DNA of 64,000 nucleotides, taken from contig JBDRNJ010000072.1 in the NCBI GenBank assembly GCA_043811375.1, positions 96,001-160,000 of the forward strand, given 5' to 3'. The translations under genes and the position numbers were made by a program. Origin of the DNA: a bacterium (lineage in GTDB: Bacteria > Zixibacteria > MSB-5A5 > GN15 > FEB-12). A model generated the notes under the pieces. It had not been told where the DNA came from. It saw only the letters and a program-made list of their open reading frames with translations, and made no database searches. This document shows positions 1 through 64,000 of this stretch, one piece after another; position 1 is the stretch's first letter; the number at the start of each line of letters is the position of its first letter.

Positions 1-2
1 AC

Positions 3-197
3 AGTGCCGCCAACGAGGTTGCGGTAGGGGCATTCTTGCGGGAGTCTGTCAAATTCTCGGACATTTCCGATATAATAGAAGATACGGTTGCCAAAATGGA
101 TGTCGTGACCGATCCTTCGCTGGAGGACATCTTGCAGGCCGACCGTGAAGCCCGCCGGTATGCCGGAGAAAGGACAGGTCAATCAGCATGTTGTTGA
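3..197 (+). CDS. dxr: 1-deoxy-D-xylulose 5-phosphate reductoisomerase, C-terminal fragment (truncated by window start)
   Basis: Not in the ORF track. Manual translation of frame 3 gives SAANEVAVGAFLRESVKFSDISDIIEDTV...LEDILQADREARRYA...stop at 195-197. AANEVAVxAFL is the Dxr C-terminal signature, and dxr-rseP is a conserved gene order. Confidence 0.9.
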   Translation, partial: SAANEVAVGAFLRESVKFSDISDIIEDTVAKMDVVTDPSLEDILQADREARRYAGERTGQSACC

Positions 198-1258
198 CAG
201 CGGCATCTTTCATATTCGTTCTGGGCATTTTGATATTCATCCATGAGCTGGGTCATTTCCTGGTAGCCAAGAAAGTGGGTGTCAGAGTTGAGAAGTTTTC
301 ACTTGGTTTTCCTCCGAGCATTTTTTCACGCAAGATCGGTGACACCACTTACTGTATCGGCGCTATCCCTCTGGGGGGGTACGTCAAGATGGCCGGAGGA
401 GACACCGGCGAGGAATCTACCGGTGCCGCCGATGAGTTTTTCTCCAAAAGCGTTGCTCAACGCGCGGCGGTGATTTTTGCCGGACCGTTCATGAACTACG
501 TGCTGTCAATCGTTATTCTGATAGGTATCCTTTACTTCAATGGCCAGCCCATCACTGACCCTGAGCGAGTGGCCATTCTCCAGGTGCAACCCGATGGCCC
601 GGCGGAAGGGGCGGGGTTATTGGAAGGCGACGAGATAATCGCCGTCGATGGAATCTCAGTGCGACGTTCTGATTCACTCAGTTACCTGATTCACGCTCAG
701 ATCGAACAGCCGGTTGATCTGACCTTGATCAGGGGAGATGACACCACCAACACCACTCTGACAACCATGAAGGCCGCCCAGATCGGACCGGACGGAACCG
801 AAGATACGGTAGGTCTGATCGGTGTTATACTGGCCCAGAAGGAAATCGGCCGAGAAAAAATCGGTCTATGGCGGTCGGCTCGGGGTGGTATTGTATGGGC
901 TCACAATATTGTCTGGGGGACGGTTAAGTTCGTCAAGATGTATATAACCGGCGAGGTTTCTCCCAAAATGGTCGGAGGCCCGCTGTTCATTGCCCAGGAG
1001 TCCGGCAAACAGGCTCGCAAGGGCGCTGCCAGCCTGTTTTTCTTCATGGCTCTGCTGTCGGTGAACCTGGCGGTTCTCAATGTCTTGCCGATTCCGGTGC
1101 TGGACGGCGGTCACCTGGTTTTCCTGGCTATCGAAAAGATTCGCGGGATGCCGTTGTCGCTTAAGATACGACTGGCGGCTCAGCAGGTCGGCGTTGTCCT
1201 GTTGCTGGGACTGATTGTTTTTGTAACGTATAATGATATATTAAGAGTGATAAAATGA
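188..1258 (+). CDS. rseP: RIP metalloprotease RseP (site-2 protease with PDZ domain)
   Basis: HELGH zinc motif, AGP motif, PDZ-like middle region, NVLPIPVLDGG motif. Confidence 0.95.
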   Translation: MLLTAASFIFVLGILIFIHELGHFLVAKKVGVRVEKFSLGFPPSIFSRKIGDTTYCIGAIPLGGYVKMAGGDTGEESTGAADEFFSKSVAQRAAVIFAGPFMNYVLSIVILIGILYFNGQPITDPERVAILQVQPDGPAEGAGLLEGDEIIAVDGISVRRSDSLSYLIHAQIEQPVDLTLIRGDDTTNTTLTTMKAAQIGPDGTEDTVGLIGVILAQKEIGREKIGLWRSARGGIVWAHNIVWGTVKFVKMYITGEVSPKMVGGPLFIAQESGKQARKGAASLFFFMALLSVNLAVLNVLPIPVLDGGHLVFLAIEKIRGMPLSLKIRLAAQQVGVVLLLGLIVFVTYNDILRVIK

Positions 1259-1378
1259 CGGTGATCCTCTGCTTTCTGACACTCGGTTAAGAAAAAATGA
1301 GGGCACCTTATAGGCCGGATATGGGTATAAACATTCTGAAAGCCTGCTGAAGAACAGCGGCACTGAATTGAGAGATAT

Positions 1379-2104
1379 ATGGGTAACGTATCATTTGCCG
1401 GTTCACTCTGGGACAATTTCAAACAGATCATAGCGGCTGTCGTGATGGCCCTGGTTATCAAGACCTCTGTTGTGGAAGCCTACAAGATACCGTCGCAGTC
1501 CATGGAGGATACGCTCCTGGTGGGTGATTTCCTTCTGGCTAATAAAGTGATCTACGGCGCCCGTATCCCGCTGGTCAACTGGCGGCTGCCGGCTATACGA
1601 GATCCGAAACCGGGAGACATTGTTATTTTCATCTACCCGGTCGACGGCGTGACCAAGTATATCAAACGTTGCGTAGCCACACCCGGCGACACGGTGGAAA
1701 TAAAGAACAAGGTTCTGTTTGTCAACGGCAAGCACTTTAAAGACCCGGAAGAGGCCAAATTCATAGACGCCACCTCCAAAGGTGAACCGATAATCCAGTC
1801 TCGACGGCCTGGCGGCACCGACAGCCGTGACAACTTCGGGCCGTTTATCATACCTCGCAATTGCTATTTTATGATGGGTGATAATCGGGACAACTCTTAT
1901 GACTCCCGTTACTGGGGCGCCGTACATAAGGACCTGGTTCTGGGTGAGGCTATGCTGGTGCACTGGTCGTGGAATGATTCGGTCTATCCCTCACCGGAAG
2001 TATCAGTGACGGATCCCCTGTCGGTCCCTCGGCTGTTTGTTTATAATGCCTTGCATTTCTTCCAGAAGGTTCGCTGGGGGAGACTGTTTGGGCTCATATC
2101 CTGA
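1379..2104 (+). CDS. lepB: Signal peptidase I
   Basis: IPSQSMEDTL (catalytic Ser), YIKRCVA (catalytic Lys), GDNRDNSYDSRYWG. Confidence 0.95.
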   Translation: MGNVSFAGSLWDNFKQIIAAVVMALVIKTSVVEAYKIPSQSMEDTLLVGDFLLANKVIYGARIPLVNWRLPAIRDPKPGDIVIFIYPVDGVTKYIKRCVATPGDTVEIKNKVLFVNGKHFKDPEEAKFIDATSKGEPIIQSRRPGGTDSRDNFGPFIIPRNCYFMMGDNRDNSYDSRYWGAVHKDLVLGEAMLVHWSWNDSVYPSPEVSVTDPLSVPRLFVYNALHFFQKVRWGRLFGLIS

Positions 2105-2191
2105 CGAACTGACTTACTCGGAGACAATTCAGTGACAACACACAAATTATCTGGAAACCGAACCCACTACCTGTCGGAAGGACCGAGAATA

Positions 2192-2908
2192 ATGAAGTAC
2201 AATACCATAGTAGTTCTGGTCGGAGTAATGCTGCTGCTGCCGGTTCTGTCGGTGCTTGCGGGACCGGCTGTCGAGATACCCGAGCCGTTGTTTGATTTCG
2301 GAAGAGTCTGCCAGAAGGCGCAGGTTGCGCACATTTTCTGGATCAAGTCGGTGGGCGATGATACCCTGCAGATCACTCGGATTGAATCCGGCTGCGGCTG
2401 TACGAAAGCGCCGATTGGCGATTCGATGATCGCACCGGGAGACAGTACGGCGCTGGAGATATTCTTCTCGACCAAATCTTATCGTAACAAGGTCTCCAAG
2501 CGACCCTATCTTGAGACCAACGCCGATGAGAACAAAGTTTACGTGAAAATATCGGCGGTGCTGGTACCGGAACCGGATACAGTTATGCCGATAAGCCTCA
2601 ACCCGTACATTCTGGACGTATCGCAGTTCACCACCAAACCACGCCGCCGCGCCCGTTTTCTTATCGAGAATAAGAGCGAACAGGATTACGAGTTGACGAT
2701 GATTGACTGGTCCCGCCGGCACTTCGACGTCAAACTACCCGAGCAGGTTAAGGCTGGTGAGACAGCCGACGGAATGGTCATTGTCCACGAGAATGTGATC
2801 GAAACCGAGTTCGAGCAGTCACTTACTTTCGCCATCAGTGACAGCGTGAATACGCGCTACACCTTGCCGGTGCGTCGTATGTACCGGGTAAAAGACCGGT
2901 CAAAATAA
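2192..2908 (+). CDS. Exported DUF1573-like (Ig-fold) protein
   Basis: Signal peptide from ATG 2192 (MKYNTIVVLVGV...). FDFG...IESGCGCT...IAPGDS pattern typical of DUF1573. The ORF track starts at 2132. Confidence 0.7.
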   Translation: MKYNTIVVLVGVMLLLPVLSVLAGPAVEIPEPLFDFGRVCQKAQVAHIFWIKSVGDDTLQITRIESGCGCTKAPIGDSMIAPGDSTALEIFFSTKSYRNKVSKRPYLETNADENKVYVKISAVLVPEPDTVMPISLNPYILDVSQFTTKPRRRARFLIENKSEQDYELTMIDWSRRHFDVKLPEQVKAGETADGMVIVHENVIETEFEQSLTFAISDSVNTRYTLPVRRMYRVKDRSK

Positions 2909-2945
2909 TCCTCGCGGCAACCCGGAACAGCGAGAGGTGTCACCT

Positions 2946-2983
2946 GTAGGTCACGCCGACACGCGGCGTGACAAAATGAATGT
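2946..2983. repeat. GTAG-type REP-like palindrome, copy 1
   Basis: GTAG followed by stem GTCACGCCG-acacg-CGGCGTGAC. Identical to 8928-8965 at 35 of 38 positions. Confidence 0.75.
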
Positions 2984-3050
2984 AACAGCCTCTTACCTGC
3001 CGACTAACGTTTTACTTGACTGTCGCCGGATGTAGCCCTAATTCCTGCTT

Positions 3051-3668
3051 GTGTTCCAACTCAGCGCAACAGATCTGGCCCGGAGTTTTGGGCCACGCCA
3101 GGTATTCTCCCGGTTGCAGTTTGAACTGACCACCGGTCAGTCGCTGGCCGTAACAGGCCCCAACGGCTCGGGGAAAACAACGCTGCTGATGACTCTCCTG
3201 TCCCTTTACCGGCCCAGTCGCGGCCAGGTGGTGTTCTCTCAGGATGGAAAACGGCTTGACGATTCCCGGCGGAGAGCTATGACATCACTGGTGGCGCCAT
3301 ACCTAAACCTGTACGATCAGTTGTCGGCCGAGGAAAACCTGAAATTCATTGCCACTCTGACGGGTCATGCCGTCACCGGGAAACAGCTCGATACCCTTCT
3401 GGCCAGAGTCGGTTTGCAGGGTCGCGGTTGTGATCCGGTCGGGGAATACTCTTCCGGGATGAAACAACGCTTGAAGTACGCGGTGGCGCTACTGAAAGAA
3501 CCGGCCTTTATGTTTCTTGACGAACCGAGCACCAACCTCGACGAAGAGGGCCGACAGTTGATCAGGAGTATTATAGAGGAGTATCGCTCCCGAAGCATGA
3601 TAGTGATTGCCACCAATGATCCGGAGGAAAGCCGTCTTGCCCAACAACAGCTTCGGCTTGGCAGCTAA
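3051..3668 (+). CDS. ccmA: Heme exporter ATP-binding protein CcmA
   Basis: Walker A GPNGSGKT, signature YSSGMKQR, Walker B FLDEP. First gene of the ccm cluster. Confidence 0.9.
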   Translation: MFQLSATDLARSFGPRQVFSRLQFELTTGQSLAVTGPNGSGKTTLLMTLLSLYRPSRGQVVFSQDGKRLDDSRRRAMTSLVAPYLNLYDQLSAEENLKFIATLTGHAVTGKQLDTLLARVGLQGRGCDPVGEYSSGMKQRLKYAVALLKEPAFMFLDEPSTNLDEEGRQLIRSIIEEYRSRSMIVIATNDPEESRLAQQQLRLGS

Positions 3669-4320
3669 GACGCTGGCGGTAGTGGTCAAAGACGTGCGCG
3701 TGGAAATGCGCACCCGCTATGCCGTCAATGCGATCCTGATGTTCGCGGTAGCCACGCTGGCGGTCGTTTCCTTCTCGGTGGGGCAAAGCGGATTGTCGCC
3801 GAGATTGATGGCGGCGCTGTACTGGATCATCATGCTGTTTTCAGCCATGTCGGGTTTGGCTCAGACGTTCATCAGGGAAGAGGAAACCGGAACGGCGCTG
3901 ACGTTGCGGCTGCTGGCCGATGCCGACCCGGTATACATCGGCAAACTGCTGGTTAACCTGGGACTGTTATCGGTAATGGCAGCCGTCATTACTCCTCTGT
4001 TCTTTATTTTCACTGACGCCCCGACCGGCAATCTGCCGGCTTTCGTAGTGATCCTGGTGTTGGGTGTTCTCGGCCTGTGCGGGGCCACCACCCTGATAGC
4101 CGCTATTGTCGCCCGCGCCTCCGTAAGGGGAGCACTGTTCGCGGTGCTTTCATTCCCGATACTGATTCCGCTGCTGCTGATTCTGGTGTCAGCCACGCAT
4201 AAGGTCCTGGCGGCAGCGGCCTGGGGTGATATTGCGGTGGAATTGCAGTTTCTGTTTGCTTATGCGGTGGTGATGATCACCGGCTCGGTGCTGCTGTTTC
4301 GATTCGTCTGGCAGGAGTAA
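3607..4320 (+). CDS. ccmB: Heme exporter membrane protein CcmB
   Basis: About 6 hydrophobic segments, KDVRVEMR and FIREEETGT motifs, located between ccmA and ccmC. Exact start uncertain. Confidence 0.9.
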   Translation: MPPMIRRKAVLPNNSFGLAAKTLAVVVKDVRVEMRTRYAVNAILMFAVATLAVVSFSVGQSGLSPRLMAALYWIIMLFSAMSGLAQTFIREEETGTALTLRLLADADPVYIGKLLVNLGLLSVMAAVITPLFFIFTDAPTGNLPAFVVILVLGVLGLCGATTLIAAIVARASVRGALFAVLSFPILIPLLLILVSATHKVLAAAAWGDIAVELQFLFAYAVVMITGSVLLFRFVWQE

Positions 4321-4356
4321 CCGAAATCAGCGGGTGAGTGCAGATGTGAATTGTCG

Positions 4357-4384
4357 TTGCCATTATTACCGGTATCTGTATAAT
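4357..4384 (+). promoter_or_regulatory. Candidate sigma70 promoter upstream of ccmC
   Basis: TTGCCA-N16-TATAAT in the ccmB-ccmC gap. Confidence 0.5.
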
Positions 4385-4410
4385 TGTATGATAAGCAACG
4401 GCAATAACGA

Positions 4411-5079
4411 GTGATGAGACCTATGTGGTGGAAGATCATAATCCTGATGCTGATGACGGCGGTGATAGTGGCCGCGTTTGTTACTGAACCGCCCCAGCAG
4501 CAAATCGGCCCGGCCAGCCGCATTTTCTACTTCCATATTCCGGTCGCCTGGGTCAGCGTGATTGCCTTCACTATGTCCATGATATACTCGATTCGCTTCC
4601 TGGCCAGGCGCGATCTCGTTGAGGACGATAAAGCGGTCGAGGCCGCTCGCCTGGGTCTCATATTCTGTGTTCTGGCGACTATCAGCGGCTCGATTTTCGC
4701 ACGAGTCACCTGGGGTTCATTCTGGAACTGGGACCCCCGCGAAACATCCATCTTCGTATTGTTGTTAATCTACGGAGCTTATTTTGCGCTGCGGCGGGCG
4801 GTGGATGTGGAGGAAAAACGGGCGACACTGGCAGCGGCTTATGCTATCCTGGCCTTTGTTACCGTGCCCATGCTGGTGTTTGTGGTGCCGCGCGTCATGC
4901 CGTCGCTGCACCCCGGCGATTCCATCGCTGACAGCAACTTACAGTTTATGATGAGCACGAGGGTGGGATTGATCCTGGCAACAGCACTGATAAGTTTTAC
5001 GGCAATATATTTGTGGCTTTTCAATGTCGCTCGACGGATAAGAATTCTGGAGCGATCGCTGACAGAACAGGAGTTGTAA
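4411..5079 (+). CDS. ccmC: Heme exporter protein CcmC
   Basis: WWD domain WGSFWNWDPRET, with flanking His residues (YFHIP, SLHP). Confidence 0.92.
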   Translation: MMRPMWWKIIILMLMTAVIVAAFVTEPPQQQIGPASRIFYFHIPVAWVSVIAFTMSMIYSIRFLARRDLVEDDKAVEAARLGLIFCVLATISGSIFARVTWGSFWNWDPRETSIFVLLLIYGAYFALRRAVDVEEKRATLAAAYAILAFVTVPMLVFVVPRVMPSLHPGDSIADSNLQFMMSTRVGLILATALISFTAIYLWLFNVARRIRILERSLTEQEL

Positions 5080-5080
5080 A

Positions 5081-5194
5081 TTGGACGGAAATTATATCGC
5101 TCTCATCGTAACCCTGGTGATCTGGGTGGGTCTGTTTACAGTCCTGGTCAGCCTGAGTAAAAGGGTCCGGAAGCTGGAAAAAAGACAAAGATGA
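5081..5194 (+). CDS. ccmD: CcmD-family small membrane protein (37 aa)
   Basis: Not in the ORF track. TTG start, MDGNYIALIVTLVIWVGLFTVLVSLSKRVRKLEKRQR: one TM helix plus a basic tail. Fills the ccmC-ccmE gap and overlaps the ccmE start as ATGA. Confidence 0.8.
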   Translation: MDGNYIALIVTLVIWVGLFTVLVSLSKRVRKLEKRQR

Positions 5195-5631
5195 AAATCC
5201 GGTATATCATCGGCGGGATTATCATGGTGCTGTTTTTGATCTGGGGCACCAGCGCCTTCCTGAAAACAACCATTCAATACGTTTCGATAGAAGAAGCCCG
5301 CCACTCACAGCAGATAGTACAGGTTATGGGCAGGATCGACTTCGACCGGGTCATCTACGACGTGGAGAACTCACGGTTGAAGTTCAGCATTTACGATGCC
5401 GAGGCTGCTGACCCGGCAAGAGCGCCACGACTGGACGTGGTCTATACCGGCGTGGTGCCGGGTAATTTCGAACAGGCAACCACGGTGGTGCTAAAAGGCA
5501 AAAGCTCAGGCGATCTCTTTGTGGCCGAGCAGATGCTGGTCAAGTGCCCGTCGAAATACCAGGGCAGCGGGCAGGAATACCAGGACATTAACCGGCACCA
5601 GCCGGATGTCGAATCCGGAACGTCATTGTGA
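5191..5631 (+). CDS. ccmE: Heme chaperone CcmE, CxxxY variant
   Basis: N-terminal anchor, VVYTGVVPGNF, and LVKCPSKY (Cys in place of the heme-binding His). Confidence 0.92.
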   Translation: MKIRYIIGGIIMVLFLIWGTSAFLKTTIQYVSIEEARHSQQIVQVMGRIDFDRVIYDVENSRLKFSIYDAEAADPARAPRLDVVYTGVVPGNFEQATTVVLKGKSSGDLFVAEQMLVKCPSKYQGSGQEYQDINRHQPDVESGTSL

Positions 5632-7973
5632 CGCCTGATATTCCCGGTCAACTTCTGATCTGGTACGCTCTGGCAGCCAACATCATCGCCGGTCTGGCCT
5701 GGTTCCTGGCAGCCCGTGGCAGTGGTTCGTGGTCGAGCCTGGGTGTCACCAGCTACCGTGTCTTTGCTGTCGCTACTATGATGGCCGCCGCTTACCTGTT
5801 CTACCTGTTTTTTGCCCACGATTTTCGTGTAAAGTACGTTTTCGAGTACTCCGACCGGTCGCTGCCCTTCTTCTATCTATTGTCGGGGTTGTGGGCCGGC
5901 CAGGAAGGATCATATCTGTTGTGGCTGATTTTCAGCGCCTGCTTTGGTTTTGTGATCGTGCGCCACGGCGGACGCTACCGAGACCACGCCATGGCAGTCT
6001 ACTGCGGCATCAATCTTTTCCTGCTGGTCCTGTTGACCAGGGTTTCTCCTTTTGCCCTGCTGACTTTCCCGGTTGAGGACGGCGCCGGGCTGAACCCGCT
6101 TTTGCAGGACCCCTGGATGGTTATCCACCCGCCGGTGATTTTTGCCGGGTATGCGGCCGCGGCTATCCCGTTTGCCGTCGCTCTGGCGGCTCTGTGGAAA
6201 AACGATTACAGCGAATGGGTGGCGCGAGTCTTTCCGTGGCAGGTAGTGACGGCACTGCTGCTGGCTGCGGGCAATATCCTCGGCGGCTACTGGGCCTACC
6301 AGACACTCGGCTGGGGCGGCTACTGGGGCTGGGACCCGGTGGAGAACTCCTCGCTTATTCCGTGGGTGATCTCAATGGCTGTGCTGCACGGACTGATCCT
6401 ACAGAAACGAGTCGGGGCGCTAAAAAAGACAAATATCCTGTTGACGGTGCTGGTGTTTCTGTCGGTCGTCTATGGAACATTCCTTACGCGCAGTGGAGTT
6501 CTGGCTGATTTTTCCGTTCACTCTTTTGTCGATCTGGGAACCAACATTTTCCTGATCGGCTTTATGGTTTTGTTCCTGGCCGGGGCGCTGGTGCTGTTTT
6601 TTTACAGGATCAGGTCTCTGGGGCATACTGCGATCAACTACAATGTCTACGGTCGTGAGTTTTTCCTGTTTGTGGGGATGGCGGTTCTGTTTCTTTTTGG
6701 CCTGATGGTCCTGACGTGGACCTCCCTGCCCCTGATTACGACCCTGCTGGCCGCTACCCCGCGCGCTGCCGATATCGACACCTACAACACTTTTGCTCTG
6801 CCGCTGGCGGCTTTGATAGCGCTGCTGCTGACCTTTTCACTCAACAGCACGGCCACGGCGTTCACACCGCCCAGGTGGAAACTGCGCTTGATCGCCGCTG
6901 TTGTTCTCTCCGCAGCAGCCGGTGTCGGCCTGGTTCTGACTGTTCCCGTCGGCGGGCCGGTCTTTGTGATATTGCTGGTGATCACAGTAACAACTTTGGT
7001 TGCGTATCTGTCCCAGCCAAAACTGCCGGCACGTCTGATACTTCCTCTGGTGATCGCAGGAGCGACTGCCTTGTTAGCCGTAGGGCTGGGAATGCGACAC
7101 CCGCTGCACCTGCTGTTCCTGTTTACCGCAACAACGTGCATCGTGTCCAGTATCAGTTCACTGGCCCGCCGGCTGCCTAACGGTTGGCGAAAGGCCGGTT
7201 CGCAACTGGCTCACCTTGGGTTCGGCGTGATGATAGCCGGTGTGCTGTTGTCGTCGGCTTACAGCACCAGTGAACAGGTGACTCTTTCTCCCGATAGTGA
7301 GCAAACGGCGTACGGCCTGAAACTGAAGTACTTAGGCATGGATAATGATATTACGCATCCGAAGAATAAGTTGACGATAGCAGTTGATGACGGCGGAGTA
7401 ACTCGTCATATAAAACCGGAGTTGTTCTATTCATCACGGCTGGAGGGTCTGATGAAAAGGCCGCATATTGACCGGTCATGGCTTTACGATCTCTACTACG
7501 CACCTCAACAGGTTCTGGATGGCGATGACCCGGACGGCTTGCTGCTGTCCAGAGGGGAATCCCGGCAGGTCGGTGACTACGGGTTGACCTTCGTGAACTT
7601 TGTAATGGAACAGCATCAGATCCAGAGCCACGACCTGCAGGTGGTCGCCCTCCTGCGAATAGAAGGACCGGATCGCATTGACACGATTGCACCCGCTCTG
7701 ACAGCAACAGAGGCTGCTGGTGGGGGGATGACGTCCACACCCGCTTACTTTGGCGAGAACGACGAGTACGAGGTTACTCTGGAGAGAATTCTGGCCGACC
7801 GCAGCGAGATTGTGATTCGTATCCCCGGATTGACTCCCGGCGGTACCGGTGAACGACTGGTGCTTGACATCTCCAAAAAACCCGGCATCAGTCTGGTATG
7901 GATCGGCACGACACTGCTGCTCTTGGGATTAGTCCTGGCGTTCAACCGGCGACGAGCAGAGGTTCCTCATTGA
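5628..7973 (+). CDS. ccmF: Cytochrome c synthetase CcmF
   Basis: WAGQEGS, GLNPLLQ, IHPP, WAYQTLGWGGYWGWDPVEN, TFLTRSG, SVHSF motifs. Confidence 0.95.
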   Translation: MTPDIPGQLLIWYALAANIIAGLAWFLAARGSGSWSSLGVTSYRVFAVATMMAAAYLFYLFFAHDFRVKYVFEYSDRSLPFFYLLSGLWAGQEGSYLLWLIFSACFGFVIVRHGGRYRDHAMAVYCGINLFLLVLLTRVSPFALLTFPVEDGAGLNPLLQDPWMVIHPPVIFAGYAAAAIPFAVALAALWKNDYSEWVARVFPWQVVTALLLAAGNILGGYWAYQTLGWGGYWGWDPVENSSLIPWVISMAVLHGLILQKRVGALKKTNILLTVLVFLSVVYGTFLTRSGVLADFSVHSFVDLGTNIFLIGFMVLFLAGALVLFFYRIRSLGHTAINYNVYGREFFLFVGMAVLFLFGLMVLTWTSLPLITTLLAATPRAADIDTYNTFALPLAALIALLLTFSLNSTATAFTPPRWKLRLIAAVVLSAAAGVGLVLTVPVGGPVFVILLVITVTTLVAYLSQPKLPARLILPLVIAGATALLAVGLGMRHPLHLLFLFTATTCIVSSISSLARRLPNGWRKAGSQLAHLGFGVMIAGVLLSSAYSTSEQVTLSPDSEQTAYGLKLKYLGMDNDITHPKNKLTIAVDDGGVTRHIKPELFYSSRLEGLMKRPHIDRSWLYDLYYAPQQVLDGDDPDGLLLSRGESRQVGDYGLTFVNFVMEQHQIQSHDLQVVALLRIEGPDRIDTIAPALTATEAAGGGMTSTPAYFGENDEYEVTLERILADRSEIVIRIPGLTPGGTGERLVLDISKKPGISLVWIGTTLLLLGLVLAFNRRRAEVPH

Positions 7974-8896
7974 TACACTTACTATATAGAAAACCATGGC
8001 CAGCTCTTGTTGATAGAGCCATTCGGAGAAAGGCCCGCAAGATATCAGGGACGTTATTGACAGCAGGGGTGATGACAATCCTGGTCACGGGGATGGCCGT
8101 TGCCGACAGCGTGCCGTTTGATCCGACCCGCGGCCTGGTGGAAGTACCGGTGATTATCGACGGTCGCGTCAACGGCTCTTTAGGGATCGATACCGGCGCC
8201 GACCGACTGTATATTGACAGCACTTTCGCCCACCGCAACGGCCTGTCATTTGTGCGCTCAATTCCGCAACGCCCGGTAACCGGTATCGAGGGCACCAGCC
8301 CGGCCGGGGTTGTTGAAATCCGTTCCTTACGGGTGGGTGGAGATGCCCTCTTTAACCTGCAGGCTACCGCTATCGACCTGCACAAATTGATCCGGGACCA
8401 GAGTCACGGGTTTCCGGACGGATTGATCGGGCATGAATTTCTGCGGCGATTTTATGTAACCGTGGACTATCCCGGCCGATCCCTGAAACTTGAGATGGGT
8501 TTGCCGGATTTCAAGAAAAGTGGCGGTGCCGATCTTATCGGTTCGATTGATTTCTCGACCCATCGTCACCTGATCGTGGTCGAGGTCACCTTTGACAGTG
8601 GCGTTACGGCTCCTATGATTTTGGACTACTGTGCCTCTTACACCGCTGTTTCCAGGTCGCTGGCGAATCGCCTGGGGCTGAATGCGGAACATAATAAAAG
8701 GCAGATAGTACCCTTTATGAGCATCGGCAGTATTCTCAACGCGTCACAGGTTCCGGTGGTGGTTACCGACCTGTCACATTTCAAAAAGTCTCTGCGCTGG
8801 ACGAGATTTGAAGGTATCGTGGGGGCCAGTTTTCTGCACAAGTACAAGCTGACTATCGACTACAAGGCGGACAGGATCTACGTTCACCGGAGATGA
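7898..8896 (+). CDS. Two-domain retropepsin-like aspartyl protease (true start probably later, near 8072)
   Basis: IDTGA...DGLIGHEFL in domain 1; ILDYCAS...EGIVGASFL...IDY in domain 2. Confidence 0.8.
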   Translation: MDRHDTAALGISPGVQPATSRGSSLIHLLYRKPWPALVDRAIRRKARKISGTLLTAGVMTILVTGMAVADSVPFDPTRGLVEVPVIIDGRVNGSLGIDTGADRLYIDSTFAHRNGLSFVRSIPQRPVTGIEGTSPAGVVEIRSLRVGGDALFNLQATAIDLHKLIRDQSHGFPDGLIGHEFLRRFYVTVDYPGRSLKLEMGLPDFKKSGGADLIGSIDFSTHRHLIVVEVTFDSGVTAPMILDYCASYTAVSRSLANRLGLNAEHNKRQIVPFMSIGSILNASQVPVVVTDLSHFKKSLRWTRFEGIVGASFLHKYKLTIDYKADRIYVHRR

Positions 8897-8927
8897 TGTG
8901 AGGTTTGCATCGTATCCCATGTAGTCG

Positions 8928-8990
8928 GCAGGTCACGCCGACACGGGGCGTGTCAAAATGAATGTCAAGCCCCAAATGGGCTTGACCTAC
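8928..8990. repeat. GTAG-type REP doublet (inverted pair), overlapping the rpiB 3' end
   Basis: The left hairpin matches 2946-2983. The right unit, read on the minus strand, is GTAGGTCAAGCCC-attt-GGGGCTTGAC. Confidence 0.75.
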
Positions 8991-9426
8991 CGGACTCAGC
9001 ACGGCGTATTTTGTCCAACCTCGTGATATGCCGCCCACCCTCAAACTCAGTCTGCAGGAACTGACGGACTATCTCCTCCAGTTGATCCTCGGGAGTATAC
9101 TTCGATGCCAGAGAAAGAACATTGGCGTCGTTGTGCAAGCGAGTGAGATGAGCCATATCCGCGTTCAGGGCCAGTCCGGCACGAACCCCGCGAACCTTGT
9201 TGGCAGTGATATTCATGCCGTTGCCGGTCCAGCAGATAGTAATACCACGGTCAACCTCGCCTGAGGCTACTGCATTCGCCACCCGCAGGCCGAAGTCGGG
9301 GTAATCGACCGACTCGGTAGAATCGGTCCCGAAATCAACTACCTCGTGCCCCAGGCCGGTTAATATCTGCTCGACCTTCTGCTTGAATTCAAATCCTTTA
9401 TGGTCGGCACCAATGGCAATTTTCAT
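8965..9426 (-). CDS. rpiB: Ribose 5-phosphate isomerase B
   Basis: IAIGADHKG, SVDYPD, ICWTGNG, HNDANVL, FEGGRH. Confidence 0.95.
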   Translation of the reverse strand: MKIAIGADHKGFEFKQKVEQILTGLGHEVVDFGTDSTESVDYPDFGLRVANAVASGEVDRGITICWTGNGMNITANKVRGVRAGLALNADMAHLTRLHNDANVLSLASKYTPEDQLEEIVRQFLQTEFEGGRHITRLDKIRRAESGRSSPFGA

Positions 9427-10365
9427 TCAGACAGCTACTTTCTTGTATTTTGGAACCGGCGTCAGCCAGTGGTGCTTGTCTTCACTGCGACCCTCGACCA
9501 CGTCAAAGAAAGCGGATTGGAGTTGCCGTGTCAGCGGACCGGCTTTACCCTCGCCAATGGCTATATCATCGATCCTGGAAATGGGCGTGATTTCAGCAGC
9601 GGTACCGGTAAAGAAGACTTCATCGGCCAGGTAGAGCGCCTCGCGGGGCACGTTCTGTTCAATCACCTTCATTCCCATATCCTGGGCCAGACGAATGACC
9701 GAACTGCGGGTAATACCGGGCAGAATCGATGCGGAAAAAGTGGGTGTAATCAGGGTCCCCCGGCGGACCAGGAAGATGTTCTCCGCTGAACCCTCCGAGA
9801 CATTCCCGGCAACATCGAGAGCGATTCCCTCAACATAACCGTGACTGACTGCTTCCATCTTGATCAATTGGCTGTTCATGTAGTTGGCTCCGGCCTTGGC
9901 CATGGCCGGCATGGTGTTGGGAGCGATACGGTTCCACGACGAAAAACATACCGAGACGCCCTTCTCCATCGCTTCTTCACCTAAGTATTGCCCCCACGGC
10001 CAGGTTGCGATAGCCACATCGACCGGACAATTGGAGGGATCAACGCCCAGGGTCCCGAAGCCACGGTAAACAATCGGTCTGATATAGCAGGCATCAAGAT
10101 CGTTGGCGCCGATGGTATTGAGCATAGCCTCGTTAATCTGCTGTTTGGTGTAGGGGATTTCCATGCGGTAGATCTTGGCCGAGTTGAACAGGCGCTCGGT
10201 GTGGTCCTTCAGTCGAAAAACAGCCGGGCCGTTCGGCGTCTTGTACACCCGTATCCCCTCGAAAACGGATGAGCCATAGTGGATCACATGGGAGCAGATA
10301 TGAATCCTGGCATCGTCCCAGGGTATCAGCTTGCCGTTCATCCAGATGTATTTGGTGGGGGTCAT
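9427..10365 (-). CDS. ilvE: Branched-chain amino acid aminotransferase
   Basis: HYGSSVFEGIR, AKAGANY, EGSAENIF, LPGITR, FFTGTAAEITP. ATG 10365 follows an AAGGAGG RBS (ORF track starts at 10416). Confidence 0.95.
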   Translation of the reverse strand: MTPTKYIWMNGKLIPWDDARIHICSHVIHYGSSVFEGIRVYKTPNGPAVFRLKDHTERLFNSAKIYRMEIPYTKQQINEAMLNTIGANDLDACYIRPIVYRGFGTLGVDPSNCPVDVAIATWPWGQYLGEEAMEKGVSVCFSSWNRIAPNTMPAMAKAGANYMNSQLIKMEAVSHGYVEGIALDVAGNVSEGSAENIFLVRRGTLITPTFSASILPGITRSSVIRLAQDMGMKVIEQNVPREALYLADEVFFTGTAAEITPISRIDDIAIGEGKAGPLTRQLQSAFFDVVEGRSEDKHHWLTPVPKYKKVAV

Positions 10366-10485
10366 GTCTTTCTTTCCTCCTTGCCGTCCGCTGTACTCTG
10401 CAATCTTTCCATTCAATAATACAAGATACCGGCGACATTTTCAATTGGAATTCTCGCTTTCAGGTCTGTTGATAAACATAACAAA

Positions 10486-10577
10486 CGTCATAGCGAGGGG
10501 ACAAGTCCCCTTTATTGACGTGGCTATCTCGTTGACATTCAATATCCGAGATTGCCACGCTGTCGCTCGCAATGACG
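10486..10577. repeat. CGTC-type (RPE-like) palindromic repeat
   Basis: CGTCATAGCGAG...GTGGCTATCTC-loop-GAGATTGCCACG...CTCGCAATGACG, a long imperfect inverted repeat. Related partial copy near 47919. Confidence 0.7.
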
Positions 10578-10776
10578 AGAATGGAACTTTATCAACAAGC
10601 CCTTTTGCCGGTTACAGGCTCGGATGTCAGGCAACTGCTATTCCGACAATGGGCGAATAATCTTGTTGATTGGGCCGACCTGTCAGCTACCTTATTGACC
10701 TTATTATATCAGGATCGCTGTTCCCGGCGAGGACAGTGTTGATCTGTTCATCGTCGCAGTTTCCAGGGAGGAAAGC

Positions 10777-12222
10777 GTGGACTCCAATTTTGTACTAGCA
10801 GCCTCGTTTGTCGCCTATACCGCCGGTATTATTATCATCGGTATTTATTCGACCCGGCGACGCAAGCGCACCGAAGATGATTTTGTGCTGGCCAATCGTG
10901 AACTGGGTCCCTGGGCGTCGGCCCTGTCGGCCTCGGCCAGCGCCGAATCGGGCTGGGTAATGTTGGGCCTGGTGGGTGAAGCCTACCTGTTCGGCCTGTC
11001 GGCTTTCTGGATCGTGCCGGGCATTGCCGCCGGGTACCTGTTCAACTGGTTTGTCATAGCGGAGCGTTTGCGCCGCAGTACCAAAGAGTCCGGCGTCGTC
11101 ACACTTCCACAGTATATATTGAGCCGTTTCGGCGGTGATTCGGTATTGCTGCGAGTCATTCCGGTAGCCATCATCACGGTCGCCATGCTGGCTTATGTGG
11201 CCGCCCAAATGAATGCCGCCGGTAAGGCGTTCGACGCCGTGTTTCACCTGCCCTACTGGCTGGGTGTCATGATCGGCGCCGCGGTGATTATGACCTACAC
11301 GATTACGGGTGGGTTTCGCGCCATCTGCTGGACGGACATCATCCAGGCCGGTTTCATGTTAGTGGCGCTGATCGGTATGCCTTTGATTACTCTGTCGAAA
11401 ATTGGCGGTTGGGATGCGTTTGTCACCCAGGTGAGCGTTATCGATCCCAACACTCTGACCTGGGCGGGCGGCAAGATCGGATTCGGAATGCTCGGTTTTG
11501 TAATAGGACTGCTGGGCATCGGCCTAGGCTACCCGGGTCAACCTCACGTATTGTCGAGGTTCATGGCCGTCAAAGACAGCCGATCCGTCAAACGAGGCGG
11601 CACCATCGCGATCTCATGGATGGTGCTGGTGTATGTCGGCGCCGTTTTCTTCGGCCTGTTTGCCAAGGTTGCCTTTGGGGTCATGGACGACCCGGAGCAA
11701 GCCCTGCCCCGTGCGGTGGGAGAGTTCCTGCCCCCGATACTGGGCGGGTTTGTGGTGGCTGCGATAGTTTCGGCTATCTGCTCTACCGCTGATTCTCAAC
11801 TGATCGTCGTTTCATCGACCATCTCCCGGGACGTACTGCCTTTTTTGAGCAAGCACCGGGATACCGGGAGCTTTGAACGAACGCAACTGCTGGATCGACT
11901 GATGCTGGTTGTCCTGGCGGTGTTGTCGGTATTGTTCGCGTTGTCGGAGAACCGGGTGATTTTCGAGTTTGTGTTATATGCCTGGTCGGGGCTGGGGGCG
12001 TCATTCGGGCCGGTGGTGATTCTGGGATTATTATGGAAGAAAACCACTAAGGCCGGTGCTATTGCCGGCATGTTGACCGGCAGCATAGTCACTGTTATCT
12101 GGAGGAACATCCCGCCACTTAAGACGGCAATGTATGAACTGGTGCCGGCTTTTCTTTTGGCCGTGACAGCGGTATGGCTGGTTAGTCTTTTCTCTCGTAA
12201 AGACAGCCGGCGCTCGGTGTAA
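10777..12222 (+). CDS. putP: Sodium/proline (SSS family) symporter
   Basis: About 13 TM segments, ALSASASAESGW, GGFRAICWTD, GLGYPGQPH, STADSQL, YAWSGLGASFGP. Confidence 0.85.
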   Translation: MDSNFVLAASFVAYTAGIIIIGIYSTRRRKRTEDDFVLANRELGPWASALSASASAESGWVMLGLVGEAYLFGLSAFWIVPGIAAGYLFNWFVIAERLRRSTKESGVVTLPQYILSRFGGDSVLLRVIPVAIITVAMLAYVAAQMNAAGKAFDAVFHLPYWLGVMIGAAVIMTYTITGGFRAICWTDIIQAGFMLVALIGMPLITLSKIGGWDAFVTQVSVIDPNTLTWAGGKIGFGMLGFVIGLLGIGLGYPGQPHVLSRFMAVKDSRSVKRGGTIAISWMVLVYVGAVFFGLFAKVAFGVMDDPEQALPRAVGEFLPPILGGFVVAAIVSAICSTADSQLIVVSSTISRDVLPFLSKHRDTGSFERTQLLDRLMLVVLAVLSVLFALSENRVIFEFVLYAWSGLGASFGPVVILGLLWKKTTKAGAIAGMLTGSIVTVIWRNIPPLKTAMYELVPAFLLAVTAVWLVSLFSRKDSRRSV

Positions 12223-12332
12223 GCGACCGTCCGGTCGGGAGCTGCCCGGCAGTGGTGTCCCCGATCAGGAGTGAATACCGACACCGCAAAAGAGGTTGAA
12301 CCGGTCCGAGCAATTATATATATAAGGTTGAC

Positions 12333-14009
12333 ATGGAAGATCAACAGATCGGCAGCTACCGTATTCTGAAGAAAATCGGGGCAGGTGGAATGGCCAAAGT
12401 CTATCTGGCCGTTCACCGTGATGTGCCGAATTTGAAAGTCATCCTGAAGATACTGAGCAACCCCCGCCTGGCCGAACGGTTCAAGCAGGAGGCTGACAAG
12501 CTGGCGTTGCTTGACGGTCACCCTAATATATGTCGTATCAAGCACTTCTTCAGTCACAAAGAGAACACTGTCATTGCCATGGAGTACATCGACGGTGTCA
12601 CCCTTGAGGACAGGATCAAAAGCGAAGGCCTGTGTCCGATCGACGAATCGCTGCAGATCATCAGCGACGTGCTGAACATCCTGGATTTCGCCCACCAGAA
12701 GGGCATTTACCACCGCGATATCAAACCGGGCAATATCATGCTCGACCGCCAGGGACAGGTTAAGATCATTGATTTCGGCATTGCCAAAGCGAAGACCGAC
12801 CCCAACCTGACGATGGCCGGTACAGCCTGCGGCACACCGGCCTACATGGCCCCGGAGCAGTTCACGCCTGCCGAGGACACCGATTACGCGCTGGTTGACG
12901 TCTATGCTACCGGAACCAGCCTGTATGTAATGTTGACCGGACAGGTGCCATTCAGCGGCGACAATGAATTTGCTATTCGTGATGCCAAACTTTTTTCGGC
13001 ACCTCCACCGCCCAGTTCGCTGAACCCGAACATTCCAAGATCGGTGGAGCAGCTTATTCTCAAATCCCTGGCCAAGGAACCGCAGCAGCGGTTTCAGAGC
13101 GCCCGGGAGATGCAAACCGCAGTTGATGACGTGCGCCACGGGACCAGAGCAGGTGATCGCCCCGATCCCTCTGGTATCACGATCGACATCAGGCAGAGCA
13201 ATAAGCTACCCGGCAAGAGTAAAATGCCCTGGTTGATTGGCGCGGCGCTGATTCTGGTGGCGGCTGCGGCTGCTTACTATTTTCTGGCCCGGGGACCGTC
13301 TGCTGAGGGCACACTGGCATTCAGTGTCATACCTGAAGGAGATGTCTATGTCGATGACAGCCTTATCGGGCAGTCCATTTCGTCGGCATCGGTAATCTGC
13401 GCGGCGGGACGGCACATTGTGCACGTTCGCAATGCCGAGGCAACAGTAGCTGTTCTGGGTGACACGGTAATGCTCGAGAAAGACACAATACTGACACTGC
13501 GCTATGACTTTTCGAGTTTTATTCCCCCGCCGATGGGGACACTGGAGATCAACGTCGATCCCTGGGGCGACGTTTACGTTGATGACAGTCTGGTGGCGGA
13601 CAGCACCACCAGTGTAGACGTGGCATGTGAGGTCGGAGATCATTCCGTTCGTGTCGAAAACAACCGCGCCACCCGACGGACCCGGCAGGAAACGGTATCG
13701 CTGGCCGCCGACACAGTTTTGCGACTGACCTATAACTTCACCTTCCCCGCCGCCGACAAACCTCAGGTGACAGAACAAGATCCGGCGCCGGCAGCGGGAG
13801 AAGTCCGGATCGGTTCCCGACCGGCCGGTGCGGATGTCTACATCGACGGCAAGAAGCAGTCACTAAAGACGATCAACACCTTCTGGCTGTTGCCGGGGAA
13901 CCACACTATCAGCGTTCGATTGGACAACCAGGGCTGGCGGGCCGATACGACCCTGCTGGTAAAGGGAGACAGCCTTCATCTGGTGAGTTATGACTTTTTA
14001 GACAGATAG
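12333..14009 (+). CDS. Membrane Ser/Thr protein kinase with C-terminal PEGA-like repeats
   Basis: IGAGGMAKVY, HRDIKPGN, DFGIAK, GTPAYMAPE. One TM (PWLIGAALILVAAAAAYYFL), then three units of xxPxGDVYVDD / PAGADVYIDG...GxHxV. Confidence 0.92.
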   Translation: MEDQQIGSYRILKKIGAGGMAKVYLAVHRDVPNLKVILKILSNPRLAERFKQEADKLALLDGHPNICRIKHFFSHKENTVIAMEYIDGVTLEDRIKSEGLCPIDESLQIISDVLNILDFAHQKGIYHRDIKPGNIMLDRQGQVKIIDFGIAKAKTDPNLTMAGTACGTPAYMAPEQFTPAEDTDYALVDVYATGTSLYVMLTGQVPFSGDNEFAIRDAKLFSAPPPPSSLNPNIPRSVEQLILKSLAKEPQQRFQSAREMQTAVDDVRHGTRAGDRPDPSGITIDIRQSNKLPGKSKMPWLIGAALILVAAAAAYYFLARGPSAEGTLAFSVIPEGDVYVDDSLIGQSISSASVICAAGRHIVHVRNAEATVAVLGDTVMLEKDTILTLRYDFSSFIPPPMGTLEINVDPWGDVYVDDSLVADSTTSVDVACEVGDHSVRVENNRATRRTRQETVSLAADTVLRLTYNFTFPAADKPQVTEQDPAPAAGEVRIGSRPAGADVYIDGKKQSLKTINTFWLLPGNHTISVRLDNQGWRADTTLLVKGDSLHLVSYDFLDR

Positions 14010-14084
14010 TACTTTGGTCAGCCGGATGCCTGACCTATATTTACAAGGGAATAGTAGGACACCTCAGTCACAAGGAGCATAGTT

Positions 14085-15140
14085 ATGAGAAGGCGACACA
14101 GTAACATCCTGTTTGGCGGTATCCTCGTTGCCGTCATAATGGGAATCGGGCTGCCGGGCGTAACCGTGGCCCAGGAAGAGGTAACCATCGCCGAAAAGCT
14201 GTCGGAGGCGTTGCAGCTTTACTACCCACCGGAGATGGCTTTCGAAAAGGGGATTGCCATGGCGGAAGAACTGTTCAAGCGGGATGACCTGCTGCCGCAG
14301 GACAGTATCGCCATTTACGAGGTTCTCAGTATCCTGACCTACGCCAAAGGTGAGAAATTCCACCGGCTTTCTTTTAATTACCTGGACAAGATTTCCGGCG
14401 TTGGTCCCTGTGTCATTCAACTGCCCCATGACATCTGGCCGGCTGAGTTAAGGGACAAATGGTATGAGTTGCTCAAAGCCAAAGAAAGCCTGGCCTGTCC
14501 CCAGGATGCCAAATCAGACATCAAGACTCTGGCCATCATGGAGTTTGACAATTTTTCAATCGGCAAGTACCAACAGGAATTAGGGCCGATCGGCAAAGGC
14601 CTGGCTGATTTATTCGAGCATGATTTCAAGAAAATCAGCACTTTACGCATTGTTGAAAGAGACAAAATCAACTACGTGCTCAAGGAGCACGAGTTGCAGC
14701 AATCGGGAGCGGTAGACCGGGCGACGGCGGTCCGGGCCGGTAAGATACTCGGCGCCAAATACATGGTTTTCGGCAGTATCACCCAGGTGGACGATAATCA
14801 CACCCGTATGGTGGTCAAAGTTGTCAGTGTCGAAACATCGGAGATTGTCACCTCCGTTGATCGCGAGGGCAAACCGTTGTACTTCAAGCTGGAGAAGGAA
14901 CTGGTTGAGGAGCTGGCCAAGAAACTTGATATCCAGTTTGACGACGATGTCAGCGCCCTGATCAAACAGGGAGGCACCGAATCGCTCGACGCTACCACCT
15001 TCTATTCCAAGGGATTGGAGTACCAGGACCGTTACGATTACAAGAAAGCTTACGAGTTCTTCAAGAAGGCTTACGACCTGGACAACAGTTTCGTCGAAGC
15101 CAAGCGCAAGATGGAAATTTATGAACCTCTCGCCAGTTAA
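14085..15140 (+). CDS. Exported CsgG/HfaB-like domain protein with C-terminal TPR
   Basis: Signal peptide; TLAIMEFDN...GLADLF...IVERDKINYVLKEHELQQSGAVD...GKILGAKYMVFGSI; a TPR near the C-terminus. Confidence 0.75.
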   Translation: MRRRHSNILFGGILVAVIMGIGLPGVTVAQEEVTIAEKLSEALQLYYPPEMAFEKGIAMAEELFKRDDLLPQDSIAIYEVLSILTYAKGEKFHRLSFNYLDKISGVGPCVIQLPHDIWPAELRDKWYELLKAKESLACPQDAKSDIKTLAIMEFDNFSIGKYQQELGPIGKGLADLFEHDFKKISTLRIVERDKINYVLKEHELQQSGAVDRATAVRAGKILGAKYMVFGSITQVDDNHTRMVVKVVSVETSEIVTSVDREGKPLYFKLEKELVEELAKKLDIQFDDDVSALIKQGGTESLDATTFYSKGLEYQDRYDYKKAYEFFKKAYDLDNSFVEAKRKMEIYEPLAS

Positions 15141-15181
15141 GAGCTGACGGGAAGTTATGACCCGCATTCTGAGAGGTAGAG

Positions 15182-16492
15182 ATGTTGATTAAAAACCTGA
15201 CATGGCTGCTGCTGGCGTTGCTGCTGGTCGGGTGTTCTCAAAGCCTGTATATGCAGGGACGTAGACACCTCGAAAAAGGCGATTTTGATCCGGCTATTGC
15301 TGCCTTTTACCAGGAGATTAGTGTCAATCCCACCAGCGCCCGGGCCTGGCGGGAATTGGGAGTGGCTTTCTACGAAAAAGGGGATCTGGCAAAAGCCGAA
15401 GACGCGCTAAAACAGGCCAACCAGATAGCACCCGATGCCCGTACCCATTTGTACTTCGGTCTGATCTACGAACAGCAGGAGGAGTACGGCAAGGCCCTGG
15501 GTGCCTACACCCTGTCGCTGAGCCTGAAACCCGGCGGTAAAACGGCTTCGCTGATCCGGTCGCACCTGGACCGGCTGGTGATGAAAAAACTGGAAAGGGA
15601 TGCTGCGCTGGCTGTCGACAATGAATCGGCCATTGACACCGATACGATTCCGGCCAACACTGTCGCCGTTACCAATTTCGATGGTTCGTCGCTGTCGGCG
15701 GAACTGGCTCCCCTGGCTCGCGGTCTGGCCGAACTCACCTCCATCGATCTGGCTAAAGTGCGCGCCTTGACGGTAGTAGAGAGAACCAAGCTGGATTTGC
15801 TTCTCAGGGAACTGGAACTGGGGGTGTCCGGTGTTGTTGATCCGGCCACGGCTCCCAGGCTTGGCCGCCTGATGGGCAGTCGCAAATTGATTACCGGCTC
15901 GGTGCTTAGTATCGGAGAGGACGGTCTGAAGCTGGATGCGGCCGTAGTCAGCACTATCGACAGTACCACCTTACGACCTGAAGGTGTGGAAGGAGAACTG
16001 ACGAAGTTCTTCCACGCACAGAAACAACTGGTGTTCAGCATACTTGAGGAACTGAGTATCAAGTTGTCGGCCGAGGAACGCGATGCTATCGAAGAAATTC
16101 CCACCGAATCGTTCCTGGCATTTATGGCTTACTCGCGAGGTCTGGAATATCTCAGCCGGGGACCACAGTGGTACGGCGCCGCTGAGCGGGAATTCAAGAA
16201 TGCTGTTGAACATGATGGGAATTTCCAGCCCGCCAGAGAGCAAACCAACACGGTTACACAATTGCAGAATGAAGGCAGCTACGAGCAATCATACAGCCAA
16301 TTTGAAACGACTGTCAGACAGGAAAGCAACCAGGGTGTTGTCTCCTCACGCGGCCTGGATGGCGCCCTTGGCACTGTTGCACATAATTCGGGAATAATCC
16401 CCGGTCCCACCGACCGGCCACCGGCCAACGCCCTGCCGGTAACCGGCCAGACTGTCAGCTTCAAAATCACAGGTGATCTCGATGCACGATAA
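15182..16492 (+). CDS. Lipoprotein with TPRs and a CsgG/HfaB-like domain
   Basis: Lipobox LLVGC, three TPRs, then VAVTNFD...VVERTKLDLLLRELELGVSGVVDPATAPRLGRLMG. Confidence 0.75.
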   Translation: MLIKNLTWLLLALLLVGCSQSLYMQGRRHLEKGDFDPAIAAFYQEISVNPTSARAWRELGVAFYEKGDLAKAEDALKQANQIAPDARTHLYFGLIYEQQEEYGKALGAYTLSLSLKPGGKTASLIRSHLDRLVMKKLERDAALAVDNESAIDTDTIPANTVAVTNFDGSSLSAELAPLARGLAELTSIDLAKVRALTVVERTKLDLLLRELELGVSGVVDPATAPRLGRLMGSRKLITGSVLSIGEDGLKLDAAVVSTIDSTTLRPEGVEGELTKFFHAQKQLVFSILEELSIKLSAEERDAIEEIPTESFLAFMAYSRGLEYLSRGPQWYGAAEREFKNAVEHDGNFQPAREQTNTVTQLQNEGSYEQSYSQFETTVRQESNQGVVSSRGLDGALGTVAHNSGIIPGPTDRPPANALPVTGQTVSFKITGDLDAR

Positions 16493-17603
16493 TACAGCTG
16501 TCAAATGGACCGGGTCCGTGCTGACCGTCCTGGCGGTGCTTCTGCTGGTGTCGCCGGTGCAGAGCCAGATTCGTTTCGGGCAACCGACGTACGGCGACGT
16601 GCAGATCGTGTACAGCCACTGGAGTTTGAAACAGGCCGATACAACCACGGAAATCAACCAGATGACAATACCGGTTACCGGATTTGTCCCTCTCAAAGAG
16701 AATGTGGAAGCCATTTTCTATATTGTCAGTTCGTCCAATACTTTGAAGGCTTCTCAGACGGATTTCAGTTTGTCGGGAATGGGTGACGCCCGGATGCAGG
16801 TTAACCACTCCTTTATGAATGACCAGTTGCTGCTGAGTCTCGGCGTGAACATGCCGACCGGCAAAAAGAAGCTCACCATCGACGAAGAGTTGCTGGTGGT
16901 ACAAGTGCTTTCGCAGAACTACCTCTCATTCCCAATGCGCCGGTTTGGCGAGGGATTCGGTTTCAGCGCTCTTCTGGGAGGCGCTCAGATGCTGGGCGAT
17001 CTGCGCTGCGGGGTGGGCGTTATGTACCAGGTCAACGGCGAGTATGAACCATACGCCGGTTCTGATAAGTACGACCCGGGAGACGTATTGAGTGTCAATG
17101 CTACGGCCGACTGGCAGAACGACCGTACGACCGTCACCAGTGAGATGATCTTTGCTGCTTATGGTGCCGACAAGTTTGCCGGAAGCAACGCCTTCAAACA
17201 GAGCACACAACTTACCGGACGCCTGCGTGTCGTTCACAAAAGCGAAGCTTTTGATGCGGGGGGAGGTCTGAGCTATCTGGCTCGCGGCCGCAACTCCTTT
17301 TTCTACCCGAATAGTACGCAACGTCTTTTTGGCAACGAGTTTATGATCGATGCCAACCTGACGCGAGGTTTCGCCGAACACTGGCGGTTTACTCCCACCG
17401 CGGAGATTCGAATGATCAGCGCTGCCGAGAATAACCAACCCGGCACCGCCAGTATTGTCGGACTGGGCGGCACTGTCGGCCGAACCTTCGGTTCCCAGAC
17501 CACCATTGCCGTAGGAGGCAAATACTTTACCGGCGATGCCGATGGCGGGAATATAGACCTGAGTGGTTTCCAGATAAACGCCAACCTGACAGTGAGCATG
17601 TAG
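16482..17603 (+). CDS. Putative outer-membrane beta-barrel protein
   Basis: Signal peptide, many alternating amphipathic strands with aromatic residues, C-terminal strand GFQINANLTVSM. Start at 16473 or 16482. Confidence 0.65.
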   Translation: MHDNTAVKWTGSVLTVLAVLLLVSPVQSQIRFGQPTYGDVQIVYSHWSLKQADTTTEINQMTIPVTGFVPLKENVEAIFYIVSSSNTLKASQTDFSLSGMGDARMQVNHSFMNDQLLLSLGVNMPTGKKKLTIDEELLVVQVLSQNYLSFPMRRFGEGFGFSALLGGAQMLGDLRCGVGVMYQVNGEYEPYAGSDKYDPGDVLSVNATADWQNDRTTVTSEMIFAAYGADKFAGSNAFKQSTQLTGRLRVVHKSEAFDAGGGLSYLARGRNSFFYPNSTQRLFGNEFMIDANLTRGFAEHWRFTPTAEIRMISAAENNQPGTASIVGLGGTVGRTFGSQTTIAVGGKYFTGDADGGNIDLSGFQINANLTVSM

Positions 17604-17607
17604 GAAG

Positions 17608-18978
17608 GTGAGAACTATGTTTGATGCAATTCGTCACAGGCATGTGGGGCACCGGGCGGCTATAGCGCTGGCCATACTCATTCTCCTTGGCTGCTCACAG
17701 ACGGGCAACAACGATGTGAACGCTCCTGCAATGTCGTTGCGCATGGAGATAACTTCGCCGGAGTTGATGAAGTTGGTGACTCAGTTTGAACTGGTGGTCA
17801 CCGGCCCGGGAATGGATTCCATCTTTGCCGAGTTGACACTCGAGGGCCGTTACCTGGTGGGAGAGGTGGATGTCCCGGTGGGGCGTGATCGGAAATTTGA
17901 AATCTTCGCCAGGGATGCCAACGGGCGTGAAATATATCGGGGCGTCATCGTCAAAGATGTGTCCCCCGGCGACCAGGTGGAACTGATCGTCAACCTGTAT
18001 CCGGTGGTGCCGCTGATAAAACTCTCTCCCCGATTCGTGCAGGTGCCGTCAGACTCGTCTGGTTCACTGGATGTCAGGGTCTACAGACTGGACAGTCTTT
18101 TCAACATCTCCTTCAAGGTCTACTCCTCGAGTTACCTGGTGCATCTCGACAGTGCAGTGCTGGGGCCGGATGTTGATCCCAATGACTTTCTGTTAGACCA
18201 GACCAGTGGCGATACCGGGTCTTATTCTATTACGCCGTTAGAAGTACATCGCCTTCCGATAGTTGATGACAGCGGCTACGCCACCCTGGCCTCTATTTAT
18301 TACAGCACTTTCTATCCGGAGATGGGCAGTGATACGGCAGTGTTAACCATCGAACCGACGCTGATGTATAAGACGAATGACGACTCGATCCCGGTGGCCA
18401 GTGTCGTGGCCGACGAAAGTCTGATTCAGATAATACCGAATACCGAGAATCCGGTTATCGTTTTCCCTGATGCACAACTGGATTACGTGGTCCGGCAGGC
18501 CTTGGAACCACCGAAGCCAGAAGGAGCTTTATTCCTGTCGGACGTGCTGACGATCAGCGCACTGTATGCGGGTGTTATATCCGCTGAACCCGCCATCTCT
18601 GACCTGACCGGCTTGCACTACCTGACCAATCTGGTTCATCTGACTCTAACTGACAACGATATCCGTGATATTAGCGAGCTTTCCACCCTGGTTAATCTGG
18701 AAATGCTGTTTCTGGGCAACAACGACTCGATCCAAGACATCACGGCATTATCCGGTCTGACGAAACTGCAACAATTGGGTCTCCAGAGTAATAATATCGT
18801 CGATGTTCGGCCGCTGGCGCTGAATAGTGGCCTCGACAGCAGCGACATAGTGTTTCTTGAAAATAACCCCCTGCAGGACATCACCCAGTTGGTGCCACTA
18901 TGTATCCGCCAGGTGGTTGTGTACCTGCAACCGGAAATCAACTACTGTTCCACTATCGGTCGTGAACCTGGCCCGTGA
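17608..18978 (+). CDS. Lipoprotein with beta-sandwich domains and internalin-like leucine-rich repeats
   Basis: Lipobox ILLGC; FPDAQL cap; ISDLTGLHYLTNL / IRDISELSTLVNL / IQDITALSGLTKL repeats. Confidence 0.75.
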   Translation: MRTMFDAIRHRHVGHRAAIALAILILLGCSQTGNNDVNAPAMSLRMEITSPELMKLVTQFELVVTGPGMDSIFAELTLEGRYLVGEVDVPVGRDRKFEIFARDANGREIYRGVIVKDVSPGDQVELIVNLYPVVPLIKLSPRFVQVPSDSSGSLDVRVYRLDSLFNISFKVYSSSYLVHLDSAVLGPDVDPNDFLLDQTSGDTGSYSITPLEVHRLPIVDDSGYATLASIYYSTFYPEMGSDTAVLTIEPTLMYKTNDDSIPVASVVADESLIQIIPNTENPVIVFPDAQLDYVVRQALEPPKPEGALFLSDVLTISALYAGVISAEPAISDLTGLHYLTNLVHLTLTDNDIRDISELSTLVNLEMLFLGNNDSIQDITALSGLTKLQQLGLQSNNIVDVRPLALNSGLDSSDIVFLENNPLQDITQLVPLCIRQVVVYLQPEINYCSTIGREPGP

Positions 18979-19049
18979 AGAGCCGTTTCCAGCCTTACCA
19001 ACGAATCATGCTCCTGCTGATTATTTCAGCAGGAGCATTCGTTTAGCAC

Positions 19050-19079
19050 AAAAGAAAAGCCGGTCGGGATGACCGGCTT
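19050..19079 (-). terminator. Intrinsic terminator of the T6SS operon
   Basis: Stem AAGCCGGTC/GACCGGCTT followed on the minus strand by a T-rich tract, about 28 nt after the stop at 19107. Confidence 0.75.
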
Positions 19080-19106
19080 GGTTAGTCAGATAGAAATCAG
19101 TAGTGT

Positions 19107-19658
19107 CTATTCACGGTCAAACCAGACATCCTCGGTGATTATGGCTTCAAAAGTCGTGGTGGTCGGTATTTCAGCTTCGGAGCCTTTGATGAACAGGCCG
19201 AAGATCAGCAGGTAGGACAACAGCTTGCGTCCTTTCCCATCCGCCGCTATGATCCCCGATCCATCTTCTGTCACCGCGGATAACATAATTGGCTTGTCAC
19301 CCTCGGGTTTGAACTCACCTTTGGGCTGAAGGTCTATCAGCTCCACCTTCAGGAAACCGGGCTTGCCGCCCTTACCTGCGGCCTGCACCGATGTGATCCG
19401 GGCTGATCCGTTGGCACCTTTTTCGACTATCACTACGCCACCGATATCGATGTCGCTTTCGAGCGTAATCTCAACTTCATCACCAGGTTTGACAAACTTG
19501 GACGAAACATCGGCAACAAACTTAACCTGCACTTTACTGCCGGCCGTCACTTGCACTGCGGCCGAGGCGTCAGACACCAATCCCAGTGACAACAACAGCG
19601 CCAGCGCCGCAACCGTCAATCTCGTCAGACCTTTGTTGAGTATTGTTTTTCTTTTCAA
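19107..19658 (-). CDS. Exported beta-rich protein, TrbI/VirB10-like pattern; last gene of the T6SS operon
   Basis: Signal peptide ending ASA-A; VTAGSKVQV...VSS...GDEV...VIVEKG...GFLKV...hydrophobic segment LLSYLLIFGLFIKG...EIP. 14 nt downstream of the previous stop, with RBS AGAGG. Confidence 0.55.
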   Translation of the reverse strand: MKRKTILNKGLTRLTVAALALLLSLGLVSDASAAVQVTAGSKVQVKFVADVSSKFVKPGDEVEITLESDIDIGGVVIVEKGANGSARITSVQAAGKGGKPGFLKVELIDLQPKGEFKPEGDKPIMLSAVTEDGSGIIAADGKGRKLLSYLLIFGLFIKGSEAEIPTTTTFEAIITEDVWFDRE

Positions 19659-19672
19659 CTCGCACCTCTATG

Positions 19673-21898
19673 TTATTTGAACTTGGGCAATTTTTCCTCA
19701 AGACTCTCCTGGCAACTGATTGTTACCTCACCCGTGTTGAATTTCAGGGTAGCATCCAGGTCAAAGATCGAGTAAGGTTCCTTCAACTCCTCCGATTCCA
19801 TCGGGCTTACTCCCCAGGTCTCCGAACTAGGGTCGGTATGCTTCTTGTCCAGGGCAATCAGAATATGATCACCGTTCTTCCATGTAATCCTGAACTCACG
19901 ACCGGCGATGTACATCGCCTTGGGCCAGTCAGGTTCCTGGCCGGGACGGGTTACACAAACGTGAATGTGATGGTCAGGAGGACAGTTGACGACCTTAAAT
20001 GTGTACGCACGGCTGTTCTTGAAATATTCGACCTGGCTGAGATAGGCGTTAGCGCTGTCTAAGGCACCGCCCTCAAGGTTGGGTCTCAATTTCTTCAATT
20101 TCGTTGGCAAAGTAACCAGCAGGTACTTGGGATCGTCCATTTTCTGTTCGTAGCCGGAAAGAGCACCTGCAAAATCGGAACTGGCCGTCTGGACGGTCTC
20201 TTCCTTGACTGCCACCTGCTCCTGTGTAGCACCCTCGGCCATTAGGGCATCGAGCAACTGCTTCTCTTCCGGACTGAGATCCTGGCCATAGTTTCCGCGA
20301 TCATGTTCAATCTGCCGCAGAATCTGGCCCCAAAGCGAGTCCGAAACGGCAGCAGTCGAGGCCAGGATCGACTGCTTAAACAACTCCCAATAAATCAGCA
20401 CTCGTCCACTGCGAGAATACAGTGGCGACGTGTTATCAAGTTTCTGAAAGTAGGCCAACTCATCTTCAATTCCTAAGTGTGCTGAATCCATCACCAGACT
20501 ATCTCCGCCGGGGTACCGTTGCGGCCAGCTATCCTTGACACCGACGATGTCTCTGACATCAGCTATGACAAGGTTAAGCCGTTTACCAGCCGCTTCTGTA
20601 CCGAGACCTTTATATAGTTCTGCAATCCGGTTAGATGAGACGTGGAATTGATTGTAAAAAGAACGCACTAACCACTTACGGCTATAGCGGTCATAGGTGT
20701 TCTTGATTCGATTGCGCTCCGTGCCAAGGAGGTTGTCTTTCATGAACTTGTGCGCACCGAGAATGTTCTCTTCAACTCGTTCCGTTGTAGACAGCAGGTA
20801 CTGGAAATGATACAGGTTCGGCAAGGAGTAGGCCGCCACCCAGATCAGACTCAATACGGCGGCATATTTGGCTACTTTCCGCAGAATCGATATACGCTTA
20901 TTCCGGGTGATCGTTTTCAGCATCCAGTAAAACGGCTGACGGACTCCGACCGGACTAATTTTGCCCGGCGGCTTGTACAGGGAACGCCCGACCTCGGTGC
21001 CGATTTTTTCGGGTTCCTGTCCGGTGGCGGAGACAAAAAATATCTGGAAGTTCAGCGTACGACCGACCACCACCCGGAGGAATTCCTTGAGCTTGATTAA
21101 AACGTTTCTGACGGAAGCGGCCCACTCGGAATCGGAGGCAATGCGATTGGAATTGAGCACTCTCTCCAGGAAGAACTCATAGTCTTCGGCGAAAAAGTGT
21201 TCATCCTCGGCGGTCACCAGAACCGTCTGCTTGTCAGATCGTTCGGGCGAATAACCGGGCAGGCAATCGGCCTTGGTTACGACCAGCGCCAGCGGAATGG
21301 GCAGGCGTCGGTGCAGCGGAGCCAGTTGTTCCACAAAGTCAATAAAGGAAGCGACATGTGCCTGCGTATGTTCTTCGGAGCCGAGCATCTTGGGATCGTA
21401 GAAAAACACGATGCCGTCACAGCCGGACATAAAGTCGGTCACCTTCTCGGAGAAGTCATGTTTCGGGGAGATGGCCACGGCCTTGCCGTCGTAGTCGTAG
21501 GCAACTACCTTTATCTTTTTCTTGCGGTCTACGACTGCGGTGAACTGCAGAACTCTCTCGCCTTTGGTCGGCACGGGAAATTTCTTGTCTTCGCGGAGAT
21601 CGACCACCGTACCCTCATTGCTGGCCGTCCCCACTCCCCAAATATGCCGGAAATTGGCCAGTAAAACACCGGCCGTAGCGCCGTCGGTGACTGAAATTTG
21701 CAGATCCCGCGATATCTTGCTATCCTCGTTGAGGACGGTGTAATAGACGGTCTTGCCGCAGTTGGCGTGACCATAGACGCCTATTCGCACACCGGCCGGC
21801 CATTCAAAGCCGCCTTCGGCGGGAGCACCCTTAGCCTGGCGCTTGGAGGCCGCTTTGGCGCCTTTCTTGAAGAACTTGAATATCTTGCCGAATTTCAC
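19673..21898 (-). CDS. TssM-like membrane protein: N-terminal P-loop GTPase-fold domain, one TM, large exported C-terminal part
   Basis: GHANCGKT (Walker A), YDYDG (G3-like), PLALVVTKADCLPGY (G4-like; similar to the TssM PVYxxxTKxDLLxGF motif), VSATG, TM YAAVLSLIWVAAYSL. Confidence 0.65.
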   Translation of the reverse strand: MKFGKIFKFFKKGAKAASKRQAKGAPAEGGFEWPAGVRIGVYGHANCGKTVYYTVLNEDSKISRDLQISVTDGATAGVLLANFRHIWGVGTASNEGTVVDLREDKKFPVPTKGERVLQFTAVVDRKKKIKVVAYDYDGKAVAISPKHDFSEKVTDFMSGCDGIVFFYDPKMLGSEEHTQAHVASFIDFVEQLAPLHRRLPIPLALVVTKADCLPGYSPERSDKQTVLVTAEDEHFFAEDYEFFLERVLNSNRIASDSEWAASVRNVLIKLKEFLRVVVGRTLNFQIFFVSATGQEPEKIGTEVGRSLYKPPGKISPVGVRQPFYWMLKTITRNKRISILRKVAKYAAVLSLIWVAAYSLPNLYHFQYLLSTTERVEENILGAHKFMKDNLLGTERNRIKNTYDRYSRKWLVRSFYNQFHVSSNRIAELYKGLGTEAAGKRLNLVIADVRDIVGVKDSWPQRYPGGDSLVMDSAHLGIEDELAYFQKLDNTSPLYSRSGRVLIYWELFKQSILASTAAVSDSLWGQILRQIEHDRGNYGQDLSPEEKQLLDALMAEGATQEQVAVKEETVQTASSDFAGALSGYEQKMDDPKYLLVTLPTKLKKLRPNLEGGALDSANAYLSQVEYFKNSRAYTFKVVNCPPDHHIHVCVTRPGQEPDWPKAMYIAGREFRITWKNGDHILIALDKKHTDPSSETWGVSPMESEELKEPYSIFDLDATLKFNTGEVTISCQESLEEKLPKFK

Positions 21899-21937
21899 GT
21901 CTGTATTACAACTCCCAAATCAGCATACTCAGCGGGA

Positions 21938-22897
21938 TCATCTGGGCTTCCAGTCTATATGATTCCGCTGGTCAAGTTGCTCCAAGCGATCCCGGCCATG
22001 CTCGCTCCACATGATCGGTACATAGATGGCCAGCAGCACAAACAGCACAATCAGCAGCCCGTAAAACAGATAAGCCGGGTTACGCTGTGACAAAACCAGA
22101 CCGAAATAACGCCAACTGGAGAAGACACCCCGAATCTTTCCCCAGAGTTCCCCGAAAAAACCCTTCACCCGCAACCAGAAACGCGGATCCGTCAGGTAGC
22201 CCCACTGTTTCAGATAGTACTCATTGAGCCTGCTTTTCTGACGCAACTTATTAAACGCTGCAATCCGCTTGAGATGAAACTCAAGCGTGGTTCGATCAGC
22301 CAGGAGATCCGAGCCAAGCTGCAGGCGACGCCGGGCCAGCTGAAGAATTTTCATCGGATCGGTAAGACCGCCGAACTGTTCCGGGCTCAGGTCGGTCTGC
22401 AGGCTTCTGCCGTAGCGATTCAGATAGAGCGCAATCTCGCTTAAGAAAAACGAATTCAGGCTAACGTTGTCGTTGAGGCCGCCCTGTCGAAACAGCAACG
22501 GGACCAGATGATTTTCAAAAAAAGGCACATCCTGTTTGACGGCGCGAACCCCGCGGCACATGCTGTAAGCATGGTTGGAGAGACCGTCGATGTCGGCTTC
22601 CGACTCAAAAAACGTAATCAGCAACTGAATTGTCAGTTGTCGCAGGTCGGAGGCGGTTAACGACGATTGTTTGATTTTCTCCAGGAAGATCTCGTCTAAA
22701 GCCACTGCCTTGTCGCGCTGCTTCCGGAGTGCCTGGAAAACGGCGCGGATACCCCGGTAGTTCTGCAGAAAAGCTTCCGTCTGGAACTGCGCGTAGCTGC
22801 GCTCATAGGTATCCAGATACTTGAAGAGGTTATCAACGTGCGATCTGACAGCTAAACTTTCATCCATCCCGGTACACATCCTACATAGCGTAAACAA
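21938..22897 (-). CDS. Helical cytoplasmic protein with a C-terminal TM anchor (TssL-like topology)
   Basis: Single TM PAYLFYGLLIVLFVLLAIYVPIMW close to the C-terminus. Lies between tssK and the TssM-like gene. No DotU motif recognised. Confidence 0.5.
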   Translation of the reverse strand: MFTLCRMCTGMDESLAVRSHVDNLFKYLDTYERSYAQFQTEAFLQNYRGIRAVFQALRKQRDKAVALDEIFLEKIKQSSLTASDLRQLTIQLLITFFESEADIDGLSNHAYSMCRGVRAVKQDVPFFENHLVPLLFRQGGLNDNVSLNSFFLSEIALYLNRYGRSLQTDLSPEQFGGLTDPMKILQLARRRLQLGSDLLADRTTLEFHLKRIAAFNKLRQKSRLNEYYLKQWGYLTDPRFWLRVKGFFGELWGKIRGVFSSWRYFGLVLSQRNPAYLFYGLLIVLFVLLAIYVPIMWSEHGRDRLEQLDQRNHIDWKPR

Positions 22898-24329
22898 TCA
22901 GATCAGATTTACCCAGACCGGTAAACTTGCCGGCGTCAGGCGCTCCCCTGAAGATCAGTGTAACCTGACGCACCGCCGGTGAGCGCAGCATGTCCTGGGG
23001 ACGCAGGGCAATTTTGTTTTCAAACGTGACCACGTCAACCTCGATGGGATCCGTCTCGCCCAGTCCGCGGGCATCATTGAGCCCCAGACGCACCAGCATA
23101 CTGGACCACTCCCCGCTGCTGAAGAGGTCTTTGGCTATCAGTATCACGGTGTCGGATATGGGACAGGGTTCGGGAATGTCAATCAGCAGGTAAGCCAACT
23201 CACCGACCTGCTCCAGCCGGGTTCCCCCGTATTCCACGATGCGGTACGTTCTTCCCTGGTAGGTGAGAGTATCGGTGGCGACCGCCTGCTGGCCGAGGTC
23301 TTCTTTTTTCACCTGCGCCAAAAAGCCCATGATCCCACGAACCTGACCGAGAATCTCGTCAATAACCGACAGATGTCCGCCCAGGTCACGGTGGTTGTAT
23401 TCGGCCATCAGAAAACCATCCACCATAGACATGAATCGGCCCACTTCAGTGTTGGCCTGTTTGACAAAGAAACGTTCGTTCAGGAAATCCTTCAGACCGG
23501 GCCGGAGATTCAGCAGCGTCGTGAACGCGCGAAACAACTTCTTGAAAAACACTACCAGATGAAGCGGGTGTTGAGCGTTCCTGCCGACGACAAGCTCGTC
23601 CAGGGTTGAGGAGAGATGATAGGCAAATTGAAATATGGTTTCCTTAAAAGCAGTCTGCAAATCCGTCTGCTCACCGGCCAGGACACCTCCGGCCGCCACA
23701 GCCTTATACGCCTGTGACGACAAGGACAGCAGTTTTTCCAGCCGGTTGTGAAAATCGAGAGTCTTCTTTGATAACCGCTCATCGGCAGCGAGAGTCAGAC
23801 AGGGCGGAAAGTAATTCTGATCGGCAGTTACCTCGCTGCCATCGACAATCACCTGAGCGATTTGCAGAGAACTCCCTTCGGGAACCTGGGGCGGCCGACC
23901 CAGGGCCAGCCGGTAACTGTTGACCAGATACGGAATGCGGGGCAGGTCGTCGGCCGGGTCCGGGTCGCCGACTTCCTTTCGGGCGGTCGGATCGATCCCA
24001 ATGAAGACGGGCACGACACCCTGTTCAACATCCATCTCAGCCGTTACGCTGCCGTGATTGGATTCGTTTATTTCAATAACGCCACCATCAGGCGTCAACG
24101 CCTGACAACGCACAACCTCCACCCCCAGACGATTGGAACTGGCCGAAAGATTGAGACTCAAGGCTGGTCTCCCCGAGAAAGTCTTGCGTACCAGACCATA
24201 GCGATCGTCTGCAGTCAGTGCGTGCCAGCGGGCCAACTCCTGAAAGTACTTTTCCTGGTCTTTGAGATGTTGCTGAGTCACCAACATCCCATCCTGCCAG
24301 TTCACCGAATATAAGTGCAAGTCACTCAT
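22881..24329 (-). CDS. tssK: T6SS baseplate subunit TssK (Bacteroidota-like)
   Basis: N-terminal YSVNWQDGMLVTQQHL, CQALTPDGGVIEI, GDPDPADDLPRIPY, YFPPC. Confidence 0.85.
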   Translation of the reverse strand: MSDLHLYSVNWQDGMLVTQQHLKDQEKYFQELARWHALTADDRYGLVRKTFSGRPALSLNLSASSNRLGVEVVRCQALTPDGGVIEINESNHGSVTAEMDVEQGVVPVFIGIDPTARKEVGDPDPADDLPRIPYLVNSYRLALGRPPQVPEGSSLQIAQVIVDGSEVTADQNYFPPCLTLAADERLSKKTLDFHNRLEKLLSLSSQAYKAVAAGGVLAGEQTDLQTAFKETIFQFAYHLSSTLDELVVGRNAQHPLHLVVFFKKLFRAFTTLLNLRPGLKDFLNERFFVKQANTEVGRFMSMVDGFLMAEYNHRDLGGHLSVIDEILGQVRGIMGFLAQVKKEDLGQQAVATDTLTYQGRTYRIVEYGGTRLEQVGELAYLLIDIPEPCPISDTVILIAKDLFSSGEWSSMLVRLGLNDARGLGETDPIEVDVVTFENKIALRPQDMLRSPAVRQVTLIFRGAPDAGKFTGLGKSDLIVYAM

Positions 24330-24353
24330 TATCTTGCCTCTAAGTATTAGCGG

Positions 24354-24382
24354 AATTTATGCACCCTTGACAGCTATGTCAA
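24354..24382 (-). promoter_or_regulatory. Internal sigma70 promoter for the tssK sub-operon, with an inverted repeat over the -35
   Basis: Minus strand TTGACA-N17-TAAATT. The -35 is one arm of TTGACA-N4-TGTCAA (24367-24382). RBS AGAGG before the tssK ATG. Confidence 0.7.
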
Positions 24383-24482
24383 CCTCAATAGACATCATTT
24401 GCACCGGAGACCTGTGATTGATTGGGAATTCCCACTATCGGTGCGGCAAAATACAGTACAGCCAACACCCTTTCGACAACGA

Positions 24483-25394
24483 TTACACAAAGGAAGAGTA
24501 CCCCAGAAAACGGTTTTCCCGGTTGCGGCCAAGGACAAAGCCACGCCCGTCGACCGTAATTTTTACCCGGCAGGCCATATTGTTGGGCATACACGTGCTC
24601 AGCATCCATTCCAGTTTGCGTCTTTGAAGCTGTCCGGGAAGAAGGCGGCGCACGTCGGCGGTGCTGACCCCGCGGATATGAAGTTCGTAGGCAGAATCGC
24701 ATTCCTTGAATGACCGGCCGATCAGAAAATCGCGGCCCAAAGCGCTTGACTTTCCCAGGCGAGATTGAATTTGGTCCGGGATAACATGCTCGGTGGACAC
24801 GTTTTCCACCATCCGGAAATCATACCCGAATATGCGGCGGAGAACTTTCTCGATCATTTTGGAATTGCCGGCCCATCTGTGAAAACGGGGCATAACCGAG
24901 ACCCAGAACAATATCTCGTCGACATCATCAGTGGGAGTGAAAGGCTTAAATCCAAACAACTCCAGATACCTCAGCAGGTGATCGATATCAACCACACCGA
25001 ATGCATACCGCAGTCGGTCATATCGGGCCAGTCCGTCATGACGAATGACGGCGGCATCGAACGGCGCCATCAGATGGCGGGCTTTCTCTTCCCAGGCACC
25101 GGTTCGGGGTATCACACCCTGCAAGCCGTAGAACATCTGGTAGGGCAGATAGTCCACGGCGCTGATACAGCCGACTTCCAGCATAATTTTAGTGTCGTCG
25201 CCGAGTTCCGTGCCCGGACCGGGTTTCTGCCGCCGGACTTCACCACGGTAATTTTCATATTCCCCGACCGCCAGAATATCCACATTCCGGATTTCTACAC
25301 CCATTTGCTTCAGTACGCTGAGAGCGGTGGCAAAATGGAAAGGCTGCCGCCGGGAGCAGAAATCCGGCATGACTTTAGGTTCCACCACGTTCAT
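24483..25394 (-). CDS. tssG: T6SS baseplate subunit TssG with N-terminal PASTA-like domain
   Basis: Overlaps the tssF stop. DYLPYQMFY, LMAPFD and RLGKSSALGRDFLIG resemble T6SS-iii TssG. Confidence 0.75.
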   Translation of the reverse strand: MNVVEPKVMPDFCSRRQPFHFATALSVLKQMGVEIRNVDILAVGEYENYRGEVRRQKPGPGTELGDDTKIMLEVGCISAVDYLPYQMFYGLQGVIPRTGAWEEKARHLMAPFDAAVIRHDGLARYDRLRYAFGVVDIDHLLRYLELFGFKPFTPTDDVDEILFWVSVMPRFHRWAGNSKMIEKVLRRIFGYDFRMVENVSTEHVIPDQIQSRLGKSSALGRDFLIGRSFKECDSAYELHIRGVSTADVRRLLPGQLQRRKLEWMLSTCMPNNMACRVKITVDGRGFVLGRNRENRFLGYSSFV

Positions 25395-27055
25395 GGCCGG
25401 AGAATCTCCACCTGGAACTGGGTATTGATCGGCGAACGCGACTTGAGAAAACTTGTCAGACGCTTCCGCAACAAGTTGATTTCATCTTCACAATGAAACC
25501 GGTCATGCTCGACATTGACTCGAACAACTATACAGCGTCGGACGCCACGGGGTCCCCGCTCGACACCATTGGAGCATTCGGCTTTTTTTATCCGGGGGTC
25601 AAAGGTGAGCGTCCAGTCGGCCAGTTCCGGAAAGCCCAAAGCTCGATCTCGGTTACGCAGCCGGGAGGTAACCTCGGTTACGATTTGCGCCTCTGTCCTG
25701 GCCGGGACCGCCCCGGTCGTGGGGATAATGTTTTCGACCGCTTCTATCCCGGGGTGACTGTCGTATAGTTCGTTGATTTCGCCGATCTCAATGCCGTTGG
25801 CGCTCACTCCTTCCGTAACCGTGTAAGTAACGGAGATAGAATCGGGCGGTTGGTCGATACCGGTGGCGAAATCAAACCACAGCACCAGTTTCCCCTGCCG
25901 GTCCTCCAGCGAATAATGGCCGCCCCGGTGATCAGGGTGTATCTGATGTACGGCCACATACTCCCGACCATCAGTATCAACCACACCGGTGATATCCAAG
26001 ATGTCGGCTATAGGTTCGGGCAGTTCCACTTCCACCAGCCGGTTGGAACCGGTATGCTTAAACAGTTTCAATTCGTTTTTATTGACGGCGATCAGAGCGT
26101 CAAAGCAGAAGTCCAGGGGCGATTTGAAATCGGATCGATCACCACCGGCCGGGAGGTCAAGTCGCACCCAGTAGTGATTCTCCCGGAGAGTATCGCTGCT
26201 TATACCGCTGCCGTCAAGCTGCCGCAGCAACCGGGGATCGGGTGTGCCCATCTCCCAGGTTACCGCGAATGACTCAGGAAGCGTGACGAAGCCGTCTTCC
26301 AGCGGTCCGAATAACTCGGCACCGGTTCTCAGACCACCCCAGTCACGGTCATCTCCGTCGACGCCCACAACATCGTCAATACTGCTGGTTAATCCCGGAC
26401 AGAAACCACAATCCTCATAGAATGAACCCTGGCGTGAACCGGGGTACCAGCGCGCCCACCGCAACCGGCGTTGGATCGGCAGTGAAGCTTTCAGGAACAA
26501 CACGGCTCCGGCCAAATCAGACGGCTTACCACTGTAGTCAACCGCGACATATAGCTGACTGGGATCAGCCGACGTGTCCCGGACGTTCGCCGGTGGCGTT
26601 ACCGGGGCAGCCCCCGGCTGCCGGGGTGACAGGTCGATTACCCGGTCACCCTGCTTCAGGAAAACATGTTTCACACTGGCGGCGAACACCCTTTCGTTCT
26701 TCAGGGGAGAGAAATAGAGTGTTCGCCCTCCTTCACGTTTTTCCTTGTAGAAGAAACGGGTGTGCGTGTCAACTTCGACCACCGGATCTATCGGCCGGCA
26801 GCGCACCACCGTGTGAGCCGGGATCGGCCATCGGCTGCACTCGGGGGCCAGCGATCTGATCAATGCGCCGGCTGCATATTGCCAGGTTCCGTGAAGCTTG
26901 TCATCGATACCGGCCAATTGGTACGAGTATAGCTGCAAGAAAATTCTAACCAGCGGGTCCAGTCGTTCCGGCGACTGAGGTACCTGGCTGTCGAAAGACC
27001 GCAACTGGCGGTGCATGTCACTGAATATCTGTTCCGGCGATCGTGTTCGACTCAT
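25391..27055 (-). CDS. tssF: T6SS baseplate subunit TssF
   Basis: RLDPLVRIFL, LAPE...PIPAHTVV...P, YFSPL, YTVTEGVSANGI, C-terminal LRNRDRA...FLKSRS. Lies between tssE and tssG. Confidence 0.8.
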   Translation of the reverse strand: MSRTRSPEQIFSDMHRQLRSFDSQVPQSPERLDPLVRIFLQLYSYQLAGIDDKLHGTWQYAAGALIRSLAPECSRWPIPAHTVVRCRPIDPVVEVDTHTRFFYKEKREGGRTLYFSPLKNERVFAASVKHVFLKQGDRVIDLSPRQPGAAPVTPPANVRDTSADPSQLYVAVDYSGKPSDLAGAVLFLKASLPIQRRLRWARWYPGSRQGSFYEDCGFCPGLTSSIDDVVGVDGDDRDWGGLRTGAELFGPLEDGFVTLPESFAVTWEMGTPDPRLLRQLDGSGISSDTLRENHYWVRLDLPAGGDRSDFKSPLDFCFDALIAVNKNELKLFKHTGSNRLVEVELPEPIADILDITGVVDTDGREYVAVHQIHPDHRGGHYSLEDRQGKLVLWFDFATGIDQPPDSISVTYTVTEGVSANGIEIGEINELYDSHPGIEAVENIIPTTGAVPARTEAQIVTEVTSRLRNRDRALGFPELADWTLTFDPRIKKAECSNGVERGPRGVRRCIVVRVNVEHDRFHCEDEINLLRKRLTSFLKSRSPINTQFQVEILRP

Positions 27056-27087
27056 ATCGGTTCTTTTGCTCTCTGGCTGGTGGTCAG

Positions 27088-27462
27088 TCAGGCCAGGGTG
27101 TAACTGGCCTGAAATTTTTTCTCTTCATTGCCGTCCCGGTAGTTCCCGCTGACCTTTACCACCAGACCCAGCGCGTGGGATCGGTTATCACCCAGGCTCA
27201 CGAAAGACACCGATACATCCGACAGCCGTTTCTCAAACTTGTCGATGGCGTTGCGTAAGCTGGATCTGATGTCAGCTTTGTTGGCCACAATGATATCGGA
27301 GTATTCCTTCTCCCAGAGACTACAGCCGAATTCGCGATTGAAGGGTATCATGCCGACCCGCGTGGACAAAAGCAGACCGATGGAGTATTGCAACGACTGG
27401 TGCAGGTCAGTTCGGGGCAGGTAGCCATCACGCAGGATCAGCGGTAGTGCCAGGTACTCCAT
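27088..27462 (-). CDS. tssE: T6SS baseplate subunit TssE (gp25-like)
   Basis: YLALPL, SIGLLLSTRVG...EFGCSLWE, AIDKFEKRL. Confidence 0.88.
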   Translation of the reverse strand: MEYLALPLILRDGYLPRTDLHQSLQYSIGLLLSTRVGMIPFNREFGCSLWEKEYSDIIVANKADIRSSLRNAIDKFEKRLSDVSVSFVSLGDNRSHALGLVVKVSGNYRDGNEEKKFQASYTLA

Positions 27463-27471
27463 GGTTCGGGC

Positions 27472-29238
27472 TCAGTTGATCTTGACCAGGGTGCCTTTTA
27501 CGGTCACTATGGCGCCGCCTTCCAGAGTGGCGTTGAGACCGGCCTTGACATCACAGTTCATACTTCCCTCGGCTTTCAGACTACCTCCGGCTTTCAGTTG
27601 GGTATCCCGGGTGCTCTCAATGGACACTCCAGCCTGTGACTTGACGGTTACATCACCGCTGGTGCTCTCGAGGCTTATATTGGCACCTTTGAGGCTTATG
27701 TCTCCGTCACTCTCAATACTGATTTTGGGGCCGTCGAGTGTCAGAGTAATGGCGTTCTTGTTGTCCTTCTGCACGACAACAATTGACTCGGAACCGGAGG
27801 TGTCGTCGAAATAGATCTCGTTGCCGCTTTTGGTACGGAAGAGTTTGAGGTTATTGTCGGCGCCGCTCCAGCTAACCGGATGGTCCAGCGGGGGTACATC
27901 CCTGCCGTTGTACAAACTGCCCAGCACCAGTGGTTGCGACGGTCGCCCCTGTTCGTAAGCGATCAGCACCTCATCATCAACCTCCGGCAGACAAAACAAG
28001 CCTTTTTTTTCGCCGGCGTGATGAGTAAGCACCCGCAGCCAGACATCCGGCTCGGCGGCCGATCCACCCTTGACATTCCAGTGCAGTTTCACCTTAACGC
28101 GGCCGAGCTGGTCGGGATCATCGGTGTCCGTCACCAACGCCGTCTGCAGGTCCGTAAATGGTCTCGCCATGAATTTGCGTTCGGGAAAGGCCAGGTCCAG
28201 CGGTGTGCATACAAACGTATTATGATACTTGCCGCTTTCGTCAAAGAGATGGCTAACCGATTTAACCCAGAAGTTGCCGTCCATCTGATCCATGCCCTTG
28301 ATTTTGACGCAACGACCCGCTTTGATCGCCGGAACAATCGACAATCCCCGGCAGGTCACTATTCGGCCGACGGCGCTCTCCCTGACCAGGGTCAGCGCGT
28401 CATCGAGCTCGGACTGGCTGGCTGCCTGGTGTCGCGGCGAGAAGTTCGCTGACGCATACATTTCCTGCGAGGCGTCGTGAGCAACTTTCGACATATCCGA
28501 CAGCGATGTTCTTAGGGCGCCGGAGGTCTCACTGTCAAAGACCTCTTTCTTGGGATAGTTGAAGGCCTGGGAACATATTTTTTCAGGACCGGTGCCCAGT
28601 CCCATGGCAAATGATCCCAGTGTCTCCCGCCAGACAAGTTCTTCGCTGTCGGCACTGCCGGCTTTGGCCAGGTGAAACTCCTGGCCGTCATAGAATGCGA
28701 ACATCCCGGCCGTTGAGGCCAGCCGCATGATGTAGCGGTAGTCCGTTTCACGATACTGCACACTGTACGCCAGCGTACCGTTGGTTGATTCGATTTTGCC
28801 TACCGTAACCGGGTAATTACCGATGATACTGTTGACAATGTCACTGGCGCTTTGTTCGTGGTACAGTGCATTCTGGCCCGCGCCATCGGCCGCGATAGTC
28901 GGGCTGTGCGCGGTCACCAGCACCGTGTTCAAGCCGTCGATGCTGTTGTCCAGGTTTACCTGAGTGACCATTCCCACGAACTCCAGCAGCCGGCCGGAAT
29001 CCACCACTCCCCCCAGAGGCGTGATAGTCACCGCCACGGACTTGCCCAGGAAAGCCGTAAATGTGGTCGGATCACCAAAGTCCCGGTCCGCAGCCACCTT
29101 GCCCAGTTGTCGCAGACGAACCTTTAGAACATGATGATCATCCACGAACTGATCCAGCTGGACCGACGAGATATCGTGCTTGATCTCTTTGCCGTCAATG
29201 CGAATCCGGCATTCCGCCGAAGTCTGTAGTGTTGCCAT
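27472..29238 (-). CDS. vgrG: T6SS spike protein VgrG (no C-terminal effector extension)
   Basis: VQYRETDYRYIMRLA, DPDQLGRVKV, LPEVDDEVLI, PLVLGSLYNG, RTKSGNEIYFDD, C-terminal beta-helix repeats. Confidence 0.93.
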   Translation of the reverse strand: MATLQTSAECRIRIDGKEIKHDISSVQLDQFVDDHHVLKVRLRQLGKVAADRDFGDPTTFTAFLGKSVAVTITPLGGVVDSGRLLEFVGMVTQVNLDNSIDGLNTVLVTAHSPTIAADGAGQNALYHEQSASDIVNSIIGNYPVTVGKIESTNGTLAYSVQYRETDYRYIMRLASTAGMFAFYDGQEFHLAKAGSADSEELVWRETLGSFAMGLGTGPEKICSQAFNYPKKEVFDSETSGALRTSLSDMSKVAHDASQEMYASANFSPRHQAASQSELDDALTLVRESAVGRIVTCRGLSIVPAIKAGRCVKIKGMDQMDGNFWVKSVSHLFDESGKYHNTFVCTPLDLAFPERKFMARPFTDLQTALVTDTDDPDQLGRVKVKLHWNVKGGSAAEPDVWLRVLTHHAGEKKGLFCLPEVDDEVLIAYEQGRPSQPLVLGSLYNGRDVPPLDHPVSWSGADNNLKLFRTKSGNEIYFDDTSGSESIVVVQKDNKNAITLTLDGPKISIESDGDISLKGANISLESTSGDVTVKSQAGVSIESTRDTQLKAGGSLKAEGSMNCDVKAGLNATLEGGAIVTVKGTLVKIN

Positions 29239-29272
29239 GGGATACTATTCCGGACTGAGAGAGGAAATTGCA

Positions 29273-29299
29273 GTCGGGCGGGATGGCGTCCCGCCCGAC
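29273..29299. other. GC-rich stem-loop between tssD and vgrG
   Basis: GTCGGGCGGGA-tggcg-TCCCGCCCGAC: perfect 11 bp stem, no U-tract. Confidence 0.65.
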
Positions 29300-29311
29300 C
29301 GATTAACCGGG

Positions 29312-29722
29312 TTATTCCTCCCAGCGATTATCAATCTCGGAGTCACCCACTGTCAACTTGTGGCAAGAGACTTCGAAATACTGATATATCTGTTCATCAG
29401 GGCGGTCTTTAACGTGCGGAATAACCTCTTCGTATTTGGTGATGAATCCTTCCTCCCAGACCAACTCCTTCATGGTAGCGTCATCGGGGTTCTTGAACGT
29501 CACCTTGCCACCCTTCCAGTTGGGTTTGCTGGTGTCCATCGCCCAGCGGGCGATATCTACATTACCCTCTTTGTCGGACTCAACTTTTATTTTGATGGTC
29601 CCGGCGTGGGCACGATCCGAGGGACGTCCCGTCTCATCCTTGGCCGTGTACAGGTCGTAAGAAACTTCATACACATTCTTGTAGGTTACGCCATCGATTT
29701 CGAGAACTGGTCTGCGTGCCAT
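29312..29722 (-). CDS. tssD: T6SS tube protein TssD/Hcp (Bacteroidota type)
   Basis: DETGRPS...GTIKIKVES, GKVTFK, MKELVWEEGFITKYEE match the recalled T6SS-iii Hcp pattern. AAGGAG RBS. Confidence 0.9.
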   Translation of the reverse strand: MARRPVLEIDGVTYKNVYEVSYDLYTAKDETGRPSDRAHAGTIKIKVESDKEGNVDIARWAMDTSKPNWKGGKVTFKNPDDATMKELVWEEGFITKYEEVIPHVKDRPDEQIYQYFEVSCHKLTVGDSEIDNRWEE

Positions 29723-29791
29723 AATCTAACTCCTTACAGGTAGTTTAATTTACAGTTAGAGTTGCCGTCGAATGCCGCTCAACTCCAACGA

Positions 29792-31222
29792 TTACTTGTC
29801 CTTTACGTTCGTCTGGTTGTCCTCGTTCCAGGCGGTGAACTCGATGTTAAACGAACGAGCCGGATACTTCGGGTTCAGAGCTACCTTGATGTCGATTTCC
29901 TGCCGTTTGCGCATTTCCTCGTCGGCGACAATCAAGACCTGGTAGTCCTGCAGAATATTGTCGCCGCCGCTTATCGCATTCATGAACTTGTCGATATCGC
30001 GGCGCATGGTATCAACGAATTTCTGATCAATAACCGAGAAGGTCTGCTTGTTGAGATAGTTGCGCAGAGTTTTGTAGACGTAGTCGTAGGTGCGCCGGAT
30101 CGAGTATACGTTGAACGTCTCCTTGCTGAACAGTGTCGAAGCGCCCATGGCCACTGCCGTTCCTTCGAAATTGACCATCGGGTTAATGCCCTTTTCATTG
30201 ATCTTGCTGGCATCTGGCTGGTTGGCCTTGAAACGCAGGTACTTGGCATCGGCAATCTTACCGTGCTTGTAACCGGCCATCGGCTGTTGCATGCCGACCG
30301 TCGTATCGCCCTGATACATCTTTCCGGCCACTGCCGCTGAGGGTGGGATCCACATGTCGTCATCTTCGTATTGGTTGGCGCCCCGGGCCAGCAGGTAGTT
30401 TGCAAAGACAGAGGCATACTGTTTGTAGTTGTCAATCCCCGGCAGGTTGGCATAGTTCGGGTCTTCCAGCATGTCCATCAGTTCTTCGAACTTCTCGAAG
30501 TTGGGCAGGTCCGTCATCACGTGGACCTTATTAGCCAGGCCCAGTTGTCGGGCCACCATGTCTATATTCTCCACACTACCCAAATAGCCGGGAATCACCG
30601 CCATCGAGAAGCATTCCTTAATACTCCACTCGCGGTAGAGATCGGCGATGGCCTTGGTCAACTGCTCAAACTTCTCCTTGTCGTCGGGGTCAGTCAACTC
30701 ATCACCCGAGACATTGGCAAACCAGGCGTTAACTTTTTCGTCCGGTTCCAGTTGGGCGTTGGCGAAGAACTTGTCGATAGCCCGGTAGGTGGTTTCTATT
30801 TCGCGGCTGGCCCGGTGGACCTTTTTCATGTTCTTGTCGAGATTGGCTTCCAGTTTAGTCGCCTGTTCATTGAGATTCTTGCGGATGTCGTCGATATTGT
30901 CACTTTGGGACAGGTTCTCAATCCACACCTTGAGCCGCTCGGCCAGCAGCTTGCGCTGGGTAGCGAAGTTCTTTTTGGTCAGGAATTCCTTACGTTGGAA
31001 GTCCTTCTTGGGGTCAAGCCATTCGACCCCCCGCACCAGGTCACCATCGGCCGTCTTAAACGACGGCAAGAGGCCGGCTAACTTGCTGAAGTCACCGAAA
31101 GAATCACTGAGTATCGAGGCAAACTCTTCTTCAGAGACTTTTTCAGCGGCGGGGGCCTCGGGTTTTGCTTCGGCGGCCTGTTCCGGCTGCGGTTGCGGTT
31201 GATTTTTTTCCTCTTCACCCAT
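29792..31222 (-). CDS. tssC: T6SS sheath large subunit TssC (DUF5458-like, Bacteroidota type)
   Basis: VIPGYLGS, KVHVMTD, PPSAAVAGKMY, AGYKHG, PMVN...TLF, YSIRRTYDYV. Confidence 0.88.
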   Translation of the reverse strand: MGEEEKNQPQPQPEQAAEAKPEAPAAEKVSEEEFASILSDSFGDFSKLAGLLPSFKTADGDLVRGVEWLDPKKDFQRKEFLTKKNFATQRKLLAERLKVWIENLSQSDNIDDIRKNLNEQATKLEANLDKNMKKVHRASREIETTYRAIDKFFANAQLEPDEKVNAWFANVSGDELTDPDDKEKFEQLTKAIADLYREWSIKECFSMAVIPGYLGSVENIDMVARQLGLANKVHVMTDLPNFEKFEELMDMLEDPNYANLPGIDNYKQYASVFANYLLARGANQYEDDDMWIPPSAAVAGKMYQGDTTVGMQQPMAGYKHGKIADAKYLRFKANQPDASKINEKGINPMVNFEGTAVAMGASTLFSKETFNVYSIRRTYDYVYKTLRNYLNKQTFSVIDQKFVDTMRRDIDKFMNAISGGDNILQDYQVLIVADEEMRKRQEIDIKVALNPKYPARSFNIEFTAWNEDNQTNVKDK

Positions 31223-31245
31223 TAGTCAATCACCTCCTTCGGTAC

Positions 31246-31686
31246 CTACTCACTCAGCAGGTCGATATAGTATTGGGCTGCTTTCAGCAGCGCTTCTTTT
31301 TTTTCTTTGTCTTTCAGTGTCTTCTTAAGAGCATTATTCTTCTTCAGTTGCTTGTCCAGGTCCGTCATCATTTCCTTGCGGTAGTATGTTTTCTGAAGGT
31401 GGTCGTTCTTTTCGACGAGCTCCTTGGAAGTGAAATCTTTCATCGCCTTAATCTCAAAGTCGGCATTGATCGGTTCGCCCTCTTCGGTCTCCAGTTCGGT
31501 CGAGAAAGACGGGTGGAATTTCTCAAAAACCTCTTTGAGATTGTTGCACCTGACTGGCGATACATCCACTTCTTCGTCGCTGTTCAAGCGAGCAGCGTAG
31601 AGCAGCTTATTGGACGGCAGGAGTTCAACCGGAACGGAATCGTCTCTTTGGATCCGTTCAGTTGCTCCCAGCATGAATTTTGCCAT
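31246..31686 (-). CDS. tssB: T6SS sheath small subunit TssB (Bacteroidota type)
   Basis: LPSNKLL...L, VFEKFHP...ETEEG...KDF, LKKNNALK pattern. Directly upstream of tssC. Confidence 0.82.
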   Translation of the reverse strand: MAKFMLGATERIQRDDSVPVELLPSNKLLYAARLNSDEEVDVSPVRCNNLKEVFEKFHPSFSTELETEEGEPINADFEIKAMKDFTSKELVEKNDHLQKTYYRKEMMTDLDKQLKKNNALKKTLKDKEKKEALLKAAQYYIDLLSE

Positions 31687-31707
31687 TGGCGCCTCCTGTG
31701 AGCTATA

Positions 31708-32814
31708 TTACTTCGAATCTGACATTTTTTTGCTGTTAAACACGTAGGTATCATCCTCGACTTCAATCATGATGTCATCACCCGGTGACACCTTCCCGGT
31801 GATAATGTCCACCGATAACCTGTTGATAATGTCCCTTTCGATAATGCGTTGAATGGGGCGGGCGCCGAGTTCAAAAGTGTATCCGTCGACCGCCAGTTTA
31901 TGTTGAGCCTCGGGACTGAGTGTGACGTGGACGTTCTGGTCTTTCAACAATTGGCAGACCTGGTCGAATTCCAGACCGGCGATAACCTCGACCTGTTCCT
32001 GGGTGAAAGTATGATAGATAATGATATCGTTCAGGCGGTTGAGAAACTCCGGCCGGAACTTCGTGAAAAGGAAGCCGCGGACCTCTTCCATATCGAGGTC
32101 GCGGCCCTCCCGGTCAGCATCCAGAATCTTGTCAGCGGCGTAGTTGGATGTCAGCACTACGATAGTATTGGAGAAATCAACGGTGCGGTTCTGCCCGTCG
32201 GTAAGGCGACCATCATCCAAAAGCTGCAGCAACACATTAAAGACATCCGGATGGGCTTTCTCTACTTCGTCAAAAAGGACAATCGAGAACGGTTTGCGTT
32301 TGACGGCTTCAGTCAGAACGCCGCCTTCCTCATAGCCGACATACCCGGGTGGAGCGCCAATCATCTTGGCCACCGAGTGCTTTTCCATGAACTCCGACAT
32401 ATCCAGCCGGACCATGGCATTCTTGTCGTCGAAGAGAAACTCCGCCAGTAGCTTGGGCAGGTATGTTTTGCCGGTTCCGGTCGGTCCCAGGAAGAGAAAC
32501 GATCCGATCGGTCGATTTGGCAGCTTCAGTCCCGCCCGGGCCTTGCGTACGGCATTGGCAATCCCCCTGATAGCCTCCTTCTGGCCGACGATTTTCTTGC
32601 TCAGGAACGCTTCCATATTGACCAGGCGATCCTTTTCCGCCGTGAGCATCTTTGACAGCGGGATACCGGTGCGGCGAGCCACCACCGCTCCGATGTCGGC
32701 ATCGTCTATCTTACGTTCCAGCGATTCAACGACCGTCTTCAGGGAATTGAATGTCTCGACCTTGCTGTCGAATTGCTTTATCAGATCCGCAGGGTTCACT
32801 TTTGGTGCCGTCAT
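31708..32814 (-). CDS. ClpV/TssH-like AAA+ ATPase, second module (D2)
   Basis: VVARRTGIP, IVGQKEAI, GPTGTGKT, GAPPGYVGYEEGG, FDEVEKAHP, GRLTD, FRPEFLNR, GARPI. Confidence 0.9.
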   Translation of the reverse strand: MTAPKVNPADLIKQFDSKVETFNSLKTVVESLERKIDDADIGAVVARRTGIPLSKMLTAEKDRLVNMEAFLSKKIVGQKEAIRGIANAVRKARAGLKLPNRPIGSFLFLGPTGTGKTYLPKLLAEFLFDDKNAMVRLDMSEFMEKHSVAKMIGAPPGYVGYEEGGVLTEAVKRKPFSIVLFDEVEKAHPDVFNVLLQLLDDGRLTDGQNRTVDFSNTIVVLTSNYAADKILDADREGRDLDMEEVRGFLFTKFRPEFLNRLNDIIIYHTFTQEQVEVIAGLEFDQVCQLLKDQNVHVTLSPEAQHKLAVDGYTFELGARPIQRIIERDIINRLSVDIITGKVSPGDDIMIEVEDDTYVFNSKKMSDSK

Positions 32815-34271
32815 TTTTCCGCTCCCGCCAGAGCTTCCAGGCGATGACCCCAGAATCCGTGCAACCGGTCCACCTCGCGAGAAAAGTCGTCGCAGGCCGC
32901 TTGCAGTTTCTGTAAATCTTCAGTGTCCGTCTGCGGATCTTTATCCCGACAGGTCTCAAAGAGCTGTCGGACCCTGGCTATCTGCTCCGTGATACGCGGC
33001 ACTGCTTCGCGGGCGAACTCTTCCTTGACGCTGAACTCCGACCCGGCTTCATCAACCAGGTCCAGCGCCACATCGGGGAGGTTGCGTTCACTGAGATAAC
33101 GGCGGGAGTATTTCACAGCGCCATGAATCGCTTCCGTCGTGTAGGCAATTTTGTGATGTTCGGCATACTTAGCGATAACACCGTTAAGGATTCGCGTGGC
33201 CTCGTCCTCACTGGGCTCCTCGACCTTCACTTTCTCGAAACGCCGGTCGAGAGCCTTGTCTTTTTCCAGGTGCTTGGTGTATTCCTCCTCGGTAGTGGCT
33301 CCGATCAGACGAATCTGCCCACGGGCCAGGGCCGGTTTGATGAGATTGGCGGCATCCATACCGCCCGAACCGCTGCCGGCTCCGGTGATGGTGTGAATTT
33401 CATCGATGAACAGGACTAGCCGGCCGCCCGACTTGACGACCTCGCCCACCAGGGTTTTGAAGCGTTCCTCAAACTCTCCCTTGTACTTGGCTCCGGCCAC
33501 CAGTGAGCCCATGTCGACTTCCATAACCTTGACACCCGTCAGCGCCTGGGGCACCCGGTTCTCAATCACCGCCTGGGCGAAACCCTCAACGATTGCCGAT
33601 TTTCCGACTCCGGCGCCGCCGACCAGAACGGGGCTGTTCTTGCGTCGGCGCAGAAGTATCTGGATCAGTTGCTGCAACTCCGACTCACGACCTATCATGG
33701 GGTCGAATTCGCCGGCACTGGCCCGGTTGGTCATATCCACGCAGTAGCGCAGAGTGCCGGCTACTTCTTTTTTGGATTCGCCGGCGGGTTGGCCTTCTGC
33801 TGCCGAGGGCGCCGTCGTGGCAATCTCAGCCACCGATTTGCTTTCGGCGATCGCTTTATAGCAGTCTTCACGGGTGATGTCGATCTTGTCGCGCAGATAA
33901 GGCGACAGCTTGCTTTTGGGATCAAGGATCGCAATAAAGATATGCTCCGGTTCGACCAGGGCATCGTAGAGCTTGTTCTTTTCTTCGAGGGCCTGTTGCA
34001 GCACTTCCTGAACGGCCGGACCGATACTGAGGTTTTCACGTGCCATTTGGCGCCCGGCTTGTTCCTTGAGGTGTTCCTCGGTGATCGATTCAATCAGGCC
34101 GGGACTTTTGCCGAGTTGATTAAAGATTGATTCTACTTCGGAGGCCTCCTGGCGCAGGACGGCAATCAGGAGGTGTTCCACCTGGATTTCCGGGTGACGG
34201 AAGGTTGCGGCCACTTCCCGGGCGTTTTTGATAACCGCCCGTGAATCCGACGAGTAACTGGCTATATCCAT
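32811..34271 (-). CDS. ClpV/TssH-like AAA+ ATPase, Clp N-domain plus first module (D1)
   Basis: Two EHL/EHI Clp-N repeats, [50 protein letters not shown]. Confidence 0.9.
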
Positions 34272-34359
34272 AAACCCGTGTCGCCTCTCTCTTCCTTAAG
34301 GCAGGCCTCAGGTAGTCCCTGACCCACTGCAACTTGGCCAAGATGTGGTTTAAGCCTTT

Positions 34360-34388
34360 TTATTAACATATCAAACTGCCGAAGTCAA
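34360..34388 (-). promoter_or_regulatory. Candidate sigma70 promoter for the clpV-tssB-tssC core operon
   Basis: Minus strand TTGACT-N17-TAATAA, with TG at the extended -10 position. Confidence 0.5.
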
Positions 34389-34494
34389 GGGGTTTGTGAA
34401 TCTGCTCATCACCCGGTACAGGGGACCGGCTGACGAAAACCCAGGCGAGACCACCCGGCGCGCAGGCCGACCCCGGGGTCAACCGACAGCCAGA

Positions 34495-35661
34495 CTATGG
34501 TTCCATATCAGGATTCTCTTCTTCCTCTTCTTCCTCTCCTTCCCCTACGGGATCCACCTGCGTCTGTTGCTTTTTGTTGAATATGTCCTGGTCAAGTTTC
34601 AACGGTTTCCTCCCCCTCCCTGTCCACCAACGGCGGTGCCAAGGTTCCTTCGACTTGGTGGCGGCCCGTGAACCCACACTCTTGGAGTTGTCAACGGAAG
34701 TGCTGAAACCGCAACTCCAGTTGACGTGCTTGAGAAACGTAAATGACTCTCTCATCCGCTCTTCATTGAAGTCTTCAGAGCCGTACTCATCGGCCAAATC
34801 AGCCCAGGCGATATTCTGCACCACCAGCCAGGCCGTAAACCTGTTCTTGAAGGTGATTTGGAATAGTTCGCCGTACGCCTCGTTTGTCCAGGGAGCCGGA
34901 CCCACTCCGGGATTGGGCCACCAGGGACTGTCTTCGAAAGCTGCAGTCTGTGTATCCTCGTTGTTGTCGAAAGCCTTTACCGATGGCCCATGGTAAAACG
35001 GTGGGTGACTGTAGTTACCATCATCGTTCGGCTGGGCGTCACGAATAGGCAAGGCGACGGTGACTGTAATTAACTTTTTTGAGTAGAGGGCCTTGCGTTC
35101 GTTTTCGCGCATTGTCTGCAGCCATCCCACGCGATGGTTTTTGGCACAGTCATCCCTGCGTCGACAGCTATCAGCAACACTGATCTGGACCTCAGCGCTC
35201 ATTTTAAATGTGGGCCCCTCTGGGGTCAGAGCATTGTCATGCAACCGGGACCGGGGGCCCATAATTAAACCTTCTTGAAACTCATTTGCCGCAGATACTC
35301 CTTTTTCAATGTCGAAATTCGTCACCGTGAATTTGATCTTGTGAATCGTGATGCTGATGTTGGCAGTTCTTCGCCGGCCGTCTTTCGAGTACCGCAGCCT
35401 GACCTTGACCGTGCCGGGCTTGACCCCAAGAAGGCGCACCTTAGTGACTGATCCTGCGTCAAGAGCATCCCCGTTCTCCTTAGTCAGAATGCTGCCGCCG
35501 GTCACGATGCTCCACACACAGGTCCCGCCATCGGGTGTGACATTCGCCGTAAGCTCGTGCGGATGCCCGGGACAGGCGACATTTCCCTCCGGTGCGTTAA
35601 TGCTCGCCGTCATCGGGGGCCGACGAGCGACTACTCTACTTGAACCGCTACCAACGACCAC
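34495..35661 (-). CDS. Candidate T6SS cargo: Ig-like N-terminus, FAM78-like C-terminal domain, acidic tail
   Basis: GTG start after AAAGGAG. N-terminal LTANVTPDGGTCVWSI Ig-like strand pattern. C-terminal motifs described under findings. Confidence 0.55.
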   Translation of the reverse strand: MVVGSGSSRVVARRPPMTASINAPEGNVACPGHPHELTANVTPDGGTCVWSIVTGGSILTKENGDALDAGSVTKVRLLGVKPGTVKVRLRYSKDGRRRTANISITIHKIKFTVTNFDIEKGVSAANEFQEGLIMGPRSRLHDNALTPEGPTFKMSAEVQISVADSCRRRDDCAKNHRVGWLQTMRENERKALYSKKLITVTVALPIRDAQPNDDGNYSHPPFYHGPSVKAFDNNEDTQTAAFEDSPWWPNPGVGPAPWTNEAYGELFQITFKNRFTAWLVVQNIAWADLADEYGSEDFNEERMRESFTFLKHVNWSCGFSTSVDNSKSVGSRAATKSKEPWHRRWWTGRGRKPLKLDQDIFNKKQQTQVDPVGEGEEEEEEENPDMEP

Positions 35662-35744
35662 GAGGGCTCCTTTCCCCGGAGCGCGCTGAGAGCGATCGGG
35701 ACAGATGAGAAATCGCGTTTCCCCTCACCATCCCGGGGCGTGAG

Positions 35745-36638
35745 TCAAAACTCATGATCTTCCTCCGAATTGGGAAATTCGATCCTGACTGTTCCGGGTG
35801 CAATATCGTCTTCCCTGGCCCTCCCGCTGCCATCCAGCGTGCCCCGCCGCTGCTGCCCGTTGGCCAGGTGCAATATGTACTCCTCGTTTGTGATGGCGTT
35901 TCCTTCTCCGTCCACCAGCGTAATCTCCACCCAGTCCTTAAACTCCAGCAGGCCCGACTCCTGCTCCTGCTTGCCAAACTCGGTGTCTTCGACCTTGACC
36001 GTGAAGAAGTACTCCGGGGGATTGTACGACTTGCCGTACTTGTCAAGCTCCTCCTGGGTGGGGATTTCGTCGGTGTCCTCGTGGTACTCAAATTCCCACT
36101 GCAGCTCAATGCGTTTGTCCATCACTGTCGCCGGCAATTCGACTATCTTATCGTGGGCGCTGTCACGGTCGTACTCGTAAATAACGACGGTGACTTCTGC
36201 GTTGTCGCGTAGTCCGTTGGTGTCGGCCGAGAGGGTCAGGATATCACCTCGCCGGGCCTCGTTGGCGCTCCACTTCAGGTTGAATACCTGCACCGGGGGA
36301 AATACCGGTATCCGGTTGGACTCACCCTCCAGGTCGTTATTCGGGAGTTCAACTTCAAAATAGATCATGTCATCCAGTTCGGTATCTTCGGGGATGTCAA
36401 ACTCCCCGACATATTTGTTTCTCTTGATGACATCCTTGATCTTGCCCAGCTTCTTGCCGTTTTCGCTCTGGCCCTTGATCTTTATCGTGGCGCCCTCACC
36501 GACAAACGCCGTCCTGACCTCGAATTTGGCCATTCGCCCGGCGATGGCCTTACCCTGGCGCCAGGTAGCCGACAGCAGCGCCGACTCCAGTTCAATCTCG
36601 TGTTCGGTGTCAGTAGATTTGGTGAATTTCAGGTCCAC
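35745..36638 (-). CDS. T6SS-associated protein with duplicated Ig-like units and a transthyretin-like C-terminal domain
   Basis: Two W-x4-A-x2-G units; C-terminal DWVEITLVDGEGNAITNEEYILHLANGQQRRGTLDGSG...PGTVRIEFP. Paralogous to the PAAR extension. Confidence 0.6.
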   Translation of the reverse strand: MDLKFTKSTDTEHEIELESALLSATWRQGKAIAGRMAKFEVRTAFVGEGATIKIKGQSENGKKLGKIKDVIKRNKYVGEFDIPEDTELDDMIYFEVELPNNDLEGESNRIPVFPPVQVFNLKWSANEARRGDILTLSADTNGLRDNAEVTVVIYEYDRDSAHDKIVELPATVMDKRIELQWEFEYHEDTDEIPTQEELDKYGKSYNPPEYFFTVKVEDTEFGKQEQESGLLEFKDWVEITLVDGEGNAITNEEYILHLANGQQRRGTLDGSGRAREDDIAPGTVRIEFPNSEEDHEF

Positions 36639-36651
36639 AGCAGCACAACCC

Positions 36652-37095
36652 TCACTCCGGCAACCCCGGTTGGAAGCTTTCGATAATGCGGTCTACCTCG
36701 ACGCCGATGGTCTTGATTGTCTTTTTGGAAAAATTGGCGCTGAAACTATAGGCGGCACCATCGCAGATCATGTAGACCAGTTTCTGGAACGACACATTTC
36801 CATTCGGCGACACCCACTTGTAGACGACTACGTAAGCCGCCACTCCACTGGCCAGCGTTTTGGGTTCTTCCTTGAGGATTTCCGCGGCCGGCATCGACTC
36901 GACGATTTGATCGATACGGTCCCGGGCATAATCTTCCACATCGTCAGTTTGGGGATCGGGATCAATCGTAAGATTGAGCACATGCTGCACGCCGCTGTCA
37001 TCCGGCCCCAGGAACTGGTAAATAGTGCGATCCTCCCACCCGTCGGGCAGGTCGATGCGGAAGTTGTTGTTGGTGTTGGCATCAACCATCTTCAA
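36652..37095 (-). CDS. DcrB/DUF1795 (PsbP-like) effector adaptor
   Basis: FRIDLPDGWEDRTI...LNLTI...YARDRIDQI, characteristic of DcrB-related T6SS chaperones. Lies in the PAAR cassette. Confidence 0.75.
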   Translation of the reverse strand: MKMVDANTNNNFRIDLPDGWEDRTIYQFLGPDDSGVQHVLNLTIDPDPQTDDVEDYARDRIDQIVESMPAAEILKEEPKTLASGVAAYVVVYKWVSPNGNVSFQKLVYMICDGAAYSFSANFSKKTIKTIGVEVDRIIESFQPGLPE

Positions 37096-38015
37096 CCCTC
37101 ACCCTTGAGGACGAAACGGGATTGGTCTTCCTGATACACCAGTTGGTCACCGTATTGGCGCCACCAGTCCTGCCACCGTTGTCCGGCCTCAGTATGAGTA
37201 CAAATCATGACTTGATCATTCTCCATATAATAGTCAAACTCCAGCATCTCCAAATCATCTTGTATTACTTCCGAAAGAGAGACATTCTCTCGTTGAACGG
37301 CTTCACGGTCATAGTCATTGGCGACAATGTACTCCCTTACCCCAGGAGATAACTGTATGCTTCCCTGTGACAATCTCTGTAGAGTTTCGATCTCCTCCTT
37401 CAAGGTCCTGATCTCAAATGAGTGTTCATCAGCGAGGCGTGCAACGGAGGACACATCTCCCCCGACTGGTGGCCTAGGTAGCTGAAGCTGATTCAGAGCT
37501 TCTACGACATTGTCTACAACCTGGACTTCGGTATCAGACACCAAATCAATGAGCTGGCGGATCGGCTCCGATCGCCCAATCGCCAGGATTACTGCAACTG
37601 CGTTGCTGAGTTCGTCGTCCGGTCCCTGGAGGATGTCTCCCGCCTGGGAGATTAGAGAGGCAATCAGATCGAGCTCCGTTTCATCACCCAAAACGTACAG
37701 TGTCCAGATGATGTGAACGTCTATCACACGCTCCGCGGCGCCGGGATCCCAGTTCCAGGTGACCTTGTCCGGTCCAGGCCGGGCCCGATCCCACAGCTTC
37801 TTGAGGCTCTCAATCGCAGTTGGATTGCGAATCTCTCTCAGATCCGAAAGCGCCCTTAGACGGGCGGATAGCTCCTCATCTGGGTCACCTGCGATCTCGG
37901 CCAAGCGGGCGAGCGCCCCATTGCTCATCTCAGATCCTCCACTCGTGTGTTTTCCAGCGGCGGCATGGTCAGCCAACATTGAAATAGCCCCCACCAAGCC
38001 GACCACGATTTTCAC
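37092..38015 (-). CDS. HEAT-repeat-like protein with probable signal peptide; candidate immunity protein
   Basis: ARLRALSDL...AIESLKKL and AVAVILAIGRSEPIRQLIDLVSD...VVEALNQL helical repeats. Directly downstream of the candidate effector. Confidence 0.5.
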   Translation of the reverse strand: MKIVVGLVGAISMLADHAAAGKHTSGGSEMSNGALARLAEIAGDPDEELSARLRALSDLREIRNPTAIESLKKLWDRARPGPDKVTWNWDPGAAERVIDVHIIWTLYVLGDETELDLIASLISQAGDILQGPDDELSNAVAVILAIGRSEPIRQLIDLVSDTEVQVVDNVVEALNQLQLPRPPVGGDVSSVARLADEHSFEIRTLKEEIETLQRLSQGSIQLSPGVREYIVANDYDREAVQRENVSLSEVIQDDLEMLEFDYYMENDQVMICTHTEAGQRWQDWWRQYGDQLVYQEDQSRFVLKGEG

Positions 38016-38024
38016 GCCGCTCCA

Positions 38025-39164
38025 TCATTCCTCCGCCGCTGGCGGTCCCGCAAACTCATCGGGATGCGTCACATTGACCTTTCTACGATTCTGACGGGCT
38101 TGCAGGATACGCGCCTGCCATTCTTTACAGTCAAGAATTACCGCCTCAGGATCCAAGACACCGATTAAGACATCGTACGGTTCGGTCTCTCCCACCTTGG
38201 TCTTAATTTTCACGGAATTCGGCACGTCAAAGTTCAGATGTATGTGCGTCCTGAAATCAAGACTTAAGAAGCAATGCGTATCCCCGTATTGGATTGGTCC
38301 ACCTGCTTCATCTTCGGTTTTTGCATTCTTTCCGCCACCGGAGACTTGGTATTTGCCATCGTGATAACGAGGGTCGGTTTCTATCCGATCAATGGCCCAG
38401 TCCGGAATATTGGCCATGTGACGGCGTCCGTAGTCGGTAACATACTCGTACTTCTGTTGCCTAGGCCACAGACGAATGGAACCTTTGTTCCATTGCACTA
38501 TGGTGTACATGCCGGTGCTGTTCGCTTCCCGTACGGTGAACTTCATCACTACTTTCTTAGCTCTTCCTTGCTTAACATACCCTTTGTCCGTTACGCTGAA
38601 TTCCATCAGGTTATTCTTGAGCTTCACCGTCGGCGCCTTGCTATAATCATCATCTTCTGTTGAACAGGATATCGATTCTGCATCGGCACTAGGGAATGCC
38701 AGCACTCGATAATACAGCGTGCACGTCTGGAACTCCGCTCGCTGGAGGCGGGCCAGGTCGCGCCACCATTCCAACGGCATCTTGTAAGTAGCCTTGCCGG
38801 ATGCATCAAGCTTAATAGCCTTATCACCATTAGACCAACTGCTGAAAGATTGCTTCGAGAGACGCGTCTGGATCGGGTCGGTCTCTTTCCAGGCACCGAC
38901 CAAGCCCGGGCCGTCGGACAGCGCCGCGGAATTGGATCGTGCCACCTGGACGTCGAAGTAGTAGTTGGACGGACCACTGATTATCCGAAACTCCAGAATC
39001 GGGTGAGCAGCCGACAAGTTACCCTTCGCATCCAATACTACAACGTATTCTTTCTTTAGGGCTTCAATCGTAATCTTGGGATTATTGACGAAATTAGCTG
39101 GCTTCTTTTTGGTCTTACTTTGTAAAACCACGCCCTTGGACTTATCCGTTTTCCCGTAAGTCAA
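38025..39164 (-). CDS. Hypothetical protein, candidate T6SS effector
   Basis: 379 aa ORF 20 nt downstream of the PAAR gene, no signal peptide, more AT-rich than the core genes. Confidence 0.5.
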   Translation of the reverse strand: MTYGKTDKSKGVVLQSKTKKKPANFVNNPKITIEALKKEYVVVLDAKGNLSAAHPILEFRIISGPSNYYFDVQVARSNSAALSDGPGLVGAWKETDPIQTRLSKQSFSSWSNGDKAIKLDASGKATYKMPLEWWRDLARLQRAEFQTCTLYYRVLAFPSADAESISCSTEDDDYSKAPTVKLKNNLMEFSVTDKGYVKQGRAKKVVMKFTVREANSTGMYTIVQWNKGSIRLWPRQQKYEYVTDYGRRHMANIPDWAIDRIETDPRYHDGKYQVSGGGKNAKTEDEAGGPIQYGDTHCFLSLDFRTHIHLNFDVPNSVKIKTKVGETEPYDVLIGVLDPEAVILDCKEWQARILQARQNRRKVNVTHPDEFAGPPAAEE

Positions 39165-39184
39165 TTGTGGACCCCGTAAGTTCC

Positions 39185-40288
39185 TCAGTTCTCAGTGCCG
39201 ACGTCATTCAGATTCGGGAACTCAACCCGAAACTCGCCCGGAGGTACTTTATCTTCTTTCTTGTAGCCGTTTCCGTCCAGGTTACCCGTGCGCACCGTTC
39301 CATTCGAAAGACGAAGAATGTATGCCTCGTTAGCTACAGGATTGCCTTCCTCATCCTTCAGCTTGATCTCGATCCAATCCCGGTACTCCAGCATGCCCGA
39401 CTTCGCCTCATAGCCACCGACCCTTACGGTGAAAAAGTACTGCGGAGCTGACAGCTTTTTGGAAGTTTGTGTTGAAGTGGTATCGTCCGGCTGATCTTCG
39501 TATTCGTACTGCCACCCCTGTTCTATCTTGTCGCCAACTTCAACATTGCGAATGGTCCTGATCTTCACGGGCGGCTCGTTGATGTCCTGCCGGCAGATTT
39601 CAAGGGTGGCTTTTGTTCCGGGTTCGAAACCGGCCGTCTCAACCAACATCTTCACGGTATCCCCAACCCGGGCCTGCTTCTGCGACCACTCGGCTTTGAT
39701 GATTCCCTTCAGTTCGATATCGTGATTGCCCGGTTCGACACCGGTTTTCTTGACTTTGCCGTAAAGGCTACCTTCGTCGGTCTGGTCGTCCGGCGCTTTA
39801 ATCTTGTATGCCACGCCGGTAATCGGTTTGCCGCCTTTGTCCTTGAACTTGACATCAAGGTAGTGGTTTTCGGTCTCGGCTTCATCCTCGGATCCGGAGC
39901 CATCAGCCAACTCTTTGGATACGCCGGCGTCGGCGCCTTCCTTTCCAGTCACCTGTTTGCCTCCGGCACTGGCCATGCCACCGCCACCACCACCACCGCT
40001 GCCTATCAGAACGGTGTTGCAGCCCATTATAATTACATCCGGGGGACCGACACAGGTGCACTGATCAGTGACTCTCGCCGCCGGTTGACCGCAAATCAGG
40101 ACGGTGGGAGCTCCCATTATTATCGGCCCGCCGACATGCGGCGGGGGCGGACCGCCGGGGATAGGACAGGTGTGCATATCCCCCAGGCGGGCAGCAGGCA
40201 CACCTCCGATCAGCACCGTCGGTGCTCCAGCCACGATAACACCACCGTGAGCGGTGGAGTCACCCAATCTGGCTGCCGGCATTCCCAT
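39185..40288 (-). CDS. PAAR-domain spike tip protein with C-terminal transthyretin-like extensions
   Basis: PAARLGD twice and PAARVTD, with His/Cys zinc-ligand candidates; Gly-rich linker; two units like DxxGxP...Y.I...G.L. Confidence 0.92.
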   Translation of the reverse strand: MGMPAARLGDSTAHGGVIVAGAPTVLIGGVPAARLGDMHTCPIPGGPPPPHVGGPIIMGAPTVLICGQPAARVTDQCTCVGPPDVIIMGCNTVLIGSGGGGGGGMASAGGKQVTGKEGADAGVSKELADGSGSEDEAETENHYLDVKFKDKGGKPITGVAYKIKAPDDQTDEGSLYGKVKKTGVEPGNHDIELKGIIKAEWSQKQARVGDTVKMLVETAGFEPGTKATLEICRQDINEPPVKIRTIRNVEVGDKIEQGWQYEYEDQPDDTTSTQTSKKLSAPQYFFTVRVGGYEAKSGMLEYRDWIEIKLKDEEGNPVANEAYILRLSNGTVRTGNLDGNGYKKEDKVPPGEFRVEFPNLNDVGTEN

Positions 40289-40330
40289 GATCAGTCACCT
40301 GTGAAACGATATGTTGCGTTTACCTTTCTT

Positions 40331-40360
40331 AATATAGCTGAGCAGGAAGCGTCAAGTCAA
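40331..40360 (-). promoter_or_regulatory. Candidate sigma70 promoter of the PAAR/effector cassette
   Basis: Minus strand TTGACT-N18-TATATT, 42 nt upstream of the PAAR ATG. Confidence 0.55.
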
Positions 40361-40423
40361 TACTGAGTTTCCCCTGACCACATCAAAATCTTCAGTAACA
40401 TCTTTCAATGAGGCACCACGCAT

Positions 40424-40473
40424 AAGAAAATCGGAACCTCCCTTCGACAAACTCAGGACAGGCAGGGGTTCCG
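40424..40473 (-). terminator. Probable terminator downstream of the nucleotidyltransferase
   Basis: CGGAACC...GGTTCCG stem followed by ATTTTCTT on the minus strand; unusually long loop. Confidence 0.45.
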
Positions 40474-40513
40474 GCCTACTTTGACTTTCTCGGCGGTTTG
40501 TGAACAGCGGTCG

Positions 40514-41248
40514 TCAACCGATCAGTCGGCTAATCTTCTCAATGTCTCGATTGGCCTGCCGGTAGTCGTCGGGGCGGCCGACATCCAGCCAGTAACCGTC
40601 GTGGGGATAGGTGTTGACAGGCTCCCGTCGTTTCAGCAACATCAACACCAGGTCATCAAAGCCGAAGCTCTCTCCCTCGGGCACCAGTTTCAGCACCTCA
40701 CGCGAGAAGACATAAACGCCCGTGGATACGACTGACGTAAAGGTCGGTTTTTCCTGAAAACCGCAGACAATACCTTCAGCGTCAATCTGCAGGACCCCGT
40801 AATCGATCCTGGTAGTCCGTTCCTGAGTAGCTACCGTCAGCCGGGCGCGGCTGTTTAGATGATAATCAAACAGGGCGCGAAAATCGATATCGGTCAGTAC
40901 GTCACCGTTGACCACAATGAAGTCGGTCGGCAGACCCTCGACCAGTTTGAGCGGCCCGACCGTAGACAACGGTTGCTCCTCGTGCGAGTAGATCACTTCC
41001 AACCCCCAGCGGCTGCCGTCGCCGATGGCGGCCATGAGCAAGTGAGCCAAGTGATTGACGGCCATATAGACCCTCTCGATACCGCACTTTTTCATTTGCG
41101 TTAAAAGGATTTCGACTATCGGTCGGTCGCCAACCGTAACCAGCGGCTTGGGAATCTCAGCCGTGTAGGGCTGCAATCGTTGACCTCGCCCACCGGCCAG
41201 AACCACTGCCTGCAGAGGAAGAGCATTGCTGTCCGGTGCCTTTGTCAT
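40514..41248 (-). CDS. Sugar-phosphate nucleotidyltransferase
   Basis: VLAGGRGQRLQPYTAEIPKPLV, VNGDVLTD, FQEKP, YWLDVGRPDDY. Confidence 0.9.
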   Translation of the reverse strand: MTKAPDSNALPLQAVVLAGGRGQRLQPYTAEIPKPLVTVGDRPIVEILLTQMKKCGIERVYMAVNHLAHLLMAAIGDGSRWGLEVIYSHEEQPLSTVGPLKLVEGLPTDFIVVNGDVLTDIDFRALFDYHLNSRARLTVATQERTTRIDYGVLQIDAEGIVCGFQEKPTFTSVVSTGVYVFSREVLKLVPEGESFGFDDLVLMLLKRREPVNTYPHDGYWLDVGRPDDYRQANRDIEKISRLIG

Positions 41249-41250
41249 AA

Positions 41251-42240
41251 TCAGATATTACGATATCGCGGATCGCGGGGATTGTCAATAAGTCCGGAGG
41301 CAATGGCCGAAGCGATCTCACGGATGCCATCGGGTACCTTCCGGGTGACGGAGAAACCCAATTCGGTCCCTATGCGCCGGCAGTCTACTCGGTAATCACG
41401 CGGGTCGTCAGTGCGGTCAACAAACGATACCCGGTCATCCGGCAGCGACAACTCCTTTAAGATCAACTCGACCACGGATTCCTTGCGATAGTTTTCAGAT
41501 GAATCACCCACGTTGAAAGTCTGTCCGGCCACCAGCTCTGGCCCCGACTGGAGCACAGCCACACAAGCCCGAGCCAGATCGACCGCGTGACAATATGGCC
41601 GCCACGATCGTCGGCAGTATATCTCGAGTTTCAAACCGGCCAGCAGGTCGCGGGTGAATTCGTTTACAGTCAGGTCGAACCGGGGACGACTCGACAATCC
41701 GTAAGCGGTTGCAAAACGAAGGCAGGTAACAGCCGGTCGGCGTCCGTGGTGTTGCTTAAGATACTGTTCAAAACCGACTTTTAATTCTGCGTAGAGCGAC
41801 ACCGGGTGCAGGGGAGCGGTCTCATCCACAGGAGTATCACTATTTCGGCTGACGCCATAATTGCTGCAGGTGGATGCGAATACAAATCGCTCGACACCGG
41901 TTTCACGAGCCTGCTCATATAACATTCGGGAAGCGTCCCGGTTGACGGCTACCGCCAGAGATTCATTCTGCCGACAGGCTTTATCACCTACCACTGCCGC
42001 CAGGTGCACCACCGCCGCCACCCCTTTCAGGGCTGTCGTCACGTCCCTGGCCTGCCGGATGTCGCCCCGGCAAAACTCGAAGCGGGGGTGAGTAATATAC
42101 GGCAGGAGCGACTCTCCCCCATATATAAGATTGTCTATGGTGCGAACGGAATAACCACCGGCCAGCAACTGTCCGATCAGCACCGACCCGATGTAACCGG
42201 CGCCGCCGGTGACCAGGACAGTTGTTGTTGTTGTAGTCAA
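41251..42240 (-). CDS. NAD-dependent epimerase/dehydratase
   Basis: TGGAGYIGS, HLAAVVGD, ASTCSNYG, YAELK (YxxxK), RFDLTVN. Confidence 0.9.
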   Translation of the reverse strand: MTTTTTTVLVTGGAGYIGSVLIGQLLAGGYSVRTIDNLIYGGESLLPYITHPRFEFCRGDIRQARDVTTALKGVAAVVHLAAVVGDKACRQNESLAVAVNRDASRMLYEQARETGVERFVFASTCSNYGVSRNSDTPVDETAPLHPVSLYAELKVGFEQYLKQHHGRRPAVTCLRFATAYGLSSRPRFDLTVNEFTRDLLAGLKLEIYCRRSWRPYCHAVDLARACVAVLQSGPELVAGQTFNVGDSSENYRKESVVELILKELSLPDDRVSFVDRTDDPRDYRVDCRRIGTELGFSVTRKVPDGIREIASAIASGLIDNPRDPRYRNI

Positions 42241-42308
42241 GGCAGTTTAGTCTTGTTCTCCGAGGTCATCGACCGGCTCCATCTGACAGAATATTCCGGA
42301 GAAGTCTT

Positions 42309-44483
42309 TCACTTCTGCTGCAGGAGATTCCTGGCCGTCTCCAACTGTTCTCCTCTCAGGCCCATATCGATAGCTTTTTGAAGGTTTTCCGCGGCTGCCT
42401 CGTTGCCTTCCATGTGCATGGCCATGCCGATCCAATAGAACGGTTCCGGTTCATCCTTGCGTGAACGGCTGGCTTTCAGCGCCTCCCCCCGAGCCAGATC
42501 GTAACGGCCCGACTGGAAATAAACATAGCACAGGTTCATCCAGGTTCTCTGGTCGTGTTGTGAGTTGAACACGGCGTGTCGGGCTATATTGGCAGCCCGA
42601 TTGAGATCCTCCTGCTCCGTGGCCAGGATGCGGGAGAAGTAGTGACCGTTGTCGGCATTGGAGCGGGCTTCAATCAGATTTTTCTCAAAGATATCAAATG
42701 CTTCCTGGCGTCGATCGAGTTCATAGAGCGCCCGTGCCTTCTGCACGGAGGCGGACACACGTCTCGGTTCAATGGACAATGCCTTTTCCGCCAGGTCCAG
42801 GGCGGTTTCATAGGCCGACTGGTCGCACTTAATCCCGGCCAGCAGCACCAGAGCGTCAGTATTATCCTGGTCCAACTGTAGCAGCAGTTCGATAAGCCGG
42901 TTCTTTTCGCTTTGCCGATCAAGTTTGTCAACCAGCGTTGATATTTCTTCGAACGCTACCAGATTCCCCCTGACCGCAGGGAACCGTTGCACAAAGAGCG
43001 TCACACCTTCCTCAATGGCGCCGGACTCAACCAGGCAGACAGCTTTCAAAAGGGACAGTTCGGGGAAGTTGCGCTCCAGATCGGCATAGCCGTCAAACTG
43101 CTCGAGCGCGGTTTGTGGCTGTCCGATGCGGCGGTACATCTCCACCAAACCTTCAAAGGCCGGTCGGTTCCACGGTTCTTTGCCCAGTGCCAATTGATAA
43201 TAGCGGGTAGCCAGATCGTATTTCCTGACAAAACGGTCAGCGTAAATATCAGCCAATCCGGCCAGCCAATCCGGCTGGGTGCTGTGATACTTATACAATA
43301 GAGACATCAATTCCTCAAATTCGTCGTGCTGTCCGGATCGATACAGGTTGTTAGCAGAAGTCAATCTGGCCGACAGGCGATTGGCCATCACCTCCGGTAC
43401 TTTCTCCAGTGCTTTGAGACCGTCCACCCCCGGAAAGAATCCAGCATAAGTGACAGCGTTGGTGTACCACATGAACTCCTGAAACTTCGGATCATACCGG
43501 TCCCGGCCCATAATTTTGCCGATGGCCGACACGTTGCCGGTACAGGTCATCATGTCCTCGCTTCTGCCCCGCACCTGAAGATCGAAGGCCAGAGCACTGA
43601 TGCTCTGATGGACCAGCTTGCCATATTGGTCGCAGGCTTTTCGAGCGGTTACCTGATCCTGTATGGCCAGTGCCAGGAACATCTCCAGACCGGCTACCAC
43701 CATTTCAGTGCCGGTATACTCCCGGAAATTGCTAATGACCTGCCTGGCTTCGAAGTAATAGTGGTGTCTCAAACAACGAAAGAAATGATCGAGCGCCAGA
43801 TCAAAGTCAGCCTCGGTTAACGTCAAGCGGCCAACCGTTATGGACGAGTCGATCAATCCCGCCGCTTCCAGGTAAGCGACTCTCCGAGATATGTCGGCCG
43901 TTGATCCGGAAGATTGTTCGGTCGCAGTCTGATAGGCAACAGCCGCTGAATCAAAAAAGCCCTGGCGGCAATAAGACTCCGCCTTCAACACCGAAACAAT
44001 GTCGGCTTCGGCTCCCAGCTCGGCGGCCCGGTCAGCCTCCTGTCTGGCCCGGACATACTGACCGACGTTTATCAAGGCTTGCGCCAGCACCAGTCTGGCC
44101 TGCGACTCATCGGGAAGCAGGGCACTGTACTCAGACGCAGCCTGAAAAGCGTCTTCGGATTCCTCCAGGTGTTTCATAATCCTGAACACACCCAGATGAG
44201 CCGGGGCAAACGAGGGTGTCCTTCGGTTGACCACCAGGTAGGAATGAAGGGCATCATACCACTGCAACTGACGCTCGAATACCAGCCCGATACCGTAGCC
44301 GCTCAACGGGGAGGTGGAATCGATGGCAGCCACCTGCTTAAACACGTCAATGGCGGCATCGAATTCGTAGTGATCGACATGCCTTTGTCCTGTCTTAAAT
44401 AAATCCAGGATGCTCTCCTCAGGAGACTTGCTGCATCCCAAGGCTATCAGCACAAACACACCAACCGCAAAGCATTTTCTCAT
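42309..44483 (-). CDS. TPR-repeat lipoprotein
   Basis: Lipobox LIALGC and many TPR-like helical repeats. Confidence 0.8.
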   Translation of the reverse strand: MRKCFAVGVFVLIALGCSKSPEESILDLFKTGQRHVDHYEFDAAIDVFKQVAAIDSTSPLSGYGIGLVFERQLQWYDALHSYLVVNRRTPSFAPAHLGVFRIMKHLEESEDAFQAASEYSALLPDESQARLVLAQALINVGQYVRARQEADRAAELGAEADIVSVLKAESYCRQGFFDSAAVAYQTATEQSSGSTADISRRVAYLEAAGLIDSSITVGRLTLTEADFDLALDHFFRCLRHHYYFEARQVISNFREYTGTEMVVAGLEMFLALAIQDQVTARKACDQYGKLVHQSISALAFDLQVRGRSEDMMTCTGNVSAIGKIMGRDRYDPKFQEFMWYTNAVTYAGFFPGVDGLKALEKVPEVMANRLSARLTSANNLYRSGQHDEFEELMSLLYKYHSTQPDWLAGLADIYADRFVRKYDLATRYYQLALGKEPWNRPAFEGLVEMYRRIGQPQTALEQFDGYADLERNFPELSLLKAVCLVESGAIEEGVTLFVQRFPAVRGNLVAFEEISTLVDKLDRQSEKNRLIELLLQLDQDNTDALVLLAGIKCDQSAYETALDLAEKALSIEPRRVSASVQKARALYELDRRQEAFDIFEKNLIEARSNADNGHYFSRILATEQEDLNRAANIARHAVFNSQHDQRTWMNLCYVYFQSGRYDLARGEALKASRSRKDEPEPFYWIGMAMHMEGNEAAAENLQKAIDMGLRGEQLETARNLLQQK

Positions 44484-44640
44484 CAGGTTATCCTACCTTC
44501 CGAACAAACGGGATTTTCAATTGGGGCCAATCTATAACCTGTTATACCATAAATCCATAGCTTTTTTCATTCAAATCCCATGAACTTCAGTGGAATCATT
44601 CTAAAGATATTACCGTGATCGGACAATCGGCGGAATTTGA

Positions 44641-44669
44641 TTGGTTTTTAATCAAACATCGACTATATT
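44641..44669 (+). promoter_or_regulatory. Candidate leaderless promoter of lptB
   Basis: TTGGTT-N17-TATATT-N5-ATG, no Shine-Dalgarno. Confidence 0.5.
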
Positions 44670-44674
44670 TCAAT

Positions 44675-45400
44675 ATGGTAGTCCTTGAAGCAGATATGCT
44701 CAGCAAGTACTACCGCAGACGTGCCGTTGTCGATGAGGTTTCGATCGTTGTGAAACCGGGAGAAGTGGTAGGTCTGTTGGGGCCAAACGGAGCCGGCAAG
44801 ACAACGACATTTTACATGATTATCGGATTTGTCAGACCTGATGGGGGTAAAGTGTATCTCGGCGGCAGGAATATCGGTGGCAAGCCCATGTATCGGCGAG
44901 CCAAACTGGGAATCGGTTATCTGGCTCAGGAGGCTTCGGTCTTTCGAAAAATGACGGTTGAGGATAACATTTTGTCGATTCTCCAGTTTCGCCGGATGAG
45001 CCGCAAGCGGCGCAAAGAGCGGTTGGATGAACTCCTGCAGCAGTTGGATATCGCCCACCTGCGCAAGAGCAAAGCCTACACGTTATCAGGCGGCGAACGC
45101 CGACGGGTTGAGATCACGCGAGCCCTCGTCAACGATCCCAAGTTTATGTTGCTGGACGAGCCGTTTGCCGGTATCGATCCCATCGCCGTGGAAGACATAC
45201 AGAAAATCATCAACCGCCTGGTTCAACATGGACTTGGAATCCTGATTACGGATCACAATGTTCGGGAGACACTTTCGATCTGTAGCCGGGCTTATATTAT
45301 GTGCGATGGAAAGATCCTCAAATCGGGGACCTCGGAATTCCTGGCCGGCGATCCGGAAGCGAGAAAAATCTATTTGGGAGAAAAGTTTCGACTGGACTGA
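44675..45400 (+). CDS. lptB: LPS export ABC ATPase LptB
   Basis: [52 protein letters not shown]. Upstream of rpoN. Confidence 0.96.
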
Positions 45401-45537
45401 ACAGTCCGTCGGCTTTGTCTAATATATGAACGATATAAGCCGGGAACGTCAATCGAGCAGGTTTGTTTCCGATAACATGATCGGAGCCGGTATTGACCGG
45501 CTGGAACCTTTCGGAGTACAAATCGGCAGGTAAGACT

Positions 45538-46923
45538 ATGAAACTTGGGCTACAATTAAGACTCCAGCAAACCCTGGCACCTCAGTTGATACAATCGCTG
45601 AAGATGCTCCAGATGCCGGTGCTCAAACTGGAGCAGACTATTCGTCAGGAGCTGTCCACCAACCCACTTCTGGAAGAAATAGAAGAACTGGAACCTGAGC
45701 AGGAACTCGACGCTGAGGCTGAAGAGACCGAAGAGAACCCAGACGAGGGTGTTGACTGGGACGAGTACCTCTCTGATGATGAAGAAGGTTACAAGGTACG
45801 TGAACCTCGGGAAGTTCGCGAGGATACTCTGGAGGGATCGGCATCATCGTCACGTAGCCTGCTGACCTACCTGCTGGAGCAGTTGTCGTTTTTGAAACTG
45901 TCCAATGAGGAATACCTGATCGGAGAGTATATCATCGGCAATATCTCGCCCGACGGTTACCTTACTATCGGGGTGCCGGAGATGGCCCATGAGCTATCCC
46001 TTGACGCCGCCAAGATCGAGTTGGTACTGGCAATGGTCCAGCGTTTCGACCCGACCGGTGTCGGTTCGCGAGACTTGCGGGAGTCCCTTCTTATTCAGTT
46101 GCGAGAAAAAGGACTGGAAGACACCCTACCCTATCGGATCGTTGAGGAACATATCAACAAGTTGGATCGGAAGTCGATCCTGCAGATATCCAAACTGATG
46201 CACACCCCTCTGGAAAAGACAGAAGAGGCGATGGCCGAAATAAAGGAGCTCTCGCCGACACCGGCCTACGGTCGTTTTGCGGAAGCCGCGATGCCAATTG
46301 TCCCGGATCTGACGGTGGAGCGGTTTGGCGATGAGTATGTTGTCTTCCATAACGACCGGCATGTCCCCCGATTACGCATCAACTCAGGATACAAAGCCCT
46401 GATGAAACGCGGCAGTGAGTCATCCAAGGACACCCGGCAATATATCAAGCAGAAACTGGAACAGGCTCGATGGCTGCTCAATGCCATCAATCAGCGACGT
46501 TCGACGATGATCCGGGTGATGGAAGCCATTATCGAAAAACAGCACGATTTCTTCGACAAAGGCCCCTCGTTTCTCAAACCGTTGATAATGGAGGAAATTG
46601 CCCAAAAGGTCGATATGAATGTGGCCACTATCAGTCGCGTGTCCAACAGCAAATACGTTCAGACTCCCTTTGGCGTTTACGAGATCAAATACTTTTTCAA
46701 CGCCGGTATCACCAAAGCTGATGGTGAGGATATGTCGAAAAGGTCGGTCAAACAACGCATAGAGGAGATTATCAAGGCGGAACAACCCAGCCAACCGCTT
46801 TCTGACCAGGAAATCTATCGCTTACTGAACGAAGAGGGTATCCGCCTGGCGAGACGAACCGTCACCAAGTACCGTGAGGAGCTAAAGCTTCCAGCCGCCA
46901 GACTTCGCAAACGGGTCAAGTAG
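45538..46923 (+). CDS. rpoN: RNA polymerase sigma-54 factor
   Basis: Gln/Leu-rich region I, ELSTNPLLE, ATISRV HTH, PLSDQEI, RpoN box ARRTVTKYRE. Confidence 0.97.
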   Translation: MKLGLQLRLQQTLAPQLIQSLKMLQMPVLKLEQTIRQELSTNPLLEEIEELEPEQELDAEAEETEENPDEGVDWDEYLSDDEEGYKVREPREVREDTLEGSASSSRSLLTYLLEQLSFLKLSNEEYLIGEYIIGNISPDGYLTIGVPEMAHELSLDAAKIELVLAMVQRFDPTGVGSRDLRESLLIQLREKGLEDTLPYRIVEEHINKLDRKSILQISKLMHTPLEKTEEAMAEIKELSPTPAYGRFAEAAMPIVPDLTVERFGDEYVVFHNDRHVPRLRINSGYKALMKRGSESSKDTRQYIKQKLEQARWLLNAINQRRSTMIRVMEAIIEKQHDFFDKGPSFLKPLIMEEIAQKVDMNVATISRVSNSKYVQTPFGVYEIKYFFNAGITKADGEDMSKRSVKQRIEEIIKAEQPSQPLSDQEIYRLLNEEGIRLARRTVTKYREELKLPAARLRKRVK

Positions 46924-47278
46924 AAGATACGGTACAACCCGACAGGGAACAGACAACCTGTCGCATCGGAGGAAGAGGGCACATGGAACGAGCCGAAAAT
47001 CTTCAATCCCGGGCCGCGGTGAGCGCCCGATACCCCTCACGGCGGCACCCTTCCATTCAACGCCGGCAAATCATTTTCGGCAGTGAACCTGTTCAGACCG
47101 GGTGGCTGCCGGTTATTTTTTTTAGTCGATGCGGAGAGAATAATCGTAAGACTTAATAGGGAAAAGATGGCTGCGTCGACGCCCGGCGCCGGCGATGTCA
47201 AGGTTAATGAGAGTAGTCGACTGCTGCTCTCCCGTCAAACGACGACCGGAAAGTTACATGGAAAGGAGGTTTGTGACG

Positions 47279-47638
47279 ATGCAAAAGGTGATCACGGCCC
47301 GCCATTTTGATCTCACCCCAGAAATGAAGGAGAAAGCGGAGAAAGAAATGGACCGACTGACTCGCTACTTCGGCAATATCGTCTCCGCCGAACTCGTTCT
47401 CGATACCGAAAGACACCTCCGCACGGCGGAATTGAAAGTCAACGTGTACAACAATATGATCGCCGGCACCGGCGAAACGGATGATATGTACAACTCCATA
47501 GCCGTGGCGGTCGACAAGGTTAAGGGACAACTGAAGAAATACAAGTCGAAATTGAAACAGAGGTCCCCGGAAGAAATCACTAACATCAAGGACAGGTCTA
47601 CTCGTCCCAGCACTGATGTGGACGAACTGGATACATAG
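47279..47638 (+). CDS. hpf: Ribosome hibernation promoting factor (HPF/RaiA)
   Basis: ITARHFDLT...DMYNSIAVAVDKVKGQLKKYK. Follows rpoN; AAAGGAGG RBS. Confidence 0.92.
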   Translation: MQKVITARHFDLTPEMKEKAEKEMDRLTRYFGNIVSAELVLDTERHLRTAELKVNVYNNMIAGTGETDDMYNSIAVAVDKVKGQLKKYKSKLKQRSPEEITNIKDRSTRPSTDVDELDT

Positions 47639-47726
47639 CTGATATTCGCGACATGCTATCGGAAATGCCGAGTACCGAATAGGCACCCTGCCACCGGTAT
47701 TAAGCTACTATCGTCAGACAAGCTAC

Positions 47727-47756
47727 AGCCCGCCTGATCTCAGGCGGGCTTTTTTT
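47727..47756 (+). terminator. Intrinsic terminator after hpf
   Basis: AGCCCGCCTG/CAGGCGGGCT stem followed by a T run. Confidence 0.85.
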
Positions 47757-47782
47757 CATGGAGGGATAGGGGTGCAAGTTCT

Positions 47783-47950
47783 TGTAGGGCAGGTCTCCTC
47801 TTAGAAACCTGCCAATTACAAGTCTCGTAGGTCAACCCCTGCGGTTTCGACATACACTTAAGGCTTGACATTCCCGCTTCTCTCGCACAACATTTATTTG
47901 TGTATAACGTAGCGAAATCGTCATTGCGAGGTGCGAAGCGCTGTGGTAAA
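47783..47950. repeat. Cluster of degenerate REP-like elements
   Basis: GTAGGGCAGG...CCTGCC, GTAGGTCAACCCCTGCGGTTTCGAC and CGTCATTGCGAGG half-elements. Confidence 0.5.
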
Positions 47951-48009
47951 CCGCGAACTCTGATCGCTACCACACTGGCCGAAAAAGGGGGTAATCTGGA
48001 GTTCCTAAC

Positions 48010-51000
48010 ATGAAGGTAAAAAAGCACGAACAACAACGGTTGTTATTCGGGTCACGCGATTCCGTTCTGGAGGCGGCTGATAAGCTGGTAAACGCTGCTA
48101 ATGATCTTATGCGTACTTCCAATACTGAAGAGGACTTGCGCATCGGGTTTGAAAAAGCGCTGGAGCCTTTATGCAGAAGTATAGGGATCAAACTTGAGCC
48201 AAGATATGAAAAGTATGCCAAGTTCACAAGGGTGTTCTCTGACGTGATGCATGGACGGGTTCTTATTGAATACGAAAACCCAGGTGCCTTTAAATCTCAA
48301 AAATGGATAGAACACGCATATGACCAGCTATTTGACCAAATCCAGGGCGAAGCAAAGGCCGAGAAAGAAACCCTATTCCTTTTTGACCCAAAATTTGTAG
48401 GAGTCGCTTTTGACGGCAAACAAATATTTTTTGTTCGCTACAGGGGAGAGAAAAATAAAGCTAAAATCACCCTTAATAAAAGAGATTTTATTCTAGAAGG
48501 CCCCCATCCTTTTGACCAGCAAAGCGCACGCACACTGCTTACCTATTTGCGCGCACTCTCCCGCAAACTCCTGACCGCCGTGAACCTCGCGGAGGTCTTC
48601 GGGCCCAAAAGCAAGGTTGCTCCTATGGCTGTCTCCGCTTTTGCGGACGCGCTGGAGCACTGGGGCGGCGACAGGGTGAAGGTCTTCTTTAACGAGTGGA
48701 AGCGGCTTTTTGGCATTGTCTACGGGGAAAGGTTCGGTGCCCACTCGGCCGAGGACGCCAATGCGCTTTCAAAGCAATATAACGTGGGCAGGAAGACCAA
48801 CCTTCAGGAGCTTCTTTTTTCGGTCCACACCTATTTCGCTCTTCTTATGAAGTTTATTGCAGCCGAACTCATCACCTTCAAGGAGAGCTCCTTTTCGGCG
48901 TCGTTTTCCCACGATCTCACGCATTGCTCAAAGAACGGACTTAAGGCCCGGCTTGCCGATATCGAGGACGGGGGGGTATACGCCAAACGGGGCATAACGA
49001 ATTTTCTGGAGGGCGATTTTTTCAGGTGGTATCTTGATGCCTTCTCTCCTCGACTTGAGGATGCCGTGAGGGAGATCGCCAGGGGACTCTCGGAGTTCGA
49101 GCCTGCCACAACAATGATCGATCCTGAGTCAACCCGAGACCTATTGAAAAAGCTGTATCAGTATCTGGTGCCACAACAGGTGCGGCATAACCTGGGCGAA
49201 TACTATACCCCTGACTGGCTAGCGGAGCTTGTCCTGGACGAGACTGGGTACAAGGGCAATCTCAAAAAGCGGCTCCTCGACCCGGCCTGTGGCTCCGGCA
49301 CGTTCCTCGTGCTGGCCATAAAGCGTGCCATAGAGCACGGTAAAGAATATCGTTATTCGCCCCTTGAGACTGTCAAGAGCATTGTCGAAAACATATGGGG
49401 TTTCGATCTTAACCCATTGGCTGTTATTGCGGCGCGTACCAACTACCTTTTTGCACTGGGCGACATGATCTCGGAACTGCCCTCCTTCGAGGTGCCTGTG
49501 TATCTGGCCGATTCGGTCTTGTGGCCTGAAAGAAGACAGATCCACATTACAGCATCGGAATCAGTTGAAATACCCACTTCCGTTCAGACCTTTCTGGTAC
49601 CGAAGGTCTGGGTCGAGAACAAGGGCTTCCATATGACCAGGGCCGCACCCCTCGTTGAGAAAATGTCAAGAGAGCGCTACGAAGTCTCCGAGGCCATGGA
49701 GAGGTTCAAAAAGGAAGGTCTTGCCTTTCCGCCACACGAGGAGGCTGTTCAATGCTTCTACGCCGACATACTGAAGCTCGAAAAGGAAGGGAAAAACGGT
49801 ATCTGGGCGCGCTTTCTTAAGAACTCTTTCGCCCCTCAGACGGCTGGAAAGTTTGATTACGTAGCTGGAAATCCTCCCTGGATAAGGTGGGATTACCTTT
49901 CCCAAGAGTACCGCGCTGCGACGCTTTCCCTCTGGCAGGAATACGGCCTTTTTTCACTCAAGGGATTTCAGAGTAGACTTGGCGGTGGGAAGAAAGATTT
50001 TTCCATGCTTTTTACCTATGCCTCCGCCGACCACTACCTCAATGACAAGGGCAGACTCGGCTTTCTTATAACCCAAGAGGTCTTCAAGTCCAAGGGCGCG
50101 GGTGAGGGTTTCCGGAAGTTCTGTCTTGGGCCAAACGGCAAGCCGCTCAAGGTCTTGAAGGCCCACGACCTCGTAACCGTACAGCCCTTCGAGGGAGCCG
50201 CCAACAAAACTGCCGCTATAGTTTTAGAGAAGGGGCGATCTACTAAGTATCCTGTCCCATATACAGTGTGGACACGCAAAAAGAAGGTCGGGAGGATACC
50301 AACGGACTTCGTGCTAAAAGAGGCGTTACAGTTACTCCAAAAAGAGAAGCTGTCGGCACAACCGATGGGCTCTAAGTTGGGTGCTTGGCAAACTTATCCC
50401 TTAGAATCAGAGGATTTAACGAAGATACAAGGTAAGAATTATTATACTGCCCATTCTGGTGCTTATATTTCTCCTTACGGAGTATTCTGGTTGAAAATTA
50501 AACAAGTGTTATCTAACGGTGACTTGCTTGTTGAAAACCTTACCGAAAAAGGGAAGACAAAAATTCCTAAATTAGAAGAAACAATTGAGCAAGATTTAGT
50601 TTATCCCGGCCTGCGTGGCTCGGATATTCAAAGGTGGCAAGCAACTCCTAAAATACATGTTTTGCTTACCCAAGACCCATCTAAACGGGAACCATATCCA
50701 GAAGCAGTTATGAAAAGAGAGTGGCCAAGAACTTATGGATATCTAACAAAATTCAAAGGAATTTTACAGTCAAGAGCATCAAAGATATTACAAGATTTGG
50801 CACGAAAAACTTCTTTTTACGCAGTTTTCGGAGTTGCAAATTATACAATGAGTAATTATAAGGTCGTATGGAAACGAATGACTAATGATTTAATCGCAAC
50901 AGTTATTTCACAAACGAAAACATCGTTCGGGTATAAAACTATCATCCCTTTTGAAACAACAGCCCTGATTGCTACCGATAACGAATCCGAAGCCCATTAT

Positions 51001-51261
51001 CTCTGCGCTATTATCAATTCAAAACCAGTTCGCGATTTTATTAAGTCATTTTCTTCCGCTGGCCGGGGCTTTGGCACACCTTCAGTGATGAACTATGTAG
51101 GGATTCCTATGTTCGACCGGGGGAACAAGATACACAGCGAGCTCGCGCGCCTTTCCAAGATGCTACACAAACTCAAAAAAGAGGATAAAACAGACGAAAT
51201 CCCCGGCTTTGAGAAGGAAGTGAACAAACAAGCGCGAAAGATGTTTGGAATCAAAGAATAA
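48010..51261 (+). CDS. Type IIG-like fused restriction endonuclease / N6-adenine methyltransferase with C-terminal TRD
   Basis: N-terminal E...D...IEYE nuclease-like segment, GEYYTPDWLA, LDPACGSGTF (motif I), GFDLNP, GNPPW (motif IV), YKVVW and YLCAIINS. Confidence 0.88.
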   Translation: MKVKKHEQQRLLFGSRDSVLEAADKLVNAANDLMRTSNTEEDLRIGFEKALEPLCRSIGIKLEPRYEKYAKFTRVFSDVMHGRVLIEYENPGAFKSQKWIEHAYDQLFDQIQGEAKAEKETLFLFDPKFVGVAFDGKQIFFVRYRGEKNKAKITLNKRDFILEGPHPFDQQSARTLLTYLRALSRKLLTAVNLAEVFGPKSKVAPMAVSAFADALEHWGGDRVKVFFNEWKRLFGIVYGERFGAHSAEDANALSKQYNVGRKTNLQELLFSVHTYFALLMKFIAAELITFKESSFSASFSHDLTHCSKNGLKARLADIEDGGVYAKRGITNFLEGDFFRWYLDAFSPRLEDAVREIARGLSEFEPATTMIDPESTRDLLKKLYQYLVPQQVRHNLGEYYTPDWLAELVLDETGYKGNLKKRLLDPACGSGTFLVLAIKRAIEHGKEYRYSPLETVKSIVENIWGFDLNPLAVIAARTNYLFALGDMISELPSFEVPVYLADSVLWPERRQIHITASESVEIPTSVQTFLVPKVWVENKGFHMTRAAPLVEKMSRERYEVSEAMERFKKEGLAFPPHEEAVQCFYADILKLEKEGKNGIWARFLKNSFAPQTAGKFDYVAGNPPWIRWDYLSQEYRAATLSLWQEYGLFSLKGFQSRLGGGKKDFSMLFTYASADHYLNDKGRLGFLITQEVFKSKGAGEGFRKFCLGPNGKPLKVLKAHDLVTVQPFEGAANKTAAIVLEKGRSTKYPVPYTVWTRKKKVGRIPTDFVLKEALQLLQKEKLSAQPMGSKLGAWQTYPLESEDLTKIQGKNYYTAHSGAYISPYGVFWLKIKQVLSNGDLLVENLTEKGKTKIPKLEETIEQDLVYPGLRGSDIQRWQATPKIHVLLTQDPSKREPYPEAVMKREWPRTYGYLTKFKGILQSRASKILQDLARKTSFYAVFGVANYTMSNYKVVWKRMTNDLIATVISQTKTSFGYKTIIPFETTALIATDNESEAHYLCAIINSKPVRDFIKSFSSAGRGFGTPSVMNYVGIPMFDRGNKIHSELARLSKMLHKLKKEDKTDEIPGFEKEVNKQARKMFGIKE

Positions 51262-51367
51262 GCCTGTGTGGCCGCGATCTCTGATCGCGGTTCACCAACC
51301 ACGCACTTTCCCTACAACTTTTTACCAGATAACTGCCCTTCCCCTTATGTTATAGAAAGGCACAATT

Positions 51368-51889
51368 ATGTCAGGCACTAGCCCGAAGCAGCTCGAGGCC
51401 AACCGGCGCAACGCACCGCGCTCCACCGGCCCCCGGACTCCCGCAGGCAAATCGCGCGTGAAATTCAACGCGCTCAAGCATGGCCTGTTGGCGAAGTCCG
51501 TCATCCTGCCCATCCGCAGCCGCTCCGAAAAACGGAGCCACTTCGATGCCCTCCTGGCGCAGCTGATCGACGAACTCAAACCGGTTGGCATCCTGGAAGA
51601 TATGCTGGTGGAGAAAATTGCTGTGTCGTACTGGCGCCTGCGCCGCGCCCTCCGCGCCGAAGCCGGCGAAATCTGTGACAACATCCGCGATTTCCGCCGG
51701 TATCCCTACGCCACCGACCCCGCTACTCTCGCCCTTCCTTCATCCCGCGATACCCTCAAGATCGTCCGCTACCAAAATGCCATCGAGCGTCAGCTTCATC
51801 GGGCTATCACCCAACTACAACGCCTGCAAGATCACCGTTGCCTTTCCCACGCTAACACCTCGGAGACACCGCCTATCGACGAAAAATAA
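51368..51889 (+). CDS. Conserved hypothetical protein (ANRRNA-STGPRT-GK-NALKHGL family)
   Basis: N-terminal SPKQLEANRRNAPRSTGPRTPAGKSRVKFNALKHGL, WRLRRA, RYQNAIERQLHRAI; AAAGG RBS. Confidence 0.7.
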   Translation: MSGTSPKQLEANRRNAPRSTGPRTPAGKSRVKFNALKHGLLAKSVILPIRSRSEKRSHFDALLAQLIDELKPVGILEDMLVEKIAVSYWRLRRALRAEAGEICDNIRDFRRYPYATDPATLALPSSRDTLKIVRYQNAIERQLHRAITQLQRLQDHRCLSHANTSETPPIDEK

Positions 51890-52121
51890 CGAAATTACGA
51901 AACAAACCCATTTTCATCCGTCCGTTCAGTCTGGATACAGTAGGTCAGTATCCTTGCGGTGACGACGAATGCTTGAATTGGCAGATTTCAATAAGATGGC
52001 ATATACAAGACTATCAACGTAAAACTCTGTATTTGATCGGACCCCACTGGGCTCTCGACGTGCGTGGCATCCTGACCTTGATCTGGTCCGGGATGTGGTT
52101 CAACATACAGTTGCAAACCGC

Positions 52122-53093
52122 TCACTGAGCATCAATACTGAAGTATTCCTCCAGCAGCAGGTAGTTCATCCTGGCTTCGTGGTTGAGCCGGTTGAAATCA
52201 TCAGTCTTTAGCCTGCCATCGTCTCCGAGCCTGACCAGCGCAAACGAATTGAACTCACGCTTCTGTTCGTCGACAGCCTCAAGCCGATCCGTGATTTCAT
52301 CAGGCGTTAATTGTGAGCGTATCAGGCAGAATATCTGAGGTCTTTCGCCACGGAAGACTTCACGCGCGTAAGCCAGTGGGGTAACAGCGAATTCCGACTC
52401 GTCCAGATTCAGTTCCTCGGTGACCTCTTGTTTCATCGCCCGGACGGCCAACTCGGCCAGATGACCATATCCCGGCGCGTAGTCGACCGCACCGGCGGCA
52501 GAGGGTCCGACGGATCCTTCCAGCGAGGCGACCGTGTCTGATCGCAACACCAAAAGTAGATACTGCCGATTGCCCTGCTTCAGCAACAGCCAGCCACAGA
52601 TTCCGAGACATACCGCCAGCGGGTTTTGTTTCAGTCCCGGTTCCGGATATTTGATCTTGTAGTAATTCCTCAGGTATTCCCCCTGCCCGGCAAATAACGG
52701 ATGAGGATAGTCGAGAGCAAAGCAACTACCCGCCTGGACGGAATAAGAACAGGGCTGGACCGTCATGTTGTACGGTCTCGAATCCAGGCTGATGTCTACA
52801 ACTTTCATAGCCTCGGGACCATCATAAAGGCGACCCTCTTTTCGCAGTAGGTCGGTCATCAGATATGCATATTCGGCAATAGAACTGTCGCAGAATTCAA
52901 ATCGGTCGGGGAGGTACTTGATCCTGATCTCCTGCGGATCAAGAGCGCCAGGACCGTAGAAACGGGCAATATCAATGTAACCGGAGTCGTACCGGCGATC
53001 AGCACCCGCCATTCGAACCCGAATCTGAGCCGGGGAACCGAAATGGCGAGCCAGAAAACGCTCGAAGCGATTGTAATTAAGGTACTTCATCAC
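52122..53093 (-). CDS. Nudix-fold-like hypothetical protein
   Basis: LVLRSDTV...AAGAVD...AMKQEVTEELNL degenerate Nudix box; 4 nt overlap with the upstream gene. Confidence 0.55.
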   Translation of the reverse strand: MMKYLNYNRFERFLARHFGSPAQIRVRMAGADRRYDSGYIDIARFYGPGALDPQEIRIKYLPDRFEFCDSSIAEYAYLMTDLLRKEGRLYDGPEAMKVVDISLDSRPYNMTVQPCSYSVQAGSCFALDYPHPLFAGQGEYLRNYYKIKYPEPGLKQNPLAVCLGICGWLLLKQGNRQYLLLVLRSDTVASLEGSVGPSAAGAVDYAPGYGHLAELAVRAMKQEVTEELNLDESEFAVTPLAYAREVFRGERPQIFCLIRSQLTPDEITDRLEAVDEQKREFNSFALVRLGDDGRLKTDDFNRLNHEARMNYLLLEEYFSIDAQ

Positions 53094-54019
53094 AAGAGGA
53101 AAATCATCGCCACGCCGGCTACCGTGACAACGGCACCCACGGCAGCTCTGAAGGTCACCTTCTCCTTATACCACCGGGCTACCAGTGGCAACACCAGGAC
53201 GGGTGTAGTCGAATTGAGCGTCGCCGCCAGACCGGCCGGTATGTATTTGACCGAGACCAGAGACATCCAGACACCCAGAAACGGTCCCACAATCGCTCCG
53301 GCGACACAAAACGACAGCGCCCGGCCGTTTTTCATGGCGCGGATCGTTTGTATCATTTGGCCTCGACCGGCAGCCAGAATCCAAATGACCACCAGCGACA
53401 CGACCATACGCACATAAGCCGCCTCAAGCGGCGCCAAGTCACCACCGGCACCAACCATGCCCTGTTTGGCCAGTACCAATCCCGCAGCCTGTCCCAGTGC
53501 CGCCACTATGCCCAGCAGCACCCCTTTGAACAGGGTACCCCGATCGGGGTGGTCCTGATCAAGTCCGAAGCGGTTGTCACTATCGTACCTGCGCTCCAGC
53601 ACCACCCAGGTAATACCGCCCAGTGTCACGGCGATACCCAGCAGGTTCATCAGGCTGAGGTGTTCTCCCAGAAACGGCCAGGCCATAATCGTGGCCATAA
53701 CGGGAGCGCCGGCGTAAATCAAAGTTGCCAGCCGGGGACCGATCATTACCAGCGCTTTGAAACCGCAACCGTCCCCGATCACCAGCCCGACCACACCGGA
53801 CAGTCCCAGCCAGAACAGTTGCTGTTGGTTCAAATCCCGGGGCCACAGAGACCCGGTGGTCAACAGTACCACTACCGCATACACTACCACCGCCACCAGC
53901 AGGCGGATATTGTTAACGGTAAAAGAGCCGACCAGCCGTCCGGCCTGGGCGAAAAATATCGACGTGAAAGCCCACAAAAGAGCGGTGGCCAGTCCGGCCA
54001 GTTCACCTGTATATGGCAT
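53090..54019 (-). CDS. DMT/EamA family transporter
   Basis: Ten TM segments in two repeats; LSGVVGLVIGD, FLGEHLS, LNSTTPV, KEKVT. Confidence 0.9.
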   Translation of the reverse strand: MPYTGELAGLATALLWAFTSIFFAQAGRLVGSFTVNNIRLLVAVVVYAVVVLLTTGSLWPRDLNQQQLFWLGLSGVVGLVIGDGCGFKALVMIGPRLATLIYAGAPVMATIMAWPFLGEHLSLMNLLGIAVTLGGITWVVLERRYDSDNRFGLDQDHPDRGTLFKGVLLGIVAALGQAAGLVLAKQGMVGAGGDLAPLEAAYVRMVVSLVVIWILAAGRGQMIQTIRAMKNGRALSFCVAGAIVGPFLGVWMSLVSVKYIPAGLAATLNSTTPVLVLPLVARWYKEKVTFRAAVGAVVTVAGVAMIFLL

Positions 54020-54024
54020 GAGGG

Positions 54025-54053
54025 AATATATCGCGGGTAATGAACAAGGTCAA
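54025..54053 (-). promoter_or_regulatory. Leaderless sigma70 promoter of the EamA gene
   Basis: TTGACC-N17-TATATT-N5-ATG. Confidence 0.7.
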
Positions 54054-54111
54054 CCGGACCGGGGCCGGGGTAGCGGTGGAAACTTGTGGAGGGTATTCAG
54101 AAATGACTGTC

Positions 54112-54552
54112 TCAGGGAACAATCAGGCTCAGCTTGAACATGACGGAGCTGTTATCGTAATAGGCCAGCAGCTTCATATTGGGCGGCAGGAGCATCGATG
54201 AGGCGACGCCACCGACATCCACCAGTAGATCCCGACGGGACCAGCCTTCGCGATAGCCGTCATCGACCTCTTTCAGCAATCCCATACCGAGAGCAAAAAC
54301 ACCGGCCAGTGTCTTGTCCCTGACAATCTGGTGAGTAATTTCCGTCAGCGCATATGTACCCATGTAGTGGGTCCACTTGTCGGGGGCTTTGATATACCAA
54401 TTCTGATGATCGACATAGTACCAGGGATCACTGTCCAGATCCAGTCGTTTGAATTGACCGTCTCGGGGGTAGGACCCGGCCTGAGACTGCCCGAACAGGG
54501 CAACCGTCAGGCAGGCAGCAATTGACCACAGGCGTAAGATTCTGAGCGACAT
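54112..54552 (-). CDS. Exported YfiM/DUF2279-like protein
   Basis: Signal peptide; DKWTHYMG, GLLKEVDD, GWSRRDLLVDVGG pattern. Confidence 0.6.
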   Translation of the reverse strand: MSLRILRLWSIAACLTVALFGQSQAGSYPRDGQFKRLDLDSDPWYYVDHQNWYIKAPDKWTHYMGTYALTEITHQIVRDKTLAGVFALGMGLLKEVDDGYREGWSRRDLLVDVGGVASSMLLPPNMKLLAYYDNSSVMFKLSLIVP

Positions 54553-54580
54553 AAAAGTTTCCTTTCAGAATCCCTCATGG

Positions 54581-54704
54581 CGCAAGCCTTGTGCCTCCGA
54601 ACGTTTTTTGTCAGATGAGTGTATCTTGTTGGGTTGGTGTTACTTACGCAGATGTCGGTAATTGCACACGGGTGCAATCACCTGACGGTCTGCAGAATTG
54701 TGCA
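54581..54704 (-). promoter_or_regulatory. Candidate sigma54 promoter with two upstream activator sites
   Basis: Minus strand AGGCACAAGGCTTGCG (GG-N10-GC) at 54581-54596; TGCA-N6-TGCA at 54663-54676 and 54691-54704. Confidence 0.6.
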
Positions 54705-54801
54705 GAGATTGGGGTGGGGGGGTGCGGATGGAGAGAGAGGGATCAGGAAACAAGCCGGATCTCATGCTGATATTGGAGTATTGATGGCGCCTTCGGAAGT
54801 T

Positions 54802-56034
54802 CTATCTGCACGGGGTCATCTCCTCCGATAAGAACGACTGTCCACATCGGCTGATGCCTGCCACGATAAAAGCCATGGCATTTGTGTGTGTAAGATTGTA
54901 TATCCACCTGTGTTGCCCCGAATCCGGAGTCATGAAGTCGGCACTAATCGAACCGTTGTAGGGTTCCCAACATATGATCGGCGTGCCAAAGACGAGTGTA
55001 TCGAAGGCGACGGTAACGGTGTTCTCGTCGCAATTAGTGGCGACAGCCAAGCCAAAGGAGTCAGGACAGTAGATTCCCACAAGCAGGCTTATGGCATCTG
55101 AAGCGGTGCAGTACCTGTATGCAACACCATACCTACTACTCAGGTCGGCTAATATTTGCTGCACTGCCGCTGCTCGCGTTTTGAGCGTGTTGTTTTTTCT
55201 GTTTGTGCCACCGTAGTTGTGACAGTAGTATGCAAAGATGACATCTTCACCTGCAGATGCTCTTTCAAAGAGAGCCCGTAAATGTGTCGTATCGGGTCTG
55301 TCGACGCATCTCACAACTTGTCGAGAGAGTGAACCACGCCTAAAGACGTTCTTCAGACTCGGTCGGTATGCAATAACGCTGAGGTCGATATCCGGCCAGT
55401 TGTTTGAATAATCAAACGGGATGAGACTGTCCAGCCAGTTGCTGAAATCAGTGTTTTCCCAGTTCCATCCGGAACGAAACGAAGCCGGATAGACACGGTT
55501 CAGATACACAAACGAAGCCATCTGGTCGAAGGCAAGCCGCCGATCTGTTTTTTCGCAGTAGACCGAGTCGGAAAAGGTTCGTATCAGTTTCCATCCCTTC
55601 GCCTTGCGCCGTTCGTCCCAACACCAGTCCGCGTGATGGTAGTGCCAAGCCACTTCGTCACCGTGACTCAGCACCCTATCTTTGAATTGCTCCAGAAATC
55701 TCTCGGGTATAGCGTTGATACCTTGAGGGGTATGCCGGTATCCTTCTATGGTCATTAGAAACCAGGTGAACTTGACGTGTCCGCCAAAACTGTCTGTCAG
55801 GCTGTCCCGCCATGCAGTCTCAAACGTTTGATCGATGAGATTTCCCGGAACAAAGGTATTCATGTTTAGTGATTGGGAATAGCAATAGTAGTTGAAGGCG
55901 TTTGATTCCGTATCAACGCAGTCGACAACATATACAATTCCTGGTACTCGCTTTTTGAGGAACCGGCCCCCCATACACGCAGACATAAGGAAACATGCAC
56001 CGACCGCAAACATAAATGCTGACGGCTTTATCAT
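54802..56034 (-). CDS. Putative lipoprotein, polysaccharide deacetylase-like metal hydrolase fold
   Basis: LMSAC lipobox-like; VDCVDTE, KFTWF, GDEVAWHYHH and SFRSGW motifs. Confidence 0.5.
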   Translation of the reverse strand: MIKPSAFMFAVGACFLMSACMGGRFLKKRVPGIVYVVDCVDTESNAFNYYCYSQSLNMNTFVPGNLIDQTFETAWRDSLTDSFGGHVKFTWFLMTIEGYRHTPQGINAIPERFLEQFKDRVLSHGDEVAWHYHHADWCWDERRKAKGWKLIRTFSDSVYCEKTDRRLAFDQMASFVYLNRVYPASFRSGWNWENTDFSNWLDSLIPFDYSNNWPDIDLSVIAYRPSLKNVFRRGSLSRQVVRCVDRPDTTHLRALFERASAGEDVIFAYYCHNYGGTNRKNNTLKTRAAAVQQILADLSSRYGVAYRYCTASDAISLLVGIYCPDSFGLAVATNCDENTVTVAFDTLVFGTPIICWEPYNGSISADFMTPDSGQHRWIYNLTHTNAMAFIVAGISRCGQSFLSEEMTPCR

Positions 56035-56099
56035 TTCTTAAGAGCGCAATATGACGGCCGGATGCTGGAGTGTCCAAAGGGCCGTAGAATACTCGTAAC

Positions 56100-58526
56100 T
56101 CACCCCTCGTTCGCCACCCGCGCTACATCGATTACGACATCGCCGCCCTTCAGCGAGATCAGCCGCACGCCCTGGGTGTTGCGGCCGATGACTTTGATGT
56201 CCTTAACTGCCTGGCGGTTGGCGATGCCTTTTTTGGTGATCAGGATCAGTTCGTCACCGTCGAGGATTTCCTTGATCGTCACTACCTCGCCGTTGCGATC
56301 GGAGGTCTTGACATTGATGACTCCCTTGCCACCCCGGTTGGTCATGCGGTAATCGTCAATAGAGGTGCGCTTGCCGTAGCCGTTTTCAGTCACTACCAAA
56401 AGCGAGCTGTCACGCTTGACAACCACCATGCCGATGACATAGTCACCCTTGGCCAGGTTGATCCCCTTGACTCCGTAGGCGGTGCGGCCCATCGAGCGGA
56501 CTTTCTCCTCCTGGAAACGGATCGCCATCCCCTTACGGGTGGCCAGGACGATCTCATACGAGCCGTCGGTCAGAGCGGCCTCGATCAACTCATCGCCTTT
56601 GGGAATATTCATGGCGTTGACGCCGGTCACGCGCGGGTTAGCGAATGCATCCAGCGACGTTTTCTTGATGATACCAGCGCGGGTTGCCATGACGATAAAC
56701 ATATCCGGCGAGAAACTGCGTACTTTGCAGAAAGCGGTAACTTGCTCGTCTCGCTCCATGCTGCACATGTTGACAACCGGCTTACCCTTGGCCAGCTTGC
56801 CGCCGGTGGGTATAGCGTGCACTTTGACCCAGTAACACCGCCCCTTGCTGGAGAAGAACAGGATGTAGTCGTGGGTAGAGGCGATGAAGAGATGCTCGGC
56901 AAAATCATCTTCCCTGGTCTCAATGCCGATAACTCCCTTGCCGCCGCGCTGCTGCCGACGGTAGGCCGTAACCGAAAGACGTTTGACGTAACCGAGGTGC
57001 GAGATCGTTATCACCACCTCCTCTTCGGCGATCAGGTCTTCAACGGTGAGGTCCTCGGCCGCTTCCTGTATCTCGGTGCGGCGGTCGTCGCCGAATTTTT
57101 TCGCCAGTTGTTCGGTCTCGTCCTTGATGATCTGCATTCGCAGTTGTTTGGAGTCAAGAATCGACTTCAGTTCGCTGATCTTCTTGATCAGTTCACGGTA
57201 CTCTTCCTGGATTTTCTTTCGCTCCAGGCCGGTCAGGCGTTGCAACCGCATTTCCAGAATGGCCGTAGCCTGTTTATCCGACAGCTTAAACTTGTTCATA
57301 AGGCCGTCATGAGCGGTGGGCGTATCTTTGGACTTCTTGATCAGCGCGATCACTTCATCGATATGATCCAGCGCAATCCGGTAACCCTCGAGGATATGCG
57401 CCCGTTCCTCGGCTTTGCGCAACTCGAAGGTCGTCCGGCGCACCACTACTTCGTGACGATGGTCGACAAACGCGTCAAGCAGTTGTTTCAGGGTCAGCAG
57501 CCGGGGTTGACCGTGGTCCAGCCCCAGCAGCATGACTGAGAACGTTGTCTGCATGGTGGTATGTTTGTAGAGCTGGTTGAGCACCACCTCCGCCTGAACG
57601 TCGCGTTTGAGTTCGATAACAATGCGCATGCCGTCGCGGTCGGATTCATCGCGCAGATCGGAGATGCCCTCAATCCGCTTGTCGCGCACCAGGTCGGCGA
57701 TCTTCTCCAGCAGGTGTGATTTGTTGACCTGGTAAGGAATTTCGGAAACGATAATCATTTCCTTGCCGTTTTTCATCCGTTCCACAGCCACCCTGGCCCG
57801 CACGGGGATATGTCCCTTGCCGGTGGTGTAGGCCTGGTGTATCCCGGCACGGCCGTTGATTATTCCCCCGGTGGGAAAATCAGGTCCCGGCACCAGTTCT
57901 TTCAGATCCTCGTTAGTGCACTCCGGATCATCGATAACACGCGCAATTGCCCGGGCAATCTCGGTCAGGTTATGCGGAGGGATACTGGTCGCCATCCCGA
58001 CCGCGATACCCGTGGTCCCGTTGCACAGCAGATTGGGGAACTTGCCGGGCAGCACTTTCGGTTCCTTGCGGGTGACGTCATAGTTGGGCATAAAGTCGAC
58101 CGTTTCCTTCTCCAGGTCGGCCAGTACCTCGACGGCTATGGGAGACAGCCGCGCCTCCGTGTAACGCATCGCCGCCGCGCCGTCGCCGTCGACAGAACCG
58201 AAATTGCCCTGCCCGTCCACCAGCGGATAACGCATGCTGAAATCCTGCGCCATGCGCACCAGCGTCGGGTAGACCACCTGCTCGCCGTGGGGGTGGTAGT
58301 TACCGGACGTGTCGCCGGCGATCTTGGCACACTTGCGATGTGGCCGTCCCGGTGACAGGTGCAGGTCGTTCATGGCCACCAGGATGCGACGGTTGGACGG
58401 TTTCATGCCGTCGCGGATATCCGGCAGCGCCCGGTTGGTGATGACCGACATGGAGTAATCGAGGTAGGAGGATTTCATCTCCTCCTCAAGGAAGATGGTG
58501 TCGATTTTCTGTCGTTCAAGAGCCAT
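56100..58526 (-). CDS. gyrA: DNA gyrase subunit A
   Basis: [27 protein letters not shown] (catalytic Tyr), GyrA box QQRGGKG, beta-pinwheel repeats. Confidence 0.97.
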
Positions 58527-58742
58527 AAGGGGAACAAGTTCCTTTTATTTCATCAGGTATGTATCTCTATTTTCAATCCTTTAAGTTACGATTCAACTAC
58601 GCACAAAGCAACAAAAAAACCGGCGGCGGGCGGATTTATAATGTTGGGCGGCAGGGGGTTATGGGGAGCTCTCCGTGCAATGAAAAAGTGATGCTTGCAG
58701 CTTGTTTGATTGGAGAGAGGGGCGGACTGAAGATTGCTCACC

Positions 58743-60638
58743 CTACCGACTGCGCTGAGCCGCCAGTTTTCTCTCCGTTATGGCCTCAACCTCGGGCCAG
58801 TACCAGGGTACCAGTTTCTGAATCCATCTTTTATGCACTTCTGCCTTGTTTTCATCACTCGTCATCCGGCTGCGCAAGTATAAGTATTGATGCGCTTCAT
58901 AGACCAGCGAGTCCTGCTGCACTAATTCGTTCAACAACCGCCATCCAATCTCATCCTGAGACATCTCCATATGTAATAGTGCTTTCTCATAGACCAAGTA
59001 TGGGTAATATGGTTGCGGCGACAATGCCATGGCCCGGTTGAAGCAATCCATTGCCTCCCGGTATTGCATTCTTGCCTGGTAGGCGTGTCCCTTGGCGAAG
59101 AGGTGTACATATTCGATGGGATATGTGGCTATCGGTTCGCCGGCAAAATCTCTAACCTTCTTGAATGCGATCTCCATAGTGGGTCTTGACCGGGCATCCT
59201 TTCGCCTGTAAACCCAACCGATTCCGCGGTAGCCCTCCAAAAACTGCGGATAGAGTAAAAGTGCCTGTTCCGCTGGTGCCGATGGCTTCGCACCGGTAGA
59301 AAAGGTAATGTAGTCGGGTGCTCTTTTTAGTACATAGCGGGAATTGAAACTGTGTTCCTTCCAGGTTGTCTGCATACCGGGTATAGGCGGCTCCGGGTGG
59401 CGGGCTATAGTCGAGTCGGTCAGACCGAGCAGGTCGATCACGTCGTGCCCCATCAGTTCATAACCGAAAATCCCTATGGTAGACATGGCTACGGAGAAGT
59501 TAGTGGAATCGGCCAGCTTCATCTGTGATGCCAGGAAGCTCATTTTTCGCGTGTGGACTTTTTCGTTGTGATTGAATAGCAGAACGAAATTTCGTGGGAT
59601 ATTGTAAGTCAATGCAAGAGCAACAACAGCGGACAAGAACAAGATCAGGACCTTTGTCTGCAAAACGCGTCTGGCAAGAAAAAGCCATATCGAGAGAGTG
59701 AAGAGTACCCCAAAGATACCGAAGAGCGGCAGAAAGAACCGATGCACCTTCAGGACATCACCACCGACCAGAATAATGTAGACTACGTACAGTACAGCGA
59801 ACAGCCAAATCGATCTGGCCATCTTCGGTAATCGTCGGAAAAAAAACACCGGGACCACCAAGCTCAAACCGTAAAGCCAGTAATGCCGGAAAAAGCGACC
59901 CGCGTACTCCAGACCGCTGGTTGCCTGCTCCAGACTAAATCCCGTTTTCGCATAGAAGGGATTGGGCAACAGGGAACCGTAGTACCATATCTTGAAGACG
60001 ACATAAGGTAGCGACAGGACAAAAGCAATAAGACCTGCGCTCAGGCAAAACCGCGGAAATCTTTTTTCCACGACTGTCTCCACCAGCACCAGCAAACCGG
60101 CCACCAGAGCACCCTCGGGACGTATCCAGACAAGTAACAACAAACCGAGTATTAGCCACCAGTTGCGCCTGAGATAACAGTACAGTGAGAAGATAACCAG
60201 GAAACCAAATGCCGCCGTCTCCAGCCCGGCGGGTGACCAATAGGCATGCGACATACTGGCCGCTACCAGATAAACCGGCAGAAACGATACCCACCGGTCG
60301 CGATCGGCAAAAACCAGCCGCGCCAGAAAGTACACCAGCACAATTGTCGCAGCCCCGAATAGAAAACCGGTTATCTTGGATACGAGAATGTAATTGACGC
60401 CCAGCGCCCCCCACAGTATCAGGTAGATAACCCAGCCGAAATTAGTGAAACCCTCCACTCTCTCGCCGATGTTGTATACCAGGCCGTCGCCGTTCAGGTA
60501 ATTTTGCACGTAACGATACGATATATATGCATCGTCCTGAGTGAAATCGAGATCACGCGCCAAATATGTATAGATCAACAGGGCGGGAACAAGGACCAGC
60601 AACCAACTGATCGCGCGCTTTAATGATATAGATTCCAT
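58743..60638 (-). CDS. GT-C superfamily membrane glycosyltransferase with C-terminal TPR
   Basis: QDDAYISYRY...GLVYNIGERVEGFTN, GLET, RPEG, YYGSLLPNPFYAK, IDLLGLTD; many TMs. Start at 60641 or 60638. Confidence 0.75.
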   Translation of the reverse strand: MESISLKRAISWLLVLVPALLIYTYLARDLDFTQDDAYISYRYVQNYLNGDGLVYNIGERVEGFTNFGWVIYLILWGALGVNYILVSKITGFLFGAATIVLVYFLARLVFADRDRWVSFLPVYLVAASMSHAYWSPAGLETAAFGFLVIFSLYCYLRRNWWLILGLLLLVWIRPEGALVAGLLVLVETVVEKRFPRFCLSAGLIAFVLSLPYVVFKIWYYGSLLPNPFYAKTGFSLEQATSGLEYAGRFFRHYWLYGLSLVVPVFFFRRLPKMARSIWLFAVLYVVYIILVGGDVLKVHRFFLPLFGIFGVLFTLSIWLFLARRVLQTKVLILFLSAVVALALTYNIPRNFVLLFNHNEKVHTRKMSFLASQMKLADSTNFSVAMSTIGIFGYELMGHDVIDLLGLTDSTIARHPEPPIPGMQTTWKEHSFNSRYVLKRAPDYITFSTGAKPSAPAEQALLLYPQFLEGYRGIGWVYRRKDARSRPTMEIAFKKVRDFAGEPIATYPIEYVHLFAKGHAYQARMQYREAMDCFNRAMALSPQPYYPYLVYEKALLHMEMSQDEIGWRLLNELVQQDSLVYEAHQYLYLRSRMTSDENKAEVHKRWIQKLVPWYWPEVEAITERKLAAQRSR

Positions 60639-60743
60639 CACTTGTTATAAGGCAAGCTAATCACCTGGCAACTTTCCCCAATTGTCTCAGTATATGTACT
60701 GTTCTGCCCCAACTTGTCAAGTGAGTTGATACTCTGATCCCCC

Positions 60744-61664
60744 CTACCCCTCAAACGGATGATCCTTCATGAAATCGGGGCGGTAGTGGTGAGGGCTGGA
60801 AAGTTCCTGCACGAATCCCCGGTGAAAACCAAGCCGTTCAAGTTCATCCAGAACTTCATCGTACTCGTCAGGCGTCAGGAGGCGACCGAGGACGGGATGG
60901 TCGGCCACCGCCGGGGTCGGGTAGTATTGTGACATAAGCGAGATGTAAACGTCCGGCGACAGTTGTTCGGCAATAAAGCGCAGCACCCCCTTGCTGTTTT
61001 CCACATGACCCGGTAATACCAGATGCCGGATTATCATTCCCGAGGTAATCAGGCCGTCGGCGTCCAGTGTAATGTCGGCCCCTTTCTGGCGGAACATCTC
61101 TTTGATCGCCGCCCCGGCAATCCGGGGATAGTCAGGCGTGTCGGAATATTCCAACCCCAGGTCGGTATCGGCGTACTTCATATCGGGCAGGTAGACATCG
61201 ATGATGCCATCCAAAGATCGTATCGTCTCCACTTTGTCGTAGCCGTTGGTGTTGTACAGAAAGACGGGGTTGCGGCCACGATCCCTGACGGCATCAATGA
61301 TACCCCGCACCTGCGGCAGGACGTGCGATGGTGAGACAAAACCTACTGACCTGCAACCGGCATCAAGATGGGCTTCGATTCGATCCACAAGTTGTAGAAG
61401 ACTGATCTCATGGGAAATAGATGACACTTGTGTCCGGCTGATGTCGTAGTTCTGGCAGAAGATGCACTGCATATTGCAGTGAGCGAAAAAGATATTGCAG
61501 ATACCGTGGCGACCGGAGATAACCGGCTCCTCGCCGCGATGAGCGCAGATGGAGGCAAACGAGAGGTCGGTACCTGTACGGCACCAGCCGAGTTTATCGC
61601 TGGTCCGGTCAGCCCGGCATTCACGCGGGCAGCAGGTACATTCTTTCAGTTCATCGAACGGCAT
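60744..61664 (-). CDS. Radical SAM protein, PflX-like
   Basis: CTCCPRECRADR, GEEPVISG, CNMQCIFCQN (CxxxCxxC), YLPDMKY, IIRHLVLPG, MSQYYP. The ORF-track extension to 61742 runs into a MITE. Confidence 0.88.
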   Translation of the reverse strand: MPFDELKECTCCPRECRADRTSDKLGWCRTGTDLSFASICAHRGEEPVISGRHGICNIFFAHCNMQCIFCQNYDISRTQVSSISHEISLLQLVDRIEAHLDAGCRSVGFVSPSHVLPQVRGIIDAVRDRGRNPVFLYNTNGYDKVETIRSLDGIIDVYLPDMKYADTDLGLEYSDTPDYPRIAGAAIKEMFRQKGADITLDADGLITSGMIIRHLVLPGHVENSKGVLRFIAEQLSPDVYISLMSQYYPTPAVADHPVLGRLLTPDEYDEVLDELERLGFHRGFVQELSSPHHYRPDFMKDHPFEG

Positions 61665-61681
61665 TTGCCAATGACCGATAG

Positions 61682-61876
61682 CAGGATGTTGAAAAACACA
61701 GAATGAAAAACAAAAAGGGTGTGACCTTGCCTTCTCTGTCATTCCTGCGAAAGCAGGAATCCAGATTCATTGAGAAGTTACTGGATCCCCGCCTTCGCGG
61801 GGATGACGACCTCCGTAAACGGTTGTATGACCGTGCAGGTAGGTCAATGAGAAATAGCGGTTCATTCGGCACACTG
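61682..61876. mobile_element. Degenerate MITE, copy 1
   Basis: Left end CAGGATGTTGAAAAA, decayed right end, internal palindrome at 61737-61808. Aligns with copy 2. Confidence 0.6.
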
Positions 61877-61880
61877 TTAG

Positions 61881-62053
61881 CAGGGTGTTGAAAAACACCG
61901 AATGAAAGACATGAATGTTACTACCTTGCTTTTTCTGTCATTCCTGCGTAAGCAGGAAACTATATATATCAATAGGTAACTGGATCCCCGCTTTCGCGGG
62001 GATGACGAGTGTGTTGGCAATTGAGCATGATAGAACACTTTTTCAACACCCTG
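61881..62053. mobile_element. MITE, copy 2 (173 bp)
   Basis: Perfect 15 bp terminal inverted repeats CAGGGTGTTGAAAAA / TTTTTCAACACCCTG, TTAG direct repeats on both flanks, internal palindrome at 61936-62007. Confidence 0.8.
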
Positions 62054-62144
62054 TTAGAGCTTCTCATAAAACAGATACTGCCGGGCGAGGTTACCCGACA
62101 GCACCGTCATCTGTCAATCGTGAATGTCTGTGTTCGGTCGGTCT

Positions 62145-62657
62145 CTATTGATCGGCGACCTTGACAAACTCCACATCGAAGTTCAGGGTGGCATTGGGCG
62201 GAATGACGTTGCCGGCGCCACGGGCGCCGTAGCCGAGTTCCGGGGGAATGATGAGTTCCCGTTTGCCGCCTTCTTTCATACCGACAATACCTTCGTCCCA
62301 GCCATTTATAACTCGTCCGGCCCCCAGATCAAAAACAAAGGTCTGGTTGCGATCGCGGGAACTGTCGAATTTCTGGCCGCGCTTGCCGTCGACCCACAGC
62401 CAGCCGGTATAGTGCATTTCCACTTTTATGCCGCTGACCGCTTCCTCGCCGTCGCCAACAACATGGTCGATATACTTCAATCCGGTTTCAGTCGTCACCC
62501 ATTCTCCGGAGGTGGTTGTCTCTTGTTGCGGTTCGCTCTGAGCAGTCATGTCCTGGGGCTCTTCCTTTTTAGTGTCTTGCTCCTGGGTCTCGTTGCAGGC
62601 AGCAACAATAAATGCTACCAGAGCAATCATGCCCAGAATCAGTGTCAGTTTTCTCAT
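62145..62657 (-). CDS. FKBP-type peptidyl-prolyl isomerase, lipoprotein
   Basis: IVAAC lipobox; HYTGWL, FDSSRDR, VINGWDEG, IPPELGYG, IPPNATLNFDVE. AAGGAG RBS before ATG 62657. Confidence 0.93.
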   Translation of the reverse strand: MRKLTLILGMIALVAFIVAACNETQEQDTKKEEPQDMTAQSEPQQETTTSGEWVTTETGLKYIDHVVGDGEEAVSGIKVEMHYTGWLWVDGKRGQKFDSSRDRNQTFVFDLGAGRVINGWDEGIVGMKEGGKRELIIPPELGYGARGAGNVIPPNATLNFDVEFVKVADQ

Positions 62658-62682
62658 CGGTGTCGGTTCTCCTTTGTGGGGG

Positions 62683-63957
62683 TTAAACAACTATGGTTTC
62701 TGTGCGTTTGGCCCCGGTGGACACCAGGGCGATTTTCACTTTCAGATCGTCGGCAATAAAACTCAGGTACTTGCGGGCGTTGGCCGGAAGTTGGTCAAAA
62801 GAAGTAATGCCGGTGGTTTCGGTTTGCCACCCGGGGAATGTCCGGTAGACCGGTTTGACCTCATCGAGCCGGGACAGGTCCAGCGGCACCTGGTCGATCG
62901 TCTGTCCGTCCAACTGGTAGGCAATACAGACTTTGATCTCATCCAGATCGTCCAGCACGTCGAGTTTGGTAACGGCGATGGCATCGACCCCGTTGACACC
63001 GATCGAGTGGCGCAGGATAACCAGATCCAGCCAGCCGCAACGTCGCGGCCGCCCGGTGCTGGCGCCGAATTCCCGGCCGATGTTGCGGAGCTGCTCGCCG
63101 GTTTTATCTATAAGCTCAGTAGGAAACGGACCCGCTCCGACGCGCGTCGTGTAGGCCTTGACGATACCGATGACTTCATCGATCAACCGCGGTCCGACAC
63201 CCAGTCCGGTCAGTGCCCCGCCGACGGTGGTATTGGACGAGGTCCCGAACGGGTAAGTGCCCATATCAACATCGAGCAGGCACCCCTGGGCTCCCTCGAA
63301 CAGGATTGTTTTTCCGGCCGCTGCCGCCCGGCGCAGAGCCAGCGAGACATCCACTACCAGGGGAGCCAGCATATCAACCAGCCCCATCAAGTCATCATAG
63401 GTACAATCCAGATCAGCCCGCTTGTCGTCGGATCCCTCAAGATACGTCGCTTTGATTATTCTCTGGTAATCCAGCTTTTTTCTGAGCCTCTCCGGAGCCA
63501 GCAGATCGATAACGCGAATGCCGTGTCGGGCCACTTTGTCAACGTAAGCGGGGCCGATACCGCGCTTGGTAGTGCCGAGATTGGCGGCGCCCCGACTTCT
63601 CTCCTGCACATCTTCTATCAGCTTGTGATAGGGCAAGACCAGGTTGGTCGCCGGCGACACAAACAACCGTCCCTGCCAGTAGATCCCTTTGCCGGTCAGT
63701 AAATCCAGTTCTTCTTTCAGTGCGAAAGGATCCATCACTACCCCGTTGCCTATGTAACATTCCTTGCCGGGATGAATGATACCTGATGGAATCAGGTGCA
63801 GGATGTACTGCCGGTCACCTATTACTATCGTATGACCGGCGTTGGCACCGCCCTGGAAGCGGGCAACGATATCGGCCTCGGCCGCCAGCAAATCGACGAT
63901 CTTGCCCTTGCCTTCATCGCCCCATTGGCAGCCTACGACTATCTTGTTTTTTGCCAT
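62683..63957 (-). CDS. purA: Adenylosuccinate synthetase
   Basis: QWGDEGKGK, GGANAGHT, GTTKRGIGPAY, EGAQG, TRVGAGPFPTE, TGRPRRCGWLD. Start at 63966 or 63957. Confidence 0.97.
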   Translation of the reverse strand: MAKNKIVVGCQWGDEGKGKIVDLLAAEADIVARFQGGANAGHTIVIGDRQYILHLIPSGIIHPGKECYIGNGVVMDPFALKEELDLLTGKGIYWQGRLFVSPATNLVLPYHKLIEDVQERSRGAANLGTTKRGIGPAYVDKVARHGIRVIDLLAPERLRKKLDYQRIIKATYLEGSDDKRADLDCTYDDLMGLVDMLAPLVVDVSLALRRAAAAGKTILFEGAQGCLLDVDMGTYPFGTSSNTTVGGALTGLGVGPRLIDEVIGIVKAYTTRVGAGPFPTELIDKTGEQLRNIGREFGASTGRPRRCGWLDLVILRHSIGVNGVDAIAVTKLDVLDDLDEIKVCIAYQLDGQTIDQVPLDLSRLDEVKPVYRTFPGWQTETTGITSFDQLPANARKYLSFIADDLKVKIALVSTGAKRTETIVV

Positions 63958-64000
63958 CTGTTTCACACCCCTGTTGGCTCGTCGTGTTGAGAAATCAGTG

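What the first reader, a model, noticed from the sequence alone, without database searches (positions are those of the whole stretch)
19107..40288. Hybrid type VI secretion system: T6SS-iii-type tail on a non-iii membrane complex
Seen: a contiguous minus-strand locus PAAR-cargo-clpV(split)-tssB-tssC-tssD-vgrG-tssE-tssF-tssG-tssK-X-Y-Z, closed by a terminator. Established: Bacteroidota T6SS-iii lacks TssA/J/L/M and anchors through TssNOPQR, while T6SS-i uses TssJLM, usually in the order tssK-tssL-tssM. Here TssB/C/D/K carry iii-type motifs, but I see no TssNOPQR. After tssK come a C-terminally anchored protein, a P-loop/TM/periplasmic protein and an exported VirB10-like protein. Inference: an undescribed T6SS subtype, perhaps an evolutionary link between i and iii, with its own envelope channel.
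Basis: partly seen in the sequence, partly recalled or inferred. Interest (0 to 1): 0.92.

Follow-up and report, generated by a model that had tools for sequence, protein, structure and literature searches.

The report
Hybrid bacterial injection machine in Zixibacteria
This uncultured bacterium and about half of its relatives carry a gene cluster for a type VI secretion machine (a spring-loaded needle that likely injects toxins into neighbours) whose needle groups with the Bacteroidota type but whose membrane anchor is likely a shortened form of the Proteobacterial type, an apparently undescribed combination that would suggest the Proteobacterial-style anchor is the older one.

The parts
39185..40288 (-). 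PAAR spike tip with a long C-terminal extension related to the 35745-36638 protein
   Evidence: PF05488 E 1.3e-23; cross-matches with u2
38025..39164 (-). u3, 379 aa, no family; variable cargo, candidate effector (inferred)
   Evidence: no Pfam/NCBIfam/PHROG hit; found in 1 of 63 related loci, many of which end before this position
37092..38015 (-). HEAT-repeat protein; candidate immunity or adaptor (inferred)
   Evidence: PF13646 E 6.8e-6; 1 of 63 loci
36652..37095 (-). DcrB-family protein, likely effector chaperone (family role recalled)
   Evidence: PF08786 E 7.9e-12; 36 of 63 loci
35745..36638 (-). u2, 297 aa, conserved accessory protein of no known family
   Evidence: 39 of 63 loci (count includes cross-hits to the PAAR extension)
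34495..35661 (-). u1, 388 aa, no family; variable cargo, candidate effector (inferred)
   Evidence: no family; 0 of 63 loci
32811..34271 (-). ClpV/TssH N-terminal half (Clp-N, first AAA+ domain, start of the middle coiled coil)
   Evidence: split in 38 and fused in 12 of 50 loci classed
31708..32814 (-). ClpV/TssH C-terminal half (second AAA+ domain)
31246..31686 (-). TssB, small sheath subunit
   Evidence: PF05591 E 9.5e-8
29792..31222 (-). TssC, large sheath subunit, iii-type family
   Evidence: PF17541 E 1.6e-71; 27-30% to Bacteroidota TssC; tree
29312..29722 (-). TssD/Hcp tube, iii-type family
   Evidence: PF17642 E 8.4e-20
27472..29238 (-). VgrG spike
   Evidence: PF04717, PF05954; TIGR03361 E 2.6e-43
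27088..27462 (-). TssE wedge
   Evidence: PF04965 E 1.4e-12
25391..27055 (-). TssF wedge
   Evidence: PF05947 weak, E 0.009; family profile hits annotated Bacteroidota TssF at E about 1e-22
24483..25394 (-). TssG wedge
   Evidence: PF06996 E 2.4e-17
22881..24329 (-). TssK, baseplate-to-membrane connector
   Evidence: TIGR03353 E 3.7e-14; trees
21938..22867 (-). X, 309 aa, helical cytoplasmic domain plus C-terminal TM helix; likely remote TssL
19673..21898 (-). Y, 741 aa: GTPase domain (about 30-335), one TM (about 342-360), periplasmic helical stalk and C-terminal C2-like beta-sandwich; likely short TssM
19107..19658 (-). Z, 183 aa, predicted exported protein, no lipobox, possibly VirB10/TrbI-like
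   Evidence: adjacent to Y in 62 of 66 loci
19057..19079 (-). terminator-like hairpin closing the operon
   Evidence: not above chance by count, supported by position only

Best explanation
The locus encodes the sheath, tube, spike, baseplate and a two-part ClpV of a type VI secretion system whose TssC and TssK group with the Bacteroidota (iii) proteins, followed by three conserved genes that likely form its envelope anchor: X a likely remote TssL, Y a likely shortened TssM, and Z an exported protein that would stand in for the missing TssJ. Shown: gene content, order, co-occurrence, tree position, motifs. Inferred: TssK docks the baseplate on the cytoplasmic domains of X and Y; Y's GTPase domain controls assembly as TssM's does; Y's helical stalk and beta-sandwich span the periplasm; the sheath contracts to fire Hcp-VgrG-PAAR loaded with the variable cargo; the two ClpV halves reassemble into one ATPase that recycles the sheath. 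Most speculative (about 0.4): Z oligomerises at the outer membrane like the VirB10 cap and forms the outer gate.
For: Co-occurrence: of 239 phylum genomes at least 85% complete, 124 have TssC and 124 a strong Y match (133 matches less 9 with E of 1e-5 or weaker); 123 have both. Order: X upstream of Y in 74 of 75 loci, K in 68 of 69, Z adjacent in 62 of 66, the same slot as tssK-tssL-tssM in reference T6SS-i loci. Y versus TssM: Walker A 23 of 23, DxxG 23 of 23, TKxD 22 of 23, the motif set reported for TssM (PMC3346141, passages); HHalign 90.9%, E 1.1e-6, 131 columns extending well past the G4 motif; the Y profile ranks 8 of 15 TssM domains above all 9,566 other ORFs of this genome, its own GTPases included; its only hits in T6SS-i loci are TssM and it has none in 85 Bacteroidota loci. 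Periplasmic model (pLDDT 94): chain P of the T6SS membrane core 6ixh is rank 6 of 984 and the only row of 50 spanning both the helical and beta parts (residues 1-377 against 575-1102); both C-termini also align by sequence (14%, E 0.002). X: tail-anchored in 25 of 25; DotU and TssL at ranks 25 and 38 of 48,161 with 134 of 155 and 140 of 168 residues aligned. No TssN in 239 genomes, control 3 of 3; no TssO, Q, R, J, A in this genome.
Confidence: 0.65

Rival explanations
1. A third, independently invented membrane complex: Y is a DO-GTPase-family protein (with its GAP1-like partner W in some lineages) co-opted from GTPase-centric conflict systems, and its likeness to TssM and X's likeness to TssL reflect an old shared GTPase fold and convergent topology.
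For: Best Pfam match DO-GTPase2 in nearly all of 32 Y relatives scanned; a GAP1-N2-like gene follows Y in divergent lineages (7 of 7 weak hits, E 9e-5 to 4e-3), as GAP1 follows DO-GTPases (PMC7159879, passages); W does not match TagF (0.1%); stand-alone GTPases outrank TssM.
Against: Colinear match to TssM in three separate parts (NTPase, whole periplasmic span, C-terminus), two TssL structures for X and the K-L-M gene order together are hard to get by convergence. W is absent from this genome. TssM may itself descend from this GTPase family, which would reconcile both readings.
Confidence: 0.2
2. [not shown]
For: Z family members in 16 of 115 TssC-negative genomes; Z reversed in 11 divergent stretches and not found in L168, L175, L185; no lipobox (1 of 52).
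Confidence: 0.3
3. An ordinary T6SS-iii whose TssNOPQR have diverged beyond detection, with X-Y-Z as add-ons.
For: TssO, Q and R are often undetectable even in Bacteroidota (PMC10781749, section 11); PKD proteins like TssP exist elsewhere in this genome; the genome is 95% complete in 92 contigs.
Against: TssN, near-ubiquitous and encoded between tssK and tssG in iii, has no gene slot there in these loci and is found in 0 of 239 genomes; profiles of 33-45 sequences find TssN/O/P/R in none of the K-X-Y loci and TssQ only as one weak TM hit.
Confidence: 0.07
4. A released or loosely tethered contractile particle (eCIS or T6SS-iv-like), not an envelope-spanning T6SS.
For: No TssA or TssJ; the genome holds a fragment of a second, eCIS-like locus.
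Against: TssK, two-part TssB/TssC sheath and ClpV are T6SS features; no gene left over for a tape measure or terminator; two conserved membrane proteins follow tssK.
Confidence: 0.04

Closest known systems
T6SS-iii of Bacteroidota (TssBCDEFGHIK + TssNQOPR)
   Same: TssC and TssD families, TssK affinity, no TssA/TssJ; grouped together against T6SS-i in TssC and TssK trees
   Different: Outside the Bacteroidota clade; TssC only 27-30% identical; no TssN/O/Q/R; carries X-Y-Z; other phyla, where PMC10781749 (section 11) reported none among more than 20,000 complete genomes
T6SS-i of Proteobacteria (TssJ-TssL-TssM)
   Same: Order tssK, tail-anchored helical protein, NTPase/TM/periplasmic protein; Y shares TssM's motifs and overall layout
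   Different: Y is 741 aa against 1,130-1,240, has one TM and no N-terminal TM hairpin; X is undetectable as TssL by sequence; no TssJ or TssA; tail is iii-type
DO-GTPase/GAP1 conflict systems (Kaur et al. 2020, PMC7159879)
   Same: Y's GTPase domain scores best on DO-GTPase2; GAP1-N2-like gene downstream in divergent lineages
   Different: Single GTPase, no zinc ribbons, DxxG without the described glutamate in most copies, no GAP1 here, embedded in a T6SS; the paper's main text has no 'IcmF' or 'TssM'
VirB10/TrbI outer-membrane cap of type IV secretion
   Different: No direct profile match; lacks VirB10's long N-terminal linker; no VirB7/VirB9 neighbours seen

Membership tests
T6SS (general) | TssB/C sheath, Hcp, VgrG, PAAR, TssE/F/G/K, ClpV | tested here: met
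   ClpV in two genes
T6SS-iii | iii-type TssC and TssD families | tested here: met
   PF17541, PF17642 over cut-off
T6SS-iii | TssN present, next to tssK/tssG | tested here: not met
   0 of 239 genomes, control 3 of 3; no slot in loci
T6SS-iii | TssO, TssQ, TssR present | tested here: not met
   own genome none; K-X-Y loci none but one weak TM hit; sequence level only
T6SS-iii | TssP (PKD) at the locus | tested here: inconclusive
   none in loci; PKD-like proteins elsewhere in the genome
T6SS-iii | TssC/TssK inside the Bacteroidota clade | tested here: not met
   Bacteroidota rows form a starred clade without these rows
T6SS-i | TssM (NTPase, TM, periplasmic domains) | tested here: inconclusive
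   [not shown]
T6SS-i | TssL/DotU | tested here: inconclusive
   [not shown]
T6SS-i | TssJ lipoprotein and TssA | tested here: not met
   profiles of 7 and 6 sequences find none in the genome; Z lipobox 1 of 52
T6SS-i | i-type TssC/TssK | tested here: not met
T6SS-ii and T6SS-iv | placement with Francisella or Amoebophilus systems | not tested
   no such rows in the trees
DO-GTPase/GAP1 system | GTPase (often paired) with downstream GAP1 and GASH or FNIII partner | tested here: not met
   single GTPase, no W in this genome; GAP1-N2-like W only in other lineages
VirB10/TrbI | TrbI domain fold | tested here: inconclusive
   Atlas lead 0.80, bridge protein, direct match failed; Z not folded
T6SS (general) | assembly and secretion in cells | not testable with these tools
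   uncultured host

The most novel reading that the evidence does not exclude
A fifth T6SS subtype that keeps the ancestral state of the iii lineage: a iii-type tail on a minimal TssL-TssM anchor, capped by a VirB10-derived outer-membrane ring instead of TssJ. Bacteroidota would then have replaced a TssLM anchor with TssNQOPR, and TssM would descend from the DO-GTPase family.
Probability: 0.35. Interest if true: 0.9.

Novelty: new variant of a known kind. Interest (0 to 1): 0.76.

Why it matters
PMC10781749 (sections 11 and 13) found iii-type systems only in Bacteroidota and left three scenarios open for the origin of the membrane complex. Several deep lineages with a iii-type tail and a TssLM-like anchor make the question testable: if X and Y are true TssL and TssM, both sides of the i/iii split carry them, favouring a TssLM ancestor replaced in Bacteroidota. 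It also offers a three-protein minimal anchor without TssJ or TssA, a naturally two-piece ClpV, and a weapon present in 124 of 239 genomes of a phylum with no cultured model, which current subtype models would miss.

Full report
Observation. Pfam and NCBIfam name PAAR, DcrB, two ClpV halves, TssB, TssC, TssD, VgrG, TssE, TssG and TssK; TssF is weak in Pfam but its family profile finds annotated Bacteroidota TssF. X and Z have no family; Y has only a sub-threshold DO-GTPase2 match. The locus is flanked by unrelated genes and has the same GC content as its surroundings. The genome is 95% complete.

Host and range. Named relatives are labelled Zixiibacteriota, Krumholzibacteriota, Calditrichota, Latescibacterota, FCB group and 'uncultured Ignavibacteriales'; the two of the last kind in my trees fall among Zixibacteria rows, so the labels may be loose. 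That the window's host is a Zixibacterium is inferred from these neighbours. Of 239 genomes of its phylum at least 85% complete, 124 have TssC. The Y profile matches 133; dropping 9 with E of 1e-5 or weaker leaves 124. Comparing the two lists, 123 have both, one has Y only (G063, whose tssC is in pieces), one TssC only (G162, 470 contigs), 114 neither. These genomes are kin.

Tail. TssC's ten best plasmid hits are Bacteroidota at 27-30% and no T6SS-i TssC was among 20 records; TssK's 7 hits are all Bacteroidota. In the TssC tree (39 rows) 15 of 16 K-X-Y rows form a clade (100/99) beside the Bacteroidota clade (98/96), with L195 unplaced; both stand against T6SS-i (100/99). In TssK trees (63 and 40 rows) K-X-Y systems are five deep lineages outside Bacteroidota; their monophyly has support 74-75 and nesting of Bacteroidota among them is not rejected. 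T6SS-ii and iv were not included.

No TssNQOPR, TssJ or TssA. TssN: 0 of 239, control 3 of 3. Own genome: Pfam TssN, TssO, TssR, DotU under cut-off; profiles built from Bacteroidota and Proteobacterial loci find no TssO, Q, R, J, A or TagF and nothing in K-X-Y loci beyond one weak TM hit. These are sequence tests, and PMC10781749 (outline and sections 11, 13, 16 read) warns that TssO, Q and R diverge fast.

ClpV and cargo. clpV is split within the middle coiled coil in 38 loci and fused in 12, the named fused ones mostly Krumholzibacteriota. DcrB, u2 and the extended PAAR recur, while u1, u3 and the HEAT protein are in 0, 1 and 1 of 63 loci, the pattern expected of effector and immunity cargo; their activities are unknown.

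Mechanism. Most likely a contact-dependent T6SS whose baseplate docks through TssK on an X-Y inner-membrane complex equivalent to TssL-TssM, with Z at or near the outer membrane. Content, order, distribution and tree position are shown; docking, channel and firing are inferred.

Prior knowledge. Searches (listings and abstract starts) found no description. Passages of PMC7159879, PMC10210955 and PMC8651086 do not cover it. Two earlier notes of this scan read X-Y as a mini TssL-TssM in other genomes; my reading recorded before that look-up was similar, and I tested it here. Scores: new variant of a known kind, interest 0.76.

Noticed in passing
window 31708-34271: ClpV encoded as two genes split in the middle coiled coil; split in 38 and fused in 12 of 50 loci, and both states occur in deep lineages.
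   Followed up: partly
G000:C38:3311-8909 (L355): Fragment of a second contractile system at a contig end: VgrG, PAAR, gp25 and a 1,026-aa baseplate wedge protein, eCIS-like.
   Followed up: partly
L170:14968-15783 and relatives; L197:12375-15401: GAP1-N2-like gene W directly after Y in divergent lineages, once as the N-terminus of a 1,008-aa protein; links T6SS anchors to DO-GTPase conflict systems.
   Followed up: partly
L176, L178, L179, L181: In some families Y and Z, in three of these with PAAR, sit apart from the tail genes, next to runs of PD40 beta-propeller genes.
   Followed up: partly
L180:16043-17498 (G063): tssC and neighbours are broken into pieces in a 5-contig genome; decay or sequencing error.
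   Followed up: no
window 12333-18978: Convergent plus-strand operon: Ser/Thr kinase with PEGA domain, two CsgG-like/TPR proteins, an unknown and an LRR protein; kinases also lie upstream of clpV in L171 and L186.
   Followed up: no
L241, L243, L244, L245: Stand-alone Y-like GTPases in Gemmataceae, Thermoanaerobaculia and Pseudoalteromonas with no T6SS gene matched in their stretch.
   Followed up: partly
L297: A record labelled Chitinispirillaceae (Fibrobacterota) has a TssC nested among Bacteroidota on a 2.3-kb contig; possible misbinning.
   Followed up: no
L352, L354 (G251): One distant genome has two iii-type tssC genes on different contigs from its K-X-Y-W block.
   Followed up: no
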